Shown: positions 1-64,000 of the stretch, piece after piece
Layout: the number at the start of each line of letters is the position of its first letter
How positions within the stretch are numbered: the stretch's first letter is position 1
DNA from: a phage
NCBI GenBank assembly: GCA_018027755.1
Contig: GCA_018027755.1_4098.1
Strand: one strand, 5' to 3'
Length of the DNA stretch: 64,000 bases
Notes under the pieces: model-generated
Database searches by the model: none
Told to the model about the DNA's origin: nothing
The model's input: the letters and a program-made list of their open reading frames with translations, nothing else
Translations under genes and position numbers: made by a program

Positions 1-254
1 ATTTCAAAGATGGTACTATTCAATCTATCAGTACTGAATATGAATATCAATGGACTGAGTACTTCACTTATGGATCGCGTAATACATTGATGGCTTCACG
101 TAGTAAATTGGAAGAAGTACTGACTCGTATGAATGAACGCGAACGTCAATTTTATGACAAACCAGAAATGTGGAGTTCAACTTACATTGACCGTATTGAC
201 TATGTTATTATGACTCCAATCTTTGACACTGCTTACTATGATTCTTTGAAATAA
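1..254 (+). CDS. hypothetical protein, 3' portion (5' end outside window)
   Basis: Frame open from window edge to TAA at 252-254; co-oriented with downstream genes. Confidence 0.4.
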   Translation, partial: FKDGTIQSISTEYEYQWTEYFTYGSRNTLMASRSKLEEVLTRMNERERQFYDKPEMWSSTYIDRIDYVIMTPIFDTAYYDSLK

Positions 255-265
255 GGATAACTTAT

Positions 266-442
266 ATGAAACTACGTACTCGTAATCGACTGATGGATGC
301 ACTGTACCATGAACAGCTTTCACTGAATGAAGTGAAGCGACAGTTAATGTACACATATCTGTTACCCGCTCGCATTGCAAAACAACGTGCTAAAGAATTG
401 CTGAAAGAAGCAATCGAGTACTGGGAATCTGATTCGTACTAA
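266..442 (+). CDS. hypothetical small protein (58 aa)
   Basis: ATG 266 after AAGGA; below 60-aa track cutoff, read directly from sequence. Confidence 0.4.
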   Translation: MKLRTRNRLMDALYHEQLSLNEVKRQLMYTYLLPARIAKQRAKELLKEAIEYWESDSY

Positions 443-470
443 TTGTCACGTTAATTAAGTGAGGCGATAA

Positions 471-722
471 ATGAAAATTTTATTAGTTCTAATACTACTA
501 ATTGTTTTACCATTTACGTTAGTATCCCCTGAACTTGCATGGAATGTGTTTGTGTACTTACTATGTACTATTGTAGTAAATGGTATCTTGTTCTTAGTTC
601 TATTCATAAATGGAATAGGACACGGTGGAGGATGGACCAGTACTGCTGATATTGTACATAAAACCACTATGTCTTTATTTGTAGTGTGGAATTTATTCTG
701 GACTTGGTTTGTGTTCTTCTAA
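471..722 (+). CDS. small hydrophobic membrane protein (83 aa)
   Basis: ORF track; translation almost entirely L/I/V/F-rich. Confidence 0.5.
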   Translation: MKILLVLILLIVLPFTLVSPELAWNVFVYLLCTIVVNGILFLVLFINGIGHGGGWTSTADIVHKTTMSLFVVWNLFWTWFVFF

Positions 723-733
723 TTAAAAAAAAT

Positions 734-1105
734 ATGAATATAGATTTGAAAGGTGCAACACGAACTGTCATACTCATTGGGGAATATGCTATCAAGATTC
801 CAACCTTTAAAAGTTGGAAGCTATTCTTAACAGGGATGATAGCTAACCTCAATGAACGTTCGTGGATGCAGTACTCCAAGCGTAGTAATAGTGGTATCTG
901 CCCTACGTTGTGGTCATCATGTACTGGACTAGTAACTGTACAGAAACGTTGTAAGCCAGTACAACATAGGGGTTTATTTTGGGTGGAGTTGTGTGCTTTA
1001 GCATTGGATTCAGAGTTAAGTACTGACTTCTTCTATTCAGATGCGAAGCCAGAAAACTTTGGGTATCTGTGTGGTAAGTTGGTTAAACTTGATTATGGAG
1101 ATTAA
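734..1105 (+). CDS. small protein-kinase-like protein
   Basis: Motifs IGEYAIKIP, DAKPENFG, KLVKLDYG resemble kinase Lys/catalytic-loop/DFG-like segments; start placed at internal ATG of track ORF 686..1105. Confidence 0.4.
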   Translation: MNIDLKGATRTVILIGEYAIKIPTFKSWKLFLTGMIANLNERSWMQYSKRSNSGICPTLWSSCTGLVTVQKRCKPVQHRGLFWVELCALALDSELSTDFFYSDAKPENFGYLCGKLVKLDYGD

Positions 1106-1106
1106 T

Positions 1107-1376
1107 ATGTACGCACTGTATAATAAAGAAAAGAAACGATTTGCTAAGGTTGAAATTTCGATTGATACATTTGACATGTTGGAGTACTGTATTGTAACGG
1201 ACTTATATGCTAACTTGTATTACGTTCTTGATGACGTATCAGTACTGCAACGATTGCTTGAGAATTCCAAAAGTCAATGCCAGGACATCCATGATGGTTC
1301 ATCTTATGAAACACCTGAGTGTCCCCACGGGCAACTCGATGGGTATGAGATTGTTAAGTTGGGAATTGTTGAGTAA
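1107..1376 (+). CDS. hypothetical protein
   Basis: ATG 1107 overlaps upstream stop (TAATATG); track ORF 1041..1376 trimmed. Confidence 0.5.
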   Translation: MYALYNKEKKRFAKVEISIDTFDMLEYCIVTDLYANLYYVLDDVSVLQRLLENSKSQCQDIHDGSSYETPECPHGQLDGYEIVKLGIVE

Positions 1377-1382
1377 AAGGTA

Positions 1383-1411
1383 TTGACACCGTACTCATTT
1401 AACTGTATTAT
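1383..1411 (+). promoter_or_regulatory. sigma70-like promoter (TTGACA-N17-TATTAT, TG-extended)
   Basis: -35 at 1383-1388, -10 at 1406-1411, 30 bp upstream of ATG 1442. Confidence 0.5.
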
Positions 1412-1441
1412 GTATGTACACCAACTAATGAGGAATCGGAA

Positions 1442-1801
1442 ATGGCATCTTTATCTGAAATCACTGAACTGAATCCACTGGTAATTAGTACTGTTCAACG
1501 CACCAAGACGTTTTACTTCCGTCCTGCTGATGGATGGAAACGTGGAATGAATGGTGACTATCGAGTACTGGAAGATTCGCTCATCGAGCGTATCAACTCT
1601 GAACTACAGAAGTATGAAGGTGTTAAAGTTGTCCGTTCAACTTCTCGTTATTTTGAGTACTACATTGAGTCTTCAACTGTAAATGAAAACTCATCATTCT
1701 CGGTGGATAACACTGATATTCTTCGCAATGCAGTTGGTTTGCTATGCAACATTGCAGAAGAAATGGGATTAACTATCACCACAATGAGTGAGTTAGAATA
1801 G
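1442..1801 (+). CDS. hypothetical protein (119 aa)
   Basis: ORF track; GAGGAA RBS; promoter upstream. Confidence 0.6.
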   Translation: MASLSEITELNPLVISTVQRTKTFYFRPADGWKRGMNGDYRVLEDSLIERINSELQKYEGVKVVRSTSRYFEYYIESSTVNENSSFSVDNTDILRNAVGLLCNIAEEMGLTITTMSELE

Positions 1802-1805
1802 AATA

Positions 1806-1850
1806 AAAAAAGGGTTGACTTAGGTCGGCCCTTTTGCTATTATATCTATA
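1806..1850 (+). promoter_or_regulatory. composite element: A-run + hairpin overlapping TTGACT-N17-TATTAT promoter
   Basis: AGGGTTGAC..GTCGGCCCT stem between A-run and T-run; -35 1815-1820, -10 1838-1843; same element recurs at 35585, 39262, 42529, 45286. Confidence 0.5.
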
Positions 1851-1871
1851 TCGAAACGAAGGAGACAAACC

Positions 1872-2645
1872 ATGACCCGTCAAGAGAAAGCAATCCAAAT
1901 CGAAAAAAACTTCAATAGCATGATGGCTGCACTGGAATGCCTTCTTGATACACAAGCTAACTCTATCAACTCTCTGATCGTATCAGGTAAAGGTGGTGTT
2001 GGTAAAACTTATAACGTTGACCAACGGTTGCAGAAAGCTGATGATAACTTTGAAATCGACTACAAGAAAATCAGTGGTAAAGTAACTACTTTGGGTCTGT
2101 ACGAAGCACTGTATCGTTCACGTCATGCCGCATCAGTACTGTTACTTGATGACGTTGATATCTTCTCTGACGAGACTAATATTGATTTGCTTAAAGCTGT
2201 GTTGGATACGTCAGAGAAGCGTGTAGTTTCTTACGCGACTTCTGCTAAGTACCTGGAACAGCAGGGTATCCCTAAGCAGTTTGAATTCCGTGGTAAAGTA
2301 ATCTTTCTGACTAACAAAAACCTGTCACAGATTGCTAAAGGTAAAAGCAGCTTAGCACCACACATCGATGCACTGATCACTCGTAGTATCTTTGTTGACC
2401 TGCAACTGTTCACCAACGAAGAAGTGATGATTCACATTGAGAACATCATGAACAAAACTAACATCCTTGAAAACAATGGTGTTAACAAAAATGGTTGTAA
2501 AGCAATCCTGAATTGGATGCTGAACAACGAAGAACGTTTGCGTAGTCCATCACTGCGTATGCCAGTACTGATCGCTGGTTTGTATAATAAATTCCCATAC
2601 GATTGGGAATCAATGGCAGAGAATATGTTCCTTGAGAAAATTTAA
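1872..2645 (+). CDS. P-loop NTPase (deviant Walker A, ParA/MinD-like signature)
   Basis: SGKGGVGKTY Walker A and hydrophobic-LLLDDVD Walker B in translation; GGAGA RBS. Confidence 0.6.
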   Translation: MTRQEKAIQIEKNFNSMMAALECLLDTQANSINSLIVSGKGGVGKTYNVDQRLQKADDNFEIDYKKISGKVTTLGLYEALYRSRHAASVLLLDDVDIFSDETNIDLLKAVLDTSEKRVVSYATSAKYLEQQGIPKQFEFRGKVIFLTNKNLSQIAKGKSSLAPHIDALITRSIFVDLQLFTNEEVMIHIENIMNKTNILENNGVNKNGCKAILNWMLNNEERLRSPSLRMPVLIAGLYNKFPYDWESMAENMFLEKI

Positions 2646-2654
2646 TTACATGTA

Positions 2655-2683
2655 TTGACAGTACTACACTATGGTAGTACTAT
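2655..2683 (+). promoter_or_regulatory. sigma70-like promoter (TTGACA-N17-TACTAT)
   Basis: -35 2655-2660, -10 2678-2683; GGAG RBS then ATG 2713. Confidence 0.45.
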
Positions 2684-2712
2684 AACTTAATATTCACCAC
2701 CGGAGATACGAT

Positions 2713-3051
2713 ATGCTTGAGTTTTTTAATTCAGATACAATGATTAGTATTACTTTGATTTATCTGTTTGGTTTTTTCTTTTATCATGCACTGGTTGTAG
2801 TACTGTGGTATTTTAAAAAGAAAATTGTTTTTAAACTGTATCCAGTAAGGAATTCATCACTAGTTCTTTACACACTAGTTCAAGGTTTGTTTGCAATTGT
2901 TGGTCTTATGGCACACTTAATTTATTGTGCCAATCCTCACTTGAACTCAATCTCACAATATATTGTATTCTTTGGGTTGTTCATTTGGTTAGTTGTATAC
3001 TTAATCCATCTCATTATTCATGGTAGAGATAAAATTCGCGGAGACTTCTAA
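2713..3051 (+). CDS. small polytopic membrane protein, tandem family M
   Basis: ORF track; multiple hydrophobic segments; first of 7 abutting membrane ORFs. Confidence 0.6.
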   Translation: MLEFFNSDTMISITLIYLFGFFFYHALVVVLWYFKKKIVFKLYPVRNSSLVLYTLVQGLFAIVGLMAHLIYCANPHLNSISQYIVFFGLFIWLVVYLIHLIIHGRDKIRGDF

Positions 3052-3398
3052 TGTTTGAAGCTTATCTTGAGTTTTTAAGGAGTAGTTCAGTTGCACATTC
3101 ACTTGCAGGGATTATTCTAACAACTTATGTATCATTTTGGGTAGTTATGTTTCTAGGATGGTATTTTAAACGACAATTCTATAAACGTAATGGTGAAGAT
3201 TTTATGAATTCTGCCATTAATCAATCGTTGTTTGCATCAACATTGATTGCATGTATTGTAGCAACACTCACAGGAAAGGTACTACCAGCTTTTTCCGCAG
3301 TTTACGGCACACTTGGGATGATATGTTTAACTTTTATATTGACCATTAAAATTTGTTGTGTTATGATTGAACTTCGAAATAAGATACCGGAGGAATGA
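3051..3398 (+). CDS. small polytopic membrane protein, tandem family M
   Basis: ORF track; start overlaps upstream stop; hydrophobic segments. Confidence 0.6.
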   Translation: MFEAYLEFLRSSSVAHSLAGIILTTYVSFWVVMFLGWYFKRQFYKRNGEDFMNSAINQSLFASTLIACIVATLTGKVLPAFSAVYGTLGMICLTFILTIKICCVMIELRNKIPEE

Positions 3399-3733
3399 TG
3401 GAGTACTTTATTGATTTACTGCCGTGGTATATGAAAGTTAGTACTTTGTACTATATTATTAGTGCTGGATTCTACTTTCTGATGTGGTTCTTTAAACGAC
3501 CAATTTCAGTATTCATCGCTGATAACATGCTGCAATTAAAATTACACGCATGGTTTGGTATGGCGATGATTATGCCTATTATTCACTACTCAATGATTAG
3601 TAGAGGTTTCCGTTCTAATGGTGAACCAATTGTATTAGTATTCTATTGGGGTTCAACTATTGCATATGTAAGTTTGTTGTTGTTCCCAGTCGTTCATAAG
3701 TTACGTGCTAAAGTTCCTGATGCGAGGTACTAA
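3395..3733 (+). CDS. small polytopic membrane protein, tandem family M
   Basis: ORF track; ATGA overlap with upstream gene; hydrophobic segments. Confidence 0.6.
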   Translation: MMEYFIDLLPWYMKVSTLYYIISAGFYFLMWFFKRPISVFIADNMLQLKLHAWFGMAMIMPIIHYSMISRGFRSNGEPIVLVFYWGSTIAYVSLLLFPVVHKLRAKVPDARY

Positions 3734-4047
3734 TGGATATAGTAACATTGATTTACACGTTGTATTCATTCTATTTCATTATGTGTTGGGTTGGATTTTT
3801 ATTTGTACTCAAGATGTTTGATTATGTTGAAAAACAGATAAAAGAATTTTGTATTCCTTTTATCGGTTCAACCATTATTAGTGTTTCTTGTGTGTATTTT
3901 TTGGTTTTTGATCCACCAGATAACACTGCAATGATTGACTTGATGTTACTACCAACAACTGTTACTTTTTTATGTAGTCTGATGCCGCCGATTAGCCGTG
4001 GACTAACAGAATTTAGACGCAATCAAAAGCGTAAACGAGGGATGTAA
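3733..4047 (+). CDS. small polytopic membrane protein, tandem family M
   Basis: ORF track; C-terminus KRKRG shared with next gene. Confidence 0.6.
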   Translation: MDIVTLIYTLYSFYFIMCWVGFLFVLKMFDYVEKQIKEFCIPFIGSTIISVSCVYFLVFDPPDNTAMIDLMLLPTTVTFLCSLMPPISRGLTEFRRNQKRKRGM

Positions 4048-4415
4048 TGGAAATTGCTCTTATTATCTTAACTGCTATGCTGTTTATTAGTACTGTGGTT
4101 ATAATTGGTAAATTCTTTTGTGTATCATTTTTAGAAACGGTATACGATGAAATTGCTGATGATTATGAATTACAAGCCGGATTTTTCATTACGTATTGGC
4201 TTAGTTTATTTTGTCTAGTCATTGCTTGGATTTTACATATCTTTAAATGGGGTATGGTAGACGGTGATCCTATTATGGCAATTATTGTTCTAGTGTTTGG
4301 TATCCTTGGTGGTGCAGTGCATAATCTAATGGTTATCTGGCAAACTGTTCAATATGTTTTGGTTCCCTATTTCGAAAAGATGCACAGTACAATTAAAAAA
4401 CGTAAACGAGGTTAG
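4047..4415 (+). CDS. small polytopic membrane protein, tandem family M
   Basis: ORF track; C-terminus KKRKRG; hydrophobic segments. Confidence 0.6.
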   Translation: MEIALIILTAMLFISTVVIIGKFFCVSFLETVYDEIADDYELQAGFFITYWLSLFCLVIAWILHIFKWGMVDGDPIMAIIVLVFGILGGAVHNLMVIWQTVQYVLVPYFEKMHSTIKKRKRG

Positions 4416-4416
4416 T

Positions 4417-4779
4417 ATGAACGGGATAGAATTATCTTTCGTTGGTCAATTACTAGTAATGGCGTATACATTTATCTTCTCACTGAATGCATTCGTGTGC
4501 ATTGGGAAGTACTTCCATAAGCGACCATTATCAAATATATATGATGTAATCCAAAAGAGATATAGTCCAGCATATACTGTGTTGGGTACAGTATTCAATT
4601 TTGGTTTTATTGTATTAATAATTGGACTGTTCACATCCTCTTTGAATACAATAACCTTCGGTCTTATGATATGTTCATTGGTATTAGCCGTAATTATATG
4701 TTGTTTAGTACTGCACCTTGTGGTACTATTGTATATAAAGATCTCTGAAATCCACCAACGTTTGGGTATGAGGAAATAA
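4417..4779 (+). CDS. small polytopic membrane protein, tandem family M
   Basis: Track ORF 4354..4779 trimmed to ATG 4417 after CGAGG RBS. Confidence 0.55.
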   Translation: MNGIELSFVGQLLVMAYTFIFSLNAFVCIGKYFHKRPLSNIYDVIQKRYSPAYTVLGTVFNFGFIVLIIGLFTSSLNTITFGLMICSLVLAVIICCLVLHLVVLLYIKISEIHQRLGMRK

Positions 4780-4780
4780 T

Positions 4781-5152
4781 ATGAGTTACCGTGAGATATT
4801 TTCCATTATTTCAATTATTATGTTCAGTACTGGAACACTGGTATGGTTATTATACTTCTTCTGTATTAATCCAGTGTATAATATGTTATGTAATATTAAA
4901 TCAAGTGCCGGATATATCACTTTTATGGTCTTTATGGGATATTATTGTCTAAGCATTTTAGGTGTTGTTTTGGTTGTTATATTTGATGTGGGACCAAATA
5001 GTGATGGTATGGAAATACATGAATTAATAACCATGTTTGGATGTATGATACCAACAGCACTACTGTTTGTAGCTACTTGTAGTGGATTGATAAAATTATA
5101 TAATTATTTAAAATCCATTCATAATTCCATTCATAATAAGCGTATGTCATAA
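4781..5152 (+). CDS. small polytopic membrane protein, tandem family M
   Basis: ORF track; GAGGAA RBS; hydrophobic segments. Confidence 0.6.
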   Translation: MSYREIFSIISIIMFSTGTLVWLLYFFCINPVYNMLCNIKSSAGYITFMVFMGYYCLSILGVVLVVIFDVGPNSDGMEIHELITMFGCMIPTALLFVATCSGLIKLYNYLKSIHNSIHNKRMS

Positions 5153-5158
5153 TAAAAA

Positions 5159-5182
5159 ATCCAGTACTATTAAGTACTGGAT
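5159..5182 (+). other. perfect stem-loop ATCCAGTAC-N6-GTACTGGAT
   Basis: 9-bp inverted repeat built from two AGTACT hexamers between genes; no T-run. Confidence 0.35.
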
Positions 5183-5194
5183 GTATAAGGAGTT

Positions 5195-5857
5195 ATGATG
5201 AAATCAAAATTAGGTTTGTTTTATAAAAACTATTTTGTTAAACAACGTAAATTTATAAAAAAATATTTCTCTGGCGAGAAGTCTAGTCCTATAATCTTTA
5301 AAAGACCAAGTTATAATACTTACTTAGCTGGTGCTAAACAGTCTAAGAAATTTATTACTCTTTTACATAAAAACAAAATTAAAGCTTCTTATGTTGAAAC
5401 GAGAAGAAACTCATCAATAACTCCTGGTGATTTTATTGAGTACGGATGTTTCAATATTAAGTACAATGATAATACATACTTTATGGATATTGATTGTAAT
5501 ACATCCAATCTTTTTAACATTGTAGTAAATCCATTAAAACAATATAATGTTTATGGTGATTCTATTATCAAATTAATCAAAAACAAAGATAGCTTTGATT
5601 TTGAAATAAATGTTTTAGATGATAATTTTGACGAAGTACCAGTAAACCCTGAAATCTGTGATATTTTAAACAGTTTAAAAGGTAGTACCTACAATATATC
5701 ATCTGATTTAATGTTTCAGTACTCATTAATCCATAAAGATATTGAAAAGTATATTGAATGCTCCAGAATTTTGAATTTTCTCTATGATGAATTTAAAAAG
5801 AGTTCTAAAATAACTGCATACACTTTGTACAATATTCCTAAAATGGTGAATCTTTAA
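5195..5857 (+). CDS. hypothetical protein (220 aa), basic N-terminus
   Basis: ORF track; AAGGAG RBS. Confidence 0.6.
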   Translation: MMKSKLGLFYKNYFVKQRKFIKKYFSGEKSSPIIFKRPSYNTYLAGAKQSKKFITLLHKNKIKASYVETRRNSSITPGDFIEYGCFNIKYNDNTYFMDIDCNTSNLFNIVVNPLKQYNVYGDSIIKLIKNKDSFDFEINVLDDNFDEVPVNPEICDILNSLKGSTYNISSDLMFQYSLIHKDIEKYIECSRILNFLYDEFKKSSKITAYTLYNIPKMVNL

Positions 5858-6261
5858 CAAATACAGTACTGGCAACTCCACCGTCTGTAATATATTGTCC
5901 AGTACTGTAAATTTGTATACCATCGGTTAAGTAAGTTCTGTATAAAGTTGCTGTAACATATACGTTATTCATATTCATCTCTATTGGTAGTACACATTTG
6001 GTATAGGCCGACACATCTGTTTGTGTACCTATACCCAATTGACCTGCGTTATCGCCTGTGTTATTACCAGTTGCGTAAACACCCAATGAAGTTATAATAT
6101 GATTAGAAAAATATGAATAACCCAAACTCTTGAGATTCTCTACTGTACAACGTACCATCTGACATAAGGGCAAAAACTGTCGTATCAGATGAAGCTATTT
6201 TTGTAACAGAAGGTTGTATGTTCTTTTTTGATGATGTGATAATTCTTCGAAAGGGTAGCAT
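5838..6261 (-). pseudogene. decayed MLPF-leader RCC1-like paralog (frameshifted, truncated)
   Basis: ATG 6261 after GGAGG gives MLPFRRIITSS..DGTLYSRE then stop after about 53 codons; GQLGIG-containing continuation is in another frame (track ORF 5838..6173). Confidence 0.55.
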
Positions 6262-6353
6262 TGTATCCTCCAAATGTAAATCGTTATTATATTTAGGACA
6301 AAAAAATGCCAGTACAAGGCACTGGCATAAAATCTAAGCAGAAGGCATATCCT

Positions 6354-6464
6354 TCATCTTAATAAATGAAAATTGTGTACCAGTATTTGTGGTTCCAATT
6401 TCTTTATTTCAGGAAGAGTTGGTTTAATATTTCCGTACTTTAACATTCTTCCAAAAGGTAACAT
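6354..6464 (-). pseudogene. MLPF-leader stub (36 codons)
   Basis: Canonical cassette upstream; MLPFGRMLKYGNIKP.. terminates after 36 codons. Confidence 0.5.
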
Positions 6465-6539
6465 AAATCCCTCCTTTATTCATTATACTATATTTAATAC
6501 AAAAAAAAAGAAAAGCCAGTATCAAGTACTGGCCCTATA
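6465..6539 (-). promoter_or_regulatory. array cassette boundary (terminator hairpin + TATAAT + AAGGAGG)
   Basis: Minus-strand reading: GCCAGTA..TACTGGC hairpin, T-run, TATAGTATAATGAATAAAGGAGG, ATG. Confidence 0.55.
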
Positions 6540-7889
6540 TTATTGTAAAGGTATTTCAGTCAAGGTACTATATGTTGTGCCATTATACACACCACGCCAG
6601 TATAATTTACCTTCAGTACTAACCACTAATAATCCATATGTTGTAAACCCAAGAGTACCACCAACATACATAGCATCTTTGATTTTAATACCAATGTCTT
6701 CATATGTAAATGAAGCGACTGCTCCCGCTTGCCATGAAGGACTAGCATAGTAATCACTATAAACACCATGTGCTTTATATATTGATGTTGTTCCGGGTTC
6801 AAAAATTACAGTTCCACAGTAGTTCATTCGTATTTTGGTACTGGATGAAGTTGGTACATTTATACCTACATCATCTTTAATCCCTGTAGTTAGGACGTTA
6901 AAACCACCCGCTACACGGTTGACGTCATTCGCACCGATTAGAAACATACCAACGTTGTAGCCCATATAATACACACTACTTGTACCATTCCAGAAAGAAA
7001 AACCACCACCATTACCACAGCGATATAGTTGTGAATTTGAGCAGTACATCATGCCTTCGTTTGTTGCATCAAAATCATCTGCTGTTCCGATTACAGCCAC
7101 TGTAGTCCACGTTTTAATCACTTGGTTTGTACTAGCTGGTTTTTGTATACCATATCGTATATTATATCCCTTACCTACGATTGTACCATCTTCTAATTTG
7201 GCATAAAGTACAGGTCTATTACCAACAAAATACACATTATTATGTGACATGTCTATTGTGCATCTTAATGAAACTGCTTTTTGTGTCAATTGATTATCTT
7301 TAGTAAAAGAAGTAAAGTAGTAATCTGATGTGGAGTTGTTTATTAAACCTTGAATCGACAAACCCATATACCAGATTTCACCATTAGTGTTCAATGCTGC
7401 CAAAATACAACTATATTTTGAAGTGTATGCTGGGGTTAATGATGTTGCTGGACCTTTATCATATCCACCACAGAATACCATTTCCACAACTTCACCTACG
7501 TTAGAAAAATAAGAAGATACATTTATAAAACCATTTGTTATAAAAGGTGCTGTAGTTATACTTGAATGTGTGAATATTCCATTTGCATATACACCACAAA
7601 AATGATATGAACCATCATTATCTTTAACTATTATTCCATTTGATAGTAGCCAAAAATTGTTTACATTTTTTCGTACTAATTCAATTCCTGTACCATTGGT
7701 TGGTGTTATACCAAAAGAAACATATTTTGTTTGACCAATACCATATAAATTTCCATTTGATGCTAATATTGCACCAAACCAATTACCACCACCATTCCTA
7801 TCATGACCCATACCAATGGAGTCGAATTTCTTCACAGTAGAGGCTTCAACTTTATTTCCGTACTTAACCATTCTCGCAAAAGGTAACAT
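6540..7889 (-). CDS. MLPF-leader RCC1-like beta-propeller repeat protein (449 aa)
   Basis: ORF track; leader MLPFARMVKYGN; G/T/S/N/Y-rich with RCC1-like G-x-N-x-x-G-Q/E/K-L/F-G-x-G repeats. Confidence 0.75.
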   Translation of the reverse strand: MLPFARMVKYGNKVEASTVKKFDSIGMGHDRNGGGNWFGAILASNGNLYGIGQTKYVSFGITPTNGTGIELVRKNVNNFWLLSNGIIVKDNDGSYHFCGVYANGIFTHSSITTAPFITNGFINVSSYFSNVGEVVEMVFCGGYDKGPATSLTPAYTSKYSCILAALNTNGEIWYMGLSIQGLINNSTSDYYFTSFTKDNQLTQKAVSLRCTIDMSHNNVYFVGNRPVLYAKLEDGTIVGKGYNIRYGIQKPASTNQVIKTWTTVAVIGTADDFDATNEGMMYCSNSQLYRCGNGGGFSFWNGTSSVYYMGYNVGMFLIGANDVNRVAGGFNVLTTGIKDDVGINVPTSSSTKIRMNYCGTVIFEPGTTSIYKAHGVYSDYYASPSWQAGAVASFTYEDIGIKIKDAMYVGGTLGFTTYGLLVVSTEGKLYWRGVYNGTTYSTLTEIPLQ

Positions 7890-7959
7890 AATTCCCTCCT
7901 TTATTCATTATACTATATTTAACCAAAAAGAAAAGCCAGTACAGAGTACTGGCATTGTA
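7890..7959 (-). promoter_or_regulatory. array cassette boundary (terminator hairpin + TATAAT + AAGGAGG)
   Basis: Same conserved cassette as at 6465. Confidence 0.55.
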
Positions 7960-9093
7960 TTAAGGTTTATTTTTATAATTAATTTCTACATAGTTACGTT
8001 GTGTTCCAGTATATCCTGGAACATTCCCTATATTTCCATTACCTGCACCAAACAGACGTTCTCCGACTGCAAAATATGTCCCATAGAAACAACCATCAAA
8101 CACAGGAACATCATTATAATTTGATATGTAATTATCCATTGAATCCATTCTAGTGTATGCAGTCAGAGTTACATTTGTACCTATACCATATGCACCATAA
8201 GGGTTAGTACCAGCAACATAATACCCAGTGGGTGTACATATTACTGGTGAATTTGCCCCTGATCTCGTGTGGATAAATCTAAATGTACCTTCAGGTACTG
8301 GTGCTTCTTTACTGAATAATGTTGTAGCTACTACTGGGTAATCAATACCATAACTATTACCACTCAACCACGTTTTACCATCACTATCTTTGAATAATGA
8401 ACAGGATTGTGTGCATCCGAACAGATTCAAATTGGTTACATTTGGAAATTTACTAATTTGTGTATATACCAGAACTGTGGTTGCGGCAGCACTACCAAGT
8501 TGTCCACGACCATTATCACCCGCACTGTACATGTACCCATCGGTCTTTAATATTATACTAGCGTTTCCTAAAATATCAAAATCAACAACATCCGTTTGTG
8601 TTAATGTAGCTATAGGATAACGAAAATTCACTGCCTCACCAGTACCAAATTGACAATTGGTGTTTACCCCACATCCATATAAGTTGCCGTTTTGCATTAA
8701 TATAAACAAACCTGTTGTCATTTTAATTTTCTTAATATTAAGAATATCTATATCTTGGAATATGTGTGTTACATTTACAAATGTGGTTGAGTTAACAGTA
8801 CTTGAACCATAATAAGAACCGTTCCCGCTACCAAAGAATTCATCGCCTTTTCTGTACATTGCACATAGACTGCCACCCCATACATCATCAACTCCAGTGT
8901 CAATTTGAATAACTGAAGTAACACTAGTTGTTGCACCAGTGCCAAGTTCACCACCTGAATTGAATCCAAAACCATACAAATCTCCACTTTCGGTGAGCAC
9001 CAAAACACTGTTATTGGTTGTGCATGAAATCTTTTTGATATTATTAGATGGTCTTTTATTTCCGTACTTAACCATTCTTGCAAAAGGTAACAT
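7960..9093 (-). CDS. MLPF-leader RCC1-like beta-propeller repeat protein (377 aa)
   Basis: ORF track; leader MLPFARMVKYGN; SGDLYGFGFNSGGELGTG-type repeats. Confidence 0.75.
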   Translation of the reverse strand: MLPFARMVKYGNKRPSNNIKKISCTTNNSVLVLTESGDLYGFGFNSGGELGTGATTSVTSVIQIDTGVDDVWGGSLCAMYRKGDEFFGSGNGSYYGSSTVNSTTFVNVTHIFQDIDILNIKKIKMTTGLFILMQNGNLYGCGVNTNCQFGTGEAVNFRYPIATLTQTDVVDFDILGNASIILKTDGYMYSAGDNGRGQLGSAAATTVLVYTQISKFPNVTNLNLFGCTQSCSLFKDSDGKTWLSGNSYGIDYPVVATTLFSKEAPVPEGTFRFIHTRSGANSPVICTPTGYYVAGTNPYGAYGIGTNVTLTAYTRMDSMDNYISNYNDVPVFDGCFYGTYFAVGERLFGAGNGNIGNVPGYTGTQRNYVEINYKNKP

Positions 9094-9166
9094 GATTTCT
9101 CTCCTTTATCCATTATACTATATTTAATACAAATAAGAAAGCCAGTACAGAGTACTGGCTTTTACA
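9094..9166 (-). promoter_or_regulatory. array cassette boundary
   Basis: Conserved hairpin/T-run/TATAAT/AAGGAG cassette. Confidence 0.55.
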
Positions 9167-10357
9167 TTACAATTGTCTAGGTGTATCCAGAACATATCTA
9201 TTTGTTTTAGGACCACCATCATCATAAGTTCCGGTTGAATATATATTTTTCATATCAGCAGTTAGGAAAGTACGTAACGACCCTCGATATATTTTTATTT
9301 TATCATACATAGAATATGTTATTTCTGACGGCAATGGACATGCAGTAAATTTACCAATGGTAACATTAGAACCAACACCCAATGAACCAGCATAACTACT
9401 CGCATTTAAACCTGTTGCATATACACCAGTACTCGTAACTAGTATACTAGATTGTGCTGGGTATCCAGTATGGATTGAATAATAAGTACCGGGTGGTAAT
9501 GTAGCACTATTATTTCCTAAAACTCCATTAACAGTGCTAGATGTAGTTTTATTTCCCCATGCCCCATTATTAGCGTTACCACCTACTAGGAACTGACGTG
9601 CTCCTGTACTTGGATTCTCTACTAAAGCACTGACAGCACCAAATGAACAAACAGTATATTGTAATGTTTTTGTATATGTGGTACTTGGCTTATACAAAGT
9701 ATATTCATTAAATGGTGTCCATGTGGTACTAGTACTTATGCCAGATGTACTACCACCAATATATAAATTATTTTGTGTATCAAAAAACATTGCACAGTAA
9801 TTTGTTGACTGTATTTGTGCAATATCTACATCTGGTGTTACCGCTTTAACAAATGAACCATCTGATATTTGATAAGTAGTTCCTGTACCATCTGCGAATT
9901 GTCTAGCACTATTCCACCCTGTACTCCATATTGTATTATTATCCATTAAGAAAGTAAACCATGTAGTACCTGCATACATCTGTTTAATTGAAGTACTTGA
10001 ACTTTGTTTGTACAATTTTTCAATATATTGGTTATAACTTAAAAATGATGTAGTACTAGTTTCTAAACCAATATGACTACCATATCCACAATAAAAATAA
10101 TTTAAGTCCTTATCTTGAACTAACAAAGTTCCTTGTGTCATCCAGCAATCTTTGACATTTTCTCTAATTAATGTCCACGACCTTACTGCATTATTATTTC
10201 CTCTACCAAACTTCCCAAAACTATTACTGCCTCGTGCGTATAGTTGACCGTCGGTATAAAGTACAACAACCTCAGTATCAGTTGGTATTATTTTCTTAAT
10301 TTGTAGTGGTACAGGCACAATATTCCCATAATTCATCATTCTTGCAAAAGGTAACAT
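9167..10357 (-). CDS. MLPF-leader RCC1-like beta-propeller repeat protein (396 aa)
   Basis: ORF track; leader MLPFARMMNYGN; body near-identical to 13612..14802. Confidence 0.75.
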   Translation of the reverse strand: MLPFARMMNYGNIVPVPLQIKKIIPTDTEVVVLYTDGQLYARGSNSFGKFGRGNNNAVRSWTLIRENVKDCWMTQGTLLVQDKDLNYFYCGYGSHIGLETSTTSFLSYNQYIEKLYKQSSSTSIKQMYAGTTWFTFLMDNNTIWSTGWNSARQFADGTGTTYQISDGSFVKAVTPDVDIAQIQSTNYCAMFFDTQNNLYIGGSTSGISTSTTWTPFNEYTLYKPSTTYTKTLQYTVCSFGAVSALVENPSTGARQFLVGGNANNGAWGNKTTSSTVNGVLGNNSATLPPGTYYSIHTGYPAQSSILVTSTGVYATGLNASSYAGSLGVGSNVTIGKFTACPLPSEITYSMYDKIKIYRGSLRTFLTADMKNIYSTGTYDDGGPKTNRYVLDTPRQL

Positions 10358-10436
10358 AATTCCCCTCCTTATTCATTATACTATATTTAATACAAATAAG
10401 AAAGCCAGTATCAAGTACTGGCATAGTTTTATAGTA
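10358..10436 (-). promoter_or_regulatory. array cassette boundary
   Basis: Conserved cassette. Confidence 0.55.
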
Positions 10437-11546
10437 TCATTTCGGCATTGTAATTGCAGACCATGAGTTCGTGGTAATAGGACCTGGCACATACAAAAAA
10501 GAACCACAAGCATAAATTTGATTATTACCATCAAATACTATACTAAAATGTGCACATGTGTATAATGCTGATTTTTCTGGGTTGTAATTATCTAAAGTTA
10601 GTGTATTGGTGAATCTACTCAAACCACCACCAGAACCATTTCTACCAAATTCACCAGTACTATATATCTTTCCTTCGGTTGTTGCGTACATATTAACATA
10701 TGAAGTTGCACTTGATTTTGATATTTTATGTATCTTACTATCAATAGTAGTGGAGTTAAATGCAAATGGATATACTTGTGTGTTCGTTGTAATACCGTTA
10801 CCAAGTTGACCAACATACTGCCAACCTGCGTTGTATATATTGCTGGCTGAATAAGCAAGAGTACCAGTACTGTTACCACCAAATAGTTTAACACTTGTTA
10901 ACCTTCTTACTAGTGTAGTATACTGTCCGGGACTTACGCCAAGTGAACCATACCCACTGCTCCCGCAACCGAGAAGTTCATTATTTGATGTTAATATTAA
11001 TGTGTTATTCTGTGTACCCAATATATCAAGGACTGTATTAGCTCCGGTATTAACAACTGAAACAAAAGTACTCTGAGCCGTGGAATACCCACCACCGAGT
11101 GAATAGTTACCATTCATGCCTCTACCATAAACAATCGAACCACTAGCATCAACGTAGTGCATTGTATCTGCACCAATTGATATCATTTTAATATTAGATA
11201 TATGTGGAAATGAAGAAGTAACATTCAAACCACCCAACGGAATCATAGTATTTCCTGTGCCTAATTGTGTGGTAACTCCATGCATTATGAATTCTTCACC
11301 CTTGAGATAAAGAATATTGTACGCACCAGCCCATGCATCAGTAACACCTTCTGAAATTAATATCCAAGTATTTCTTGTTGCTGTATTTTCAACGTTTAAC
11401 TGCAAATACGTATTAACCCCACAACCATAAAGTGAGCCATCGCCATAGAGGACGTACAAATTATCAAGACCGCACAGTACTTTCTTTATCTTTGGAGCTT
11501 CAGGTGCAATATTTCCGTACTTAACCATTCTTGCAAAAGGTAACAT
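10437..11546 (-). CDS. MLPF-leader RCC1-like beta-propeller repeat protein (369 aa)
   Basis: Track ORF trimmed to MLPF ATG; AGGAGTG RBS only 8 nt after upstream gene stop. Confidence 0.7.
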   Translation of the reverse strand: MLPFARMVKYGNIAPEAPKIKKVLCGLDNLYVLYGDGSLYGCGVNTYLQLNVENTATRNTWILISEGVTDAWAGAYNILYLKGEEFIMHGVTTQLGTGNTMIPLGGLNVTSSFPHISNIKMISIGADTMHYVDASGSIVYGRGMNGNYSLGGGYSTAQSTFVSVVNTGANTVLDILGTQNNTLILTSNNELLGCGSSGYGSLGVSPGQYTTLVRRLTSVKLFGGNSTGTLAYSASNIYNAGWQYVGQLGNGITTNTQVYPFAFNSTTIDSKIHKISKSSATSYVNMYATTEGKIYSTGEFGRNGSGGGLSRFTNTLTLDNYNPEKSALYTCAHFSIVFDGNNQIYACGSFLYVPGPITTNSWSAITMPK

Positions 11547-11554
11547 ATTCACTC

Positions 11555-12730
11555 CTATTCTGGTAAAATCATTTTCTTCATTTTAACTTGTTGTGTACCT
11601 GGACTCTGTTCCTGAAACATAGACCCGTTACCACACCAGTACACCTCATTAGTACCCACTAACGCGTATAACACACCAGAACCACCTTGTACTGAAAATG
11701 CATTAACATCTGGTGCAACATCCATATCCTCATATTGTACCTGGTGGTAATAAGATCTTTCTGATGCAGTAGTAACAGGCCAACCAAGAGGAACACCACT
11801 ACCACATGTATAAAGTTTACCATTCTGTGTCATTGCCATTATAAAATAATTCAAACTGTGATTGTTCATCGACCCAGCATCTGGTATAATACCACTAATT
11901 GCAGGAGTGGTACTAAATGGACTCATGATAATAGTAGTGTCGCCATACCCTATTCCTAAACAATAATCAGTGTTTTTTCCAGCAGTATATACATTAATCT
12001 TATTTCTATTGGATGTAAGTACTGAAGTGGTTTCAGGAGTACATGAAATACCAATAACTGTTCCAGATATATCAGTACTTACCGTAAATGTCGAAAGTTT
12101 AGAAGAACCTGACCCTAAGTTGTAACTTGCGTTATTCCCACATCTGTAGTATTGATTATTTTTAACATAATGGAAAGCATCCCCAGCCGTTGTTCCCGCA
12201 ATTATAGTAACTCCAGTAGCAATCTGAATTGGCGTTGTTTTTCTACCAGTAACACCCAATGCACCTCCTGTATTACGCCCAATCCCATATAAGTCCCCAT
12301 TACTTAACAAAATCAATAACGCACCATTTGATGCAGTAGTTTCAGTAGCAGCTATATCTACTACTGTAGTAAGTGCTGGTATTGTAGACAATAAAGATGT
12401 GATATTAGTCCATCCAGGAACTGGTGATGCAGATACACCGACATAACCCATTTGACCAGCTAAGTAAAATTCTCCGTCAGTCGTAAGTATAATTGTTGCT
12501 GCAAAGAAGCACCAAACATTAGAAACTTTATATGGACACTGTACCCACCCATTTTGCACATACGCAGTGCTATTATTTCCTAGCATATAGTGTGCACCAT
12601 TTCCACGTAGATATAAGTTACCACTATCAAATAACATACCCATATGTGATGGAGATGTACTTATCTTCATAACACCTGAAGGTGCTGGAACTCTGTTTCC
12701 GTACTTAACCATTCTTGCAAAAGGTAACAT
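11555..12730 (-). CDS. MLPF-leader RCC1-like beta-propeller repeat protein (391 aa)
   Basis: Track ORF trimmed to MLPF ATG after AAGGAGG; leader MLPFARMVKYGN. Confidence 0.7.
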   Translation of the reverse strand: MLPFARMVKYGNRVPAPSGVMKISTSPSHMGMLFDSGNLYLRGNGAHYMLGNNSTAYVQNGWVQCPYKVSNVWCFFAATIILTTDGEFYLAGQMGYVGVSASPVPGWTNITSLLSTIPALTTVVDIAATETTASNGALLILLSNGDLYGIGRNTGGALGVTGRKTTPIQIATGVTIIAGTTAGDAFHYVKNNQYYRCGNNASYNLGSGSSKLSTFTVSTDISGTVIGISCTPETTSVLTSNRNKINVYTAGKNTDYCLGIGYGDTTIIMSPFSTTPAISGIIPDAGSMNNHSLNYFIMAMTQNGKLYTCGSGVPLGWPVTTASERSYYHQVQYEDMDVAPDVNAFSVQGGSGVLYALVGTNEVYWCGNGSMFQEQSPGTQQVKMKKMILPE

Positions 12731-12801
12731 ATTTCCTCCTTTATTCATTATACTATATTTAATACAAAAAGAAATGCCAGTATCAAGTACTGGCCTATAT
12801 T
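12731..12801 (-). promoter_or_regulatory. array cassette boundary
   Basis: Conserved cassette. Confidence 0.55.
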
Positions 12802-13539
12802 TTAGACTGAATTGTTAGGATAATATCTCCCACGTCCCCATATTATTCGCACAGCACCACCACCAGCAGCCGTATAAGAAAAATTATCCCATATACTACC
12901 ACCACCACCATACATCTTACCAGCACCACCACTACCAGCACCACCATTATATGAACCATCGTATCTACCGCCAATACCATTAGCACCTTGAACAATGATA
13001 CCAGTACCACCACCCGTACCAATGAACGAGGTATTATAGAATGCACCACCACCACCGCCGCCGCCAGCACCATTTTCACCAGTGATTGCATCTCCGTTAC
13101 CACCTTTACCAGTGTAGCCACCAGCACCACCACCAATGACTGCACCACCACTTACACCAGCGTTGCCCCCATTACCACCACCATCATTAATAGCGTTAGC
13201 AGCTTTCCCACCTAGTCCACCAACCCTATATTCACCAGTGAAGCTAACACATAGTTTTTCAGTTCCACGATATAAACCGTTTTCAACTGCTGTAGTAGTG
13301 TTGGGATGTGTAAGAGAAACACTTAAGTACTCACCACTAGTAACCGGAATATTATTACGCCACGATAAGCCGCCGCCAGCACCACGTTGACCACCCGGCG
13401 AAATAACACATACTGATATTTCGGTAACGCTAGCAGGAACTGTAAATTGTGTTGTTCCTATTGTCGTGATTAATTGTTCACCATGTGGCTTATATTCAAT
13501 TTCATTCCCGTACTTAATCATTCTTCCAAAAGGTAACAT
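12802..13539 (-). CDS. MLPF-leader glycine-rich protein (245 aa)
   Basis: ORF track; leader MLPFGRMIKYGN but body is Gly-rich (runs of GGG/GxG) and unlike the RCC1-like paralogs. Confidence 0.7.
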   Translation of the reverse strand: MLPFGRMIKYGNEIEYKPHGEQLITTIGTTQFTVPASVTEISVCVISPGGQRGAGGGLSWRNNIPVTSGEYLSVSLTHPNTTTAVENGLYRGTEKLCVSFTGEYRVGGLGGKAANAINDGGGNGGNAGVSGGAVIGGGAGGYTGKGGNGDAITGENGAGGGGGGGAFYNTSFIGTGGGTGIIVQGANGIGGRYDGSYNGGAGSGGAGKMYGGGGSIWDNFSYTAAGGGAVRIIWGRGRYYPNNSV

Positions 13540-13611
13540 AATTCCCTCCTTTATTCATTATAATATATTTAATACAAAAAAGAAAAGCCAGTACAAAGTA
13601 CTGGCATTATA
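13540..13611 (-). promoter_or_regulatory. array cassette boundary
   Basis: Conserved cassette. Confidence 0.55.
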
Positions 13612-14802
13612 TTATAACTGTCTTGGAGTATCCAGTACATATCTATTTGTACGAGGACCACCATCATCATCAGTTCCTGTTGAATATATATTTTTCATAT
13701 CAGCAGTTAGGAAAGTACGATACGAACCGCGATATATTTTAATTTTATCATACATAGAATATGTTATTTCTGACGGCAATGGACATGCAGTAAATTTACC
13801 AATGGTAACATTAGAACCAACACCCAATGTGCCAGCATAACTACTCGCATTTAAACCAGTTGCATATACACCTGCACTCGTAACTAGTATACTAGATTGT
13901 GTTGGGTATCCAGTATGAATTGAATACAAAGTACCGGGTGGTAAGGTTGTACTATTATTTCCTAAAACTCCATTAACAGTGCTAGATGTAGTTTTATTTC
14001 CCCATGCTCCATTATTAGCTAATCCACCAACTAGAAACTGACGTGCTCCTGTATTTGGATTCTCCACCAAAGCACTGACTGAACCCATTGAGCATCCAGT
14101 GTATTGTAACGTTTTTGTGTATGTGGTACTTGGCTGATATAAAGTATATTCATTATATAAAGTCCATGTAGTGCTGGAACTTATACCGGATGTACCACCA
14201 CCAATATATAAATTATTTTGTGTATCAAAAAACATTGCACAGCTATTTGTTGACATTATTTGTGCAATATCAACATCTGGTGTTACAGCTTTAACAAATG
14301 AACCATCGGTTATTTGTTGAGTTTTTCCAGTACCATCAGCGAATTGTTTAGCCCCACTCCACCCAGTACTCCATATTGTATTATTATCCATTAAGAAAGT
14401 AAACCATGTAGTACCTGCATACATCTGTTTAATTGAAGTACTTGAACTTTGTTTGTACAATTTTTCAATATATTGGTTATAACTTAAAAATGATGTAGTA
14501 CTAGTTTCTAAACCAATATAACCACCATAGCCACAATAAAAATAATTTAAGTCCTTATCTTGTACTAACAAAGTTCCTTCTGACATCCAACAATCGTTAA
14601 CGTTTTCTCTAATTAATGTCCATGTTCTTAATGCAGTGTTGTTTCCTCTCCCAAACTTCCCAAAACTATTATTGCCTCGTGCGTATAGTTGACCATCAGT
14701 ATAAAGTACAACAACATCACTATTGATTGGTATTATTTTCTTAATTTGAAGAGGCTCAGGTGTAATATTTCCATAATCAAACATTCTAACAAAAGGTAAC
14801 AT
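13612..14802 (-). CDS. MLPF-leader RCC1-like beta-propeller repeat protein (396 aa)
   Basis: Track ORF 13612..14859 trimmed to MLPF ATG; leader MLPFVRMFDYGN; body near-identical to 9167..10357. Confidence 0.75.
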   Translation of the reverse strand: MLPFVRMFDYGNITPEPLQIKKIIPINSDVVVLYTDGQLYARGNNSFGKFGRGNNTALRTWTLIRENVNDCWMSEGTLLVQDKDLNYFYCGYGGYIGLETSTTSFLSYNQYIEKLYKQSSSTSIKQMYAGTTWFTFLMDNNTIWSTGWSGAKQFADGTGKTQQITDGSFVKAVTPDVDIAQIMSTNSCAMFFDTQNNLYIGGGTSGISSSTTWTLYNEYTLYQPSTTYTKTLQYTGCSMGSVSALVENPNTGARQFLVGGLANNGAWGNKTTSSTVNGVLGNNSTTLPPGTLYSIHTGYPTQSSILVTSAGVYATGLNASSYAGTLGVGSNVTIGKFTACPLPSEITYSMYDKIKIYRGSYRTFLTADMKNIYSTGTDDDGGPRTNRYVLDTPRQL

Positions 14803-14873
14803 ATTTCCTCCTTTATTCATTATACTATATTTAATACAAAAAAGAAAAGCCAGTATCAAGTACTGGCCTATAT
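14803..14873 (-). promoter_or_regulatory. array cassette boundary
   Basis: Conserved cassette. Confidence 0.55.
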
Positions 14874-16043
14874 TTAAACTGGCGAATCTAATATAAATTC
14901 TAAACTACTAATGCCACCATATGTGACATCTGTTCCCGTGCTATATACAAAATTACCATCAGTTATATAAGTTCGGTTATAACTACCTGCCATCTGTGAC
15001 TTACTATAATCAAACCCATCAGGTACGATTGCTTTGGTATATACTAATGCATTAGTAGATGTACCAATACCTAACATACCAGCTTGTGTAGATTGATTGT
15101 AGCCGCAACAATATATACCATCTGTTGTAGCAATAACTTGGTTATAATATGAAGTATTGTTAGCAATGCTTACTACATCACCAGGTGGCATTAGTGATGC
15201 TGTTTGTACCTCAAATGCTCTATAATCTTTGAGAGAACCATCTTTCCCATCTGCTTGTGCACCAAATATTCTTGAACCACCATTTGCGATGATAGTTTTA
15301 CCAGTGGGATCAGTGCCTATTGCCATTGCCATTGAAGTACCATTATTCACATAGTACTTTATATTAATTGTATTACTTAAGCTGGTAGGAGCACCATAAT
15401 ATATATTATATAACTTACTTCCTGAACTTGTAACTGCATTGACTCTTCCTGTATAAAATAACCATCCTTGGTTTGTAACATAACCGTGCATTAAATTACT
15501 TGCAAACAATTTAACAGGTAATTGATTTGCTGCGGTAGGAACAGTACTTTTGACGAATCTACCAGAAACATGGTTAATTGTTGTCCCATCACCCAACTGA
15601 CCATCCGACCCTACTCCAGTACTCCATATTGTTTGGTCTGATAGTAACACACTTGTAGTCTGATAACTAACGGCTATATCTAATATTGGTAATGTTAATG
15701 TATTGAATATAGGCATAGCAGATGTCCATATTGATACTCCTGACCCTTTCATACCAACAGTTGTTGAACTTCCACTGTACCATATTTCATTATTGCTTTT
15801 CTTAACAACTATCGACGTGGCTCCCATCCAAAAATCTTCAACACCAGAAGTACTAAAAGTCCATGTAGTAACAGTATTTTTGTGACCTAAACCCAAAATA
15901 CCATATGCATTATCACCACGCACATATAAATCACCACTGTTTGTTAAAACAGCAACATTATAGTTGTTAGCAAGTATTTTTTTAATATTTGGTTTAGCAG
16001 GTGCAATATTCCCGTAATCAAACAATCTCACAAAAGGTAACAT
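14874..16043 (-). CDS. MLPF-leader RCC1-like beta-propeller repeat protein (389 aa)
   Basis: Track ORF trimmed to MLPF ATG; leader MLPFVRLFDYGN; SGDLYVRGDNAYGILGLG repeats. Confidence 0.7.
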   Translation of the reverse strand: MLPFVRLFDYGNIAPAKPNIKKILANNYNVAVLTNSGDLYVRGDNAYGILGLGHKNTVTTWTFSTSGVEDFWMGATSIVVKKSNNEIWYSGSSTTVGMKGSGVSIWTSAMPIFNTLTLPILDIAVSYQTTSVLLSDQTIWSTGVGSDGQLGDGTTINHVSGRFVKSTVPTAANQLPVKLFASNLMHGYVTNQGWLFYTGRVNAVTSSGSKLYNIYYGAPTSLSNTINIKYYVNNGTSMAMAIGTDPTGKTIIANGGSRIFGAQADGKDGSLKDYRAFEVQTASLMPPGDVVSIANNTSYYNQVIATTDGIYCCGYNQSTQAGMLGIGTSTNALVYTKAIVPDGFDYSKSQMAGSYNRTYITDGNFVYSTGTDVTYGGISSLEFILDSPV

Positions 16044-16114
16044 AATTCCTCCTTTATTCATTATACTATATTTACCCCAAAAAGAAATGCCAGTACTTGA
16101 GTACTGGCATTATG
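16044..16114 (-). promoter_or_regulatory. array cassette boundary
   Basis: Conserved cassette. Confidence 0.55.
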
Positions 16115-17224
16115 TTATTTTGGTAAATCAATTTTAGTAAAGACTGCAACATCTGCACTTGCACCTGGAATGGCGTAATACGATCCAGTACTATATACAT
16201 TCCCGTCTTTGGTTAATAATGATGTTAATCCGTCACTAAAAGCAACATCACTAATCTCACTAACTTCTACAGGTAATTGTAAATTAGCAGCACTATAGAT
16301 AGCACCCGTTTGAGAATTGTTTAATCCCAAACCACGGTTTCCCCCAATACCTTTCTGATATGCACTAGTTAATATAATTTGCGTAGCCGTGCTTGTTGCC
16401 TCTGAATTTGTCATAAACAAAGGTGAATTATTAGGTAAAGTACTTACAGGAACTGCTTTGAATGTAGTTGAATCTGAACTAAGAAAGTTTGGAGTTGTAC
16501 CACATGTGAAATATGATGTACCATTATAGTAATTGAGTGTATGTCCACCAATAGCTGCATCTATTACACCAGAACTACGCAGTCCCCAAATGTTAACTTG
16601 TGTTCTGTTCCCTGTGCCATGTAATCCACGGTCATTCCACCCTGAACTATATAACTTATTATCTATGCTAATATACATACTATCATTAGGAGTAGACATA
16701 ACTTTACGCACATTAGAAGCACATAGTGTTAATGTATATATTGATGAAGAACCAATCCCCAATACACCACGGTATCCATTAGCCCCAGCACCATAGAGTA
16801 CTGAACTTGAACTGAGTACAAATATTACACCACCATTGCATACAATATTAGCAATTTGATTCACAGGAATTGTATTTGTAAACCACTCCGTTCTATCAAC
16901 TAATGTAGTACTGTAAGAAGTTGTTGATGATGATGTGAACCAAAATGTTTCACCTGATGTCCATATCGTATTGTCATTTTTAATAATAACAAGTGTTCGT
17001 CCTCCAGTGAAAAAATTAGAAACATCTGCACTTACTAATGTCCAAGAAGATACCGTGTTTTTATTACCATTTCCAGATTCACCACCTTGATTTCTGCCTA
17101 TGTAATACAATTCATGTGAATCAGTCAATACGAATTGACCTTGAGTAGAAGCACCAACTTTAATTATATTTTTAGGACCAGAGGTAATATTCCCATAATC
17201 AAATAGTCTTACAAAAGGTAACAT
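16115..17224 (-). CDS. MLPF-leader RCC1-like beta-propeller repeat protein (369 aa)
   Basis: Track ORF trimmed to MLPF ATG; leader MLPFVRLFDYGN; RBS 8 nt after upstream gene stop. Confidence 0.7.
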   Translation of the reverse strand: MLPFVRLFDYGNITSGPKNIIKVGASTQGQFVLTDSHELYYIGRNQGGESGNGNKNTVSSWTLVSADVSNFFTGGRTLVIIKNDNTIWTSGETFWFTSSSTTSYSTTLVDRTEWFTNTIPVNQIANIVCNGGVIFVLSSSSVLYGAGANGYRGVLGIGSSSIYTLTLCASNVRKVMSTPNDSMYISIDNKLYSSGWNDRGLHGTGNRTQVNIWGLRSSGVIDAAIGGHTLNYYNGTSYFTCGTTPNFLSSDSTTFKAVPVSTLPNNSPLFMTNSEATSTATQIILTSAYQKGIGGNRGLGLNNSQTGAIYSAANLQLPVEVSEISDVAFSDGLTSLLTKDGNVYSTGSYYAIPGASADVAVFTKIDLPK

Positions 17225-17232
17225 AATTCCTC

Positions 17233-18435
17233 CTATTGTTGCCATAACTGCGTTGGCATTAATGTTAGTGTAGTAATACTATAAGTGCCATCAGGCAATC
17301 TACCACCATTACCATTCCAGCCACCACATGCATATAATTTATAATCTTTAGTAATTATTATGGTTCTGCTCCAATCTTTAGATGCCATAAGAACATTGTC
17401 ATAACCACCACTTATTGCATTAAGATTAAAAATATTCCAAGTCCTAACTAATGTATTAGTTCCATTACCTTCTTGACCGTATCCGTTAGCACCACTACTT
17501 CTAACATATGGTGCGTATTGTGCCATAGGTGCACCAATTGATGCATTTCCCATATTACTTGGACAAATAAAAGTACTGTACTTACTTACATCAACCGTGA
17601 CCGATGTGTTCCTAATTGGTGTTAGCTGATTTACCGATGTAGTCGTACCATTACCAGCTTGTCCAGTACTGTTAGCCCCGCTATAATATACAGGCCCACC
17701 AGTAGTAAACCACCAAGTAACATCGTATGTAGTACTAATATGTTCGACATCACTCATCACATATTTGTTCAAATATATCATAGAACTAGCACCACAACCA
17801 CTTTCACCGAAGTTATCCTTACCACAAAACCATGCCTTTTTATTTGATTTAATATAGTGCGTTCCTTGTAATGAACATGCCATATGTGTAACTTCACCCA
17901 TATTAGTCATAACTGTTAGTGTAGGTATGGAATTTTGATTACCAGACCCACATTCACCATTGGTATTTCTTCCACACGCAATTACTCTACCATCGGTTAA
18001 TAATATTCTAGTACTTTCACCTATATATACACTCTTGATCATATTAGCCATAACACCAATTTTATTAAATGAAGCAGTAACATCAGTCCATGTTCTCAAA
18101 TAACCATTAACAGGTGTTGCATCTCCATAATCAGAAAATGCACCAACCGACCCAGTGTAGTATATTTTATTATCCAAATCAATCATCAATGAACCTTGAA
18201 CACCAAGCCAAAAGGCTGCACATCGCGTTGCAAGTACTGTAAATGACGCAACTGCTGCTGAATTCCCAAGACCAAATTGATAAAAGTTATTACTACCATA
18301 ACCATATAAAGTATTAGTTGGGCTATGTAGATACATACAGTTTGTATAATGTTGTTGTAAAACATCTGAGAACTCTACAGGTTCTGGACCTGGTGCAATA
18401 TTTGCGTACTTAACCATTCGTGCAAAAGGTAACAT
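17233..18435 (-). CDS. MLPF-leader RCC1-like beta-propeller repeat protein (400 aa)
   Basis: ORF track; leader MLPFARMVKYAN. Confidence 0.7.
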   Translation of the reverse strand: MLPFARMVKYANIAPGPEPVEFSDVLQQHYTNCMYLHSPTNTLYGYGSNNFYQFGLGNSAAVASFTVLATRCAAFWLGVQGSLMIDLDNKIYYTGSVGAFSDYGDATPVNGYLRTWTDVTASFNKIGVMANMIKSVYIGESTRILLTDGRVIACGRNTNGECGSGNQNSIPTLTVMTNMGEVTHMACSLQGTHYIKSNKKAWFCGKDNFGESGCGASSMIYLNKYVMSDVEHISTTYDVTWWFTTGGPVYYSGANSTGQAGNGTTTSVNQLTPIRNTSVTVDVSKYSTFICPSNMGNASIGAPMAQYAPYVRSSGANGYGQEGNGTNTLVRTWNIFNLNAISGGYDNVLMASKDWSRTIIITKDYKLYACGGWNGNGGRLPDGTYSITTLTLMPTQLWQQ

Positions 18436-18507
18436 ATTTCCCTCCTTTATTCATTATACTATATTTAATACAAAAAGAAATGCCAGTATCAAGTACTGGC
18501 ATAGTAT
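18436..18507 (-). promoter_or_regulatory. array cassette boundary
   Basis: Conserved cassette. Confidence 0.55.
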
Positions 18508-19635
18508 TCAAAAAGGTAAATCAATTTGCTTAGTAATAATAGTATCTAACGGTATTGAACACAATGAGAAATTCTTTCCACCCGTATTTTTAGGATTATA
18601 TCCATTCATCCATACATTATTACCTTCGTAAAATGTATTCCAGTATAAAGACCCACTATATCGTGTATTCGAATTGAACGATGTAAAATTGAATTCTTGA
18701 AATGCTGTAAAATATGGAAGGGAACTTGAACTACTTCCCGTAAATGGGGTATGCCCAGTTGCTATTAGTTTGTTTGTATCTGCATTAATTAAAAATACAA
18801 CACTAGTCGAATAGTCCAACGAATCAGGATGATATATATTACTCATATCACCTATAGTAAAACCAACATCAAAAACTTTACTATGTGCACCACTACCAGC
18901 AAAAGTAGTTCCAGTTGCATATATTTTATTATCAGATGTTATCATTACAAAACCAACACCAGAAACAAAACTGCATTTTATATCATAAGATATATCATCA
19001 AACAACGGAACAAATGTGGTTGCATCACCCGATGTTGCTTTAACTTGAAAGCTGTTATTTGAACCTGAACCATATACAGTTCCATCGTTTTTAATCTTAA
19101 ACAATGTATCGCCAAGGTAACCGCCAAATATATTATCCACATTAGTGTCAAGTACAGTCCACGCTGAAACATAATTTTTATGTCCTAAACCTAATGCACC
19201 ACTTCGATTCCATCCTCTTCCATAAAGTGTTCCGTCTTTCATTAATATAAATGCTGTATAACCACATAACATTTTTTTAATTTGGGTAACATCTATACCA
19301 GTGAAATACACAGCCCAGTCAGTATATCCTTGTTGGAAAGTATTAGAATTCGTGAATGCATATGTTGAACCTGAACCATATATTTTATCACCTTTAATAA
19401 CAACGGAAAACGATCCTAACCATAAGTCATCAACTTCAGTTGTGATTTGTTGAACTGCTCCTAACGATACAAACTTTGTACTTAAACCCGCATTATAGTT
19501 TGAATCTTCACCGTGTGCATATACAGTGCCATCTTGCATTAGAAACATTTCAAGAGTGTAACTAACAACACTTTTCTTTATATTATTAACTTCGATTATA
19601 TTCCCATAATCAAACATTCTAACAAAAGGTAACAT
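18508..19635 (-). CDS. MLPF-leader RCC1-like beta-propeller repeat protein (375 aa)
   Basis: ORF track; leader MLPFVRMFDYGN. Confidence 0.7.
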   Translation of the reverse strand: MLPFVRMFDYGNIIEVNNIKKSVVSYTLEMFLMQDGTVYAHGEDSNYNAGLSTKFVSLGAVQQITTEVDDLWLGSFSVVIKGDKIYGSGSTYAFTNSNTFQQGYTDWAVYFTGIDVTQIKKMLCGYTAFILMKDGTLYGRGWNRSGALGLGHKNYVSAWTVLDTNVDNIFGGYLGDTLFKIKNDGTVYGSGSNNSFQVKATSGDATTFVPLFDDISYDIKCSFVSGVGFVMITSDNKIYATGTTFAGSGAHSKVFDVGFTIGDMSNIYHPDSLDYSTSVVFLINADTNKLIATGHTPFTGSSSSSLPYFTAFQEFNFTSFNSNTRYSGSLYWNTFYEGNNVWMNGYNPKNTGGKNFSLCSIPLDTIITKQIDLPF

Positions 19636-19707
19636 AATTCCCTCCTTTATTCATTATACTTTATTTAATACAAATAAGAATTCCTGTATCGAGTACTGGC
19701 ATTCAAT
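19636..19707 (-). promoter_or_regulatory. array cassette boundary
   Basis: Conserved cassette. Confidence 0.55.
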
Positions 19708-20856
19708 TTATTGTAAAAAGGACATATCTACTTCTGTATAACTAAGAATGTTTTGACCAGCAATTCCACCCATTACTACTATTGCATACCCACAATAATA
19801 TAATTTCCCAGTGTCCGTAAGTATAAGTGAACCAGAAGGTGTTCTTACCAAATTACACGAACTATTAAAAGAAGTATACGAAGGAGTATAGGAGTACTGA
19901 TTAATATTATTACCAACACCTAATTGACCACCCCTATTCGAACCAGATGCATAAAGTACTTCATCTGCTTTGACAATATGTGATGCCATGTTAGCAACAC
20001 ATGCATATACACCATATACCCCTGTACTCAATAATGTAGGAGTCTTGTATTGAATATCAGTACTAGTAGATGTTCCACCTGTGCCAAATTCATTACCATA
20101 TTGTGCTCCGTACTGCTTCCCACATGCGTACAAATTATTATCCGATTTGATAAAAAATGTACTCTGATAACTTACATCAAAATCTATAACATCCGAAGAA
20201 ATCATCGTTACCCCAGTAATCGAAGTTTGATTACCAGTACCCAACTGGTAGTAATAGTTAAAACCACAACCCCATAAAGTATTATCTTCTCGCAAATAAA
20301 TGTTACCAACAGCCTTTTTAACAGATGTTATAGTACTGACCTTCTTGAATGTATTAAATGAATCAATGTTAGTACCATCTCCAAAGGAGGATATGTTCGA
20401 TGCGTTATTAGCACCACAACAATATAATGTCCCATCCTTCAGTACTAAATTTACCTTCATATCATTAAAACTGCTCATGTACTCAATATCAGATACACTA
20501 ATACCACCTGATGTTATCCACGTAGTACAGTCCGTCCATAACGTCTTCCTATCAGTTACCCCAGTAAATGCCTTCGTGTTACCAGTGATAAACACTTTAC
20601 CAGTACCCTTTTCTTCATACAATTGACAATCACTACTGTTATCTTCCAATAAAACCCTCTGTACATTCTCTGCACAAAGAATAAATTTACTCGAAGCTAC
20701 TCCTGTACCAGTACCCCAATTCGTCGCAGAAGATGCATACAACTTGTGTGTTAGTGTATCATGCAAATACATAGAACCACTAGAATATATTTTAAAACGC
20801 CCTTCTTTCTCAGGTATAATATTCCCATAATCAAACATTCTAACAAAAGGTAACAT
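19708..20856 (-). CDS. MLPF-leader RCC1-like beta-propeller repeat protein (382 aa)
   Basis: Track ORF trimmed to MLPF ATG; leader MLPFVRMFDYGN. Confidence 0.7.
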   Translation of the reverse strand: MLPFVRMFDYGNIIPEKEGRFKIYSSGSMYLHDTLTHKLYASSATNWGTGTGVASSKFILCAENVQRVLLEDNSSDCQLYEEKGTGKVFITGNTKAFTGVTDRKTLWTDCTTWITSGGISVSDIEYMSSFNDMKVNLVLKDGTLYCCGANNASNISSFGDGTNIDSFNTFKKVSTITSVKKAVGNIYLREDNTLWGCGFNYYYQLGTGNQTSITGVTMISSDVIDFDVSYQSTFFIKSDNNLYACGKQYGAQYGNEFGTGGTSTSTDIQYKTPTLLSTGVYGVYACVANMASHIVKADEVLYASGSNRGGQLGVGNNINQYSYTPSYTSFNSSCNLVRTPSGSLILTDTGKLYYCGYAIVVMGGIAGQNILSYTEVDMSFLQ

Positions 20857-20958
20857 ATTTCCTCCTTTATTCATTATATCATATTTACCCCATAAACAAA
20901 ACCCTTGACAACCTTCCAGTACTGATGTACTATAGAAGGAATATAAGGAGAACTACAC
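20857..20958. promoter_or_regulatory. divergent promoter region
   Basis: Minus-strand cassette promoter/RBS for 19708..20856; plus-strand TTGACA-N17-TACTAT and TAAGGAG before ATG 20959. Confidence 0.5.
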
Positions 20959-21186
20959 ATGACAAATACTCTTAAGTACTACCTCAATACTCTAAATGAA
21001 CTAGAGTACGCGAAGTTTCTCGCGGATAGTTCGTGGCTAATTGAGCTAAAAACACATAACAGTACTGGATGTAACCTAATGCTGAACAATGCACTTGATA
21101 CCCTTGTAGTGAGTATTTTACACAGCAACATCTGCGGGGATAGAAACAAACAATTATCAAAAATCTTAGTACTGCTATCTATATGA
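20959..21186 (+). CDS. small protein, tandem family A
   Basis: ORF track; first of a run of 59-75-aa paralogs. Confidence 0.5.
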   Translation: MTNTLKYYLNTLNELEYAKFLADSSWLIELKTHNSTGCNLMLNNALDTLVVSILHSNICGDRNKQLSKILVLLSI

Positions 21187-21386
21187 ATATCGAACAGTAC
21201 TACATCGATGCACTACCAACAAAAGGTCTACGTGAAAGCCTACTGCATACACAAACTAATTTCAAACACCTCAAACGTAGCCCTAAACTCCTGAACTCGT
21301 ACAGGAATAATAACATAAGAAATGCTTTACAAGGGGTAGAATGTATGCAATACTATTACATCCTTACCCTATTAATCGAGTACTAA
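21183..21386 (+). CDS. small protein, tandem family A
   Basis: ORF track; ATGA overlap; C-terminal L-x-L-I-x-Y-like tail. Confidence 0.55.
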   Translation: MNIEQYYIDALPTKGLRESLLHTQTNFKHLKRSPKLLNSYRNNNIRNALQGVECMQYYYILTLLIEY

Positions 21387-21387
21387 T

Positions 21388-21597
21388 ATGAATACTGAAC
21401 ATAAAGAATTCTACACCAAATACCTTAGCAACGAAGAACAATTGTTTCTAAGGAGTGTATCACCTGTAAGTACCAATACTCAATTCGGTAGAGATTGCTT
21501 TAATAATTGTATACGTAGTACTCTAGAAGCAATCGAATGCAATAACAAAAATATTATGTACTCAGGTTTAATAGGACTAATATATTTCTATGAATAA
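21388..21597 (+). CDS. small protein, tandem family A
   Basis: ORF track; MNTEHKEFYTKYLS..; close paralog of 24340..24549. Confidence 0.6.
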   Translation: MNTEHKEFYTKYLSNEEQLFLRSVSPVSTNTQFGRDCFNNCIRSTLEAIECNNKNIMYSGLIGLIYFYE

Positions 21598-21784
21598 TCA
21601 TAAAGATTTCTATTGTAGTAAACTACCCAAACAAGAACAGCTATCATTCTCTTTAGCACCACCTATGAGAAAGGATAATCTGTATTATAATTACGATTTC
21701 AGGATGGTGACACGTTATGCAATAGAACATCAGTTCCCTGAAACTAAGTACCGCTCTATCCTGAACCTCATCTTTAAGTTCTAA
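21590..21784 (+). CDS. small protein, tandem family A
   Basis: ORF track; MNNHKDFY.. N-terminus. Confidence 0.55.
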   Translation: MNNHKDFYCSKLPKQEQLSFSLAPPMRKDNLYYNYDFRMVTRYAIEHQFPETKYRSILNLIFKF

Positions 21785-21836
21785 AAGGTACACCAGGGAC
21801 CGAGTACTTTAATATAGTAAGGCTAATTACATTATA

Positions 21837-22022
21837 ATGAATCATATAAGCTACTACTACCAACAACTATCCGACAGAGACAAGTACAGTCACAACTCCC
21901 ATGTGTGGTACTACAAACGCGGCAGTATAAGAGACAAACAACATTACTTCTGTATTTCTATTAAAGAAGCACTGACAACTAAGTACACGTACCGAGCAGT
22001 ACTTAAACTAATCTCTATTTGA
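21837..22022 (+). CDS. small protein, tandem family A
   Basis: ORF track; ..YTYRAVLKLISI tail. Confidence 0.55.
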   Translation: MNHISYYYQQLSDRDKYSHNSHVWYYKRGSIRDKQHYFCISIKEALTTKYTYRAVLKLISI

Positions 22023-22030
22023 GGTAATAT

Positions 22031-22216
22031 ATGAATACATTTGAGTACTATACCAATAAACTATCTATGCCTGAAAGATCTCATCTCTATGTGTGGAGAA
22101 ATGCGTATAAAAGCGGCAATAAACTTATACAAAGAAATTCCCTTACAGTGTGTACAAATTTAATTAAAGCAGAGTACCGCACATATATTGAAGTACTGAA
22201 GCTGATAGCAATCTAA
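22031..22216 (+). CDS. small protein, tandem family A
   Basis: ORF track; ..YIEVLKLIAI tail. Confidence 0.55.
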   Translation: MNTFEYYTNKLSMPERSHLYVWRNAYKSGNKLIQRNSLTVCTNLIKAEYRTYIEVLKLIAI

Positions 22217-22224
22217 GGTACTCT

Positions 22225-22404
22225 ATGCAAGAATTCTATATCTATAACCTCCAGCACAAAGATAGATACAACTATAATAAATTCCAAAGGTACTACACAG
22301 TCGGGAACAAAAGAGATAAAAAACGATACTTTCTATCATGTACAGTAGAAGCACAAAACGAAAAGTACACGTACAGAGAAGTACTGAAACTCATCTCTAT
22401 GTAA
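22225..22404 (+). CDS. small protein, tandem family A (59 aa)
   Basis: Below track cutoff; MQEFYIYNLQ..YTYREVLKLISM read from sequence. Confidence 0.5.
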   Translation: MQEFYIYNLQHKDRYNYNKFQRYYTVGNKRDKKRYFLSCTVEAQNEKYTYREVLKLISM

Positions 22405-22412
22405 GGAATAAT

Positions 22413-22592
22413 ATGCAAGAATACTATATAGAACACATAAGCATTAAAGACCGTTTCATGTACGACACCTTCGTGAAGTACTACAACCTGGCAACTAACA
22501 GTACTAAAAATATTAATCTCAATAGCTGCATTCATCACGCACTAACAAAAGATAATCCCTTCAGGGAAATCCTCGCACTAGCATCTGTATAA
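22413..22592 (+). CDS. small protein, tandem family A (59 aa)
   Basis: Track ORF 22338..22592 trimmed to MQEYYIEHIS.. Confidence 0.5.
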   Translation: MQEYYIEHISIKDRFMYDTFVKYYNLATNSTKNINLNSCIHHALTKDNPFREILALASV

Positions 22593-22602
22593 AGGAAACC
22601 AA

Positions 22603-23262
22603 ATGAAACTTAATGCACACAGCAAACAATACCTTAAGCACTTTAAGTACCTCAACAGTATTCAAGCAGAATCTTTTACACCAGCATATACGTATCACCC
22701 TAATGTACTAAAGAAACGAAATAAAAAGAAAAAATCCAGAAATGTTCTCGTATCTAAGAACCTCAAATCGTACTTGAAGAAAAATAATATAGCTCTTGCT
22801 TTTATTAATATCTATAATACTGATTTAAAAGTATTGAGTACTAATACCAGCACAAAAGCACTAAAGAATGCATCTATCTATATACACATGGATAATATCC
22901 CGTGCACTATAATTCTATCTTTCGGGAATGTATACTTCTTCGGGAATTGTAATAGCACCCATGATATCAGTACTGCACAATTCCAAATCGGAGATATGTA
23001 CTGCATGGGTTCAGAAAAAATACACGATAACATGCACTTCTTCCAAAAGCAACGTACTAACGAAACTGATACAGTACTGCAATTCCTCAAAGAATTACAA
23101 AACAAAGAATTATCCGAGGAAGAAGAATTCATGTACAGTACTGTAATCGATAATCCAGAACTCTATAAAAACGCGTACAAACTAACAAAACATGTACAGG
23201 AACTTATCAGTACTGATAAGAAATTTCATCACCTCATTACGTATATTTCAAACTATGTATAA
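22603..23262 (+). CDS. hypothetical protein (219 aa)
   Basis: ORF track; GGAAAC RBS; no similarity to flanking family A. Confidence 0.55.
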   Translation: MKLNAHSKQYLKHFKYLNSIQAESFTPAYTYHPNVLKKRNKKKKSRNVLVSKNLKSYLKKNNIALAFINIYNTDLKVLSTNTSTKALKNASIYIHMDNIPCTIILSFGNVYFFGNCNSTHDISTAQFQIGDMYCMGSEKIHDNMHFFQKQRTNETDTVLQFLKELQNKELSEEEEFMYSTVIDNPELYKNAYKLTKHVQELISTDKKFHHLITYISNYV

Positions 23263-23386
23263 AGAATACTAAAATTATCTATAATGAATTAATGAAAGAA
23301 TGTATTAAAGGTGCTATTAACCCTAAAGATACGTATGACTTGTACTATGCAGTACTAACCCTTGTTTTCACGAAATAACACATAAT

Positions 23387-23578
23387 ATGAATAACCACAA
23401 AGAATACTACATAGAGAAACTCCCAATGTATCTCCAACACCTTGTACCAACAGAACCATTGGGTATAGAAAAAAACTACGAAAAAGACTACTTCATTCAG
23501 TGCACTAAATCCTCGATATATATTGAAGACTATAATCGAGTACTGTATCACATCCTTTTACTAATATATAGGTACTAA
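23387..23578 (+). CDS. small protein, tandem family A
   Basis: ORF track; MNNHKEYYIEKLP...LLLIYRY. Confidence 0.6.
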   Translation: MNNHKEYYIEKLPMYLQHLVPTEPLGIEKNYEKDYFIQCTKSSIYIEDYNRVLYHILLLIYRY

Positions 23579-23579
23579 T

Positions 23580-23762
23580 ATGCACAAAGAATACTACACA
23601 CAATTTCTCCCCAGCATTTTTGAACACTACGCCAGATACAAAGTCCCTATGGATAACGATTTGGCAGTACTGGGATTCAATAACTGCATAGAACGAAGTA
23701 TAGAAAATAGTAGTAGTTATGACCAGCTATATAACACTATCCTACTTATATTCAGGTACTAA
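23580..23762 (+). CDS. small protein, tandem family A
   Basis: ORF track; MHKEYYTQFLP...ILLIFRY. Confidence 0.6.
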   Translation: MHKEYYTQFLPSIFEHYARYKVPMDNDLAVLGFNNCIERSIENSSSYDQLYNTILLIFRY

Positions 23763-23763
23763 T

Positions 23764-23952
23764 ATGCATAAAGAATACTACACAAAATATTTCCCAATGT
23801 ACCTCAGTACTAATCTATTAGATAAACCTCGCGGTATCAATGCACAAAACGATAAAGTGTACTTTACTATGTGCACTAAAGCATGTATACTAGATTTTGA
23901 CAGCTATCATCGAGTACTGTATCATACCCTGTACCTAGCTTTCGTATTCTAA
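23764..23952 (+). CDS. small protein, tandem family A
   Basis: Track ORF 23719..23952 trimmed to MHKEYYTKYFP.. Confidence 0.55.
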   Translation: MHKEYYTKYFPMYLSTNLLDKPRGINAQNDKVYFTMCTKACILDFDSYHRVLYHTLYLAFVF

Positions 23953-23961
23953 AAGAACAAT

Positions 23962-24147
23962 ATGCATAAAGAATTCTACTTAAGCCATCTCGATCTAAAC
24001 TCCCAAATGCTTATACCACTAATCCCAATAGATATCAAGGATAAGAAAAATACCGAACAATTCATTTACCATACACAGTGTGCGATCACCCCAAATTACA
24101 TTCCATATGAATTGTACTACATTATCGCCCTAATATATAGGTACTAA
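23962..24147 (+). CDS. small protein, tandem family A
   Basis: ORF track; MHKEFYLSHL...ALIYRY. Confidence 0.6.
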   Translation: MHKEFYLSHLDLNSQMLIPLIPIDIKDKKNTEQFIYHTQCAITPNYIPYELYYIIALIYRY

Positions 24148-24148
24148 T

Positions 24149-24334
24149 ATGCATAGAGAATACTACACACAATTTGTTAAAGGGAACTACAAACATGCCG
24201 TACCCAGAACCCCTTTAAATTCTCATGACCCAAGTACTATATTCTTGTTTAATGACGCAATACGTACAGTACTCAATACTAAAGATGAAGATGTGCAGTA
24301 CGTATTCTTACTATTACTTATATACAGACACTAA
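24149..24334 (+). CDS. small protein, tandem family A
   Basis: ORF track; MHREYYTQFV...LLLIYRH. Confidence 0.6.
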   Translation: MHREYYTQFVKGNYKHAVPRTPLNSHDPSTIFLFNDAIRTVLNTKDEDVQYVFLLLLIYRH

Positions 24335-24339
24335 CTAAT

Positions 24340-24549
24340 ATGAATAAAGAACATAAAGAATTCTACTCCAAATACATAAGCCCCTCAGAACAAATGTTTC
24401 TAAGAACTACTCCACCTTTAAGTACTAATACATTTTTCGGCAGAGTATGCTACAATAATTGTATTCAAATGACTTTAAACGCAAACGAAGATGGTAACAG
24501 TACTAACCTGTACTCAGGTATCATAGGTATACTATTCCTGTATGAATAA
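24340..24549 (+). CDS. small protein, tandem family A
   Basis: ORF track; paralog of 21388..21597. Confidence 0.6.
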   Translation: MNKEHKEFYSKYISPSEQMFLRTTPPLSTNTFFGRVCYNNCIQMTLNANEDGNSTNLYSGIIGILFLYE

Positions 24550-24730
24550 TTTCAAAGACTTCTATTTGAATACACTACCTACTGTACTTTCTCTAAGTGC
24601 TCAATGTAAAATCCCGCTGGATAATGCTTACGCCAGATATAGCTATTCCATAACTGTTAATCGATGTATAGAGAATCATTGCAGTACTAACCAGTACTAT
24701 AACATAATCCTACTTATATTCAGGTACTAA
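24542..24730 (+). CDS. small protein, tandem family A
   Basis: ORF track; MNNFKDFYLNTLP...ILLIFRY. Confidence 0.6.
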   Translation: MNNFKDFYLNTLPTVLSLSAQCKIPLDNAYARYSYSITVNRCIENHCSTNQYYNIILLIFRY

Positions 24731-24731
24731 T

Positions 24732-24914
24732 ATGAATAAAGAACATAAAGAATTCTATATACGAAAACTAACATTCGTCCCCGTAAGAATATATAAAGAA
24801 TGCGACCCAAGATTATACCTATGGCACTTCAATGAGTGCATAAAAGATTCTATATACCATAAGAACTATAAAGAACAATTGTGCTCAGTACTAACACTAG
24901 TACTATCATATTAA
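24732..24914 (+). CDS. small protein, tandem family A
   Basis: ORF track; MNKEHKEFYIRKL.. Confidence 0.6.
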   Translation: MNKEHKEFYIRKLTFVPVRIYKECDPRLYLWHFNECIKDSIYHKNYKEQLCSVLTLVLSY

Positions 24915-24929
24915 TTAATAGAGAATACT

Positions 24930-25121
24930 ATGTATAAAAACTTCTATATAAGTAAACTAAAAGAAAATGAACAAGTATGGATTAGATCTATAATTCCACT
25001 GGCATTTAATAGATATGCATTTAACAGATGTACCGAGATTGCTATAGACCCTTATAATATTAAAGAGAATGTACAGTATAATCAGTACTACTATATCTTA
25101 ATGCTTATATATAGAAAGTAA
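24930..25121 (+). CDS. small protein, tandem family A
   Basis: ORF track; MYKNFYISKL...LMLIYRK. Confidence 0.55.
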   Translation: MYKNFYISKLKENEQVWIRSIIPLAFNRYAFNRCTEIAIDPYNIKENVQYNQYYYILMLIYRK

Positions 25122-25532
25122 TTAAACACATAGAGACAGGGGAAGCTCCTAGTGAACAACCTTTATGTACAGGCGAATTGTTAAAATTCAGCCTGGACAA
25201 ATGCGATCACTAGGATTCTCCCCAGGCTAAACCCCGTAATCATAGGTAGTCATAAGTAATCATATATAAACATTTATATGAGCACCGTAGAATCACAGAA
25301 TGATTATATATGATTCAGTACTGATTAGTATAGACAAGATTGCTCAAGAATGCACGGAAATGTGTGTGAATGATTCAGTACTGATATCCCACTAAGTAGG
25401 CAGAGGAAGTCTGCCGTACTTTGTAGTTTCCAAGCTCCTTTTCCATTTTGCAAATTACATCAAATGTAATCAAAAGTAATCACACAATGATTAGTACTGA
25501 ATTATTACTTTCACCTTAATTACAATTACCCT

Positions 25533-25550
25533 TTTACCCTTCGGGGTAAA
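25533..25550 (+). other. stem-loop with TTCG tetraloop
   Basis: TTTACCC-TTCG-GGGTAAA perfect inverted repeat in ORF-free hub. Confidence 0.35.
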
Positions 25551-26169
25551 ATTCCATTACCCCTTGAGGCTCCAGCAAAAAGTTGGTTAGTACTCCATCC
25601 TAAATCTCGATCCTAAAAATTTTGGAGTACCTATGAAATAAAAGTTGGATCTTCGAAAGTTGAAATTTACGTTGGGACGTTTATGATTTGTGGGATATAA
25701 TGATGTTTGTAGTCGGGTAGTTCTCAAGAATATCAGTACTGAATGATGAAAGAAAGCTATTGACTTTATGATTCAGTACTGTATAATGTTTTACATAGAG
25801 AGATGAGTTGCCGCAAACAATTCATTCACTCTACTTCCTGTCGTGAGACAGTACAGAAAGATAGTTCCTCCTATGGGTGGTACATCTTTTAGAACCTCTT
25901 TTTTCGTAATATGAACAGTACTGATATTAACAGAATGGTGTCAGTACTGATTTTAATTTAATGCATTATGCCACCAGCACAAGCTGGTGGATTCCCTCTA
26001 ACAGTATTCAGTACTACATGATGGTCTTCATCCTCCTAGGGTAACATAGTGAGGGCTATGATGGCAGTACTGAATACTCCCTTTCAAAAGATAGATCTAT
26101 GGTATAGTACTGACGGATTTTGGGCGTAGTTACCCTGGATGGATTTTGGGCGTAGATATGTCTAGCCCT

Positions 26170-26320
26170 CCAGAAGTCTGGAAGTAAAGATGGCTATCCA
26201 TCTAGACGGCTAAACGGCTAGATTTCTGGATGGCTGGATGGCTGGATGGCTGGATGGCTAGACGTTTGGACGGCTAAACGGCTAGATGGTTACACGTCTG
26301 GAAGTATAGACGGCTAAATC
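26170..26320. repeat. iteron-like tandem/symmetric repeat block
   Basis: CTGGATGG x4 in tandem (26226-26258) flanked by repeated GACGGCTAAACGGCTAGA and TCTGGAAGTA-AGA-GGCTA units. Confidence 0.6.
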
Positions 26321-26499
26321 AAAATTTTATTTTGTTTTTTCCAATAGTTCCCCTACCGCGTGGGGATAGTTTCCCCGCAGTATCTGGAGTTAGATTTTTC
26401 TGAATCTGGAATCATTATCTTATAAACTGGGGGCAATGTCAACGACCTGGTCGGATATTTTTAAAAATTTTTTCAGTACTGAATTTTGGGCGTAACTAT

Positions 26500-26514
26500 G
26501 CACCCGGTGGGCTT
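26500..26514 (+). repeat. motif-2 copy (GCACCCGGTGGGyT)
   Basis: Reverse complement of motif-1 core; preceded by GAATTTTGGGCGTAA. Confidence 0.5.
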
Positions 26515-26661
26515 GAGTCTTTCTCGACTTGATGGAACTATTATACAGTACTGAAAAAATAAAGCAATACCCTGGAAGCAAAAAAATTTTAATTAATTTG
26601 CTTGCTATCCTGGGCCGGACTATGGTACTATATTTCAGTACTGAGAAAGTGCGTTTGCCTG

Positions 26662-26681
26662 CTAGGGTGCGGGAGTGTATC
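26662..26681 (+). repeat. motif-1 copy (..AGGGTGCGGGAGTGTATC)
   Basis: Conserved 20-25-nt element, one of 7 copies. Confidence 0.5.
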
Positions 26682-26715
26682 CTTTTTTTATATCTTGAAT
26701 TTTGGGCGTAATTCC

Positions 26716-26730
26716 GCACCCCCTGGGGTT
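26716..26730 (+). repeat. motif-2 copy
   Basis: GCACCCCCTGGGGTT; about 50 nt downstream of motif-1 copy. Confidence 0.45.
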
Positions 26731-26936
26731 TCCGCTTTCTCGCGTCTATGTAGTAATTATACGCTTTTTCAGGATCAAGTCAATACCTAAAAACAAAATA
26801 ATTGAAAATAATTTAACGCGTTTAAACGGCCCGTAAAGCCCTGGAATGATTGGAATGGTGCAAATGTATAGCTTAGGTGTATTAATGCGTTAGAATGCGT
26901 CTGAGGCCGTTTTACGGGGTATAGGGATGATTTAGT

Positions 26937-27031
26937 GGATTGATTCAGTACTGAATAATAGTACTCCTATATAGAAAGATAGTTCCCCTGGATTGATTCA
27001 GTACTGAATAATAGTTCCCCTATATAGAAAG
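26937..27031 (+). repeat. about 42-bp direct repeat x2 containing palindrome TCAGTACTGA
   Basis: GGATTGATTCAGTACTGAATAATAGT.CC.TATATAGAAAG at 26937 and 26990, just upstream of first early promoter. Confidence 0.6.
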
Positions 27032-27063
27032 AAAACTATTTTAAAAGTATTTGTAGAAAGTAC

Positions 27064-27091
27064 TTGCACAGTACTGAAAAAAGCGTATAAT
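27064..27091 (+). promoter_or_regulatory. early promoter (TTGCAC-N16-TATAAT)
   Basis: -35 27064-27069, -10 27086-27091; followed by GTTTTACATC and GGGAA-CAC-TTCCC hairpin. Confidence 0.6.
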
Positions 27092-27145
27092 GTTTTACAT
27101 CGAGAGCGGGAACACTTCCCTACTCACTTTTAAGAGATTAAAACG

Positions 27146-27508
27146 ATGGCGACTCAAATCACTAAAATCATTGCTAACCTGGTTAACTTCCGCGACGATA
27201 TGAAAGATCTTCCGGCGGCAACGGTTAAAACTCACATTGACGCATACCGCGAACTGATTAAAATGCTGCCGCTTAAGCGTGAACAATACGCCGCCACCGT
27301 GATGCTTGATGCGATGATCCATAAGATGATCGCCAGTGATTTGACGATGGTTTATCAGTATATGGGCGAAAATTTCGCGGTGTATAGTAAACCAGTACCA
27401 GGAATGGAAAGTACAGAAGTATTACACGGTTTAAATTTAAAACAAGATGCATGGGATAATATGCCTCGTTTCCTGGTATGGGCTGACAGTGGCAAAATTT
27501 ACGAATAA
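27146..27508 (+). CDS. hypothetical protein (120 aa)
   Basis: ORF track; promoter + 5' hairpin upstream; E. coli-like codons. Confidence 0.65.
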   Translation: MATQITKIIANLVNFRDDMKDLPAATVKTHIDAYRELIKMLPLKREQYAATVMLDAMIHKMIASDLTMVYQYMGENFAVYSKPVPGMESTEVLHGLNLKQDAWDNMPRFLVWADSGKIYE

Positions 27509-27522
27509 GTTTTAGAAAGTAC

Positions 27523-27550
27523 TTGCAAACTAAGTTTAAAAGCGTATAAT
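27523..27550 (+). promoter_or_regulatory. early promoter (TTGCAA-N16-TATAAT)
   Basis: -35 27523-27528, -10 27545-27550. Confidence 0.6.
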
Positions 27551-27564
27551 GTTTTACATCAGGT

Positions 27565-27579
27565 GGGGAATAGTTCCCC
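27565..27579 (+). promoter_or_regulatory. 5'-proximal leader hairpin
   Basis: GGGGAA-TAG-TTCCCC immediately after predicted start site, before AGAGGA RBS. Confidence 0.5.
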
Positions 27580-27600
27580 ACTATATAAGAGGATTAAAAA

Positions 27601-27840
27601 ATGGCTAAATCAAAAATGTTCTTAGGTCACAAAAACAAAACTCATTGGAATGTAAGCCTTTGGATTAATAACGATGAGTCATTGTACCGGTTGGCCCTGG
27701 ACTTTATTGCCGCCAATACTAATCGCAATGATGCGGCCCGTCATATGATGTTATTTTTAGAACAGACTGGACAAGATAAAACACCGGACGGATTCAAATA
27801 TAGCACTACTGCGATCCGTGCGGCGATGGTTGGAATGTAA
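27601..27840 (+). CDS. hypothetical protein (79 aa), paralog of 29645..29884
   Basis: ORF track; shares GHKNKTHWNVSLWINNDESLYR and TPDGFKYSTTAIRAAMVGM with 29645..29884. Confidence 0.7.
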   Translation: MAKSKMFLGHKNKTHWNVSLWINNDESLYRLALDFIAANTNRNDAARHMMLFLEQTGQDKTPDGFKYSTTAIRAAMVGM

Positions 27841-27926
27841 TAGAATTTATTTAAAGTACTATCATTTTTTTGCGATAGTACTTTATAATAGTGTTTTATT
27901 CATACACCAACGATAAGGGCAACAGC

Positions 27927-28193
27927 ATGAATATTAAGTATTTTGCGACGCGTGAACAAGCTCGGATCGCCGCTCGCCAGGACGGGGCAACGTTTAAAGA
28001 TATGGGCGTACAATCGGAACGTGGTAAACGTTGGGCCATTGTAAAGCGTAGTACCGCCAGATCATTACAGTACTGGTTAGCGGCCTTAAAAAGTCCCGAT
28101 AGTGTATCGCGTCGAGTGGTAGAAATAAAGCTCGACCGAAAGGGCAACCGCGTGACCGTGTACCGTACTAAAAAGATTGCAGTACTTGAATAA
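27927..28193 (+). CDS. hypothetical protein (88 aa), paralog of 40612..41016
   Basis: Track ORF trimmed to ATG 27927; KYFATREQARIAAR and DRKGNRVTVY shared with 40612..41016. Confidence 0.6.
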   Translation: MNIKYFATREQARIAARQDGATFKDMGVQSERGKRWAIVKRSTARSLQYWLAALKSPDSVSRRVVEIKLDRKGNRVTVYRTKKIAVLE

Positions 28194-28200
28194 AAAGTAC

Positions 28201-28228
28201 TTGCAAACTATGTTTAATGGCGTATAAT
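28201..28228 (+). promoter_or_regulatory. early promoter (TTGCAA-N16-TATAAT)
   Basis: -35 28201-28206, -10 28223-28228. Confidence 0.6.
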
Positions 28229-28242
28229 GTTTTACATCGAGA

Positions 28243-28259
28243 GCGGGAACACTTCCCGC
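28243..28259 (+). promoter_or_regulatory. 5'-proximal leader hairpin
   Basis: GCGGGAA-CAC-TTCCCGC. Confidence 0.5.
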
Positions 28260-28281
28260 CTATAACCTGGAGTAATAAAAA

Positions 28282-28512
28282 ATGACTAATATGTATATGA
28301 CTGAAGTTAAAACCGTAAAAGATACTACCACGAATAAAACTACTTACTTACAGCGGATCTGCGGTGTATGGCAACGTATCAGCAAATCAAAGTACTTTAA
28401 ATTAACATCATATGCAAATCGTTCGGATTCATTCAGTACTGAAATAAAAGGTAATAAAGTACACCAATACGGCACTTATTATTATTACAGCCTGGACGCG
28501 ATTGCAGTATAA
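28282..28512 (+). CDS. hypothetical protein (76 aa)
   Basis: ORF track; GGAG RBS. Confidence 0.6.
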   Translation: MTNMYMTEVKTVKDTTTNKTTYLQRICGVWQRISKSKYFKLTSYANRSDSFSTEIKGNKVHQYGTYYYYSLDAIAV

Positions 28513-28545
28513 TCATATTTTTTGAAAAATTTACAATTGCCGGTA

Positions 28546-28574
28546 TTGACTTATTTTGTCAGTACTGGCATAAT
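28546..28574 (+). promoter_or_regulatory. promoter (TTGACT-N17-CATAAT) driving an ORF-less unit
   Basis: -35 28546-28551, -10 28569-28574; downstream about 150 nt carries motif-1 and motif-2 and ends in a T-run. Confidence 0.45.
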
Positions 28575-28597
28575 GTATTCATTGGCAGATAAGCCGT

Positions 28598-28622
28598 AGC
28601 CCATAGGGTGCGGGAGTGTATC
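28598..28622 (+). repeat. motif-1 copy
   Basis: AGCCCATAGGGTGCGGGAGTGTATC. Confidence 0.5.
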
Positions 28623-28666
28623 TATAGAAAAATTAGTTTAGTATAGTTACAATTGTGCACCCGGTG

Positions 28667-28680
28667 GGTTAGCTGTTGTC
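28667..28680 (+). repeat. motif-2 copy
   Basis: GCACCCGGTGGGTT. Confidence 0.5.
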
Positions 28681-28764
28681 ATGGGGTATATTATGCCAGT
28701 ACTTGATAATGCTGTCAATACTTTTTTTTAATATTCAGTACTGAAAACTATTTTTAAAAAGTAC

Positions 28765-28792
28765 TTGTAAACTATGTTTAAAGGCGTATAAT
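28765..28792 (+). promoter_or_regulatory. upstream promoter P1 (TTGTAA-N16-TATAAT)
   Basis: First of two tandem promoters before 28943. Confidence 0.5.
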
Positions 28793-28801
28793 GTTTTACA
28801 T

Positions 28802-28881
28802 CAGGACGGGGAACGAAATAAGTAACTTCCCGTTAAGTAGCCCAGGAGTAAGGCACACGAAAAACTCCCCTGATAAAATAG
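28802..28881 (+). ncRNA. candidate about 80-nt leader/small RNA element, copy 1
   Basis: CAGGACGGGGAACGAAATAAG...CTCCCCTGATAAAATAG between promoters P1 and P2; second copy at 39430..39508 before an unrelated gene. Confidence 0.35.
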
Positions 28882-28882
28882 T

Positions 28883-28910
28883 TTGACAATAGAAAGTAAA
28901 AGCGTATAAT
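28883..28910 (+). promoter_or_regulatory. promoter P2 (TTGACA-N16-TATAAT)
   Basis: -35 28883-28888, -10 28905-28910. Confidence 0.6.
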
Positions 28911-28942
28911 ACTTACATCAACTACTGAATGAGGGTTACAAA

Positions 28943-29554
28943 ATGAAAACTATCACTACTACTACTTTTGTTATGGCTTTTTCTGAACTGAACGCAGAAC
29001 AAAAAACGGCGGCTATCGAACTGGTTCGGGATCGTGAGCGTTCATGTGAGGATAATTTCTTTGCTGAGGGCGTTATCGAGTACTATAAAGAAACAGTACT
29101 ACCAGAATACGGCATAGATGAAGCTGAATTGCAATACAGTGGTTTTTGGTCGCAAGGTGACGGTGCATCAATCAGTACTAACCACGTTGACGCTGAGAAG
29201 TTTTTACGCAAGGTTAAGGCGTTAACGAAATATCGTTCAATCCGTCACCTGTTGAACGAGGATGATTTAGAAATGAGTGTAGAACGTTTCCAATCACGCT
29301 ACGCACACGAAAACACGGTAGGCGGTTGCGTTGATACTCGCTACACTGATTTAACTGTAAAACAGGCGGCATTGGCTGAGGATCTGGAAAACTTACTGAC
29401 TGATGCGATCCGTGAATTATCTCGTAAGTTGTACCGTGATTTAGAGAATGCATATGAGGATCAATTCACTACTGAAAACATCGTAGCACTGATTGAGGGT
29501 AACGAATATCAATTCAATGTGATTGATGGCGTAGTAGAATCAATCGAATATTAA
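28943..29554 (+). CDS. hypothetical protein (203 aa), acidic
   Basis: ORF track; GAGGG RBS; only a weak ISTNH motif reminiscent of ArdA, not called. Confidence 0.65.
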   Translation: MKTITTTTFVMAFSELNAEQKTAAIELVRDRERSCEDNFFAEGVIEYYKETVLPEYGIDEAELQYSGFWSQGDGASISTNHVDAEKFLRKVKALTKYRSIRHLLNEDDLEMSVERFQSRYAHENTVGGCVDTRYTDLTVKQAALAEDLENLLTDAIRELSRKLYRDLENAYEDQFTTENIVALIEGNEYQFNVIDGVVESIEY

Positions 29555-29566
29555 TTTAAAAAGTAC

Positions 29567-29594
29567 TTGCATACTAAGTTTAAAAGCGTATAAT
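29567..29594 (+). promoter_or_regulatory. early promoter (TTGCAT-N16-TATAAT)
   Basis: -35 29567-29572, -10 29589-29594. Confidence 0.6.
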
Positions 29595-29607
29595 ACTTTA
29601 TATCGAG

Positions 29608-29626
29608 GCGGGGAGTGGTTCCCCGC
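29608..29626 (+). promoter_or_regulatory. 5'-proximal leader hairpin
   Basis: GCGGGGA-GTGGT-TCCCCGC. Confidence 0.5.
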
Positions 29627-29644
29627 TCAAACGAGGATTTAAAA

Positions 29645-29884
29645 ATGGCTAGTACTAAAACTTATAACGGACACAAAAACAAAACTCATTGGAATGTAAG
29701 CCTTTGGATCAATAACGATGAATCATTATACCGGATTGCTCAAAATTGCATCGCACAAAGTAGAACTAAAGATATTGCTGCGGAATGTATGTACCGCAGA
29801 TTAAAAGCCAACGGTACTACTACAACGCCGGACGGCTTTAAGTATAGCACTACTGCGATCCGTGCTGCAATGGTTGGAATGTAA
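29645..29884 (+). CDS. hypothetical protein (79 aa), paralog of 27601..27840
   Basis: Track ORF trimmed to ATG 29645 after GAGGA RBS. Confidence 0.7.
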   Translation: MASTKTYNGHKNKTHWNVSLWINNDESLYRIAQNCIAQSRTKDIAAECMYRRLKANGTTTTPDGFKYSTTAIRAAMVGM

Positions 29885-29941
29885 TATTCAGTACTGAGAT
29901 AATGGCGGGTAATAGTTCCCGCCTTTACTGAGGGTTATCTA

Positions 29942-30202
29942 ATGAGTAAAGTAATTAGCTATACAGCACTAAGCAAGACATTATCTATTAGCCAGTGCAC
30001 CGATGGTTATTGGCTATTTGATGAAACGCGTGGCATGAATTTAGCCATGCGTGCAAAAACTGCTGAGGCGGCGTATCTTGAAGCATTGGAATACTACCAG
30101 GAACGTTTAAAGGAAGTAGAAGAAGATTATAAAAGCCTCAAAGCGAAAGTAGATCATTTCGTCGGTCAATTCATCGAGGAAGACGACGACAAACAATATT
30201 GA
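29942..30202 (+). CDS. hypothetical protein (86 aa)
   Basis: ORF track; GAGGG RBS; leader hairpin upstream. Confidence 0.6.
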   Translation: MSKVISYTALSKTLSISQCTDGYWLFDETRGMNLAMRAKTAEAAYLEALEYYQERLKEVEEDYKSLKAKVDHFVGQFIEEDDDKQY

Positions 30203-30210
30203 AAAAGTAC

Positions 30211-30238
30211 TTGCAATTAGTTTTCAGTACTGTATAAT
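30211..30238 (+). promoter_or_regulatory. early promoter (TTGCAA-N16-TATAAT, TG-extended)
   Basis: -35 30211-30216, -10 30233-30238. Confidence 0.6.
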
Positions 30239-30250
30239 GGTTTACATCAA

Positions 30251-30270
30251 AGGGAGAAATGGTTCTCCCT
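30251..30270 (+). promoter_or_regulatory. 5'-proximal leader hairpin
   Basis: AGGGAGAA-ATGG-TTCTCCCT. Confidence 0.5.
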
Positions 30271-30288
30271 GGTAATGAGGAAAATAAA

Positions 30289-30510
30289 ATGGCTAATATC
30301 ACTACTCTTTCCCAACTGGAAGCACTGGTGAAATCTATGCGGGAACATGCCGACAAAATCGGCGTACAAGATCCAGCCGTTTGCTTCTGCGACGAATTGA
30401 ATGATGATACCCTGGTAATAGCAGAAGTCCAGGACGTTTCTAACTATTCCTCGCGTTACACTGGCGGCGTAGCAAATAAAGGCGACTTCTGTTTATACCT
30501 TACAAAATAA
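30289..30510 (+). CDS. hypothetical protein (73 aa)
   Basis: Track ORF trimmed to ATG 30289 after GAGGAAAA. Confidence 0.6.
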   Translation: MANITTLSQLEALVKSMREHADKIGVQDPAVCFCDELNDDTLVIAEVQDVSNYSSRYTGGVANKGDFCLYLTK

Positions 30511-30586
30511 CAACGCGGGGAGATAATAACTCCCCGTTACTTTTTCAGTACTGAATCATTTAATAGACGGATCTCGGCACCCGGTG

Positions 30587-30600
30587 GGTTAGTGACTGTT
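30587..30600 (+). repeat. motif-2 copy
   Basis: GCACCCGGTGGGTT. Confidence 0.5.
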
Positions 30601-30678
30601 TCGTCTTGATGTAGTAATTATGCCAGTACTGGATGCACTTGTCAACAACTATTTTTCAAATACTTTTTATTAAAATAC

Positions 30679-30706
30679 TTGCAATTAGTTTTTAAACGCG
30701 TATAAT
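30679..30706 (+). promoter_or_regulatory. early promoter (TTGCAA-N16-TATAAT)
   Basis: -35 30679-30684, -10 30701-30706. Confidence 0.6.
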
Positions 30707-30716
30707 GTTTTGCATA

Positions 30717-30733
30717 GGGGGAGCGGTTCCCCC
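30717..30733 (+). promoter_or_regulatory. 5'-proximal leader hairpin
   Basis: GGGGGA-GCGGT-TCCCCC; identical leader reused at 31039. Confidence 0.5.
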
Positions 30734-30754
30734 TGGTAACTAAGGAATAATAAA

Positions 30755-30991
30755 ATGCTTGAACAAATCAAATCAACGACTTCGAATGTAACGGGAACGG
30801 TAGCACACTTTACTAGTGATGAATCGCGGGGCGTACCCTATTGTGCTGTACATGTAAACACTGATGGCAACTACTGGTTTACTGTTTACGGATCATATTC
30901 CTTTGGACGACCAGGGCATCAAAAAATTCTGGATAAAGTACAGCCAACGGGTAAAAATATCACTGCTGAAATGTTTTATAAAAAATCATAA
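30755..30991 (+). CDS. hypothetical protein (78 aa)
   Basis: ORF track; AAGGAA RBS. Confidence 0.6.
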   Translation: MLEQIKSTTSNVTGTVAHFTSDESRGVPYCAVHVNTDGNYWFTVYGSYSFGRPGHQKILDKVQPTGKNITAEMFYKKS

Positions 30992-30996
30992 AGTAC

Positions 30997-31024
30997 TTGA
31001 TAATAGTTTTTAGTACTGTATAAT
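30997..31024 (+). promoter_or_regulatory. early promoter (TTGATA-N16-TATAAT, TG-extended)
   Basis: -35 30997-31002, -10 31019-31024. Confidence 0.55.
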
Positions 31025-31038
31025 ATTTTACATCGCAA

Positions 31039-31055
31039 GGGGGAGCGGTTCCCCC
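31039..31055 (+). promoter_or_regulatory. 5'-proximal leader hairpin
   Basis: GGGGGA-GCGGT-TCCCCC. Confidence 0.5.
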
Positions 31056-31075
31056 TGGTAACTAAGGATAATCAA

Positions 31076-31375
31076 ATGAAAATTGCAATCATCGCCCTGG
31101 CTTTATCTGTTTCCTCTTTCGCTGTTAATGCGTCATTAGATGTAAGTAGTGAAAAATTCATTCAGTGCACTGTTGCAATGACCGATGAAAGTACTGGCGA
31201 GATTGTATTAAAGGATTTAGAGATCAAGCCGGAAGCATTTAAAAACGGCCCGTTCCATGAAGAAGACGAAAACGGTAGTACAACAATTTATTATGATGCC
31301 AGTACTAAACGCGGTTCGGTCACTGTAATGGATACTGAGAAAGTAACTCATACTGGCGTTATTAATTGCCGTTGA
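31076..31375 (+). CDS. small secreted/periplasmic protein (signal-peptide-like N-terminus)
   Basis: ORF track; MKIAIIALALSVSSFAVNAS.. hydrophobic leader. Confidence 0.6.
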   Translation: MKIAIIALALSVSSFAVNASLDVSSEKFIQCTVAMTDESTGEIVLKDLEIKPEAFKNGPFHEEDENGSTTIYYDASTKRGSVTVMDTEKVTHTGVINCR

Positions 31376-31396
31376 TAGATACTACGGGGTAACATC

Positions 31397-31627
31397 ATGA
31401 CTAAGCGAATTGTTTTACTTAACGAAAGCAGTACTACACAACTACTTAACGCCGTGCATTATGATATTGAAACGAGCGTTAATCTTATCAGTACTGTCGT
31501 ACTGTTGGACACTGGAAAGGTCGCCAATGATAAAGCGATTGCAGGTATACTAACGGATCTTGAGCCTGGTAGCAGTGCACCAATAACGTTAAATGGTAAA
31601 GTGTTTAATATTTTACTCACTGATTAA
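31397..31627 (+). CDS. hypothetical protein (76 aa)
   Basis: ORF track; terminator immediately downstream. Confidence 0.6.
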   Translation: MTKRIVLLNESSTTQLLNAVHYDIETSVNLISTVVLLDTGKVANDKAIAGILTDLEPGSSAPITLNGKVFNILLTD

Positions 31628-31633
31628 GTACAT

Positions 31634-31663
31634 AGCCCACCTGGTGGGCTTTTTTTGTTTTTG
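31634..31663 (+). terminator. intrinsic terminator
   Basis: AGCCCACC-TGGTGGGCT hairpin followed by TTTTTTTGTTTTT. Confidence 0.7.
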
Positions 31664-31861
31664 TAGTATCGTAGTACTGAGATACTTTGAAAATAGTTTT
31701 AAGAAAGTAGTTGACATTACCGCAGAAAAGCGTAGAATGTATTACATCAAGACGGGGAGCACTAAGTAGACCGCCAGTAAGTCGAACGAAAAACTGGACA
31801 CGTCGAGAAAACTTTGATACACTAACCAACGTAAACTAAACTTTAATTGAGGATTTATAAA

Positions 31862-32344
31862 ATGGCTAATGTAAAATCATTCATCAAAGCACTGGTAGCA
31901 AATGAAACTAACGTCGCGGCTGAGATCCTGGCTGAACTGGATAACGATACCATGAAAGCGGTACGCAATAATTTTAACATCGCGTACAGTACTGCGAAAG
32001 AACTACAAGCAAATAAAGCGGCAGAAATTGAAGCGGCAAAGGCGGCCCGTGAAGCAGAACTACAAGCAACAATTGAAAGTATTCAGGCGGCAGTAGTTGG
32101 ATTGGATCTGGAAGTAGTTACAGAGATGGCACAAAAAGCCCTGGCGAAAAAGTACGGTGAAGATAAGCCAGAAGTAAAAGCTAAAAAATGGATTCAAGAA
32201 CGTGTAGCGGTAGTACTTGATAACGGGGAAGAATATCTGATTCCGGTGCGTGGTAACTGCATTGCGGTAGTACTGGATGCGATTAACTCCAGTGGTATGA
32301 CTCGCGAGGAATGGATCGAAGCTCATCGCAAAGTTGAAGCATAA
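31862..32344 (+). CDS. hypothetical protein (160 aa), Ala/Glu-rich coiled-coil-like N-terminus
   Basis: Track ORF trimmed to ATG 31862 after GAGGA RBS. Confidence 0.6.
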   Translation: MANVKSFIKALVANETNVAAEILAELDNDTMKAVRNNFNIAYSTAKELQANKAAEIEAAKAAREAELQATIESIQAAVVGLDLEVVTEMAQKALAKKYGEDKPEVKAKKWIQERVAVVLDNGEEYLIPVRGNCIAVVLDAINSSGMTREEWIEAHRKVEA

Positions 32345-32365
32345 CAATTAAAGTACTGAATCACT

Positions 32366-32392
32366 AGCCCACCTTAAACAGTGGGCTTTTTT
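32366..32392 (+). terminator. intrinsic terminator
   Basis: AGCCCAC-CTTAAACA-GTGGGCT hairpin followed by TTTTTTG. Confidence 0.65.
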
Positions 32393-32619
32393 GTGTCTAT
32401 CGTTTACCAGGCCACCAGCACCGCCTAGAAACGATTCTAACGCATTAAACTGATTATCTGATGCATTGCCCTAGCTGGTGGCGTTAAAGTCGTTAGAATG
32501 CGATTGAGAGCGTTTAAAGTATTTTGCAAAAAGTAATAAAAAGTACTTGCACGATTAAGAGATTAGCGTATAATTAATTACATCAAGGTAAGACACCTTA
32601 ACTAACTGAGGATATAAAG

Positions 32620-32772
32620 ATGAATACTTATGACCTGGATTGTTTTACTTTACAAGTAATGTCAGTATGCAGTAAGAAAGATTGGTCATCAAAGGAATTT
32701 AAAGCAGTTATCGCGTGTGCAAAACACGGCAAGACTATCAATGAAACGGCATCAATCATTGATAAACTTTAA
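32620..32772 (+). CDS. hypothetical small protein (50 aa)
   Basis: Below track cutoff; promoter and GAGGA RBS upstream; read from sequence. Confidence 0.45.
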   Translation: MNTYDLDCFTLQVMSVCSKKDWSSKEFKAVIACAKHGKTINETASIIDKL

Positions 32773-32842
32773 AAAATAGTTTGACAATAGTTTTAAGTAC
32801 TGGCATAATACATACATCAACTACTGAATAGGAATCAAAACA

Positions 32843-33070
32843 ATGGCTATCGTAATCGCTTATGTAACTGGTACTACTGGCACTTCTTCTACTGTTGCTG
32901 TAATTACCAACAAGAAAGGTGCGGAATTACATTCTGCAATGGATACCTGGGCGGTAAATGAGTTCGGTCAGTGGGCAAGTGTAGCATATGTTGAAACCTA
33001 TCAAGTGCCAACCATTAGCTTAACGGATCTCGGTGTAGATCGTATCCTTTGCCTGGATGAATTAAATTAA
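32843..33070 (+). CDS. hypothetical protein (75 aa)
   Basis: ORF track; TAGGAA RBS. Confidence 0.6.
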   Translation: MAIVIAYVTGTTGTSSTVAVITNKKGAELHSAMDTWAVNEFGQWASVAYVETYQVPTISLTDLGVDRILCLDELN

Positions 33071-33157
33071 AAAAGTACTTGCAAAGTAAGTTGGATAAAG
33101 TATAATACATTACATCAAGGGGAGAAAATGGTTCTCCCCACTAAGAGGAAACTAAAA

Positions 33158-33301
33158 ATGAAAACTTGTCAATGTGGTAAAAAATCTATTACTGGTTTGA
33201 AACGGGGCGTTGCTCTTTGTCAGTATCACTATAACGCTCAGGTATGGGGTAAAGAGTGGGCCGACCAGGTGGAAGCAGTAAAGAAAGCAAAAAGTAAGTA
33301 A
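33158..33301 (+). CDS. small Cys-containing protein (47 aa), possible zinc ribbon
   Basis: Below track cutoff; promoter + leader hairpin + AGAGGAAA RBS; MKTCQCGKK...CQYHY. Confidence 0.45.
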   Translation: MKTCQCGKKSITGLKRGVALCQYHYNAQVWGKEWADQVEAVKKAKSK

Positions 33302-33382
33302 AATTATTATCACAGTACTATTGACATAGATTGATAGTACTGGCATAATAGATTTTATCAAGACAACTAAGAGGAAACAATA

Positions 33383-33595
33383 ATGGCTATCATCACAAAA
33401 ATCAAAGTAAACAAATCACTGGTTAAGCTGGAAGAAGTGAAAGAAGGTTATAAAGTATCGTGGTGCGGCATGTATCGGATTTTTACAGATGTTGACGATG
33501 CAATCAATTACTACACTGACACGGTAAAAAACTTTGTTCGTGCTGATGTGGTTATGGCAGTGGCAACACACAAAGCATCGAAAGAAAGTAAGTAA
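33383..33595 (+). CDS. hypothetical protein (70 aa), paralog of 36530..36709
   Basis: ORF track; MAIITKIK..; shared upstream promoter sequence with 33677 and 36530 genes. Confidence 0.6.
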   Translation: MAIITKIKVNKSLVKLEEVKEGYKVSWCGMYRIFTDVDDAINYYTDTVKNFVRADVVMAVATHKASKESK

Positions 33596-33676
33596 AAATA
33601 TTATCACAGTACTATTGACATAGTTTGATAGTACTGGCATAATAGATTTTATCAAGACAACTAAGAGGAAATTAAA

Positions 33677-34021
33677 ATGGCTAATATCAACACTATCGCA
33701 AAACAAAATATCAACCTGTCTTCTGTTGAAGTTGTACATATTGCCGCTCGGCGTTGGTTCCAGGCTTCATATGGTAACACTTATTTCTCTTTAAGTGTAG
33801 ACGTAGAAATTGATGGTAATTTTATTGAAGTAGTAAACGTGCCGTTCCAATATGGATACGGGGATCACTTTGACACTGTAGCAATGGAAGAATTTAGCAA
33901 GGTTATTAATATGGAAGATAAAGAGTTTTTACGCGGTTCTTATCTTTCCCGTTTTTGCCGTGACAATAATATCACTGTTTACAGTTCGGTAACTGATGTT
34001 AAACGCAAAAAAGATCTTTAA
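33677..34021 (+). CDS. hypothetical protein (114 aa), paralog of 40202..40525
   Basis: ORF track; shared GNTY, YGYG and C-terminal DVKRKKD. Confidence 0.65.
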   Translation: MANINTIAKQNINLSSVEVVHIAARRWFQASYGNTYFSLSVDVEIDGNFIEVVNVPFQYGYGDHFDTVAMEEFSKVINMEDKEFLRGSYLSRFCRDNNITVYSSVTDVKRKKDL

Positions 34022-34101
34022 TTAGCTTTACTTTATGCAGATACTTTGATATAGTGTCTGCATAGGGGAAAGAAATTAAATTAACTTAAGAGGATCGTAT
34101 A

Positions 34102-34371
34102 ATGAAAAATATCAGTACTTTAATCGATGCAGGTACTCATGTTCGTCGGTCTATGGTTGCAACCAGTACTACAAAACAAGTAGCGAGCGGTTATCTTGTA
34201 TTTGTGCACGATGGTAAACTCCTGGAACGTTCAATCAATTTTGATGTTAAAAACAATTGCCGTTTTATTATCTTTCGCCGTGAACAATATAAGATCGACA
34301 TTCCAGCGAAGCCCATTAGCGGTGCGTACAACGTGCAATCATTGTTTGAACGTCAACCATACACCTATTAA
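34102..34371 (+). CDS. hypothetical protein (89 aa)
   Basis: ORF track; AGAGGA RBS. Confidence 0.6.
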   Translation: MKNISTLIDAGTHVRRSMVATSTTKQVASGYLVFVHDGKLLERSINFDVKNNCRFIIFRREQYKIDIPAKPISGAYNVQSLFERQPYTY

Positions 34372-34422
34372 TCAAAACATCGTTAGCGGTCGATTTAGGC
34401 CGCTTATATTGGGGATTATACC

Positions 34423-34695
34423 ATGAACGTTAATCAAGTACTGAATGAGATCGAAAGCATCATTAAACCGATGAAGCGTACTGATGCTATGTTAACACCG
34501 GAAGAATGCCGCCTTTATGAGCGTTACAGCGTCGAACAAGTCCAGGCAATGGCTATGGCTACCCCAGCCGTTAAACAGCCTGAGAACGCGTTACAGGACG
34601 TTACAGGGGATTATATCATCAATCCAGTACTAGGGAAGATGGCTGCAATCACCGAAGATCAACAAGACTACTTAAGCCAGTACTTAAAAGGTTAA
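34423..34695 (+). CDS. hypothetical protein (90 aa)
   Basis: ORF track. Confidence 0.55.
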   Translation: MNVNQVLNEIESIIKPMKRTDAMLTPEECRLYERYSVEQVQAMAMATPAVKQPENALQDVTGDYIINPVLGKMAAITEDQQDYLSQYLKG

Positions 34696-34700
34696 TTAAT

Positions 34701-34910
34701 ATGCTTACTGTACAGGATAAGATCGACATCTTAAAGGTTAATATGTATGTGATTGATGCAGTACCTGGTAAAGTATTTGCATACGATGACAGTACTGTAA
34801 GCGATTTCTACTATAGCCAGGACGTGGGGGATCTTTCTGTACAGTCGGTTATTGAAAACGTAGTTAATGCAGCGTATGAGCATTTACTTTCAAATAGTAC
34901 TTGCAATTAG
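34701..34910 (+). CDS. hypothetical protein (69 aa)
   Basis: ORF track; starts 5 nt after upstream stop. Confidence 0.55.
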   Translation: MLTVQDKIDILKVNMYVIDAVPGKVFAYDDSTVSDFYYSQDVGDLSVQSVIENVVNAAYEHLLSNSTCN

Positions 34911-34979
34911 TTTTTAAACGCGTATAATGTTTTACATGAAGGGGAGAAATGATTCTCCCCACTAATTAAGGAATATGAA

Positions 34980-35126
34980 ATGAAAGCATCAAAAAAGAGT
35001 AATACTAAGAAAGCACGTTCAACCTTAGATGGGGTATTCCCTTTACGTTTCGTTGATGAAGTAGTTTCCTACCCGCCGGGCCTTACTCCTGAGATGGTAG
35101 AAAGTTTGCGTAAATCTAAAAAATAG
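34980..35126 (+). CDS. hypothetical small protein (48 aa)
   Basis: Below track cutoff; promoter + leader hairpin upstream. Confidence 0.4.
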   Translation: MKASKKSNTKKARSTLDGVFPLRFVDEVVSYPPGLTPEMVESLRKSKK

Positions 35127-35207
35127 TACTTGCAATTAGTTTTCAGTACTGTATAATAGTTTACATGAAGGGGAGAAATGATTCTCCCCAATAACAGGAG
35201 AAACAAA

Positions 35208-35360
35208 ATGAAACAATACAACGCTCGGTTTGATGTTACTATCGGTAACGGCAAAGGTCAATTCTCTTTCAGTACTCGCCGCAGTTATACAGAAAACTTC
35301 CTGCGTAATTGTGCACTGACCGCCGCACAAATTAAACATTACTTCCAGGCTAAAAAATGA
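35208..35360 (+). CDS. hypothetical small protein (50 aa)
   Basis: Track ORF trimmed to ATG 35208 after CAGGAG RBS. Confidence 0.5.
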   Translation: MKQYNARFDVTIGNGKGQFSFSTRRSYTENFLRNCALTAAQIKHYFQAKK

Positions 35361-35446
35361 AATCATTAGCTTATTACAGTTCAGCGGTGATCGGTGCATT
35401 GATCGCGGCATTGTTAGTAACCTATCTATTCTTTATGGTGATTTAA
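35357..35446 (+). CDS. hydrophobic micro-protein (29 aa)
   Basis: ATGA overlap with upstream gene; MKSLAYYSSAVIGALIAALLVTYLFFMVI single TM-like helix. Confidence 0.35.
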   Translation: MKSLAYYSSAVIGALIAALLVTYLFFMVI

Positions 35447-35581
35447 ATGAATCCTAACGGTTTAATTTACAGTACTCCTAAAACGAAAGCAGATAAAGCG
35501 AAAGCACGTAAAGCGAAAGTAAAGGAGTACATTAAGCAAGGCATGACGCGAAAGGCGGCAGTACTGAAAGCTAAAAAATAA
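35447..35581 (+). CDS. basic micro-protein (44 aa)
   Basis: TAAATGA coupling; Lys/Ala-rich. Confidence 0.35.
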   Translation: MNPNGLIYSTPKTKADKAKARKAKVKEYIKQGMTRKAAVLKAKK

Positions 35582-35584
35582 ATG

Positions 35585-35625
35585 AAAAAAGTGGTTGACT
35601 TCGGTCAGCCATTTTGCTATTATAT
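35585..35625 (+). promoter_or_regulatory. composite element: A-run + hairpin overlapping TTGACT-N17-TATTAT promoter
   Basis: Same element as 1806; followed by motif-1 copy and a second promoter. Confidence 0.5.
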
Positions 35626-35647
35626 ATTCATTGAGAGATAGCTCACT

Positions 35648-35672
35648 AGCCCACCGGGTGCATAAGTGTATC
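35648..35672 (+). repeat. motif-1 copy
   Basis: AGCCCACCGGGTGCATAAGTGTATC. Confidence 0.5.
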
Positions 35673-35795
35673 TATTATATAAGTATTGAGTACTGAAAAC
35701 TATTTTTAAAAAGTACTTGCAAACTATCTCAATTGGCGTATAATGTTTTACATCGCAAGGGGAAACGGTTTCCCCTGGTAATAAGGAAACAAATC

Positions 35796-36137
35796 ATGAC
35801 TATCTCAATTGCTCAATCTAACTTTGAAAATGAAATCATCGCCCAGGCACTGCGTTTAAATGATGGTCGGGCCGAAATTAATTACGGTTTCAATTCAGGC
35901 GGTTGTGAAAACTATCAGTACTTTGTAACGGCTGATGGCGGTGTCCTGGGTATCAATACAGTTATTGTAAACATCCAAAAAATTAATTTCAATGATCCAG
36001 ACGATAGCCAGTTTTACATTGTAGGCGTAGACGTGAACTATGAGGATGACTCACTAACTGATGATCACACTGGCGAGCGGTTAGAAAGTGCATACGGTGA
36101 AGATGATTATCAGTCCGGTCCAGAAGATTTCGAATAA
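35796..36137 (+). CDS. hypothetical protein (113 aa), acidic C-terminus
   Basis: Track ORF trimmed to ATG 35796 after AAGGAAAC. Confidence 0.6.
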   Translation: MTISIAQSNFENEIIAQALRLNDGRAEINYGFNSGGCENYQYFVTADGGVLGINTVIVNIQKINFNDPDDSQFYIVGVDVNYEDDSLTDDHTGERLESAYGEDDYQSGPEDFE

Positions 36138-36233
36138 TATAAAAAAATAGTTTGACAATAGATTATAGTACTGTATAATAGTTTACATCAAGGGGAGAAA
36201 AACTTCTCCCCACTAACAGAGAGAGAAAACAAA

Positions 36234-36446
36234 ATGGCTAATATCCGGTCGAAATTAAAAAATGCAAAACAAGTTTTATTTTCAGATCATGAATACTTTA
36301 ATAAAGATATTACAGGAGTTACAAGTATCAAGGAAGTAAAAGAAAAAACCGGTGTTTTGTGTGATGTGCGATTAGTTGGGACATTTGGGAATAACGTGCT
36401 ATATCGCTGCGGTGATTACAATTTTACACTGACTATCATTAACTAA
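36234..36446 (+). CDS. hypothetical protein (70 aa)
   Basis: ORF track; promoter + leader hairpin upstream. Confidence 0.6.
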   Translation: MANIRSKLKNAKQVLFSDHEYFNKDITGVTSIKEVKEKTGVLCDVRLVGTFGNNVLYRCGDYNFTLTIIN

Positions 36447-36529
36447 AAATATTATCACAGTACTATTGACATAGTTTGATAGTACTGACATAATAACTTT
36501 TATCAACTACACTACTAAGGAATTAAAAA

Positions 36530-36709
36530 ATGGCTATCATCGCAAAAACTGAAATCGTTGGTCTGGATTCTATCATCATGACGTTTGAAGATCAAAAAGG
36601 TATGTATGTAGTTTCCTATGGTGATTATGTTCGGGAGTATGAAACGGTAGACGAAGCCTTTGAAAGTTATATTCGCCAGGTGAATAAAGCATACGACGAC
36701 TACCGCTAA
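36530..36709 (+). CDS. hypothetical protein (59 aa), paralog of 33383..33595
   Basis: Below track cutoff; MAIIAKTEIVGL..; same upstream promoter sequence. Confidence 0.5.
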   Translation: MAIIAKTEIVGLDSIIMTFEDQKGMYVVSYGDYVREYETVDEAFESYIRQVNKAYDDYR

Positions 36710-36810
36710 AATATATTACCAGTACTATTAAATCTATTGACAACGTTTGATAGTACTGTATAATAAGTTTTATAAACAGTAATTAACTTAACCTAAGAGA
36801 GAGAAACAAA

Positions 36811-36954
36811 ATGATCGCACTGGATTCATTCATCGACGCAGTACTGGCAAAAACTGGCGAGGATCTGACCGCAGAACAATACGCGATGATCGAGCAATGT
36901 CAGCAAAACGGTAAATCGGTGAAAGATACTGTTAAGATTATCCGCAAGATGTAA
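36811..36954 (+). CDS. hypothetical small protein (47 aa)
   Basis: Below track cutoff; AGAGAGAGAAAC leader then ATG. Confidence 0.4.
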   Translation: MIALDSFIDAVLAKTGEDLTAEQYAMIEQCQQNGKSVKDTVKIIRKM

Positions 36955-36960
36955 TATTAT

Positions 36961-36986
36961 AGCCCACTGGTTAACGCTGGTGGGCT
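36961..36986 (+). terminator. probable intrinsic terminator (weak T-tract)
   Basis: AGCCCAC-TGGTTAACGC-TGGTGGGCT hairpin; contains a GCTGGTGG octamer. Confidence 0.45.
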
Positions 36987-37059
36987 TTAATCATTTACCC
37001 TATACAATGCCAGTACTAAACCGTTTATCTCGTTAGAATGCGTTACAGGACGTTTAACA

Positions 37060-37257
37060 ATGATTAGCATGAAATCAGTACAAAAACAAATAGAAACATT
37101 ATCAAAAATTAAACGTAAACAGTACTCCTTAGAATATACAATCAATGGTAACTATCATCTAATGAAAGAAAATAATTTTATAGTCATTGATGAATCATTG
37201 CAAATCATTAGTATAGTACTGAAAGCATTAATCAATGACAGAAAAAAATTAAAATAA
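37060..37257 (+). CDS. hypothetical protein (65 aa)
   Basis: ORF track; AT-rich, weak RBS. Confidence 0.4.
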   Translation: MISMKSVQKQIETLSKIKRKQYSLEYTINGNYHLMKENNFIVIDESLQIISIVLKALINDRKKLK

Positions 37258-37317
37258 TCTATTGACAATATCATCCAGTACTGGCATAATACTTACATCA
37301 AGACGAGAACGTCACTA

Positions 37318-37342
37318 ACCCATAGGGTGCACAAATGTAACT
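37318..37342 (+). repeat. motif-1 copy (diverged)
   Basis: AACCCATAGGGTGCACAAATGTAAC. Confidence 0.4.
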
Positions 37343-37586
37343 ATATAATATCGTTCAATAAATGATCAAAAAAGTACTGGATCAATTTAACATAAGGAGT
37401 ATAATTCTGATCAATTCTTGATCAAAGGCAATATACGCAGTTGAATTTATATAGACAATACAAAGGCGTTACTATCCGTGGTAATGCTGGTGGATATGTA
37501 GTATCATATGGTTTGAATAAGATTAGCACTAGTAGTATTATTGTAGCATTACAGTACTATAGTATTTTTATAATGAGGTTAAAATA

Positions 37587-37844
37587 ATGGCAGTAGGATA
37601 CGCGAAAGACGGGGCCGAACAAGACGAGATTCACGCAGTGATTCAGGCCGCCGTTAACCACGCTAGAAAGCAAATTAACGCACAAAGAGAATCACTGGTA
37701 CATTGCCTCGACTGCGGCGATAAAATCCCTGAGAATCGACGCCAGGCCGTTATAGGGTGCATGTATTGTATTACTTGCCAGGAGGATCATGATAGTACTT
37801 TTAAAAGAGATCCGCGTAATTGTTGGCATAGATCTATGAGATAA
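37587..37844 (+). CDS. TraR/DksA-family C4 zinc-finger protein
   Basis: INAQRESLVHCLDCGDKIPENRR....CMYCITCQ matches TraR-type CxxC-N17-CxxC pattern. Confidence 0.65.
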   Translation: MAVGYAKDGAEQDEIHAVIQAAVNHARKQINAQRESLVHCLDCGDKIPENRRQAVIGCMYCITCQEDHDSTFKRDPRNCWHRSMR

Positions 37845-37907
37845 AAAGTATTGACAGTACTGAAAGATAGTGTATAATGTTTTATATCTTAACTGAGGAT
37901 AGTAATC

Positions 37908-38264
37908 ATGGGAATACAACATATCACGCGTACTACTGACAATGGAGAGATCACTGGTTATCAGGTACAGGGCAAAGTAGCACAATTGCAGTACTGGTTT
38001 GTTAAACGTGGAATCATTGCACCGGATCTTGATTATGACCGTGTAGCGTTTATTGATTCTCTTTATGTTGATCCTGATAGTCGGGGCAATGGTGAAGGTA
38101 ACGAATTAATGAATGCCTTTATTGATGCCGCCGGTGATTCAGATTGTATCATCTTAGAATGCGATACGGGAGAAGATAACGCCTTTAATCTTAAAGAATG
38201 GTACGAAGGTTTCGGATTCGAGGTATTGATAGATAGTGAATATCCTATCATGATTTTATCATAG
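37908..38264 (+). CDS. GNAT-family N-acetyltransferase-like protein
   Basis: IDSLYVDPDSRGNGEGNELM resembles GNAT acetyl-CoA motif (V-x-P-x-x-R-G-x-G); promoter upstream. Confidence 0.45.
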   Translation: MGIQHITRTTDNGEITGYQVQGKVAQLQYWFVKRGIIAPDLDYDRVAFIDSLYVDPDSRGNGEGNELMNAFIDAAGDSDCIILECDTGEDNAFNLKEWYEGFGFEVLIDSEYPIMILS

Positions 38265-38336
38265 TACTTGCATTTAGTTTTCAGTACTGTTATAGTACTT
38301 ACATCAAGGGGAAACGTCTTCCCCTACTAAGAGGAA

Positions 38337-38531
38337 ATGAAAATGGAAAACTTATCAAGTATTTTAGTACAAGATGATTTTGGCAATCCTGGTAGTGCTA
38401 TCATTGTTCGGGGTAATAAAGCAACGTTTGTTATTGCTGGTGGGCCAGTACAGCGTAGCATTAAAAATAATGCTGTTACCATTAATAATGTACGCTATCG
38501 CTTAGATAAAGAATTGATTCATAAACTTTAA
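38337..38531 (+). CDS. hypothetical protein (64 aa)
   Basis: ORF track; leader hairpin + AGAGGAAA RBS. Confidence 0.6.
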   Translation: MKMENLSSILVQDDFGNPGSAIIVRGNKATFVIAGGPVQRSIKNNAVTINNVRYRLDKELIHKL

Positions 38532-38615
38532 AAAGTATTTGACAATAGATTATAGTGCTGTATAATAAGTTACATGAAGGGGTGAAATGATTCTCCCCAC
38601 TAAGAGGAAAGAAAA

Positions 38616-38828
38616 ATGCAAGGTCAACTAATCGTTCGTAAATGGTCTGATACTAACGAAAAACCGTGGGATGTACAATACATCGGACCGGATGGGGTAT
38701 CACGTTATCAGCCTGGCGTAACGCATAGTACTGAGCAATTCGCAAACGCTCACCGCGAACGCCTGTTAGAATCCATGAAACAGGGATTCTGTGAAAAATT
38801 CATTCAAGATCATTGGCTGAAAGATTAA
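38616..38828 (+). CDS. hypothetical protein (70 aa)
   Basis: ORF track; leader hairpin + AGAGGAAA RBS. Confidence 0.6.
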   Translation: MQGQLIVRKWSDTNEKPWDVQYIGPDGVSRYQPGVTHSTEQFANAHRERLLESMKQGFCEKFIQDHWLKD

Positions 38829-38845
38829 TATAAGGAGTACAGCTT

Positions 38846-38938
38846 ATGCAAATGAATCCGATGATTATTGTTTTAGCTGTACTTATGATCATTCATGCAA
38901 TAGTAGAAGTATTAACGCAATCAGGAGTAATAAAATGA
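38846..38938 (+). CDS. hydrophobic micro-protein (30 aa)
   Basis: AAGGAG RBS; MQMNPMIIVLAVLMIIHAIVEVL.. Confidence 0.35.
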   Translation: MQMNPMIIVLAVLMIIHAIVEVLTQSGVIK

Positions 38939-39108
38939 TTCAAGTAGAATTATCAGTACTGAAAGATCTGTTTTATCGGTTAGGTACTACTGGCGAGTAT
39001 CCTAAAAGTGATACCGCAAAACTTTTTGTATCACTCGACTTATGGCAACGCGAACAATTAGTAATGTCCTGGCGTAAAGGTAAAGCAGATAGCGAGGTGA
39101 AAGCATGA
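38935..39108 (+). CDS. hypothetical small protein (57 aa)
   Basis: ATGA overlap with upstream micro-ORF. Confidence 0.4.
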   Translation: MIQVELSVLKDLFYRLGTTGEYPKSDTAKLFVSLDLWQREQLVMSWRKGKADSEVKA

Positions 39109-39254
39109 AAGAATTCTTATTCGAAGTAGTGTTTCAAGGTGTCGGTAGTAACCAACTGATTCGCTCAAGTGGTTACAATGTTAACCAGGCATGGAATAAC
39201 ATTAAACAAATGTACCCGAACGCTATCACCTATCGCAACCCGAAACAAGTTTAA
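39105..39254 (+). CDS. hypothetical small protein (49 aa)
   Basis: ATGA overlap; followed by composite terminator/promoter element. Confidence 0.4.
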   Translation: MKEFLFEVVFQGVGSNQLIRSSGYNVNQAWNNIKQMYPNAITYRNPKQV

Positions 39255-39261
39255 AAATAAT

Positions 39262-39303
39262 TGAAAAAGGGATTGACACCGGTCAGTCCCTTTGCTATTA
39301 TAT
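39262..39303 (+). promoter_or_regulatory. composite element: A-run + hairpin overlapping TTGACA-N17-TATTAT promoter
   Basis: AGGGATTGAC-ACCG-GTCAGTCCCT; -35 39273-39278, -10 39296-39301. Confidence 0.5.
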
Positions 39304-39320
39304 ACGCATAGAAACAAATC

Positions 39321-39345
39321 AGCCCACAGGGTGCATAAATGTATC
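39321..39345 (+). repeat. motif-1 copy
   Basis: AGCCCACAGGGTGCATAAATGTATC, followed by a GCTGGTGG octamer. Confidence 0.5.
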
Positions 39346-39429
39346 TATTGTTTGCTGGTGGCTAGTACTGAAAACTATTTTTAAAAAAGTACTTGCATTG
39401 TACTTAGAATCAAGTATAATGTTTTACAT

Positions 39430-39508
39430 CAGGACGGGGAACGAAACAAGTAACCCCGTTAAGTAGTCCAGGAGTAAGACATACGAAAAACTCCCCTGAT
39501 AAAATAGT
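39430..39508 (+). ncRNA. candidate about 80-nt leader/small RNA element, copy 2
   Basis: Near-identical to 28802..28881, again between tandem promoters. Confidence 0.35.
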
Positions 39509-39569
39509 TTGACAATAGAAATTAAACGAGTATAATACTTACATCAACCACTGATAAGGAAACATAAAA

Positions 39570-39845
39570 ATGCGGATTCTACTGACAGCTAACGAAATCG
39601 AACAAGTACTGACTACTAACCTGGAAGACTGGAAACGTGAAGCAGATATCCAGGCGGTTCAATGGCTTAACGATAAGTTAACGCCGGATGACTTAAGCAA
39701 GATTGTAGATCCTCAATTCTACGAAGATATTCACGACACCGCGTTAAGCGTCGAGGATGTACTTGATAAGCACTACATTGATACTGATTTACATGTTTAC
39801 GGTCGTAAAAACTTTATCACTATTCACGACATTTACAATACTTAA
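39570..39845 (+). CDS. hypothetical protein (91 aa)
   Basis: ORF track; AAGGAAAC RBS. Confidence 0.6.
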   Translation: MRILLTANEIEQVLTTNLEDWKREADIQAVQWLNDKLTPDDLSKIVDPQFYEDIHDTALSVEDVLDKHYIDTDLHVYGRKNFITIHDIYNT

Positions 39846-39932
39846 GTATTGACAAAGTATCTTAGTACTGTATAATAGTTTACATCAAGGCGGGGAAATG
39901 GTTCCCCTCCTAACTAAAAGAGAGAAATTAAA

Positions 39933-40115
39933 ATGGCTAAGTGCACTATCTGTAAGAAAGAAATCGTATTAGTTCCAAGTGCCCGTGAACGTGCCGCTCG
40001 GTTCGGTGGCAAAGCGTCAGACTATACAAAAATGTTTACTGCCCATGCAGATTGCCAGGTAGCAAAACGTTCACAAGAAAGCGTAGAATTAATGCGTAAA
40101 CTTTCCAAAAAATAA
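39933..40115 (+). CDS. small Cys-containing protein (60 aa)
   Basis: ORF track; MAKCTICKK...HADC; promoter + leader hairpin. Confidence 0.55.
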   Translation: MAKCTICKKEIVLVPSARERAARFGGKASDYTKMFTAHADCQVAKRSQESVELMRKLSKK

Positions 40116-40201
40116 GTATTGACAAAGTATCTTAGTACTGTATAATAGTTTACATCAAGTGAGGGGAAACGGTTCCCCTCCTAACAGAGAGAGAAATAAA
40201 A

Positions 40202-40525
40202 ATGGCTATGATCCTTACCCAGAAAGTGGAATTGAAAATTGTAACCTCCTTTGACATTAAAGTTAATCGCTGGACTGATCGGAACGGCAATACTTACCAC
40301 TCTTGCTACGTGTCTGCATTGATTGGTGATCGTTGGGAAGACCTGGGACACGAAACTTTTACATACGGTTACGGTACGCAAGGCGAATACACGGGCTTGG
40401 AGATCATTAAAGAAACCGTTATAGGTTTCAACCCGAAAGAAAAAGTTATTCACCGCATCGAAAAAGAGATTAACAAAGAAATAACAGTTCGCTACTACGA
40501 TGTAAAACGTAAGAAAGACATGTAA
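40202..40525 (+). CDS. hypothetical protein (107 aa), paralog of 33677..34021
   Basis: ORF track; C-terminal DVKRKKDM. Confidence 0.65.
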   Translation: MAMILTQKVELKIVTSFDIKVNRWTDRNGNTYHSCYVSALIGDRWEDLGHETFTYGYGTQGEYTGLEIIKETVIGFNPKEKVIHRIEKEINKEITVRYYDVKRKKDM

Positions 40526-40611
40526 TAGAATCCATTTAAAGTACTATTTGACATTACACAGATAGTACTTTATAATAGACTCTAACTTGTAGTACTAACT
40601 CAACTAATAGG

Positions 40612-41016
40612 ATGTATACCATGATTACTAAATTCTACGCTACCCGTGAAGCTGCCCGTATTGTTGCACGCGAGGAAGGAGCAGCATTTAAAGACATGGG
40701 AACGACAGCACCGAAAGGTCAACGCTGGGCCGTACAGTTCAAAGAAATCTCTGATATTGTGAATTCACCTGAGCCAGTACTGACAGCAGCAGAACTAAAA
40801 CGAGCGGATATGCTGGCGGCAATACTTGACGCTCAAGATGAATTTATCGCTGATTCTGATATCAAAGTACAGGTAAACCACACCGCATGGACTCACGCGG
40901 ATCACCTGGCAAACCTTAAGCGTCCAAGTGAACTGATTCGCAACCAGAAAGAGATCCGACACGACCGTAAGGGTAATCGTGTAACAGTATACAGTAAACG
41001 CCGCCAGGTTATCTAA
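40612..41016 (+). CDS. hypothetical protein (134 aa), paralog of 27927..28193
   Basis: ORF track; shared N- and C-terminal blocks with extra central insert. Confidence 0.6.
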   Translation: MYTMITKFYATREAARIVAREEGAAFKDMGTTAPKGQRWAVQFKEISDIVNSPEPVLTAAELKRADMLAAILDAQDEFIADSDIKVQVNHTAWTHADHLANLKRPSELIRNQKEIRHDRKGNRVTVYSKRRQVI

Positions 41017-41038
41017 TAACTTGCAGTACTAACAACAC

Positions 41039-41064
41039 GGCGGGATCAGTTCCCGCCTTTTTTA
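41039..41064 (+). terminator. intrinsic terminator
   Basis: GGCGGGA-TCAGT-TCCCGCC hairpin followed by TTTTTTA. Confidence 0.65.
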
Positions 41065-41077
41065 TAGGACAAACAAA

Positions 41078-41332
41078 ATGATTAAGGTTCAACTATATAA
41101 AGATAACATCTTACGGGTACACTATAAAGCACCGAAGAGAATCATCACAAAGGCCGTACAGCTTGCTAATGAGTTTATTAATGGTAACCTATTACCAAGG
41201 AAGTTAAGCAACGGGAAACTGCGTGTAATCGACGTGGACACTAACAACAGGATAGTAATCGAGAACACAGGAAAAATAAACCTTTATGAACACCAACAAT
41301 ATAATAAGAAAATAAAACTAATATCACGTTGA
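41078..41332 (+). CDS. hypothetical protein (84 aa)
   Basis: ORF track. Confidence 0.55.
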   Translation: MIKVQLYKDNILRVHYKAPKRIITKAVQLANEFINGNLLPRKLSNGKLRVIDVDTNNRIVIENTGKINLYEHQQYNKKIKLISR

Positions 41333-41385
41333 CAGTACTCAAATGTTTTAGTACTATGTACACATACCAACACGGGAGAAACAAA

Positions 41386-41604
41386 ATGAAATTATCTAAA
41401 ATCGAAAAAACAACTATTGATGTAGCAGTTAAGCACGGTTATACCTTTCGTAATGATTCACATTTTACCAATTTTCAACAAGGACAGAGAACTATTAAAA
41501 AACTAATTGACAAAGGCTTATTAGTTAAAGTAGATAACGGTAACGGTGTGGAGTATCAACCAACACAGGACGCATTTTATTTTAAGAAATATAATATTAT
41601 CTAA
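41386..41604 (+). CDS. hypothetical protein (72 aa)
   Basis: Track ORF trimmed to ATG 41386; TTGACA-N17-TACTAT promoter at about 41334. Confidence 0.55.
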   Translation: MKLSKIEKTTIDVAVKHGYTFRNDSHFTNFQQGQRTIKKLIDKGLLVKVDNGNGVEYQPTQDAFYFKKYNII

Positions 41605-41662
41605 TTGACAGTACTCAAATGTTTTAGTACTATATGTACATACCAACACGGGGAAAAACAAA

Positions 41663-41905
41663 ATGATTACTTTAGAAAAACGTATCAAAGAAACTACATC
41701 GCTGGTGGAATTGTTAACAGTACTCAAATGTAAAACAACACCATTCAGCACGCCGGACTTTATTAATATGGTTGATGTTAATGGTCGCTATCGTATCACG
41801 GTCGAACAAGGAGCGGCGAAAGTATTCAGTACTAAAAACACTAAGGAAGTGATCCACGCCGTTAATGTTAAAAAAGTAGTTGCCATTGATAGTAAAGTAC
41901 TGTAA
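41663..41905 (+). CDS. hypothetical protein (80 aa)
   Basis: ORF track; upstream region duplicates that of 41386 gene. Confidence 0.55.
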   Translation: MITLEKRIKETTSLVELLTVLKCKTTPFSTPDFINMVDVNGRYRITVEQGAAKVFSTKNTKEVIHAVNVKKVVAIDSKVL

Positions 41906-41936
41906 GATAGTTTCATTAACTCAAGGAGTAAATGCA

Positions 41937-42521
41937 ATGCGTAATTATACTAAATTCATCCGTACACTGTCAGAAATGGAAACCAACAAAGAGATCCTTT
42001 CAGCTTGTCGGTTAGCTGGCCTGGAGATCATCGGTGCTGGTTCTTCCCGTATAGTATTCGCTTTAAATGATCGGTTAGTGATTAAGGTCGCGAATTGTGA
42101 TGCGGGTGTCGAACAAAATGAAACTGAATGTAAGGTATGGAATTTTTTAGACTATGACCGCCCTCAGTTGAAACAGTACTTTGCAAAGGTGCATATGCAT
42201 TTATGCGATCCTGATAATATGTTTATCGTTATGGATCGGTTGAGTACTGCAAGCAAAGGCAGTGTGAAGCACGTTAACGCGTGCAATGAATTAAAGTACA
42301 ATATTAAACGTAATGCAATCGAACGCCAGCACCGCTTTGCTGATGCACTACAACACGTTGATGATACATTATCAACACTAACGATAAGAGATATCAGAAA
42401 ACAGAATATCGGCCAGGATCGTAATGGCCTTATTAAAGTACTTGATTACGGTTTAACCCGCAATATCTGGAATCAGTACTATAAAAAGCGTGATGTGGCA
42501 GCAAGTAAGGTAACACGATAA
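41937..42521 (+). CDS. protein-kinase-like protein (194 aa)
   Basis: Track ORF trimmed to ATG 41937 after AAGGAG; IIGAGSSRIVF (Gly loop), VIKV, IRDIRKQN, KVLDYG resemble kinase motifs. Confidence 0.45.
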   Translation: MRNYTKFIRTLSEMETNKEILSACRLAGLEIIGAGSSRIVFALNDRLVIKVANCDAGVEQNETECKVWNFLDYDRPQLKQYFAKVHMHLCDPDNMFIVMDRLSTASKGSVKHVNACNELKYNIKRNAIERQHRFADALQHVDDTLSTLTIRDIRKQNIGQDRNGLIKVLDYGLTRNIWNQYYKKRDVAASKVTR

Positions 42522-42528
42522 AAAAGAT

Positions 42529-42570
42529 TAAAAAAGGGATTGACTCCGGTCAGTCCCTTTGCTATTATAT
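42529..42570 (+). promoter_or_regulatory. composite element: A-run + hairpin overlapping TTGACT-N17-TATTAT promoter
   Basis: -35 42540-42545, -10 42563-42568. Confidence 0.5.
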
Positions 42571-42592
42571 ATCCATTGAGAGATAACTCACT

Positions 42593-42617
42593 GACCCATA
42601 GGGTGCGGAAGTGTATC
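42593..42617 (+). repeat. motif-1 copy
   Basis: GACCCATAGGGTGCGGAAGTGTATC. Confidence 0.5.
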
Positions 42618-42742
42618 TATTATATAAGTATTCAGTACTGAAAACTATTTTTAAAAAAGTACTTGCATTGTACTTAGAATCAAGTATAATGTTTTATATC
42701 GAGAGGGGGAAATGGTTCTCCCTGGCAATAAGGAATAAAATC

Positions 42743-42964
42743 ATGACTACAATGACTTGCATTTACGCTTCCAATCGTCTGAATGATGCGGCCTTTAATG
42801 TTGATTCAGAATATCAATGTTATCGGGATGAAAATAAAAAAGTTTTTGTAGTTGATAATAATGGTTTCCATATTGAATTACAATCCGGCTTCACTGGTGT
42901 TGATGGTAAATCAGTATGGGGCGTACAGGATGATAAAGGTACATATCATTTTAAACGTAATTAA
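42743..42964 (+). CDS. hypothetical protein (73 aa)
   Basis: Track ORF 42611..42964 trimmed to ATG after promoter, leader hairpin and AAGGAA RBS. Confidence 0.55.
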   Translation: MTTMTCIYASNRLNDAAFNVDSEYQCYRDENKKVFVVDNNGFHIELQSGFTGVDGKSVWGVQDDKGTYHFKRN

Positions 42965-43048
42965 GTATTTGACAAAGTATCTTAGTACTGTATAATAGTT
43001 TACATCAAGGGGAGAATAGTTCTCCCCGATACTAAAAGGAATAAAATC

Positions 43049-43456
43049 ATGACTACTACCAATCAAGCTCGGAACATCACCAACGATAAAAATCATGCTG
43101 CAATGGTCGCTGGTTACATTGAAGCTATGCAATTCAGTACTGTACACAATGAGAACGGCGAATACCTGGAAGATTATGAATTATCAGAGCAAGCCCATCA
43201 AGCGGCAGTGATTGCATGTTCACGTTTCCTTGCTGTACATGGTGAAGATATGGAAACAGTACAAAAACACCATAATCCTGATTATACTTATAGTCATGCA
43301 GGTCATGATCTCTTTCTTACTCGCGAAGGTCACGGCACTGGTTTTTGGGATCGTGATATCGGTCACTATGATGATATATTCACTAAGTACTGCGAAGAAA
43401 TCAACGTTTGCGATCCCTATGTAGGCGATGATAATCTAATCTATATGGGCGAATAA
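43049..43456 (+). CDS. hypothetical protein (135 aa), His-rich
   Basis: ORF track; leader hairpin + AAGGAA RBS. Confidence 0.6.
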   Translation: MTTTNQARNITNDKNHAAMVAGYIEAMQFSTVHNENGEYLEDYELSEQAHQAAVIACSRFLAVHGEDMETVQKHHNPDYTYSHAGHDLFLTREGHGTGFWDRDIGHYDDIFTKYCEEINVCDPYVGDDNLIYMGE

Positions 43457-43544
43457 AAGTATTTGACAAAGTATATCAGTACTGTATAATAGTTTACATC
43501 AAGGGGAGAATAGTTCTCCCCCACCAATAAAAGGAAACAAAATT

Positions 43545-43817
43545 ATGTCCAGCTACTCCGCTACTATGATCATTAAAGATATGAACGGTAATCCTACTTC
43601 TGCTGGTGGATCATTTGGAAACATTAATTTAGATGGGCGGTTATCCATGCAATCAGCCATCGATACAGCGAAAGAAGTTTTTAAGAATGAATGTACTGTA
43701 AGCAAGCTGGATTATATGGGATTCGCTATCGAGAAAACTAATCGTTTTGTGAACTACAAAAATCCACTGATGATTGATACTAACCTGAAAGCTAACGAAG
43801 TGGAATACTTATTATGA
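43545..43817 (+). CDS. hypothetical protein (90 aa)
   Basis: ORF track. Confidence 0.6.
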   Translation: MSSYSATMIIKDMNGNPTSAGGSFGNINLDGRLSMQSAIDTAKEVFKNECTVSKLDYMGFAIEKTNRFVNYKNPLMIDTNLKANEVEYLL

Positions 43818-44005
43818 CAGTTGAAGAAGTTAAAAAAGTACTGGCAGTACTACGCTATCATAATCATTGCAAGGTGAAGAATGATCCTGATTATCTCGAT
43901 TCATCCCTGGAAGAGGATACACTACAAGCAATAAGCCATATGCAAAAAATGCTTAAGCGTATGACCGAAAAGAATAGACCGGACTATATCGGAAATAAAA
44001 TTTAA
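43814..44005 (+). CDS. hypothetical protein (63 aa)
   Basis: ORF track; ATGA overlap. Confidence 0.55.
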   Translation: MTVEEVKKVLAVLRYHNHCKVKNDPDYLDSSLEEDTLQAISHMQKMLKRMTEKNRPDYIGNKI

Positions 44006-44091
44006 AAAGTACTTGCATTGTAGTTAGATTAACGTATAATGTTTTATATCGAGAGGGGAAATGGTTTCCCCTCAAGTCCAGGAGATACACC

Positions 44092-44355
44092 ATGAACACT
44101 ATCGAAATCACTATCAATGCACACGTATACGACAACGTAGTACTGCAAACTACTATGACCGCTAATGATACCAGTACTTTGCGGAATACTGTTATTAGTG
44201 CCGTATGTGCTGCAATCGGTGATGTTGCCCTGGAAAATGCAGAACATATCAACAACGGTTTCACTATGTGCAAACGTGATAACGCAAAACATATCATCGT
44301 GGAAGGTTACGGCGGTGTAGAATTTAATGTTTATATGAAAAAAGTATTTGCATAA
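44092..44355 (+). CDS. hypothetical protein (87 aa)
   Basis: ORF track. Confidence 0.6.
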   Translation: MNTIEITINAHVYDNVVLQTTMTANDTSTLRNTVISAVCAAIGDVALENAEHINNGFTMCKRDNAKHIIVEGYGGVEFNVYMKKVFA

Positions 44356-44422
44356 TAACTAAAACAAAGTATAATGTTTTGCATAGGGGGAGATATCCTC
44401 CCCCACTAAAAGGAGTAATAAA

Positions 44423-44647
44423 ATGGCTAACTTTGATGAACTGATGCGGGAAGTAGCTACCCTGGCAGAAGAGAAGAAATCATTCGATTCTATCTATAAC
44501 ACCTCTTACCGTGATTCAGTACTGGCATGTACTCAGGATCAAAAAGATGAACTAATCGCCACATATCATGAAGCATGGAAGTACTACCGCCAATGGGAGA
44601 AAGAAGAAAGCGAGTCTACCATCAACGGCATCAATAATCTAATCTAA
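44423..44647 (+). CDS. hypothetical protein (74 aa)
   Basis: ORF track. Confidence 0.6.
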   Translation: MANFDELMREVATLAEEKKSFDSIYNTSYRDSVLACTQDQKDELIATYHEAWKYYRQWEKEESESTINGINNLI

Positions 44648-44723
44648 AAGTTTTATTTCAGTACTATTGACATAGCTTGATAGTACTGATGTAATAACTT
44701 TACTAACTACAAGGGGAAACATA

Positions 44724-44981
44724 ATGGAACAGTTCACACAATATCGGGTAAATCCTCAAGCTATGGCCTACGTAGAAGACCATAAAACGTTACCAGTACT
44801 GCAACCAGTTAAAGGCCATATCTATCGTGCAATGTCGTGGAGTACGGCCCAGGATGGCTATAAAACCGTAGCTGTCGGTATGTACTGCGGTAATGGTGAA
44901 TGGTTTGATCCAAATAATCCGGTCGCCGTTGACAGTACTGAAAAAATGAAATGGGCCGACTACATCGAAGATATTTCATAA
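44724..44981 (+). CDS. hypothetical protein (85 aa)
   Basis: ORF track. Confidence 0.6.
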   Translation: MEQFTQYRVNPQAMAYVEDHKTLPVLQPVKGHIYRAMSWSTAQDGYKTVAVGMYCGNGEWFDPNNPVAVDSTEKMKWADYIEDIS

Positions 44982-45071
44982 AAACTATTTGACAGTACTA
45001 ACCAGTAATGTATAATGTTTTACATAGAGCGGGGGAATAGTTCTCCCGCCAATAGTTTGGAGTAAAACATT

Positions 45072-45272
45072 ATGTCTATCGCTATCGCCCTGGTTGAAGT
45101 ACTGAAAGAAGCTAAAGCCAACCTTATCGATGTACAGATTAAGGAATTGCAAAACGGCTTAATCGGCTGCACTTGTACCGCTGGCGGTGCGGCAGACTAT
45201 CGAGAACACGAATCACTCGAATCACTGGTTCGGTATCTTACCATGATCGTTGATGATTGGAGAATCATCTAA
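45072..45272 (+). CDS. hypothetical protein (66 aa)
   Basis: ORF track. Confidence 0.55.
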   Translation: MSIAIALVEVLKEAKANLIDVQIKELQNGLIGCTCTAGGAADYREHESLESLVRYLTMIVDDWRII

Positions 45273-45285
45273 CAAAAAAAGAATA

Positions 45286-45327
45286 AAAAAAGGGATTGAC
45301 TCCGGTCAGTCCCTTTGCTATTATATA
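45286..45327 (+). promoter_or_regulatory. composite element: A-run + hairpin overlapping TTGACT-N17-TATTAT promoter
   Basis: -35 45297-45302, -10 45320-45325. Confidence 0.5.
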
Positions 45328-45343
45328 CGCATAGACAAAAACT

Positions 45344-45368
45344 AGCCCACAGGGTGCATAAGTGTATC
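45344..45368 (+). repeat. motif-1 copy
   Basis: AGCCCACAGGGTGCATAAGTGTATC, followed by a GCTGGTGG octamer. Confidence 0.5.
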
Positions 45369-45519
45369 CAAAATATATAGTTAATAACGGTGAGTAACTA
45401 TCTGCTGGTGGAGTGAAAACTATTAATAAAAAAAGTATTGACAAAGTATATCAGTACTGCGATAATGTATCTCGTAGGGCGGCAATGGTGCGACGGCCCA
45501 CAAAGTTAGGAGATTCAAA

Positions 45520-45852
45520 ATGACTACTTCAATCGCTATCGTTAAAGCTTTCATCCGTACTAATGTTTCCTCTGTATTCATCGACGGCCTCGACCGTAAC
45601 GTAGAATACTCAATCATTATCGCACAAACGGCAAACGGTTCTCGGTACATCCTTAATGATAGTGAAGCAAATCACTACTACTTCACTAAAGCCACTGGCT
45701 TTAAACGCATCGATGCTGATGTAGTATACGCTAAGATGAATAAGCTGGTAGATAAGATTAACGCTAAAGGTACTATAGATTTACAGTACTGGACCGAAAC
45801 CGATCCAGAATATGGATCTCACCGCTACCTGAATCCAGGTATTAAAATGTAA
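45520..45852 (+). CDS. hypothetical protein (110 aa)
   Basis: ORF track; AGGAG RBS. Confidence 0.6.
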   Translation: MTTSIAIVKAFIRTNVSSVFIDGLDRNVEYSIIIAQTANGSRYILNDSEANHYYFTKATGFKRIDADVVYAKMNKLVDKINAKGTIDLQYWTETDPEYGSHRYLNPGIKM

Positions 45853-45941
45853 AAAGTACTTGCATAGTACTTAGAATCAAGTATAATGTTTTACATAGAG
45901 AGGGGGAAATGGTTCTCCCTCCTAAATTAAGGAGTTTTATC

Positions 45942-46343
45942 ATGACCTTCTCAATCAATTCCTTCGCTGACGTTTTAGTACTGGCTCGGACTTTCGGTAA
46001 AGATGCACTGGAGTACGCTGTAAGTAATGGTACTATCCAACCGGAACAGTGCCGCATCATTGGAAACTGCAAACGTTGGGCGGTATCCAATACTATTGCA
46101 CTGGAAAACTTCCACGATGGCAACAATGAATATTCTGTTGATGTAGTATTCGAAGCCGTTGATCTCGGCGGTATCTATAATACTAACCTGAATGATGTGC
46201 GTATCGTTCGCACGGGGTTCGGTGCTTATGATGTATCTATTCGTGAAGCTATGAACACCGGATACATTAGCAAGGACTTACTTGCTCACATCATGCAGCT
46301 GTGTACGGAACGTAACGAAGCACGTACTATCTTAGGGCTGTAA
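45942..46343 (+). CDS. hypothetical protein (133 aa)
   Basis: Track ORF trimmed to ATG 45942 after AAGGAG. Confidence 0.6.
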   Translation: MTFSINSFADVLVLARTFGKDALEYAVSNGTIQPEQCRIIGNCKRWAVSNTIALENFHDGNNEYSVDVVFEAVDLGGIYNTNLNDVRIVRTGFGAYDVSIREAMNTGYISKDLLAHIMQLCTERNEARTILGL

Positions 46344-46411
46344 GCAATACACATCACCAAACATCATAGGCCGCTCTCTAGCGGCCTTAACTATATCAGG
46401 AGGGCATACAT

Positions 46412-46621
46412 ATGTTCTATACAGTATACAGCGTTCTAGGCACTATTGCAGGCGTACATGATAACGTCAATGATGCTATGCGTACAGTACTGCAACAGGT
46501 TCCACTAAAGCCTAAGACCATTAAGCAGATGACAGCACGACTAACCAGGGCGACCGATGGCGTGGAAGTATGGCAGGACTACGGGGATACACAGATAATC
46601 GTAAGCGTAACGAAGGATTAA
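46412..46621 (+). CDS. hypothetical protein (69 aa)
   Basis: ORF track; AGGAGGG RBS. Confidence 0.6.
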   Translation: MFYTVYSVLGTIAGVHDNVNDAMRTVLQQVPLKPKTIKQMTARLTRATDGVEVWQDYGDTQIIVSVTKD

Positions 46622-46871
46622 TGCGTAAAGGGATCTAGTACTGATTCAGAAAAAAGTCAAGGCGTTTTTAAAATTATGCGTTAAAAAAATGCATAGGTAA
46701 TCCCTTGACTTTTTTGAAATAAAAGGGATTGGACTATGGCAAAATGCGTAGGGGGCTAAAGGGCGGGTAACCTTAGCGACTTCGATAAAGGGGTATTACG
46801 AATAAAATGTTATTGATTTTTTATACGAATCGTATATTATAGGATTGATATTATTTTTTAATGGAGTCCCT

Positions 46872-47069
46872 ATGCGTATTTTAACTAAAGAACAGCACCA
46901 CGAAAGACTTATCAATAACATGGCTATGATAATGTATAAGTCCCATGACCGTGGTATTGCCTATAAGCGTGAATTAATTATGGCACTATTCATTGGAACT
47001 AACTTTCAGGAAAGGTATGTCAACGATTGGATTTGGTATTTAATTGAAGATATAACGAGTAAACTATGA
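46872..47069 (+). CDS. small protein, tandem family B (LGTNYQE motif)
   Basis: Track ORF trimmed to MRILTKEQ; FIGTNFQERYV motif. Confidence 0.6.
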   Translation: MRILTKEQHHERLINNMAMIMYKSHDRGIAYKRELIMALFIGTNFQERYVNDWIWYLIEDITSKL

Positions 47070-47266
47070 AAATGCGTATTTTAAATAAAGAAGAATATCA
47101 ATCACTGTTACGTAAAAACTTCACAAAGATTTATAATACAGACACACACGTAGAACGAATGGAGTTATACCTTTTGATTACTTTGGGAACTAACTATCAG
47201 GAAAGATGGGTGATTCAATATATGGATACATTGAAAAATAAAATATTGTCCACGAGGAAACAATGA
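47066..47266 (+). CDS. small protein, tandem family B
   Basis: ORF track; ATGA overlap; LGTNYQERWV. Confidence 0.65.
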   Translation: MKMRILNKEEYQSLLRKNFTKIYNTDTHVERMELYLLITLGTNYQERWVIQYMDTLKNKILSTRKQ

Positions 47267-47472
47267 AAACTATAACACGAACCCAATCATACGGTCTTAT
47301 CTTGAAATACATGGACTTAATGGTGGATATCAGCAAAGACCTTCCTAAAACTGAAATTGAAGTTGCAAGAGCAGAGATCCGCATGTTGGCTGTACTGAAC
47401 ACAAACCATCAGGAAGATTATGTTGAAGAATGGATTCGATTTTTAATTCAAGATATAAAGAGTAAATTATGA
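47263..47472 (+). CDS. small protein, tandem family B
   Basis: ORF track; LNTNHQEDYV. Confidence 0.6.
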   Translation: MKTITRTQSYGLILKYMDLMVDISKDLPKTEIEVARAEIRMLAVLNTNHQEDYVEEWIRFLIQDIKSKL

Positions 47473-47684
47473 TTATTATAGAAAACTCATATCAATATAC
47501 TGAACGCATCGCTGCCAGACAACTTGAAATCCTCATAATATACGAAGAGACTTCTGATTTAAACTTAGCCGAGGTATTGGAAAATGATATACTATTGGGT
47601 GCATTCTTAGGAACAGACTATCAGAAGTATTATGAGGAAAAGTATTTGTCATCTCTTGAGAAATATATCAGGAGCAAATTATGA
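47469..47684 (+). CDS. small protein, tandem family B
   Basis: ORF track; LGTDYQKYY. Confidence 0.6.
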   Translation: MIIIENSYQYTERIAARQLEILIIYEETSDLNLAEVLENDILLGAFLGTDYQKYYEEKYLSSLEKYIRSKL

Positions 47685-47893
47685 TTTTTTTAACACCAGA
47701 AGAATATAAGAAACGTTTCAATTCCGCACAGGGTGAAATCTTACTTATATACCTTTCAAATGCAGACCTTAACTTATCAAGGGTATTAGAAAAAGATTTA
47801 CTTATGGGTGCATTCCTTGATACAGACTTTCAGGTGTATTATGTAGGGGAATACTTAATTGCACTTCAGAATTATATCAGGAGTAAACTATGA
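47681..47893 (+). CDS. small protein, tandem family B
   Basis: ORF track; close paralog of 47469..47684. Confidence 0.65.
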   Translation: MIFLTPEEYKKRFNSAQGEILLIYLSNADLNLSRVLEKDLLMGAFLDTDFQVYYVGEYLIALQNYIRSKL

Positions 47894-48117
47894 AACATTT
47901 AAGTAACTCCGAGAAGAATAAAATTATCGTTGCTGCAATAAACAAATATTTTACACTTCCTCACAAAGAAGGTTTATGTGTAAGGGAACACAGGATAAAC
48001 ACCACCGATAAACGCATGATGGCTGTACTGGGGACGAACTTCCAGGAAGAGTATGTTATTGCACACATAGTTGCACTCAAGAATTACATTATGGACAAAT
48101 GTAATGAACATCATTAA
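47890..48117 (+). CDS. small protein, tandem family B
   Basis: ORF track; LGTNFQEEYV. Confidence 0.65.
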   Translation: MKHLSNSEKNKIIVAAINKYFTLPHKEGLCVREHRINTTDKRMMAVLGTNFQEEYVIAHIVALKNYIMDKCNEHH

Positions 48118-48328
48118 TAACTTTGAATACGAGGCCCGTGCTAAGAGTGCCAGAAAAAAAGAGAACACCATTTACTTCACTATGATGTACTTACAATGGA
48201 CTGAAATTGAAGAAAAGGTTGCTGAAGTATGGATGTTGGAATTCATGGGGACGCAGTATCAGAATAGGTTTGCGGGTGAGTATATCAATGTTCTTATGAA
48301 ACAAATAGAAAGAAAGGAAAAGAACTAA
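48104..48328 (+). CDS. small protein, tandem family B
   Basis: Track ORF trimmed to MNIINNFEYE; MGTQYQNRF. Confidence 0.55.
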   Translation: MNIINNFEYEARAKSARKKENTIYFTMMYLQWTEIEEKVAEVWMLEFMGTQYQNRFAGEYINVLMKQIERKEKN

Positions 48329-48486
48329 TGGTTTTCATTAACATATCTGACCAACTCGATACTAAACTAGAAGTCGAGCAGAGTGAGGGAGGGATGTTGT
48401 ACTTTCTTGGAACTTCTCATCAGAATTTTTATATCCATGAACACATAGTTGCACTCACAAATCTAATAAGGGATAAATGTAAATGA
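48328..48486 (+). CDS. small protein, tandem family B (52 aa)
   Basis: Below track cutoff; FLGTSHQNFY motif. Confidence 0.5.
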   Translation: MVFINISDQLDTKLEVEQSEGGMLYFLGTSHQNFYIHEHIVALTNLIRDKCK

Positions 48487-48740
48487 AACACTTGACGAAC
48501 GATGAATATTCACTTAGAATTCGAAAGCTCACCCCAGAAGCAAGAGTAATCTACGATGACGATGCACTTTCATGGAACGAGATGAAAGTTAAAGTTCATG
48601 AGCTATGGTTGCTGTACTTTGTGGGAACCCAATATCAAGAGAAATATTGTACCGATTATCTTGAACAACTAATGGATCTTATACAGATAAAACTAAATGA
48701 ACGAATTGTGGAAAAATATGAAAACTTTATCAAGCACTGA
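48483..48740 (+). CDS. small protein, tandem family B
   Basis: ORF track; VGTQYQEKY. Confidence 0.65.
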   Translation: MKHLTNDEYSLRIRKLTPEARVIYDDDALSWNEMKVKVHELWLLYFVGTQYQEKYCTDYLEQLMDLIQIKLNERIVEKYENFIKH

Positions 48741-48969
48741 GTATCAAACTGCCCTCTTCTCCCTTCTAAACACCCTCCGCACGAACAATAAACTTTATAA
48801 TTCCCGTGAAGCTGATATCGTCAACGCTGATGTATATCTTAATAAATTCATAGGGACTAACTATCAAGAACTGTTCACTCTACGATATATCGCTGCATTG
48901 AGAAACGAAATATCAGATAAAACCCGTCAAGCCAGAAGAGAATGGAATAAACAATGCGACACAGACTAA
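48718..48969 (+). CDS. small protein, tandem family B
   Basis: Track ORF trimmed to MKTLSSTEY; IGTNYQELF. Confidence 0.6.
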   Translation: MKTLSSTEYQTALFSLLNTLRTNNKLYNSREADIVNADVYLNKFIGTNYQELFTLRYIAALRNEISDKTRQARREWNKQCDTD

Positions 48970-49205
48970 ATCACAAAATGTATTGTAAACTATTACAGAC
49001 ACTGGCACAGAAACACTATGACACGGTATCTGGAATATTACCCTATGATATCATGCGTTTACTTCACTGTGAGGCCGAGATGCTTGTACTGATGACTGGC
49101 ACAGATAAAAACGCAATTGCCAAATCTATAGATATGTTCATCGATGCACACTGCCAACACATTAGAACCGAGATATGGAGACGTGAGAATGAAAATCCTG
49201 ACTGA
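48954..49205 (+). CDS. small protein, tandem family B (divergent)
   Basis: ORF track; MTGTDKNAIAK in motif position. Confidence 0.5.
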   Translation: MRHRLNHKMYCKLLQTLAQKHYDTVSGILPYDIMRLLHCEAEMLVLMTGTDKNAIAKSIDMFIDAHCQHIRTEIWRRENENPD

Positions 49206-49404
49206 GCATGAGTATTACAATAGGTTAAGAACTATACAAGGAAAAGTCTCGTGGACTTTTTTAGATAATTCTATTGCAGAAGCGGACCGATGTGTTATAA
49301 TAGCTGAAATGAAGCTATTACTCTTCATTGGGACAAACTATCAAAGTATCTACATAGACGCATGGTTAAGCAGCTTACGTCTGAAGTCGGTGAGTTTAAA
49401 ATGA
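49189..49404 (+). CDS. small protein, tandem family B
   Basis: Track ORF trimmed to MKILTEHEY; IGTNYQSIY. Confidence 0.6.
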   Translation: MKILTEHEYYNRLRTIQGKVSWTFLDNSIAEADRCVIIAEMKLLLFIGTNYQSIYIDAWLSSLRLKSVSLK

Positions 49405-49619
49405 GAAAATTAATAGGTTTCGAATATGTTAAGCTTCTACAAACCTGTGGAATCAGAAGGAGAATGATTCAAAAGGATAAAAAAATTGCCGAAGAACGAA
49501 AGTATATAATGATAACTGAACTTTATGTCTTAACACTCTTAGGCACAAACTATCAACACACTTATGTAGACCTATGGATCGATGCACTACAGAAAGAGGT
49601 TAAAAGTAAATGCAAATGA
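49401..49619 (+). CDS. small protein, tandem family B
   Basis: Track ORF trimmed to MRKLIGFEY; LGTNYQHTYV. Confidence 0.6.
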   Translation: MRKLIGFEYVKLLQTCGIRRRMIQKDKKIAEERKYIMITELYVLTLLGTNYQHTYVDLWIDALQKEVKSKCK

Positions 49620-49828
49620 TTAATTTAAGTAAAGATGAATATTATGAACGTCTTGCAAAAACTTATCCAGCACGTAACGCCGTTTATAATAGTAACATTA
49701 TTGAACGCTCAAAGAAGTTGATTGTAGTAAATGAGATTAAGATGCTTTCAGTCTTAGGAACAAACTATCAAGAGAATGCTGTACTGTTGTTAATTGATGC
49801 CCTCCAGAGAGAGATACAAAGTAAATGA
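49610..49828 (+). CDS. small protein, tandem family B
   Basis: ORF track; MQMINLSKDEY; LGTNYQENAV. Confidence 0.65.
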   Translation: MQMINLSKDEYYERLAKTYPARNAVYNSNIIERSKKLIVVNEIKMLSVLGTNYQENAVLLLIDALQREIQSK

Positions 49829-50073
49829 TTCATTTATCTTACCATGATTATCAAAAACGTTTAAATGCATCAAGGGATATAAGGATTCAAATCTTCAATA
49901 ACAAAAAATTGAAACCTGACACCAGAAGAATCAAAATGATAGAAGCAGAGTTATGCAACTTCCTGGGGACGAACTATCAGGCAGGTAAGGTAAAAAACTA
50001 TCTTAGAGAACTAATGATTTGTATCGAAAATAAATGTGAGGTTGATGAACATGCAAATGATCAATTTAAGTAA
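49825..50073 (+). CDS. small protein, tandem family B
   Basis: ORF track; LGTNYQAGKV. Confidence 0.6.
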   Translation: MIHLSYHDYQKRLNASRDIRIQIFNNKKLKPDTRRIKMIEAELCNFLGTNYQAGKVKNYLRELMICIENKCEVDEHANDQFK

Positions 50074-50314
50074 AGATGAATATACCGAGCGTATGACAAA
50101 AATTACGCACAAACGTAATACAATCTATCACAACCCAGAAATCCAACACAGTAAGAAAATGATTATGATGCGTGAGTTAAAGATGGGTGTATTCTTAGGA
50201 ACAAACTATCAAGATACAGAAGTAAATCGCTTAATCGCGGAGTTACTACTGGAAATCAGAGGTAAGCTGTACTTTCATCAAATGACCCAACCACTGAGGT
50301 GTACTGATCGATGA
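50051..50314 (+). CDS. small protein, tandem family B
   Basis: Track ORF trimmed to MQMINLSKDEYTER; paralog of 49610..49828. Confidence 0.6.
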   Translation: MQMINLSKDEYTERMTKITHKRNTIYHNPEIQHSKKMIMMRELKMGVFLGTNYQDTEVNRLIAELLLEIRGKLYFHQMTQPLRCTDR

Positions 50315-50562
50315 ATGCGATGAATATTGTGAATAACATCAGATTAGCAGAAAGATTTGATAGAATTGGGGAAGCACTGAGAAGATACGATAAAGAATAT
50401 GGTCATTTGAGCTTTTCTATAGAAAAGAGATATGAACTTGAAGCAGAGTTTAAAATGCAGAGTCTCTTAGGCACACAGTATCAAAACCAATATATTCAAA
50501 CTTGGATTGATTGTTTAATCCAGACAATTTACGTAAGAAACATTAAATGCAAAATGAAATGA
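50311..50562 (+). CDS. small protein, tandem family B
   Basis: ORF track; LGTQYQNQYI. Confidence 0.6.
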   Translation: MNAMNIVNNIRLAERFDRIGEALRRYDKEYGHLSFSIEKRYELEAEFKMQSLLGTQYQNQYIQTWIDCLIQTIYVRNIKCKMK

Positions 50563-50807
50563 TATACTTAACCTATAATGAATACGTCGAGAGATTAGTT
50601 CGTGCCAAGAGATATACCAATAAACGTCCAATTGACCTAAACCAAACCCCAGCAGAAAGGAGTGCAGAAGTATTATTCCAATCACTACCATATCTTCTGG
50701 GAACTGATAGACAAGAGGAATATGTTGCACGTATGATTAGATATCTTAAAATCACTATTAAGGAAAAAGTAAATGCAAATGCAAATGAAATACTTAACAG
50801 ACGATGA
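50547..50807 (+). CDS. small protein, tandem family B
   Basis: ORF track; LGTDRQEEYV; paralog of next gene. Confidence 0.6.
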   Translation: MQNEMIYLTYNEYVERLVRAKRYTNKRPIDLNQTPAERSAEVLFQSLPYLLGTDRQEEYVARMIRYLKITIKEKVNANANEILNRR

Positions 50808-51030
50808 GTTAAAAGAACGACTAATTAAATCCAGAAAACTTACAAATCAACTTCCAAACGACACAAACAAGTCACATGCCGAAAGGAGTGCAGAAGTTTT
50901 ATACATTCAACTCATGTACTTTCTTGGAACTGACAGACAAGAGTATTACATTGAAAGTATGCTTCGATATCTTAAATTCTCTATAAAGGAAAAGATACAT
51001 GCTCAAGAATTTAAAAATCCTAACAGTTAA
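50773..51030 (+). CDS. small protein, tandem family B
   Basis: ORF track; LGTDRQEYYI. Confidence 0.6.
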   Translation: MQMQMKYLTDDELKERLIKSRKLTNQLPNDTNKSHAERSAEVLYIQLMYFLGTDRQEYYIESMLRYLKFSIKEKIHAQEFKNPNS

Positions 51031-51256
51031 TGAATATCATACGATTGTAATGAAAACTAATAGTGAAATTTCTAAAAAATCAAACCCAAAGTACATACTG
51101 GAACACACATTCGAAGAACGCCAATTAGCTCTAGTTGAAGCAAAACTTCTTGCACTCCTAGGAACAAACTATCAGGAAGAATACATCAGAAAACTAATAT
51201 ACCTTTTAACTAAACACATCAGGAAAAGAAAAAAGCATGAAGCACTTGACAGATGA
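50999..51256 (+). CDS. small protein, tandem family B
   Basis: ORF track; LGTNYQEEYI. Confidence 0.65.
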   Translation: MLKNLKILTVNEYHTIVMKTNSEISKKSNPKYILEHTFEERQLALVEAKLLALLGTNYQEEYIRKLIYLLTKHIRKRKKHEALDR

Positions 51257-51467
51257 TGAACATGGGCTTATAGTAATGGATGTAATCAACATCGAATACA
51301 AAAAGTTGATACGCTACCGTTGTTATGAAGATAAGCAACTCGTTCTAGCAGAACAGAAGTTGTTTCGACTCTTAAACACAAACTTCCAAGCACAATACGA
51401 AGAATCGTATATGTACCTTTTGGCGAGGAAAGCAAAAAGAGATTATGAAAATTTTAAGCAAAGGTGA
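51237..51467 (+). CDS. small protein, tandem family B
   Basis: ORF track; LNTNFQAQY. Confidence 0.6.
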   Translation: MKHLTDDEHGLIVMDVINIEYKKLIRYRCYEDKQLVLAEQKLFRLLNTNFQAQYEESYMYLLARKAKRDYENFKQR

Positions 51468-51660
51468 TTCAGTAATATTACTTATAGAGAGTTCAAGTAA
51501 ATTCTTAAACATAACACTGTCTGATATAGATGAAGATGACAAAGAAGTACTGAGAGCAGATTTAAGAGTACTGTTACATATCGGAACAAACCTACAAGAA
51601 GAATATGTAGAGTGCTACATCAATGAACTTAAAGAATTAGTACTGAGAAAATGCAAATGA
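51445..51660 (+). CDS. small protein, tandem family B
   Basis: ORF track; IGTNLQEEYV. Confidence 0.6.
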   Translation: MKILSKGDSVILLIESSSKFLNITLSDIDEDDKEVLRADLRVLLHIGTNLQEEYVECYINELKELVLRKCK

Positions 51661-51878
51661 AAATCATTACCGATGCAGAATACCTAACAATCATAAATGG
51701 ACTGTTTTTGAAGCTCTTCGTCATTAACACATCAGATATACCAGATATGGATAAAATTATTAAGAGAAATGAAGTCTATGTTCTAGCTACCCTTGGAACG
51801 AACTATCAAGAACACGACATTAAAGATTATATTAATACACTTAAACGAGCGATTGAACTAAAATGCCAAAACCACTAG
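51651..51878 (+). CDS. small protein, tandem family B
   Basis: ORF track; LGTNYQEHDI. Confidence 0.65.
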   Translation: MQMKIITDAEYLTIINGLFLKLFVINTSDIPDMDKIIKRNEVYVLATLGTNYQEHDIKDYINTLKRAIELKCQNH

Positions 51879-52078
51879 GAACAGCAGAATACATTGAACT
51901 AATGGGATTACACTTCTCATCCTTTCAGAAACTTATGCGAGAATCAAAGAATGATTTAGAATATACCATCAGAGGTTCCGATTTAAGAATGCTTCTCACC
52001 CTAGACACAGATTCCCAAGAGCGATTTGTCAATGAGCATATTAGAGCACTTTTAATGGAAATTCAAAGTAAACTATGA
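51863..52078 (+). CDS. small protein, tandem family B
   Basis: ORF track; LDTDSQERFV. Confidence 0.55.
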   Translation: MPKPLGTAEYIELMGLHFSSFQKLMRESKNDLEYTIRGSDLRMLLTLDTDSQERFVNEHIRALLMEIQSKL

Positions 52079-52290
52079 AGGTAATATCAAATCAAGAGTA
52101 CTTGGCACTATTCAGGAAGAATAATCACAAATATATGGCACTTGATTCAAGAACTGATATAAGTGAACTTGAAAAAAATCTTTTGCGTTCAGATATGATA
52201 GTACTGACACTCTTAGGAACACAGCATCAAGAGAGAACTGTTAATTCACACATAGAAATACTTAAGAAGCTTATACAGGAAAAGTTATGA
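52075..52290 (+). CDS. small protein, tandem family B
   Basis: ORF track; LGTQHQERTV. Confidence 0.6.
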   Translation: MKVISNQEYLALFRKNNHKYMALDSRTDISELEKNLLRSDMIVLTLLGTQHQERTVNSHIEILKKLIQEKL

Positions 52291-52508
52291 GAATCATAAC
52301 ACAACAAGATATTCTTAAGTTCACAAGGGTTCATGCATCTGAATTTGATGCTATATTATCAAAAAGTTACAACAACCCTTATACACAAGATGTACACTAC
52401 AATGAATTATGGGTGTATATACTTTTAGGTACAGATCATCAAGAGCAAGCAGTACAGAAGTATTTGTTAGCTTTACGTGATGCTACTGCTAATGGAGTAC
52501 GTGTTTAA
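52287..52508 (+). CDS. small protein, tandem family B
   Basis: ORF track; LGTDHQEQAV. Confidence 0.6.
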   Translation: MRIITQQDILKFTRVHASEFDAILSKSYNNPYTQDVHYNELWVYILLGTDHQEQAVQKYLLALRDATANGVRV

Positions 52509-52509
52509 T

Positions 52510-52752
52510 ATGAAAGTACTGACAGAACTAGAAATGTATCATAGATTTAATAAGTACTATCATTTACTTAAGCCTATACAGAGGATTAAATGTCCATTTG
52601 AAGAGAAACAGGTTTTAATCTATGAGCACAAGTTCTTTGTATCATTAGGTACAGATCAACAAGAGTACTATTTGACGTTGTACTTGATTACATTAATAGA
52701 TTTAATTTACTATAAAACCAAACAAGCTAATAAAGAGAAATATGAAAACTAA
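52510..52752 (+). CDS. small protein, tandem family B
   Basis: Track ORF trimmed to MKVLTELEMY; LGTDQQEYYL. Confidence 0.6.
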   Translation: MKVLTELEMYHRFNKYYHLLKPIQRIKCPFEEKQVLIYEHKFFVSLGTDQQEYYLTLYLITLIDLIYYKTKQANKEKYEN

Positions 52753-53086
52753 TATACAACTCAAGGTATATAAATCATTTGAACATACATATATCAAAAG
52801 TAGTCTATGTAGAGATGTAATGGATTACAAGGGTAAGCCATTCACAATTACTTATGATTCTTATGTTGATGATTTATATATATCATTTGTTAATTACGAA
52901 AATAAAATATACAAGCACGTTGATATTAAAGATTTAAGTACTTTATCTGAAGAGGAATACTTTCAGGAATCATTAGTATGGGATTTAGAGTTTCCTATGC
53001 CATTAGTACATAAGATGATAGTACTAATGAAAGAATCTAAACAGGAGCCTAATGGTGATTATGAAGAACACACAGTTGAGTATTAA
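52742..53086 (+). CDS. tandem family C protein (acidic-aromatic-FQ-x-SL motif)
   Basis: ORF track; SEEEYFQESLVWD. Confidence 0.6.
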   Translation: MKTNIQLKVYKSFEHTYIKSSLCRDVMDYKGKPFTITYDSYVDDLYISFVNYENKIYKHVDIKDLSTLSEEEYFQESLVWDLEFPMPLVHKMIVLMKESKQEPNGDYEEHTVEY

Positions 53087-53456
53087 AAGTACTGATAATA
53101 TTAAGAGTTATACAAGCTCAAGTACTGTGACAATCGAAGTGAATTCTATTAATGCTGGTAATGCAGTAGATAAGTTCTTTATTGCTCAAGGGTACAGGAA
53201 AGATATTCATCAATATTGTTCAGTATATGGGGAGTACAATAGTACTGAAGATATAATTTATTGGTCAACACATCAAGATTATCTAACTAAAATTGGAGTC
53301 CCAGATGTTAGTACTTTATCTGAAGAAGAATACTTTCAGTACAGCTTAATATGTGATGTACCTATACCTTTAGGGTTAATCAAGGGTATACAGGAAGAGG
53401 TTCATAAGCTTAAATCCATGAGTAAAGGTACTTTCATTAGAACAGTGCAATACTAG
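53052..53456 (+). CDS. tandem family C protein
   Basis: ORF track; SEEEYFQYSLICD; paralog of previous. Confidence 0.6.
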   Translation: MVIMKNTQLSIKSTDNIKSYTSSSTVTIEVNSINAGNAVDKFFIAQGYRKDIHQYCSVYGEYNSTEDIIYWSTHQDYLTKIGVPDVSTLSEEEYFQYSLICDVPIPLGLIKGIQEEVHKLKSMSKGTFIRTVQY

Positions 53457-53457
53457 C

Positions 53458-53486
53458 TTGACAGTACTTTTCATTACTGATATAGT
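53458..53486 (+). promoter_or_regulatory. sigma70-like promoter (TTGACA-N17-TATAGT)
   Basis: -35 53458-53463, -10 53481-53486, before ATG 53516. Confidence 0.5.
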
Positions 53487-53515
53487 ACACTAACGTTAAT
53501 CATAGGGTAAAAATT

Positions 53516-53761
53516 ATGTTAAATTTTTTAAATTTCCTTATCGTTTTGTGTATTGTTCTTGGGATTGCACCATTTGTATTGTATTTCATGGATTCAGATG
53601 AAATGCAGAAGATGAATTGCACAAGGACAGGACAGAGTAGAGAAGAGACGATTCTTATGCCTGTTACGGTTATTGTTAACAACATGCCCATTACAAACAT
53701 GGTCCCTACCCTAACGACAACGTACCAGTACTCTTGTGCTGACGGAGAGAGGTGGAGATGA
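53516..53761 (+). CDS. small membrane-anchored protein (81 aa)
   Basis: ORF track; hydrophobic N-terminal helix; own promoter. Confidence 0.55.
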   Translation: MLNFLNFLIVLCIVLGIAPFVLYFMDSDEMQKMNCTRTGQSREETILMPVTVIVNNMPITNMVPTLTTTYQYSCADGERWR

Positions 53762-54078
53762 AATTTAATATAGCAAAAACATCGAGTATATGTATTTTTG
53801 GTTATGCAGAAGAGTTAGGTGATATTGACATTCTTTTGTACAAAAAGGATGGTGTTATGCATTTCAAGTACCAGGATGAAGAGGCAGACAATTATCTTTT
53901 ACCTAATTTAGTACAAATGCAGGAAGAGGAATTATTCCAGTACAGCTTAGTATACGACATTGATATTTGCACGATGCCAGTACTAATTAGTATTCAAAAA
54001 GTGATGCTCGATATGTATGATAAGCTAATACAAGGTACATCAGGGAGAATCATTGAAATCGATATACAAGACAATTAA
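53752..54078 (+). CDS. tandem family C protein
   Basis: ORF track; EEELFQYSLVYD. Confidence 0.6.
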   Translation: MEMKFNIAKTSSICIFGYAEELGDIDILLYKKDGVMHFKYQDEEADNYLLPNLVQMQEEELFQYSLVYDIDICTMPVLISIQKVMLDMYDKLIQGTSGRIIEIDIQDN

Positions 54079-54271
54079 TCAAGAATGGAAGACCCAAAAG
54101 TACAGGGAATTCAACAGGAATTTTACAAAAGATGCATTGAATTTAAAAACAACAGAGTTTGATATGTTTATTTTTCTTGGAACACGTTCACAAGAACAAT
54201 TTGTTCATTATTATATAAATTCGTTGCGAACGGAGATAGTATGCAAAACACAGGGTATTATAAAAAGGTAA
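54053..54271 (+). CDS. small protein, family B-like (embedded in family C array)
   Basis: ORF track; FLGTRSQEQFV motif. Confidence 0.5.
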   Translation: MKSIYKTINQEWKTQKYREFNRNFTKDALNLKTTEFDMFIFLGTRSQEQFVHYYINSLRTEIVCKTQGIIKR

Positions 54272-54507
54272 ACCAATATTTGTACGCTACAAAGTACAGG
54301 GATTTTTGTTTAAAGGGTGGTGATGAAGATTTTTCTTTGCGATTATCAGAATTTAATCTGTTATTTTATCTTGGTACAAAAGAACAAGAAGAAATGGCAC
54401 AGAAATTTATCAAGCACCTTTTACAAAAAATTAATATGCAAATTTTGATGCTTAAGTTACAGAATGAGATAAATGAATATGAATCCAGAAATAGTTCAGG
54501 ATCTTAA
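54241..54507 (+). CDS. small protein, family B-like
   Basis: ORF track; YLGTKEQEEMA motif. Confidence 0.5.
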   Translation: MQNTGYYKKVNQYLYATKYRDFCLKGGDEDFSLRLSEFNLLFYLGTKEQEEMAQKFIKHLLQKINMQILMLKLQNEINEYESRNSSGS

Positions 54508-54865
54508 AAAAGTAATATTTCTTTTGAATACCAGAAGTGAATTGTATACAGAGTTAAAAGAGATTAATGCATTTTATCAGAATTTTGTAATCCAAGAGTT
54601 CAGTGATTTAATTACAGATGCATTATTTGAATTCTCGGAGAAATACAAAGGAACAGAGTTCAGTGTTAAGAATGTTATTCGTCCAAGTACAAGGAAAATT
54701 ATATTATCACATTTTACATTTGACAATAAAGATTTATTCAGTCATAATCCAAGTACAGCTTTATATTTTATTCCTGATTCAGACAAAAATCATCCTATTC
54801 ATTACGGATGGATTTTGTCATATATAGTACAAGGAAAGGAGTATCCTATTAAATGGAAAGATTAG
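54473..54865 (+). CDS. hypothetical protein (130 aa)
   Basis: ORF track; no family motif. Confidence 0.5.
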   Translation: MNMNPEIVQDLKKVIFLLNTRSELYTELKEINAFYQNFVIQEFSDLITDALFEFSEKYKGTEFSVKNVIRPSTRKIILSHFTFDNKDLFSHNPSTALYFIPDSDKNHPIHYGWILSYIVQGKEYPIKWKD

Positions 54866-55013
54866 GGCGATTAGATTATTACACAATTAATACAAATTAT
54901 TTGTTGAGTAATATAAAATCCGATTACAAAATATGGATAAAGAACAGAGATAGCATGTGTTATGAATTTTATTTAGATTATGCTATCAAACGATTTTTAA
55001 GAGAAGAACATTA

Positions 55014-55217
55014 ATGCAAAAGATTAATACGATAACATTAAATGCATTACAGGATTCATTATTAGATAGTATTAAGATGTATTACAATATACATTTGAAG
55101 GGTGGTATTGATAATTACGATTATTATTTGAGTTTAATTACATTTGAGCACCTTTCAGTACAGGACAGGATTATACATCCTACAAATCCTAGGTATCCAT
55201 CGATAGGTAAATTATGA
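55014..55217 (+). CDS. hypothetical protein (67 aa)
   Basis: ORF track. Confidence 0.45.
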   Translation: MQKINTITLNALQDSLLDSIKMYYNIHLKGGIDNYDYYLSLITFEHLSVQDRIIHPTNPRYPSIGKL

Positions 55218-55762
55218 ATGAGATAGATTTATTAGCACACAAGATAAGTACAATAATGCTTATCCTCAATAACAACCATCCTATATCGCAGATAGATGGA
55301 ATCCTGAGTCAGAGGACAGGTGGTAGTTTATATTTGTCCATAAACGCAGATATCGCAAGGAAATACATTGATATTGATGTTGAAATCGAATATGATACAA
55401 CGGGGATTGTTGATGTAGGAGCATTAATCAGTTCAAATCCAGTATCAGCATCCCCATTGACCAAAGATGTTAGTACAGGATTCGAAGGATATTTGTGGTA
55501 CAATACCAATGATGATTATTTTATATATCAGCATTCCAATACAAATTATGATGAAGACAAATTTCAGTTCATAGACCCTTATGATGAAGCTGAAGTATTT
55601 CAAAAATCATTAATCACAAAACCGCATGAGATGATGTATCTAATGTTATTCAGTACAATGCATTTGAATCCATTAATTAAAGGTTTAAAATTTTATATTC
55701 AATTAAATTTAGTCCATGTAGTTTATGATTTATTAATGCAAGGATATAGTTATGAAGTATAA
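55214..55762 (+). CDS. tandem family C protein
   Basis: ORF track; DEAEVFQKSLITKP. Confidence 0.55.
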   Translation: MNEIDLLAHKISTIMLILNNNHPISQIDGILSQRTGGSLYLSINADIARKYIDIDVEIEYDTTGIVDVGALISSNPVSASPLTKDVSTGFEGYLWYNTNDDYFIYQHSNTNYDEDKFQFIDPYDEAEVFQKSLITKPHEMMYLMLFSTMHLNPLIKGLKFYIQLNLVHVVYDLLMQGYSYEV

Positions 55763-56063
55763 AATGATGTATACCCCAGATATGATTTATGTTGAATTAG
55801 AAGATGATGACGATGGGTGGAATTTGATTTATTCAAGAAGTTCAGGTTGGTACATGGCACATTTAAATGATTCGATAGTTACAGATTATTTTGTAGATTT
55901 CAATACATTATCCGATGAAGAATTGTTCCAACAGCAATTAGTGATTGACACGGGTGGTTATGATGTCTTATTATTAAAAAAGATACAAAAAGCTGTTATT
56001 GATTTTAAGCCCATGATATGGCAAAGGAAATATTATGACCTCGAAGTACCATACCAGCAATGA
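55752..56063 (+). CDS. tandem family C protein
   Basis: ORF track; SDEELFQQQLVID. Confidence 0.6.
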   Translation: MKYKMMYTPDMIYVELEDDDDGWNLIYSRSSGWYMAHLNDSIVTDYFVDFNTLSDEELFQQQLVIDTGGYDVLLLKKIQKAVIDFKPMIWQRKYYDLEVPYQQ

Positions 56064-56601
56064 AATTCAGTACACCTACGCTAATGCAATCCTTATGGGA
56101 CAAAAGTTAGCTTGTATTGTTGCAGCCTTATATAATGCCCAGAAAGATTACAAGCGTCATATCCACAAATGTATTGGTATTATTCCATCGAAGTACAATA
56201 CATATATTGCGTGCACGAGTCATTTTGATAAACGATTCAATACACCTGATACCCCAAATGCCAGTAGTGTTATTGGTCTTTTGGATTTCGCACCTGGTGC
56301 TGTTATTGGAAAGAATGATTTAGAGTACACATGGTATAATAAAAATGCCCCGTTAGTAATGGGAAAATATGATACAGAAACGAATAAAACAATAGAGTAC
56401 AATACATATAAATCAGAGGAAGAATTTTTCCAAGGTTCATTGCTTGTACCAGTGCGTTTGTTGTTTTATAATGTCCTTATTAGTACAGTACACAATAGTC
56501 CATTACACAAGAATCACAAAATTAATTTCAATTTTTGTGCTTATGCGATTGATGGTGTGTATGAGTGTTTAATGGAGGTATTGAGTTATGAAGCTGAATA
56601 A
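56035..56601 (+). CDS. tandem family C protein
   Basis: ORF track; SEEEFFQGSLLV. Confidence 0.6.
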   Translation: MTSKYHTSNEIQYTYANAILMGQKLACIVAALYNAQKDYKRHIHKCIGIIPSKYNTYIACTSHFDKRFNTPDTPNASSVIGLLDFAPGAVIGKNDLEYTWYNKNAPLVMGKYDTETNKTIEYNTYKSEEEFFQGSLLVPVRLLFYNVLISTVHNSPLHKNHKINFNFCAYAIDGVYECLMEVLSYEAE

Positions 56602-56929
56602 TACATTTGATATTAATAAGTTAAGAGAATGGTTTTATAGTATTGAAATTGAAGCCATCCCGTATCATAGATATGAACAATATAATTTAACCAGTATTGA
56701 TATCCGTGAGTTGTACGCGTATTATCAAAGTGCATTAGAGATGCATAAGTTATTTTTGAGTACAGATTTTGTTATAAATTACAATTTTGAGGAATTTAAT
56801 AATTATAATTTAGTACAGAAATATGTAGTAGCAAAGTACATGTACCTTCAAGGAATTACAAGTAATTTGGAATTCAATACAGTCCTGGCTTTAGTTGAGG
56901 TAATTTTATGCAGTACATGTATGATTTAG
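56588..56929 (+). CDS. hypothetical protein (113 aa)
   Basis: ORF track; no clear family motif. Confidence 0.5.
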   Translation: MKLNNTFDINKLREWFYSIEIEAIPYHRYEQYNLTSIDIRELYAYYQSALEMHKLFLSTDFVINYNFEEFNNYNLVQKYVVAKYMYLQGITSNLEFNTVLALVEVILCSTCMI

Positions 56930-57414
56930 AGTTTAGTTTAGATGCTGCCTTTAAATTTGTTCACAAGATAGAAACAATATACAGTACATTATGTGCAATA
57001 CAATCAGTATCATCTGAGTTTGATGTTGGTGAAAAATATCAGGTATGGAATAATACATTTCTAAACAAAGAACGTTGCTCTACGGGGTTTAATATTTTAA
57101 CATTTAATCCCAGCAATTGTTACCCAGAGAAGCATGAACGTTATCCGAATGACGACATGTGGTTTGATTACACAAAAGATGGTGATATGTCATCCCTTGT
57201 AGTTCCTGATGATTTTAATGCCGAAGATTTAACGAAAGAGTGGTGGTTTCAACAGAATTTAGTACACGATGATATTGATTTATTTTTTTATGTAGTATTT
57301 AAAATGCTTTACCACAACAATATATTAAAAGATAGTGTGTTTTTTTCATGTCTATATATTGATGATTTGTACAATGAAATCCAAATCAACATGCCCAGAA
57401 CGCCTGTATCGTAA
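56908..57414 (+). CDS. tandem family C protein
   Basis: ORF track; KEWWFQQNLVHDD. Confidence 0.55.
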   Translation: MQYMYDLEFSLDAAFKFVHKIETIYSTLCAIQSVSSEFDVGEKYQVWNNTFLNKERCSTGFNILTFNPSNCYPEKHERYPNDDMWFDYTKDGDMSSLVVPDDFNAEDLTKEWWFQQNLVHDDIDLFFYVVFKMLYHNNILKDSVFFSCLYIDDLYNEIQINMPRTPVS

Positions 57415-57439
57415 GATATGGGCTTTTTTCGTTTTGGTA

Positions 57440-57468
57440 TTGACAAAGAAGTGCAAAGCTGTTATCAT
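57440..57468 (+). promoter_or_regulatory. sigma70-like promoter (TTGACA-N17-TATCAT)
   Basis: -35 57440-57445, -10 57463-57468; T-run just upstream; AAAGGAG RBS downstream. Confidence 0.45.
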
Positions 57469-57496
57469 GTGTAATCATTTTAAAGGAGAACATATA

Positions 57497-58009
57497 GTGA
57501 GTTTCATAATCCCTAGTACATACGAAGATGCATCAAGTGCAGTTCATAAGATTCATTATATTTTTAATTTAATTATTAGATCTGCAAAAATTAAAATGTA
57601 TGCACCTCTTGTGACAAATAATCGAAATGAAGAAATTTTTATTAGCACAGACAAAATTATTTTTCCATATTTCAATGAAGATATATTGTGGTTCATACAT
57701 TTAGCTGCATTACAAAAATATAAAATGTCAATTCGTAATAATTTGGATATACCGTTATATCATCCTGATATTGGAGAGGATGAATATTTTCAGTACAGTA
57801 CAGTACACCGCCATGAAGATATCTTTGTTGCTATGCTTATTGCTAAATTGAACACCGTTGATTTGGAGTACCACAAATACAATAATAAATCATGTAAGAT
57901 CATAATCCCTGCATTCATAGCTCTTTATGATTATGTGGTGCATAACAAAAAAGATGATACATATGCTTTCAATGAAGAGTATTTGAATTTTTTTAAGGAG
58001 AACATATGA
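57497..58009 (+). CDS. tandem family C protein
   Basis: Track ORF 57335..58009 trimmed to GTG 57497 after AAAGGAG; EDEYFQYSTVH. Confidence 0.5.
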   Translation: MSFIIPSTYEDASSAVHKIHYIFNLIIRSAKIKMYAPLVTNNRNEEIFISTDKIIFPYFNEDILWFIHLAALQKYKMSIRNNLDIPLYHPDIGEDEYFQYSTVHRHEDIFVAMLIAKLNTVDLEYHKYNNKSCKIIIPAFIALYDYVVHNKKDDTYAFNEEYLNFFKENI

Positions 58010-58533
58010 GCAGTGAAGTGCAGAAATCAATGACATTCAATGAAATTGGTGCATTTAAAGATAAGATCATTGATTGCATTGAATACATGATTTGTAGTAA
58101 TATCGAAAGTATCGAGATATTTAACAAGACAAATCGCTCTTACCATATGATGTACATTGCAAACAATAATGGTATCATTCCATTTATTTCGGATAGTACA
58201 ATATGGTACGCATGTGATACGAAAAAAACCACAATAGGTTTACATTCATTTGAGACACATTATGATCTAATTATTCCTGAACATTGTATGCAAGAAGAAG
58301 AATATTTTCAAATGCAATGTATACATTCACCATTAGTGTTGTTTAGTTTATATATTATACCTTATATCACCAAATGTGTTCATGAGAATAAAGCTCCGTG
58401 GAATCATGAATTTGTATCGTTGAAGTTATTGTATAATGTATTAGTAGAATATTATGATTACAGGCACAATGGTACAATCAGTGATGTATGGGATTTTGAA
58501 TCGCTAAGGGTGAAAACATACACAGGTGAATGA
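58006..58533 (+). CDS. tandem family C protein
   Basis: ORF track; EEEYFQMQCIH. Confidence 0.6.
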   Translation: MSSEVQKSMTFNEIGAFKDKIIDCIEYMICSNIESIEIFNKTNRSYHMMYIANNNGIIPFISDSTIWYACDTKKTTIGLHSFETHYDLIIPEHCMQEEEYFQMQCIHSPLVLFSLYIIPYITKCVHENKAPWNHEFVSLKLLYNVLVEYYDYRHNGTISDVWDFESLRVKTYTGE

Positions 58534-59149
58534 TATGACCAGAATTAAAATGTATGATTTGATGCAGTACAGTAAAATTGCCATTCCAGTGCTTAATAAA
58601 GTGCTGGATGCATTCATTGCCAAATACCCTGAGAATTCAGTGTTATGTATTCCATTTAGTGTTCCAGATAAAGATGATATATTCCAAGTGAATGTCAGTA
58701 CACGTGGTATTACATTGCAGCAGAAATATATGGATACGGAATATTATGGAATAAAGTTGGATTCAGTACAGGGTTCTAAATCAGCCTATGATTTTTTTGT
58801 TCCTAATAACATCGAGTCATGGGAAACAAACATTTCAAAGAAAGATGAAAATGATGTTCCTATTAGTGGTGTGTTCAACAATAAAGTTTTTTATTATTAC
58901 GAAACCGACAAATTCCCTGAAGAGTTATATTACAATTCAGAAATGAATGAAGATGTAGATGCATTCATGTTTCAATTATCTTTAGTACATGATATCATTG
59001 ATGTTCAAGAGTTAAGAGCAGAAATCAATTTAGCTAAAGAGTTATCGGACATGCTGCCACCGTTTAGTATGCTTTTTTGTGAAGGAGGTTATTTTTCAAA
59101 AGAAGTGTTTGAACATTTCGTAGATGTTGTAAAAGGGTTGGATATATAG
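58526..59149 (+). CDS. tandem family C protein
   Basis: ORF track; DAFMFQLSLVHD. Confidence 0.55.
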   Translation: MNDMTRIKMYDLMQYSKIAIPVLNKVLDAFIAKYPENSVLCIPFSVPDKDDIFQVNVSTRGITLQQKYMDTEYYGIKLDSVQGSKSAYDFFVPNNIESWETNISKKDENDVPISGVFNNKVFYYYETDKFPEELYYNSEMNEDVDAFMFQLSLVHDIIDVQELRAEINLAKELSDMLPPFSMLFCEGGYFSKEVFEHFVDVVKGLDI

Positions 59150-59150
59150 T

Positions 59151-59345
59151 ATGCTTATAATTGATATTAAACAAAAATACCGTAAGTTTGATTGGTTCAC
59201 CGATAGTTTCCAGCTTGAATTATTACATATGAATATCAGTGAAACATTATGTGCAGAAACACAAGATGAATTTGATGATAGAGTGATGAACATAGTAATG
59301 CTTTCTTGCTTTAAACATTTTGGTTATTTTTTCGGACAGAATTGA
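59151..59345 (+). CDS. hypothetical protein (64 aa)
   Basis: ORF track. Confidence 0.45.
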   Translation: MLIIDIKQKYRKFDWFTDSFQLELLHMNISETLCAETQDEFDDRVMNIVMLSCFKHFGYFFGQN

Positions 59346-59353
59346 GGTAAAAA

Positions 59354-59872
59354 ATGCATCAACACAAGCATCATTCATATGATTTTGCAATTAACATTAT
59401 GAAGTTTATTCGAGCGTTGGAGGATGGGAAGCTTAGTCATAAGTACACCAAAGTAGGTGACAATTGGTTCAGAAATGATGATGATGAGTTCAGAAGTCAT
59501 AAGATTGTTTACAGCAATAATTACAGTGCCAATTACCTACAAGATGTAGTGATGTGTTTTGAATACGTGTTGCAGTTCAGGGGTTCAATCCAAGATGAGT
59601 TGATGGAGAACATGTACATCCGATACCTTCCAATGCTCAAAGATGAAAATGTATTATTAAATTCAATATACCAACGAGTTCGTGAAATTGAGTGCAGGGA
59701 TATATTAGATACAGAAGAATCGTATTTCCAGCAATCCCTGATTTATGCACCTGATTTATTACAGGTACATAATTTGTTTAATACATTACGTCAGAACATC
59801 AGTACAGACATATTTTTGTCATTATCGGATTATGATACATTTGTCAAAGATTTAGAGGAAATAGGTTTATGA
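59354..59872 (+). CDS. tandem family C protein
   Basis: ORF track; EESYFQQSLIYAPD. Confidence 0.6.
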   Translation: MHQHKHHSYDFAINIMKFIRALEDGKLSHKYTKVGDNWFRNDDDEFRSHKIVYSNNYSANYLQDVVMCFEYVLQFRGSIQDELMENMYIRYLPMLKDENVLLNSIYQRVREIECRDILDTEESYFQQSLIYAPDLLQVHNLFNTLRQNISTDIFLSLSDYDTFVKDLEEIGL

Positions 59873-60213
59873 GTCGATTTTCGGTTTATATAGTAAACGT
59901 CAGTAAAGATGGTAGTTTAATTGAATTTGATGTAGTTGATAACAATGATAATTCATATGGTATTAAGGTACAGGACAATAATGTACAGTTCAGTACAAGG
60001 ACAAATTTTGAGAATCCAGTCCAAGTTCCGAATTTCATAGAAGATGAAGCTGCACGATTCCAATACGAAACGGCCTTTGATAATATGCATATGCATATTA
60101 TTATGCAACAAAGTTTAGTTCAATTGCTTCAGGTATTCAGACAAAATATATATGTACATGAAGTGTCGATTAATGGCATTCAAAGTTCCGTTTTGTTCGG
60201 TACAAATATGTAA
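59869..60213 (+). CDS. tandem family C-like protein
   Basis: ORF track; degenerate motif (ARFQYETAF..QQSLVQL). Confidence 0.5.
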   Translation: MSRFSVYIVNVSKDGSLIEFDVVDNNDNSYGIKVQDNNVQFSTRTNFENPVQVPNFIEDEAARFQYETAFDNMHMHIIMQQSLVQLLQVFRQNIYVHEVSINGIQSSVLFGTNM

Positions 60214-60223
60214 GGAAAGTACA

Positions 60224-60775
60224 ATGAGTTCAATGAGTTTATTAGATACATTAGAAAAAGACAGAAGTGCAATTAAGCGTTTAAAAGAGCAAGTACAAAA
60301 GATTGTATACAACGTTGATAAGTTTGAGGTTCCCGGAAGATTTGGTGATATTTCCCATACGGAGATCAAATCCCTTAAGTCAGATTTGTTGATTAAAAAT
60401 AAAAATGGGTTGATTTTAGTTTTGAGTTCAGATATGATGGGGGCAACACATAGTTATAATGCCGTATCGGTGCGTTCCGAGTGTGAAGGTATATATCTAT
60501 CACAGGGTTTCAATAGCGAGACACAGGTTTGTTTTTGTGATGCAGTACATGACCCTATGAAGTTCACGAGAAGTGAAGCCCAAGCGTTATTAGAGCTATC
60601 AGACGAGAGTTTGTTTCAGTACAGTACAATGTATGACAATGATAAGCTTCGTTGTATGTACGCTGTAAAGCATTATACACAGGAGTTTTCTGGATTTGCA
60701 TACCTTTTAGTTAGAACCAATACCAGATATATTGATATGTTAGAAGATTACATCGATAAAGTTGTTAATGTATGA
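60224..60775 (+). CDS. tandem family C protein
   Basis: Track ORF trimmed to ATG 60224 after AAGGAAAG; DESLFQYSTMYD. Confidence 0.55.
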   Translation: MSSMSLLDTLEKDRSAIKRLKEQVQKIVYNVDKFEVPGRFGDISHTEIKSLKSDLLIKNKNGLILVLSSDMMGATHSYNAVSVRSECEGIYLSQGFNSETQVCFCDAVHDPMKFTRSEAQALLELSDESLFQYSTMYDNDKLRCMYAVKHYTQEFSGFAYLLVRTNTRYIDMLEDYIDKVVNV

Positions 60776-60965
60776 TGTATTATTATGTGATGGGATAATG
60801 CTGATGAAAGAGTTATTTGAAGATCAGTTCAATACATATGTGGATAATATTCTTTATTCCAGCCGTGCTAGTCAACGAGGAAATCGTGCTTACAATATTG
60901 ATTACCTATTAGTGGTGCTGAGTTCACAGTACACCTACGCTGTACAGAGGACATATTATGAATAA
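60762..60965 (+). CDS. hypothetical protein (67 aa)
   Basis: ORF track. Confidence 0.45.
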   Translation: MLMYDVLLCDGIMLMKELFEDQFNTYVDNILYSSRASQRGNRAYNIDYLLVVLSSQYTYAVQRTYYE

Positions 60966-61161
60966 TTTTAGAGATGTTGCTAAGGAGAAGTTCAAGTGCA
61001 GTTTAGATTTTGGGTTAAATGATTTTCTGACATGCACAATGTACAGGAATGATGATTATGAGCAATCCGTAATTTCGTTGCACAGATATTTCGAAATAAT
61101 TTACGCAAGATATCTTAGAAGGTTAGAGGGAATAGGGGATTGGTATAATGATTACGTTTGA
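60958..61161 (+). CDS. hypothetical protein (67 aa)
   Basis: ORF track. Confidence 0.45.
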   Translation: MNNFRDVAKEKFKCSLDFGLNDFLTCTMYRNDDYEQSVISLHRYFEIIYARYLRRLEGIGDWYNDYV

Positions 61162-61384
61162 AGAACCAGAAACAATGAGTCCATATACGATGAAAGGTTT
61201 TGAATTCATGATGGATTCAATTTTGAAGAGTTCGTGTTTAGTACACAATCCTGAGCGTGCAACAGTGAGGGAATATCAGGACAATGCATTACAGCGTGTA
61301 ATGAATATGTACAGGAATACGAGTCGCAAGCTTTGTGCGTTGAAAAGGATTGAAGAAATCAAGGTTTCTAGGCTGAATAAATAG
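61148..61384 (+). CDS. hypothetical protein (78 aa)
   Basis: ORF track. Confidence 0.45.
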   Translation: MITFEEPETMSPYTMKGFEFMMDSILKSSCLVHNPERATVREYQDNALQRVMNMYRNTSRKLCALKRIEEIKVSRLNK

Positions 61385-61581
61385 AGACGTTTCATTTTGA
61401 CAGGCCGCAGGGGGGGTCAAAAAAATTTCCGCTGAAAAACATGCTAAGGTATATGTTTAATATAAAGTTTTATATTGTGTTTTTCAGAGTACAGTTCATG
61501 TTTCCTGAAACAAAAAATACCCCGCCGCCGAACGTTCTCCTTATATTGGAGTTTACCTTATTAATTATAGTAGAGATTAAG

Positions 61582-61959
61582 ATGGAAATAAAATATAATG
61601 AATTTTGTGCAAGGACATGGATGTACACTGGTGAGTTAGTTACGCACTCTAACTTATACAAGGGTGATTTAAACTACGCTAGGGACAAGATTTTAAAGTA
61701 CTGGAATGCTGACTTTTATTTGATGGATTTTAGTACTGGGTTTAGGGGTAAAGCAACCGAGATGTTGGACTATACAGTACTTGATGATGCTGCACTGTTT
61801 CAGGAGGCATTAGTATTTGATAAGAAGTACATCTGTACATTAGAAGAGATGATTGAATTACAGCGTAGTATTAAATGTATTCACAGGGAATGTATAGATA
61901 TCTGGTGCAGTACTGGTGAAGATAATTTTTGTAATCATTTCAATCTAGGGGAAGTGTGA
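61582..61959 (+). CDS. tandem family C protein
   Basis: Track ORF 61441..61959 trimmed to MEIKYNEF; DAALFQEALVFDKKY. Confidence 0.5.
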   Translation: MEIKYNEFCARTWMYTGELVTHSNLYKGDLNYARDKILKYWNADFYLMDFSTGFRGKATEMLDYTVLDDAALFQEALVFDKKYICTLEEMIELQRSIKCIHRECIDIWCSTGEDNFCNHFNLGEV

Positions 61960-62315
61960 TGGAATTTGATTTTTTAATATCAGTACATACTTTCAAGCAC
62001 AGTTATCAGTACTTTTGTAATTTAAACAAAGGTGATTTAATGCACAGTGCAAATGAGTATATTCATTACACTCAGGGTAAATTTACATTCATTGATTACA
62101 GTTCATTACAGTATCCACACCAAGATATGCCGGACTATACATTAATGGATACCGCAGAACTATTCCAAGAATCATTAGTATTTGATAAGAAGTACTTGTG
62201 TACATTTGAAGAAGTTATTGCAATACAAAATGAAATGAAAGAGTATGCTGCTTTGCATAAACCCAATGCAAGTATTAATCAAGAATACAAATTCAATTTA
62301 GGAATTCAAGAATGA
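61956..62315 (+). CDS. tandem family C protein
   Basis: ORF track; TAELFQESLVFDKKY; close paralog of neighbours. Confidence 0.65.
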   Translation: MMEFDFLISVHTFKHSYQYFCNLNKGDLMHSANEYIHYTQGKFTFIDYSSLQYPHQDMPDYTLMDTAELFQESLVFDKKYLCTFEEVIAIQNEMKEYAALHKPNASINQEYKFNLGIQE

Positions 62316-62671
62316 CATATGATTATTCTATGTACTATTATAAGTTACCTAAAGGATGGGACTTGTGCTGTAATCTTATTAAGGGCGACTCGGAACATGA
62401 GTTGAGTTTATATATGCATTACAAAGATTCTTGTTTTAAATTTATTCATGTATCACATGACGACTATGACTATGAATCTGAGAGTCTTATAGATTATACA
62501 GTACTGGACGATGGTGAACTATTTCAGGCTGCATTAGTGTTTGATAAGAATAAGTACTCCTGTACATTTGAAGAAATGGTTTCTTTGCAAAATGAAATGA
62601 AGAGATTTGAAAAAGAAAACGTATTTAATCCATCCCCATCAAGAACGAATAATTATTATTTCAATATATGA
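62312..62671 (+). CDS. tandem family C protein
   Basis: ORF track; DGELFQAALVFDKNKY. Confidence 0.65.
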   Translation: MTYDYSMYYYKLPKGWDLCCNLIKGDSEHELSLYMHYKDSCFKFIHVSHDDYDYESESLIDYTVLDDGELFQAALVFDKNKYSCTFEEMVSLQNEMKRFEKENVFNPSPSRTNNYYFNI

Positions 62672-62680
62672 GATTATAAA

Positions 62681-63175
62681 ATGACATTACAGAGTTCATT
62701 GGAAAAAGCAAAGAAGATTCATGAGTACATGAATATGGCAAAAGAAGGTTCAGTTTACGGTGTTTTCAAAGACACAAGTACTCAATATTATGTGCCAGAT
62801 AACCTCCTTTATAATGACTGCTCAGATACAGAAACGTGCGTACTGGATACAGAAACGTGCATACTAGATACCGACCCTAATGATTATGAATGTTTCATTG
62901 ATATGCATAATGAGTACATGGTCTATATTAATGATGCAGATATTACCATATACAGTACTGACTGCGATTCCGATGACATTATAATTCCGAGTGAAGTACT
63001 AGAAGGTCAGTGGGATAGTGAAGAGTATTACTTCCAACAAAGTACTGTATACGATGATGAAGTACTTGAAGTATTAGTTATTATGTGGTACTTTAAAAGT
63101 ATTGGTTCTGGGAACTTCTATTTCGATTACAGATACGTAACGAAAACTGTAGATAACGGTATTAACAGGGGTTGA
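62681..63175 (+). CDS. tandem family C protein
   Basis: ORF track; SEEYYFQQSTVYDDEVLEVLVIMWYF. Confidence 0.65.
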   Translation: MTLQSSLEKAKKIHEYMNMAKEGSVYGVFKDTSTQYYVPDNLLYNDCSDTETCVLDTETCILDTDPNDYECFIDMHNEYMVYINDADITIYSTDCDSDDIIIPSEVLEGQWDSEEYYFQQSTVYDDEVLEVLVIMWYFKSIGSGNFYFDYRYVTKTVDNGINRG

Positions 63176-63176
63176 A

Positions 63177-63647
63177 ATGAGTTTAGAAAGAGCATTAGAG
63201 ATTGCGAAGTTAATTGATTTATGCAGCAAAGAAATTGTAGCAAATTGTCTTAATGGATATCTATTCAAGGAAGGTAAATCATATTGTCGAATGAGATACG
63301 ATGACAGTAGTGAGTACATTCACATGTATGAAGAAAACTTAGATTCTTCTGAAACAACACTCAATGGGTGTGATGTTAATTTGGAAGATAATTACATGTA
63401 CTTCTGTCGTGATGCTGATATTTTAATACAAGATTCTGACATTATATCTGGTGCAGCAGAGAAACATCTTCCGTATTCAGTACTGGATAATGACTGGGGA
63501 AGTGAAGAGTACTACTTCCAGCAGAATACTATCTACGAGGAAGATGTACTTGACAAGCTTGTCATTCTGTGGTACTTTAATAATACAGATTGTCCTAGCT
63601 TCTATTTGGACTTGGATCTACTACGAGTTATTAAAGAGGATATATGA
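63177..63647 (+). CDS. tandem family C protein
   Basis: ORF track; SEEYYFQQNTIYEEDVLDKLVILWYF. Confidence 0.65.
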   Translation: MSLERALEIAKLIDLCSKEIVANCLNGYLFKEGKSYCRMRYDDSSEYIHMYEENLDSSETTLNGCDVNLEDNYMYFCRDADILIQDSDIISGAAEKHLPYSVLDNDWGSEEYYFQQNTIYEEDVLDKLVILWYFNNTDCPSFYLDLDLLRVIKEDI

Positions 63648-64000
63648 GTTTAGCAAGTGCACTTGAACTAGCACACAGAATACATCACTTCCACGATAAC
63701 ATAAAAAGTGGGTTCTATGGTGATAAAGTAAGTGCATTTGGTGATGAGTATTATCTATCAGGTATAAAGACATACTCTGATGATATTTTACTTATGGGAC
63801 AGGATAAAGACAATACTATACAGTACTCTTCATGTAGTCAATATACTAATTTTTTTGTATATATTCCAGGTACTAAGATTACTTTTGACACAACAAATAC
63901 ACCTGTTGACTTCGGGGTACTTGATGGCCCGTGGGGTACTGAAGAGTATTACTTCCAACAGAGTCTCATTTTTAACCAAGAAATTCTTGATTCCTTGGTT
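63644..64000 (+). CDS. tandem family C protein, 5' portion (3' end outside window)
   Basis: ATGA overlap at 63644; TEEYYFQQSLIFNQEILDSLV; open to window edge. Confidence 0.55.
   Translation, partial: MSLASALELAHRIHHFHDNIKSGFYGDKVSAFGDEYYLSGIKTYSDDILLMGQDKDNTIQYSSCSQYTNFFVYIPGTKITFDTTNTPVDFGVLDGPWGTEEYYFQQSLIFNQEILDSLV

Follow-up and report, generated by a model that had tools for sequence, protein, structure and literature searches.

Five places in one stretch of phage DNA carry what looks like a terminator hairpin and a promoter on the same bases, and four of them run on into a conserved motif, motif-1. On which strand does each part work, and what might the combination do? We analysed these elements in a stretch of 64,000 nucleotides (GCA_018027755.1, contig GCA_018027755.1_4098.1; hereafter the window).

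The window and its direct terminal repeat

The window belongs to an Asteriusvirus (PBECO4/121Q-like) jumbo phage, a giant phage of E. coli. Alignment to the phage fEgEco12 located one large feature:

25395..46775, plus strand: direct terminal repeat (DTR), ~21 kb, boundaries approximate

Position 1 of fEgEco12 falls at 25395 and the end of its DTR (20,993) at about 46775. The fEgEco12 repeat was confirmed by PhageTerm and restriction digests (PMC13070987), and the annotation of vB_Ec-M-J gives a DTR of 1-21525. All motif-1 copies and four of the five composites lie inside the DTR; composite 1 lies outside, and a scan of the window found no motif-1 beyond the repeat. Non-coding, repeat-rich DNA makes up the first ~1.7 kb of the repeat.

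Terminator/promoter composites

A repeat search returned exactly the five hairpin/promoter composites that an earlier note on this DNA had claimed (at 1793, 35573, 39251, 42518 and 45274). The described layout of A-run, stem, 4-nt loop, stem, TTTGC and TATTAT was present in all five by direct reading and regex scan. So was the -35 hexamer in the left arm with the -10 exactly 17 bp on: each copy has TTGAC(A/T), a 17-bp spacer and TG at -15/-14 (TGnTATTAT). The arm sequences are commoner than chance (9 against 3.0±1.9 expected; 8 against 1.7±1.2 expected).

1808..1843, plus strand: composite 1, hairpin AAAAGGGTTGAC-TTAG-GTCGGCCCTTTT, -35 TTGACT at 1815-1820, TGC-TATTAT at 1838-1843; no motif-1, and an RBS and ORF (1872-2645) directly downstream
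35588..35623, plus strand: composite 2, predicted terminator hairpin 35588-35615, -35 TTGACT at 35595-35600, -10 TATTAT at 35618-35623, TG at -15/-14
39266..39301, plus strand: composite 3, predicted terminator hairpin 39266-39293, -35 TTGACA at 39273-39278, -10 TATTAT at 39296-39301
42533..42568, plus strand: composite 4, predicted terminator hairpin 42533-42560, -35 TTGACT at 42540-42545, -10 TATTAT at 42563-42568
45289..45324, plus strand: composite 5, predicted terminator hairpin 45289-45316, -35 TTGACT at 45296-45301, -10 TATTAT at 45319-45324

We gathered 38 distinct homologous hairpins, without requiring a -10 box, from phages of E. coli, Pectobacterium, Cronobacter, Serratia, Klebsiella and Salmonella and from metagenomic relatives. 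TTGAC and, 17-18 bp on, TAnnnT were invariant in 38/38. The outer stem covaries: 37 cells show two-sided change against 5.1±3.6 in shuffles, and none of 500 shuffles scored as high. The predicted promoter-in-hairpin design is kept in at least six phage groups. Motif-1 is missing downstream of about half of the promoter-bearing hairpins, so the hairpin and what follows it are separable parts.

The five composites support the claim that a terminator-type hairpin and a near-consensus sigma70 promoter share the same DNA. The hairpin had also been described as strong on the minus strand, and this is contradicted by RNA folding: the plus strand folds at -15.9 to -19.9 kcal/mol and the minus strand at -6.4 to -14.0, so that plus-strand RNA is the more stable by 4.5-9.5 kcal/mol in every composite (-16.4 on plus and -9.4 on minus for composite 1). 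Wobble (G.U) pairs and UNCG loops make the difference. In 34 of the 38 homologous hairpins the first T of TTGAC stands opposite G rather than A, which makes a U.G wobble on the plus strand and a C.A mismatch on the minus strand, and the plus-strand loops are mostly UUCG, UCCG or UACG. The composite hairpins lie directly 3' of plus-strand ORF stop codons. The gene strand was also the choice of three other annotation teams, who recorded these hairpins as ARNold terminators (G17, including the ortholog of composite 3), ARNold stem-loops (GAP32) and a terminator, method unstated (Munch). Because the plus-strand hairpin is the stronger, each composite is predicted to be a plus-strand terminator fused to a restart promoter.

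A leader RNA module

The motif-1 core, CCCAYNGGGTGC, occurs 10 times in the window against 0.38 expected, and none of 100 shuffles reaches 10. The count of seven motif-1 copies and four reverse complements given earlier matches ours if one degenerate plus-strand copy is included:

26657, 28600, 35650, 37319, 39323, 42595 and 45346, plus strand: motif-1 (core search, and the degenerate copy at 26657)
26511, 26728, 28668 and 30588, minus strand: motif-1 (core search)

Among some 86 distinct copies collected, a sigma70-type -10 box is detectable on the same strand for 82/86, and it ends 19-30 nt (mostly 21-28 nt) upstream of the motif. This fixed, short distance from its own promoter indicates that motif-1 is no free-standing site but a 5' module that is transcribed. 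Confinement to the DTR, this spacing and the covarying hairpin that precedes the motif were all absent from the earlier reading.

Comparison of the copies indicates that motif-1 is the core of a module of ~50 nt. A 5' hairpin, or an A-rich substitute, is joined by a YUAR linker to the invariant CCC-AYN-GGGUGC; two mutually exclusive small hairpins and a -10-like box (TATAAT or YAAAAT, at +13 to +18 after GGGUG) complete it. The 5' hairpin (4-5 bp) begins ~2-3 nt from the inferred start site (CA, alignment columns 4-5). It is 92.5% paired, against 18-63% with the register slid, and two-sided change is seen at each of its four pairs (103 cells against 31.8±4.7; 0/500 shuffles as high). About a quarter of the copies lack it, and in variant modules the A-rich stretch GAAACAA stands in its place. 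The core may fold alternatively as RCCC/GGGU or as GGGUGC/GYRUCY. The CCC-GGG loop varies from 3 to 4 nt with the stem retained. Variation in the 3' arm, GYRUCY, is confined to transitions that wobble pairing tolerates. The arm is 90.4% paired, and 34-65% in slid registers; this pairing is strand-specific because of its G.U pairs. Both small core hairpins are weak (4-6 bp, many G.U pairs) and neither shows two-sided covariation, GGGUG being invariant, an invariance that sequence-specific recognition would explain equally well. We found no Rfam family and no paper matching the module: a structured leader RNA of ~50 bases, kept across related giant phages, has as far as we could find apparently never been described.

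The module is used as an mRNA leader, in stand-alone antisense units of ~100 nt that end at terminators, and in convergent pairs. The statement that motif-1 and then a second promoter follow four composites was borne out at 35.6, 39.3, 42.5 and 45.3 kb. The leader copies are:

35626..35678, plus strand: leader RNA module (covariance-model match, 33.3 bits), 5' hairpin TGAG-AGATAG-CTCA, CCCACCGGGTGC, GTATC, TATTAT; then P2 (TTGCAA-16-TATAAT, 35717-35744) and ORF 35796-36137
37295..37347, plus strand: leader RNA module with promoter TTGACA-17-TGgCATAAT (37262-37290); opens a leader of ~270 nt, with Chi at 37486, ahead of a DksA/TraR zinc-finger gene (37587-37844)
39312..39351, plus strand: leader RNA module, variant type, A-rich AGAAACAA replacing the 5' hairpin; Chi at 39354 next, then P2 (39393-39420)
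42571..42623, plus strand: leader RNA module (covariance-model match, 40.1 bits), 5' hairpin TGAG-AGATAA-CTCA; then P2 (42663-42690) and ORF 42743-42964
45333..45374, plus strand: leader RNA module, variant type (covariance model); then Chi at 45404, promoter 45438-45466 and ORF 45520-45852; the last unit ahead of the DTR end and a long promoter-poor operon

Antisense units and convergent pairs

The remaining copies lie in the left part of the DTR:

26483..26790, both strands: units near the left DTR end, a solitary minus-strand unit and a convergent pair
26483-26535, minus strand: the solitary unit
26657-26683, plus strand: motif of the degenerate plus unit of that pair, then T7, making a terminator-like hairpin
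26699-26751, minus strand: minus unit of that pair, promoter 26783-26756
28543..28722, both strands: convergent pair, plus promoter 28546-28574 with module 28577-28628, minus promoter 28718-28690 with module 28681-28640
30505..30645, minus strand: stand-alone antisense unit, promoter TTGACA-17-TGgCATAAT at 30645-30617, RNA module 30612-30560

In the stand-alone unit an AU-rich linker follows the module and runs to the reverse face of a bidirectional terminator (30515-30537); the predicted RNA is ~100 nt and holds no ORF. Five other phages carry seven equivalent units between them, with the terminator +36 to +40 past the motif. The region 28543..28722 is as a whole an imperfect inverted repeat of ~180 bp with a T8 end on the plus strand. 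The long stems proposed for two motif pairs do form on folding, 26636-26760 at -41.9 kcal/mol (z -3.3) and 28581-28700 at -46.6 (z -4.9); as minus-strand RNA the latter reaches -30.3.

What the module may do

We tentatively favour, at somewhat short of an even chance, a reading in which the module is a co-transcriptional regulatory RNA and the composites are transcription-unit boundary modules of an early region that fills the 21-kb DTR and would be transcribed by host RNA polymerase. The plus-strand hairpin would close the upstream early unit as an intrinsic terminator. TTGAC(A/T) in its left arm and loop, with TGnTATTAT, would form a sigma70 extended -10 promoter, as sequence and conservation suggest, so that transcription could restart a few bases past its stop. 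The restarted transcript, by comparison of the copies, would open with the portable ~50-nt module, which may act as RNA during its own synthesis: the mutually exclusive hairpins and the -10-like box would make a promoter-proximal pause or attenuation device, perhaps working like HK022 putL or an attenuator switch. Polymerases from these promoters might then elongate, or read through terminators, unlike those from the ~40 ordinary early promoters, whose leaders open with a conserved hairpin, GGGGAGAA-nnnn-TTCTCCCC (repeat search). The same module would be used on the opposite strand in the ~100-nt antisense units and the convergent pairs. ORFs without their own promoter follow strong terminators at 29904, 41039 and 46369, and past the right DTR end promoters are scarce for 10 kb; we count both in favour of a need for read-through. 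Against pausing or attenuation we count the 5' hairpin missing from about a quarter of the copies, the weakness of the core hairpins and their lack of two-sided covariation, a design shorter and simpler than that of putL, and the separability of hairpin and module.

The closest rival, possible but unlikely in our view, makes the module the functional core of abundant early trans-acting small RNAs: a seed that would pair with a conserved RNA of host or phage, or else a decoy or sponge that would titrate an RNA-binding protein (Hfq, for instance); in plus-strand units, processing would cut it from the 5' end of the mRNA. Six phages have between them eight solitary minus-strand units that line up promoter, module, AU-rich linker and intrinsic terminator; these hold no ORF and predict RNAs of ~100 nt, and their constant terminator at +36 to +40 nt looks more like a small-RNA gene than a read-through device. 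Most plus-strand units, however, have no terminator ahead of the next promoter or gene. The 12-nt core, invariant in phages of at least six host genera, fits a conserved target or partner, but no complementary target was found in the window except the units themselves, and BLAST against E. coli genomes found no similarity. A-rich, ARN-like sequence (AGAACAA, GAGAAA, GAAAACAA) makes up the 5' hairpin loop or the unstructured stretch that replaces it, and terminator U-tails follow, a combination typical of class II Hfq-binding sRNAs. In PA5oct, a distant relative, the DTR gives rise to abundant ncRNAs (PMC7318152), yet their sequence is unrelated to the module.

It is rather unlikely that the module is an RNA stability or processing cassette, its 5'-terminal hairpin guarding transcripts from 5'-end-dependent decay and its core and convergent-pair stems serving as RNase III, RNase E or phage RNase sites that set mRNA ends, much as RNase III sites do in the early region of T7. 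The hairpin does start ~2-3 nt from the inferred transcription start, the ~40 ordinary early leaders likewise open with a conserved hairpin, and the convergent pairs form near-perfect stems of 85 to 120 nt, more stable in plus-strand RNA. A stabiliser alone, however, needs no invariant 12-nt core, fixed-distance -10-like box or dedicated promoters, and a quarter of the copies lack the hairpin.

Action of motif-1 as double-stranded DNA seems improbable. It could serve a phage or host protein as operator or roadblock, shutting these promoters off, or be the upstream element of a second promoter read by a phage-encoded sigma factor, CCCAYN lying exactly 17 bp from the -10-like box. CCC...GGGTGC is invariant and at a fixed, ungapped distance from the TATAAT-like hexamer, the outer CCC/GGG is palindromic, and phages of this group encode their own sigma70-family factor (PMC5259590). 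Against a DNA site we count the same-strand -10 box upstream of 82/86 copies and the absence of the motif from the window beyond the DTR. The 1-nt variation in CCC-to-GGG spacing suits an RNA loop and is awkward for a DNA site; the adjacent hairpin covaries, and variable positions show only strand-specific, wobble-compatible transitions.

A role in DNA metabolism for the convergent and outward-facing units near the DTR ends, through R-loops that prime replication or inverted repeats that aid DTR duplication or processing at packaging (as proposed for T7 concatemer processing), is very improbable. In its favour, all genera examined have convergent pairs at ~1-1.3 kb and ~3.2 kb from the left end of the DTR, CBB and GAP32 also have a pair near the right end, and the first ~1.7 kb of the repeat is non-coding and repeat-rich. 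Against it, most units are gene leaders spread through the DTR, the plus-strand leader copies are left unexplained, and no origin or pac site was identified in the sequence.

Comparison with known systems

For the favoured reading, a pausing or attenuating leader, the nearest parallel is HK022 putL, a cis-acting antiterminator RNA that starts at +2/+3 of an early phage promoter and has two stem-loops and a -10-like pause box (PMC9378689). Like putL, the module, a putative counterpart, would be transcribed by host RNA polymerase from an early phage promoter, starts at +2-3 nt and has two stem-loops; a -10-like box lies in or next to each of the two elements, and intrinsic terminators follow. 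It differs in length (~50 nt, against ~70-73 nt for putL), in its stems (4-6 bp, where putL has two long ones and a triple helix) and in its invariant core, which is unrelated, and it occurs ~11 times per repeat on both strands, where putL occurs twice.

As at lambda PR'/Q and in sigma70-dependent promoter-proximal pausing, an early -10-like hexamer could hold sigma70 and pause the polymerase pending regulation. The box lies at ~+48 to +55 in the module and at +1 to +6 in lambda PR'/Q, and no Q-like protein or Q-binding element was identified here. The minus-strand units resemble class II Hfq-binding sRNAs such as ChiX in their own promoter, ARN-like A-rich 5' part, AU-rich linker and terminator hairpin with a U tail; most module copies, in contrast, are mRNA leaders rather than discrete genes, and the link to Hfq is putative.

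The terminal redundancy of SPO1 and the first-step-transfer region of T5 are host-takeover and pre-early modules. They too are long terminal repeats full of small early genes, each of which has its own strong host-sigma promoter, with terminators between them. Their gene content is unrelated, and to our knowledge no promoter-in-terminator design or conserved leader RNA has been described in them.

The composites themselves recall terminators that overlap a downstream promoter, and bidirectional terminators, with a GC-rich stem-loop, A/T runs, a gene end and a sigma70 promoter within a few bases. Here, however, the -35 hexamer lies inside the predicted terminator stem and the -10 starts 2-3 nt past the U-tract; the G.U bias lets only the plus-strand RNA fold well, and the opposite strand gains no TTGAC. 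Unlike in those overlapping terminators, the arrangement is kept in at least 38 hairpins over several phage groups.

Genomic Setting of the Composite Elements

A megablast search with the 35–46 kb part of the window matched 99 phage records. The top matches were Asteriusvirus jumbo phages of Escherichia (vB_Ec-M-J, fEgEco12, G17, and PBECO4/121Q-like phages) at 94–96% identity. Window position 25395 aligns with position 1 of fEgEco12. The direct terminal repeat (DTR) of fEgEco12, 20,993 bp long and confirmed by both PhageTerm and restriction digests (PMC13070987), ends at what is window position ~46775. The DTR annotated in vB_Ec-M-J measures 21,525 bp. The fEgEco12 alignment thus divides the window into a right-hand unique region (1–25.4 kb), one DTR copy (25.4–46.8 kb), and a left-hand unique region. 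Four of the five composites (hairpins with an embedded promoter, at 1806, 35585, 39262, 42529, and 45286) and all copies of motif-1, the core of a leader RNA module, lie inside the DTR; only the composite at 1806 is outside.

The terminator-embedded promoter is present in Asteriusvirus, Mimasvirus (CBB and GAP32), and Eneladusvirus (Serratia BF and Yersinia fHe-Yen9-03). The same promoter-hairpin design was also found in the Klebsiella RaK2, K64-1, and Muenster relatives, Salmonella 7t3 and Munch, and metagenomic relatives. When IMG/VR was scanned with an exact pattern, most of the hits were RaK2-like jumbo genomes. Of 22 metagenomic loci searched with a covariance model of the leader module, about a dozen were confirmed to contain it. 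The short contigs among these are probably fragments of RaK2-like phages, and the remaining loci look like chance pattern matches.

The Composite Hairpin Is Assigned to the Plus Strand

An earlier note had listed five composites, and a repeat search, direct reading, and a regex scan all bore this out: they form one repeat family of exactly five copies. Every copy has the same layout, consisting of an A-run, a 9–12 bp stem with a 4-nt loop, TTTGC, and TATTAT. The same note had called the hairpin strong on the minus strand, and this assignment had to be reversed. The plus-strand RNA folds at −15.9 to −19.9 kcal/mol versus −6.4 to −14.0 kcal/mol for the minus strand, because its G.U wobbles become C.A mismatches in the minus-strand version. 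Most loops are UUCG, UCCG, or UACG with a C-G closing pair, and UNCG loops stabilize RNA. All genes around the composites are on the plus strand, and each hairpin begins 7–17 nt past the stop codon of a plus-strand ORF. The annotations of G17, Munch, and GAP32 all place the orthologous hairpins on the gene strand; the first two call them terminators and GAP32 calls them stem-loops (ARNold was used in G17 and GAP32). Stability, loop type, gene-end position, and orthologue annotations thus all argue for a plus-strand rather than a minus-strand terminator.

As in an intrinsic terminator, a stable GC-rich stem-loop is found in the transcribed-strand RNA at the gene end; the weak point is the short U-tract 3′ of the stem (UUU(U)GCUAUUAU, 3–4 consecutive U). 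A consensus terminator scan took three of the four DTR copies, the paired flanking A/T bases being counted as stem. On the minus strand the tail is longer and the stem weaker. Transcription is predicted to terminate at these plus-strand hairpins.

A Predicted Promoter Is Conserved within the Terminator Hairpin

All five copies also match the sigma70 extended −10 consensus: TTGACA or TTGACT, a spacer of exactly 17 bp, and TGC-TATTAT, with the −35 box in the left arm and loop and TG at −15/−14. We gathered homologous hairpins by their stem and TTGAC alone, with no −10 box required. TAnnnT was found 17–18 bp downstream in 38 of 38 distinct hairpins, and TTGAC was likewise invariant. The −10 variants were TATTAT, TATACT, TACTAT, TATAAT, TATAGT, TATCAT, TATTCT, and TATTGT. 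The first T of TTGAC is paired with G in 34 of the 38 hairpins, and at the next two positions U-A alternates with U.G and G-C with G.U. Because of the near-universal U.G at the first T, the right arm would carry no TTGAC on the minus strand and hence no antisense promoter. Two-sided changes were seen in five stem pairs, four of them in the outer stem adjoining TTGAC; there were 37 cells with such changes versus 5.1±3.6 in shuffles, and none of 500 shuffles scored as high. Judged from this comparison, the promoter elements are conserved independently of the hairpin sequence and the promoter is under selection. The embedded promoters are expected to fire.

A weaker, AGTACT-based hairpin spans the −35 box and spacer of many further early promoters. 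Motif-1 follows about half of the GC-rich promoter-hairpins and is absent after the other half, the copy at 1806 being one that lacks it.

Motif-1 Belongs to a Predicted Transcribed Leader Module

The motif-1 core, CCCAYNGGGTGC, occurs 10 times in the window versus 0.38 expected. The earlier counts of seven forward and four reverse copies held, one degenerate copy at 26657 included, and RNA folding upheld the proposal that both forward/reverse pairs form long stems (z −3.3 and −4.9). Across nine sequence sets we found ~86 distinct copies of CCC-N(2-5)-GGGTG. A sigma70-type −10 box ends 19–30 nt upstream on the same strand in 82 of the 86, mostly at 21–28 nt; in the other four a simple regex detected none. 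Within the window, the promoters of the units are of the TGn type (TGgCATAAT, TGcTATTAT) or carry TATAAT. A conserved CA is the likely start site of the module transcripts. The module hairpin begins ~2–3 nt after this putative start, and CCC comes 21–30 nt after the −10 box. From this arrangement we take motif-1 to be part of a transcribed module.

A MAFFT alignment failed to register the hairpin at the 5′ end of the module, and a covariance model was used instead, built from 13 seeds with only this hairpin annotated. It gave 79 matches in 258 kb. All four pairs change two-sidedly, with GC, CG, AU, UA, and UG at the same position. Two-sided cells numbered 103 versus 31.8±4.7 in shuffles (0 of 500 as high) and pairing was 92.5% versus 18–63% in slid register, in an alignment that is fitted to the model and so favours the structure. 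The variety of stems is visible in the raw sequences (GCCA/TGGC, GGAG/CTCC, GACG/CGTC, ACCG/CGGT, TGAG/CTCA, and CAAA/TTTG). The loops are A-rich (GAGAAA, GCGAAA, AGAACAA, AGATAA), and in ~21 of 78 copies an unstructured A-rich GAAAACAA or AGAAACAA takes the place of the hairpin. Taken together, the alignments show that terminator stem, promoter elements, and 5′ hairpin are conserved and covary.

The Core Can Form Two Mutually Exclusive Hairpins

After a YUAR linker, the core reads CCC (100%), A, Y, N, GGGUG (100%), C (95%), then R K A(84%) R N U(93%) G Y R U C(89%) Y, followed by A U W R W. Hairpin A (RCCC-AYN-GGGU) is 94.5% paired, with a loop of 3 or 4 nt and A-U or G.U as closing pair. Hairpin B (GGGUGC-N6-GYRUCY) is 90.4% paired versus 34–65% when slid, and five of its pairs vary one-sidedly, solely by G-C/G.U or U-A/U.G exchanges. 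The two hairpins are mutually exclusive because both use GGGU, and two-sided covariation is impossible for either because GGGUG never varies; each is compatible with the aligned sequences. The hexamer 3′ of hairpin B is −10-like (TATAAT, TATTAT, TATAGT), with YAAAAT in a second class. In three copies (window 26664, GAP32 17348, and CBB 15231), hairpin B and a U5–U7 run score as a terminator.

Other identities of the core were considered and rejected. In a leader peptide with GGGUG as Shine-Dalgarno sequence and NUG 5 nt later, the third start-codon position is G in only ~59% of copies. Against a T4 MotA-box-like TGCATAA, the bases past TGC are not constant, and the −10-like box follows at a spacing of 7 nt, not 11–13. 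Where a CsrA or RegB GGA/GGAG loop would stand, ~40% of copies read CAUAA.

The Module Occurs in Three Contexts

The units fall into three contexts of fixed geometry. In the first, plus-strand units lie 80–250 nt upstream of a plus-strand gene, frequently with a second, ordinary early promoter (P2) between; in Salmonella 7t3 (unit 16262) the module runs straight into a Shine-Dalgarno sequence and ATG. The second comprises solitary units on the minus strand, which meet a bidirectional terminator from its reverse face, always at +36 to +40 nt. Six phages supply eight examples, including window 30645–30505(−). With their own promoter, no ORF, and a predicted RNA of ~100 nt, these have the layout of a terminator-ended small RNA gene. 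In the third, convergent pairs have the reverse-complement motif of the partner at +45 (or +56, +63, +67). Such pairs lie ~1–1.3 kb and ~3.2 kb from the left DTR end in every genus examined, and CBB and GAP32 have an additional one near the right DTR end. The pairs are large imperfect inverted repeats that fold better as plus-strand RNA (−46.6 versus −30.3 kcal/mol for the core of the 28.5-kb pair). The 28.5-kb pair should also terminate plus-strand read-through, because there is a T8 at its plus-strand end. A simple deletion within a convergent pair was rejected as the origin of the short composite, since the parts do not come in a matching order.

The Surrounding Early Region

The DTR holds 113 sigma70-like sites versus 67±9 expected. 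About 45 are near-consensus and serve ~60 small plus-strand ORFs. Most of these near-consensus promoters have a common 5′-UTR hairpin, GGGGAGAA-nnnn-TTCTCCCC, just 5′ of the Shine-Dalgarno sequence, a second conserved leader structure distinct from the motif-1 module. Plus-strand terminators are few in the DTR. Three strong ones are followed within 20–25 nt by an ORF that lacks a promoter:

Terminators and genes of note in the DTR
29904–29942, plus strand: strong terminator, then a promoterless ORF
37587–37844: gene for a DksA/TraR zinc-finger protein (Pfam match), behind a 270-nt motif-1 leader
41039–41078, plus strand: strong terminator, then a promoterless ORF
41078–41332: gene for a ParE-like protein (Pfam match), directly after terminator 41039
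46369–46412, plus strand: strong terminator, then a promoterless ORF

Without promoters of their own, the ORFs after terminators 29904, 41039, and 46369 would need read-through to be expressed. Over the 10 kb right of the DTR, promoter-like sites are below chance (83 versus 104±9), and 46845–57400 holds ~45 tiny overlapping plus-strand ORFs (50–130 aa) with a single good terminator (57402). The promoterless ORFs and this promoter-poor 10 kb are circumstantial grounds that differential read-through could be useful to the phage.

Several further features of the region were recorded. About 40 ordinary early promoters at 27.0–46.0 kb (e.g., 43008–43030) share the start region GTTTTACATC. The self-complementary AGTACT occurs 280 times in the window versus ~22 expected, densest at 20–44 kb, and CAGTACTG 63 times. 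In most early promoters, AGTACT is found beside both the −35 box (AGTACTTGCAA) and the −10 box (CAGTACTGTATAAT, CAGTACTGGCATAAT). Many spacer hairpins, and the terminators of the minus-strand paralogues, likewise have arms formed by AGTACT. Twelve tandem RCC1-repeat paralogue genes (6540–20874, minus strand, ~245–450 aa, most 371–415 aa) share a conserved N-terminus and upstream region, and each has a GCCAGTAC-nnnn-GTACTGGC terminator. Three other plus-strand terminators (31634–31650, 32366–32387, and 36961–36986) have AGCCCAC...GTGGGCT stems, the AGCCCAC heptamer being common to them and motif-1; the stem of the third contains a Chi site. Near-consensus minus-strand promoters at 26414, 26545, and 26756, in the non-coding left part of the DTR, face the physical left genome end with no ORF downstream.

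Chi Sites and Repeats in the DTR

Chi (GCTGGTGG) occurs nine times on the plus strand of the window, eight of them in the DTR, versus ~0.2 expected, and four times on the minus strand.

Chi sites on the plus strand
25983, plus strand: Chi
32474, plus strand: Chi
36976, plus strand: Chi
37486, plus strand: Chi
38436, plus strand: Chi
39354, plus strand: Chi
41701, plus strand: Chi
43602, plus strand: Chi
45404, plus strand: Chi

Every relative examined has 6–14 plus-strand and 0–2 minus-strand Chi sites per DTR locus, an orientation recognizable by RecBCD entering from the right genome end. Several sites are just past motif-1 or within terminator stems or the spacers of promoters. At 25971–25990, ~580 bp from the left physical genome end, two Chi sites stand back to back as a palindrome, CCACCAGC-acaa-GCTGGTGG, which is kept in fEgEco12 (578/590) and TH47. 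The first 1.7 kb of the DTR, which is non-coding, also contains an imperfect tandem array of 8-nt units, CTGGATGG / CTAGACGG, at 26188–26316 (periods 8, 16, 24, and 32), ~0.8 kb from the left terminus. Just upstream of this array, at 26117–26160, are two GGATTTTGGGCGTAG repeats.

Possible Functions

The explanation that best covers the whole is a plus-strand terminator, a restart promoter, and a co-transcriptional regulatory RNA module, a tentative reading that we consider a real possibility. We infer that the module functions as RNA. Ranked first for that function, and still doubtful, is a leader acting co-transcriptionally in pausing, attenuation, or antitermination. Next comes a trans-acting small RNA or protein decoy, about which we are likewise doubtful; it is favoured by the constant length of the minus-strand units. 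Use of the module as a processing or stability cassette seems unlikely. The core transitions are strand-specific and the hairpin A loop tolerates a 1-nt length change, which favours a role at the RNA level over one in duplex DNA; we regard a duplex-DNA operator or an alternative-sigma promoter as quite unlikely. A role at the DNA ends is highly improbable.

The co-transcriptional reading can be made more specific. The ~50-nt module might be a new nascent-RNA switch, factor-independent or phage-factor-dependent, that reprograms host RNA polymerase at restart promoters, which we think rather unlikely. Such a switch would act either by put-like antitermination or by attenuation, with hairpins A and B as the alternatives and a sigma70-dependent pause coupled to them. 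With it, RaK2-like jumbo phages would have a second class of early transcripts, and the promoter inside the terminator would be the device by which reprogrammed polymerases take over from ordinary ones.

RaK2-like jumbo phages (Asteriusvirus, Mimasvirus, Eneladusvirus, and the Klebsiella/Salmonella relatives) rely on host RNA polymerase and have been proposed for phage therapy. The outcome for them is, first, a sequence-level model of how the 21-kb early region is divided into units. The second is a compact natural part, terminator plus promoter, whose conservation includes compensatory changes and which is a possible insulator for synthetic biology. The third is a conserved structured RNA, apparently without a name so far, with ~10 copies in each terminal repeat. 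Should this RNA prove to be a small RNA or decoy, it would count as a new early host-takeover factor.

Comparison with Known Systems

As a variant of known parts, the terminator-embedded promoter is new and well conserved. The CBB paper lists no promoters other than generic RpoD-like ones with UP elements, and promoters are not discussed in the genome papers on Sharanji and fEgEco12.

For the leader RNA, also a conserved motif, there is no Rfam match: Rfam 15 gave no family at gathering score over the whole window and, for two units at E≤10, solely unrelated families and generic long-hairpin (miRNA-precursor-like) matches. A tRNA/tmRNA scan found none. Literature searches on Asteriusvirus, CBB, RaK2, jumbo-phage RNA-seq, and antitermination RNAs turned up no paper describing the element; searches with the literal motif strings led only to unrelated studies (human, rat, Drosophila, Vibrio, Yersinia). 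The leader has no similarity to E. coli genomes, and no base-pairing target of the minus-strand units was found within the window.

Candidate relationships were rejected in three cases. The PA5oct ncRNA001, an RNA-seq-supported ncRNA in the DTR of a distant relative, is unrelated (best covariance-model score 8.4 bits). A CRISPR-repeat mimic (RNA anti-CRISPR) did not fit, as the E. coli type I-E and type I-F repeats were unmatched at ≤3 mismatches. For a lambda-type nut site, boxA (CGCUCUUA) is not near the units, the single CGCTCTTA in the window being at 58135, at chance level and far from any unit; nor is the loop boxB-like, since boxB is a pentaloop whereas the small hairpin of the module has a 3–4 nt AYN loop.

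By position and form, the closest functional analogue would be HK022 putL, which starts at +2/+3 of PL and has two stem-loops and a −10-like pause box (PMC9378689). Put RNA counters pausing and termination by binding the zinc-binding domain of the RNA polymerase beta′ subunit. Like put, the module is predicted to be an element of the nascent RNA that comes right after the start site of an early promoter. Put RNA is ~70 nt with two long stem-loops whereas the module is ~50 nt with stems of 4–5 bp and 4–6 bp, which by size and structure places the module outside that class. If the RNA does act on RNA polymerase, it would be only the second known phage put-like system.

Follow-up and report, generated by a model that had tools for sequence, protein, structure and literature searches.

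What a run of seven small, abutting membrane-protein genes may do for a jumbo phage is the question raised by this locus. The window, meaning the whole 64-kb stretch of DNA analysed, belongs to an Asteriusvirus (121Q/PBECO4-like) jumbo coliphage with E. coli as host, and the array lies at 2713-5152 on its + strand. The seven consecutive small ORFs of the original prediction were all recovered at these coordinates as + strand genes encoding proteins of 104-123 aa. These are M1 (2713..3051, 112 aa, phrog_19454), M2 (3051..3398, 115 aa, phrog_19046), M3 (3395..3733, 112 aa, phrog_27396), M4 (3733..4047, 104 aa, phrog_33258), M5 (4047..4415, 122 aa, phrog_26405), M6 (4417..4779, 120 aa) and M7 (4781..5152, 123 aa, phrog_27618). 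Their boundaries overlap or nearly adjoin as had been claimed, with junctions from M1 to M7 of -1, -4, -1, -1, +1 and +1 nt, and the KRKRG C-terminus said to be shared by two of the proteins was found in M4, ending in QKRKRGM, and in M5, ending in KKRKRG.

The dN/dS values of the array genes against three relatives (0.09-0.50; 0.30-0.37 for M6), together with the presence of orthologues of every gene in other phage genera, argue that M1-M7 are real genes and not chance ORFs, and point to purifying selection on all seven. In case of M6, the start was placed at the ATG at 4417, which has a GAGG Shine-Dalgarno sequence in front of it, and not at the first in-frame ATG at 4354, which has none. The shorter form is the one annotated in 121Q and vB_Ec-M-J, the gene has been left unannotated in the records of phAPEC6, CRJP21 and UE-S1, and its orthologues are present in A4 and L015. 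The coding strand of the array is T-rich (AT skew -0.114), in line with membrane-protein coding. A search of the 64-kb window with the family HMM found no further members, and ruled out an 83-aa hydrophobic ORF at 471-722 as a candidate.

The original prediction had made relatedness among the seven proteins its own decisive test, and the outcome was positive, all seven being demonstrably paralogous. In a leave-one-orthogroup-out HMM analysis of the 591 ORFs of the window, the omitted paralogue always ranked just behind the six included ones (E 2e-11 to 3e-3) and above all 584 non-family ORFs, the best of which reached E 0.02-0.17; M3 was the weakest member in this test. Profile-profile probabilities between paralogues were up to 93.5%, against at most 1.0% for reversed controls. 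Moreover, the family carries a clear signature. A Phe at the cytoplasmic end of TM1 (F34 in M1) is invariant in 25/25 aligned sequences and usually lies within [WK][FY]F[KCH], and one column of the C-terminal tail, as in [LF][RH]xK[IL]P, is R or H in every one of the same 25. Both motifs recur in the independent members of L015 and Hallingskeid. Within slots, the mean pairwise identity is higher in TM1 (0.62) and the C tail (0.63) than in TM2 (0.48), loop 2 (0.47) and TM3 (0.45). M1-M7 are thus almost certainly, as judged from their sequences, members of one multigene family that occurs only in RaK2-like jumbo phages, and the array arose by ancient tandem duplication. The family is new and previously undescribed; it is spread over seven unlinked PHROGs (19454, 19046, 27396, 33258, 26405, 27618 and 16874), and a literature search found no paper describing the array or treating its genes as one family.

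The polytopic membrane nature of the proteins was upheld, but the claimed count of three to four spans was narrowed by hydropathy and charge distribution to three predicted helices in each. The predicted topology of M1-M7 is N-out/C-in, with Lys and Arg concentrated in loop 1 and the C tail and with an acidic or neutral N-terminus and loop 2. M5 is the exception, its loop 1 being acidic and free of K/R, and its orientation is read from the C tail (+6). TMHMM annotation notes for the orthologues in Klebsiella phage Muenster give three TMD and N-out/C-in in 5/8, and disagree for the orthologue of M4 (two TMD) and for those of M7 and M9 (N-in/C-out). AlphaFold2 models of M3 (pLDDT 82.6, pTM 0.68) and M5 (pLDDT 80.7) have a common layout of TM1, a short loop helix, TM2 and a long TM3 continuing into a C-terminal helix. 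The predicted periplasmic exposure is tiny (0-17 aa for the N-terminus, 2-9 aa for loop 2), and any target would therefore be met within the membrane or at its cytoplasmic face.

When 1.84 billion proteins were searched exhaustively, only 17 relatives were found. Each paralogue occupies a distinct orthologous slot, mostly in the same order, in RaK2-like phages of E. coli, Klebsiella and Erwinia and in metagenomic ones, and slots and order are kept across Asteriusvirus, Alcyoneusvirus, Erwinia phage Hallingskeid and two metagenomic lineages. The known orthologous arrays (121Q genes 224-232, phAPEC6 gp012c-gp017c, RaK2 ORF309-316, Muenster gp554-561 and the K64-1 'membrane protein' genes) have gene order, size, three-TM prediction and the place downstream of an NrdC.10-like NTPase in common with the present one, and are annotated merely as hypothetical or membrane proteins. 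The copy number, seven here, ranges elsewhere from 4 to about 11. M3 is the best conserved slot, and carries the motif FYFLMWFFKRP. An extra tandem paralogue of M1 (M0, 48% identity) is found in 121Q, CRJP21, SP27 and JP4 and is missing from the window, and even phages with over 97% identity differ in its presence. RaK2 has two copies of M2 (ORF309 and ORF310), a frameshift in the 121Q record divides M4 into genes 228 and 229, M1 is absent in L015, and the L009 array has four copies only. The dS values jump between neighbouring genes, from 0.04 to 1.6, so that alleles have been reshuffled gene by gene, with no evident co-adaptation. The labels 'regulator of chromosome condensation' on M0-M3 of CRJP21 were set aside as annotation spill-over from neighbouring RCC1-like genes, and a relative in phi92 (gp231 and gp233, per the ph0011 annotation notes) was not confirmed by tblastn at E <= 1. 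Partial deletions of M2 were seen in Salmonella SD-phage records, and were not relied on because those records hold many fragmented genes.

The expression signals give a first indication of when these proteins may act. A sigma-70-type promoter-like element, TTGACA-17 nt-TACTAT (2655..2683, + strand, 10/12 matches), lies in the 67-nt gap before M1, and its spacer carries the inverted repeat AGTACTAC/GTAGTACT. Five Asteriusvirus lineages have kept the two hexamers despite a diverged spacer. The window has 27 motifs of this class on its + strand and 3 on its - strand, where our own composition-based estimate would predict about 1.4 on either, and the class is strongly enriched on the strand with the blocks of short genes. 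RpoD-like promoters have been described to cluster in the presumed early, host-takeover regions of RaK2-like phages (CBB paper, PMC5259590). No T4-late-like ATAAATA motif was found near the array. Its products are probably made early in infection, as read from the promoter motifs only. In phAPEC6, gp012c-gp017c were not detected by virion mass spectrometry, which did detect the products of the adjacent RCC1-like genes gp003-gp010; the array proteins are non-structural and absent from the phAPEC6 virion proteome.

This timing bears on whether the proteins could be holins, pinholins or antiholins that control the release of the RaK2-like SAR-type endolysin and hence the moment of lysis. Class I holins such as lambda S105 are of similar size, with three TM helices, N-out/C-in orientation and a charged C-terminal tail, and M1-M7, at about 105-125 aa (exactly, 104-123 aa) and with predicted three-TM, N-out/C-in topology and a basic cytoplasmic C-terminus, match this description. 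The literature found on RaK2-like phages names no specific holin gene, and a holin is mentioned for fEgEco12 only, its gene not being given. Further, the endolysin has an N-terminal TM domain, its homologue being 121Q gp532 (PMC5259590), and lysis would therefore be sensitive to membrane energisation. Several observations speak against such a role. The array has a conserved sigma-70-type, early-type promoter and no late-type motif, and it lies far from the endolysin instead of next to it (121Q genes 224-232 versus gp532). A holin in seven to eleven copies would be without precedent, neither Pfam (E <= 1) nor PHROGs (E <= 0.1) gave a match to a holin family, and the annotators of the Center for Phage Technology called the Muenster orthologues only 'putative membrane protein'. 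A holin role for the array is hence disfavoured, and control of lysis timing by any of these protein types is considered very unlikely.

The array is also translated in a way that invites the idea of a single assembly. The ribosome-binding site of each next gene is embedded in the last codons of the preceding gene, and the array forms one translationally coupled unit. The shared KRKRG-type tail in part reflects this coupling constraint, because its R-G codons (CGA GGN) double as the GAGG ribosome-binding site for the gene that follows. Directly after M7 lies a stem-loop with a perfect 10-bp stem, TCCAGTACT-ATTA-AGTACTGGA (5159..5182), which has no U-tract on the + strand and a U-run on the - strand, with an RNA fold of -14.3 kcal/mol (z = -4.5). 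It likely delimits the array as a transcript-end or processing hairpin. No Rfam RNA family was found in 1-7000.

Upstream, a P-loop NTPase had been foreseen and is present at 1872..2645 on the + strand, co-oriented with the array. It is an AAA+ homologue of T4 NrdC.10 (phrog_1250), with about 41% identity to T4/T6 nrdC.10 and 54.5% to RaK2 ORF307 by tblastn, and its homologues occur in 1310 phage records. In A4, L015 and Hallingskeid its stop codon is 0 to +1 nt from the start of the first array gene, which comes next; the RaK2 NTPase is followed at -1 nt by the soluble ORF308, which lies ahead of the array. No membrane array follows the NrdC.10 homologue in T6 or in Xanthomonas phage XaC1, and the adjacency of NTPase and array, though real, is synteny within one phage clade. 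The possibility that the array is a split version of the gene 3' of T-even nrdC.10 was dropped, the T6 gene product being soluble. A related-locus search seeded with the NTPase returned three viral contigs only. On the downstream side, a co-directional gene for a 220-aa soluble basic protein (5195..5857, + strand, phrog_34359) is of uncertain membership in the array module; its slot is held by an outer-membrane-type DUF1190 (YgiB-like) lipoprotein in A4, RaK2 and L015.

With these elements in hand, the paralogues may be viewed as distinct subunits of one hetero-oligomeric inner-membrane complex, such as a channel, a scaffold or a membrane-remodelling ring, which might dock the upstream NTPase through the family-wide cytoplasmic motifs. 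The Vtc1/Vtc3/Vtc4 transmembrane ring, a close known system, is an example of a hetero-oligomeric channel built from paralogous three-TM subunits. Such a complex is favoured by the one-to-one slots M2-M7 kept in order over genus-level divergence, by the location of the sole family-wide invariant positions at the cytoplasmic membrane face, and by an NTPase stop that abuts the array directly in A4, L015 and Hallingskeid. The tight translational coupling with embedded ribosome-binding sites would suit stoichiometric synthesis, but start/stop overlaps are common across phage operons. A fixed set of subunits is hard to reconcile with the range in copy number, with the gain, loss or frameshifting of single members among near-identical phages, and with the gene-by-gene recombination of alleles, and T-even phages and XaC1 have working NrdC.10 homologues but no array. 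We consider this complex the main rival explanation, possible though unlikely. Its most specific form, an ATP-driven hetero-oligomeric machine unique to RaK2-like jumbo phages whose juxtamembrane motifs dock the co-transcribed NTPase, is decidedly improbable.

The same variability is what leads us to prefer separately acting proteins. Since M0 has been gained or lost, M4 frameshifted, M2 duplicated and M1 lost, since the L009 array manages with four copies and alleles are reshuffled gene by gene, the members are suggested to act independently. The best explanation, tentative and somewhat short of an even chance, is that the array encodes inner-membrane effectors which are expressed early, act separately from one another and serve to take over the envelope or to exclude superinfecting phages. 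Host sigma-70 RNA polymerase would transcribe the array early from the 2655-2683 promoter, in other lineages together with the NrdC.10-like NTPase, and the proteins would enter the host's inner membrane in the first minutes of infection, with the N-terminus periplasmic and the basic C-terminal helix cytoplasmic. Each paralogue would then be a membrane-embedded effector in its own right, working singly or as a homo-oligomer. TM1 with its invariant Phe, the basic residues at the cytoplasmic interface and the conserved R/H-x-K tail would form the constant portion, and the TM2-loop-TM3 hairpin would vary and give each paralogue its own partner in the inner membrane. The purpose would most likely be to take over or guard the envelope in the infection cycle, either by blocking the DNA entry of superinfecting phages, as T4 Imm does, or by neutralising membrane-acting host responses. 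The envelope theme is suggested by the DUF1190 lipoprotein directly after the array in A4, RaK2 and L015.

Imm itself is a partial parallel, being likewise a small, early inner-membrane protein made by a large lytic myovirus that has T4-like core genes; for M1-M7, location and timing are predicted only. Imm has two TM helices and is encoded by a single-copy gene, and M1-M7 are without sequence similarity to it, its family giving no match in Pfam or PHROGs. Against Pfam, NCBIfam and PADLOC, the seven proteins produced sub-threshold noise only, and the sole match among PADLOC defence-system proteins was that of M1 to PycTM, itself below threshold (E 0.026). Nothing significant emerged from a sequence-profile search of the PDB, Foldseek found no match with E < 3 in PDB or BFVD, these fold searches being non-specific, and no match to the family was obtained in complete E. 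coli genomes and plasmids. It counts against the effector proposal that homology links no member to exclusion or to any other function, and the tiny predicted periplasmic exposure speaks against it as well. Moreover, six slots in kept order across genera are stabler than typical arms-race sets, and also fit the subunits of a complex.

The early promoter, the individually exchangeable genes and an anchor that stays constant beside a variable TM2-TM3 hairpin would equally suit modulators of host physiology outside any conflict. Each paralogue would bind its own host protein in the inner membrane and so tune transporters, respiration, division or membrane biogenesis for a very large burst. Purifying selection without gene-wide positive selection (dN/dS 0.09-0.50) would be expected for conserved host targets, but no homology to any known regulator was found, and sequence data alone do not separate such modulators from the envelope effectors preferred here. 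We regard this explanation as rather unlikely. In the account given here, the descriptive part is near certain, and the functional part is a reasoned guess.

RaK2-like jumbo phages (Asteriusvirus and Alcyoneusvirus) are under development as therapy against E. coli and Klebsiella, and more than 80% of their genes are without an assigned function. Should the proteins keep other phages out or counter membrane-based defences, this would bear on the design of phage cocktails, and in case of exclusion a new multi-copy class would join the small number of inner-membrane exclusion factors described so far. Should they form a complex with the NrdC.10-type ATPase, this would help to understand a gene that more than a thousand T4-like genomes have kept, and an ATP-driven machine would provide the first functional handle on the widespread and uncharacterised T4 NrdC.10 family. 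If neither is true, the array would be an ordinary lineage-specific gene expansion. Our study has merged seven separate groups of 'hypothetical proteins' into one clade-restricted membrane-protein family with a clear signature.

The region shares 99.1% identity with Escherichia phage vB_EcoM_E9.1 and is 97-98.5% identical to slurp01, phAPEC6, PBECO4 and 121Q, which are jumbo myoviruses of ~350 kb in the genus Asteriusvirus, RaK2-like and with T4-like core genes. The seven consecutive plus-strand ORFs (M1-M7) originally predicted at 2713-5152 were confirmed by ORF listing. They are genuine genes, since every member has a dN/dS of 0.09-0.50 against three Asteriusvirus relatives and orthologues of each are present in other genera; the value for the conserved allele of the upstream NTPase is 0.03-0.06. 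Two minus-strand ORFs, 3822-4022 and 4446-4634, are shadows and not genes. In GenBank, M6 (4417-4779) is left unannotated for phAPEC6, CRJP21 and UE-S1, and in the latter two a spurious minus-strand ORF (4446-4634 in the window) is called in its place. The CRJP21 label 'regulator of chromosome condensation' on M0-M3 (M0 being an extra tandem M1 paralogue) was copied from neighbouring RCC1-like genes.

Stop-to-start spacing along M1-M7 is -1, -4, -1, -1, +1 and +1 nt, and GGAG or GAGG is found 6-9 nt ahead of every start, within the last codons of the preceding gene. M6 starts at 4417 behind GAGG, the ATG at 4354 having no ribosome-binding site. Much of the KRKRG ending common to M4 and M5 is accounted for in this way, since its Arg-Gly codons, CGA-GGN, double as the Shine-Dalgarno of the next gene.

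The original prediction of three to four membrane spans per protein holds for their polytopic nature, and the number is narrowed by Kyte-Doolittle profiles to three hydrophobic helices in each. The charge distribution of all seven fits an N-out/C-in arrangement, with 0-1 K/R in the N-termini, up to 4 in loop 1 (M5, where it is acidic, being the exception), 1-7 in the C tails and an acidic or neutral loop 2 of 2-9 residues. For five of eight orthologues, the Klebsiella phage Muenster record carries the TMHMM note '3 TMDs; N-out, C-in'. When modelled with AlphaFold2, M5 (from the family alignment; pLDDT 80.7) and M3 (from the orthologue alignment; pLDDT 82.6, pTM 0.68) share a predicted order of TM1, a short loop-1 helix, TM2 and a long TM3 running on as a cytoplasmic helix.

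Pairwise BLAST among the M proteins was weak, except for M1 with M0 of 121Q/CRJP21 (48% identity). Common origin was nevertheless established from orthogroup profiles: hhalign probabilities were 93.5% for M2-M3, 81.5% for M5-M7 (full length), 80.8% for M5-M6, 68.7% for M1-M2 and 58.5% for M2-M4 (near full length), and all 56 reversed-profile controls fell at 1.0% or less. When family HMMs, each built without one orthogroup, were run against 591 six-frame window ORFs, the omitted protein always ranked seventh, directly behind the six included paralogues (E values 2e-11 to 3e-3; the best unrelated ORF gave 0.02-0.17). An alignment of 25 sequences has an invariant Phe at the cytoplasmic end of TM1 (…WYFKR…, …GKFFCV…) and R/H in every C tail (…LRNKIPE…, …FHNKQK…), and both motifs recur in members outside the model-building set. 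Two sub-clusters, M1-M4 and M5-M7, are joined by a weaker link.

In every lineage compared, the array lies downstream of an NrdC.10-like NTPase, usually with RCC1-like virion genes on the minus strand after it. The window carries M1-M2-M3-M4-M5-M6-M7, and 121Q and CRJP21 have M0 plus the same seven. A4 has a 72-aa hydrophobic ORF and then the seven, RaK2 and Muenster have M2a-M2b-M1-M3-M4-M5-M7-M9, and the metagenomic contig L015 has M2-M7, each followed by a DUF1190 lipoprotein. Four divergent members are present in UViG L009 and about ten to eleven in Erwinia phage Hallingskeid. The duplications thus preceded the split of these genera, between which the NTPase is 54-70% identical. Order is largely kept while copies are still gained and lost: M0 may be present or missing among phages >97% identical, and the 121Q record has a frameshift in M4. 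Abrupt shifts in dS between neighbouring genes (for example 0.04 for M2 and 0.44 for M1 against UE-S1; 0.10 for M3 and 1.6 for M7 against vB_Ec-M-J) indicate gene-by-gene recombination.

The DUF1190 (YgiB-like) lipoprotein lies at 7803-8354 of the A4 locus (L005), 7744-8340 of the RaK2 locus (L003) and 5417-6001 of L015; the window has no homologue, and in its clade an unrelated basic 220-aa protein (5195-5857; phrog_34359) takes this place. A conserved 42-aa soluble ORF (MKPEQWII[DE]DMRAMR...) inside the arrays of RaK2/Muenster (L003, 4766-4894) and Hallingskeid (L019, 5850-5978) is missing from the window. In Salmonella phages SD-1_S14 and SD-2_S15 (310-326-kb records), M2 and the NTPase look truncated or partly deleted, which could reflect either a genuine deletion or a poor assembly, as many genes in those records are fragmented.

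The NTPase (1872-2645) shows about 41% identity to T4/T6 NrdC.10 and has matches in 1310 phage records. It does not depend on the array, because T6 (NrdC.10, then a soluble protein) and Xanthomonas jumbo phage XaC1 (NTPase directly followed by the RCC1-like block) carry it without one. The array has been found only behind this NTPase, all within one clade, so the pairing cannot count as independent support for a functional tie. In A4, L015 and Hallingskeid the array's first gene directly adjoins the NTPase stop; the two are separated by a soluble ORF in RaK2 and by a 67-nt spacer in the window's clade. Asteriusvirus has two highly different NTPase alleles (97-98% and about 59% amino acid identity to the window), the arrays of phages with the differing alleles being about 84% identical in DNA; this is a sharp recombination mosaic.

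The spacer holds a candidate promoter, TTGACA-17-TACTAT (2655), with both hexamers kept in five Asteriusvirus lineages. The sigma-70-like pattern TTGAC[AT]-N16-18-TAnnAT occurs 27 times on the plus and 3 times on the minus strand (about 1.4 per strand expected by our composition-based estimate), largely in blocks of short plus-strand genes (e.g. 1383, 1815, 2655, 25760-45296), presumably early genes. In the related phage CBB, RpoD-like promoters are likewise concentrated in a region presumed to be early and devoted to host takeover, and ATAAATA precedes structural genes (PMC5259590). This T4-late-promoter-like core is strongly avoided in the window, even in the minus-strand RCC1-like virion block (one plus-strand and no minus-strand copy; about 28 and 19 expected), and TATAAATA has zero occurrences in the whole window. 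In the phAPEC6 virion proteome, array products were undetected and neighbouring RCC1-like proteins were detected (PMC7247149). From the promoter motifs and this proteome we infer early, non-structural expression. A holin or antiholin role agrees with the topology, and is highly improbable given the promoter type, copy number, array location and lack of any holin-family match.

A perfect 10-bp hairpin lies 3' of M7 (5159-5182). The palindrome AGTACT occurs 280 times in the whole window (about 22 expected) and CAGTACTG 63 times (0.7 expected); the list of over-represented hexamers is headed by CAGTAC, GTACTG and AGTACT. Many copies pair as intergenic hairpins (e.g. 2660-2681, 5159-5182, 5864-5911, 6306-6328, 6515-6533). 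The enrichment (8-15 fold) is common to RaK2, A4, XaC1, Hallingskeid and two metagenomic relatives; the motif is missing from the T6 and PA5oct loci, and a literature search on it in jumbo phages gave nothing that seemed relevant by title or abstract. The minus-strand block 6540-25000 is a long run of paralogous RCC1-like genes, all beginning with MLPFARMVKYGN or similar; mass spectrometry assigns their phAPEC6 homologues (gp003-gp010) to the virion (PMC7247149).

Within slots (orthologous groups of one paralogue), mean pairwise identity is 0.72 at the short N-terminus, 0.63 in the C tail and 0.62 in TM1, the last two being the best-conserved membrane-proximal parts, and lowest in TM2 (0.48), loop 2 (0.47) and TM3 (0.45). 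This pattern, together with individually exchangeable members, suggests a constant anchor bearing a variable intramembrane hairpin, by which each paralogue would address a different inner-membrane partner. Envelope takeover or superinfection exclusion is tentatively favoured as the array's role because of the inferred early expression and the adjoining outer-membrane-type lipoprotein in several lineages. A hetero-oligomeric complex, possibly including the NTPase, is a serious if rather doubtful rival, sustained by conserved slot order, translational coupling and the cytoplasmic motifs. A generic host-physiology role, inseparable from the takeover or exclusion reading, is unlikely.

Profile searching of 5.8 billion proteins with a word index gave 32 matches to the family, and running HMMER exhaustively over 1.84 billion cluster representatives gave 17. 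Their length is ~100-125 aa, barring a few ORF calls that are cut short or run too long (56, 77, 189 aa), and all those with known context belong to phage genomes of 340-370 kb or to matching metagenomic contigs. No relative was found in Pfam, NCBIfam, PADLOC or PDB, and fold searches gave non-specific matches only. PHROGs places the seven in six unlinked unknown-function families (M6 weakly), with faint cross-hits, GenBank annotates them as hypothetical or membrane proteins, and no paper was found describing the array or recognising the family. Its interest is moderate pending a phenotype; the M family is new and, among small phage membrane proteins, themselves a familiar class, stands out as an unusually large and orderly tandem expansion.
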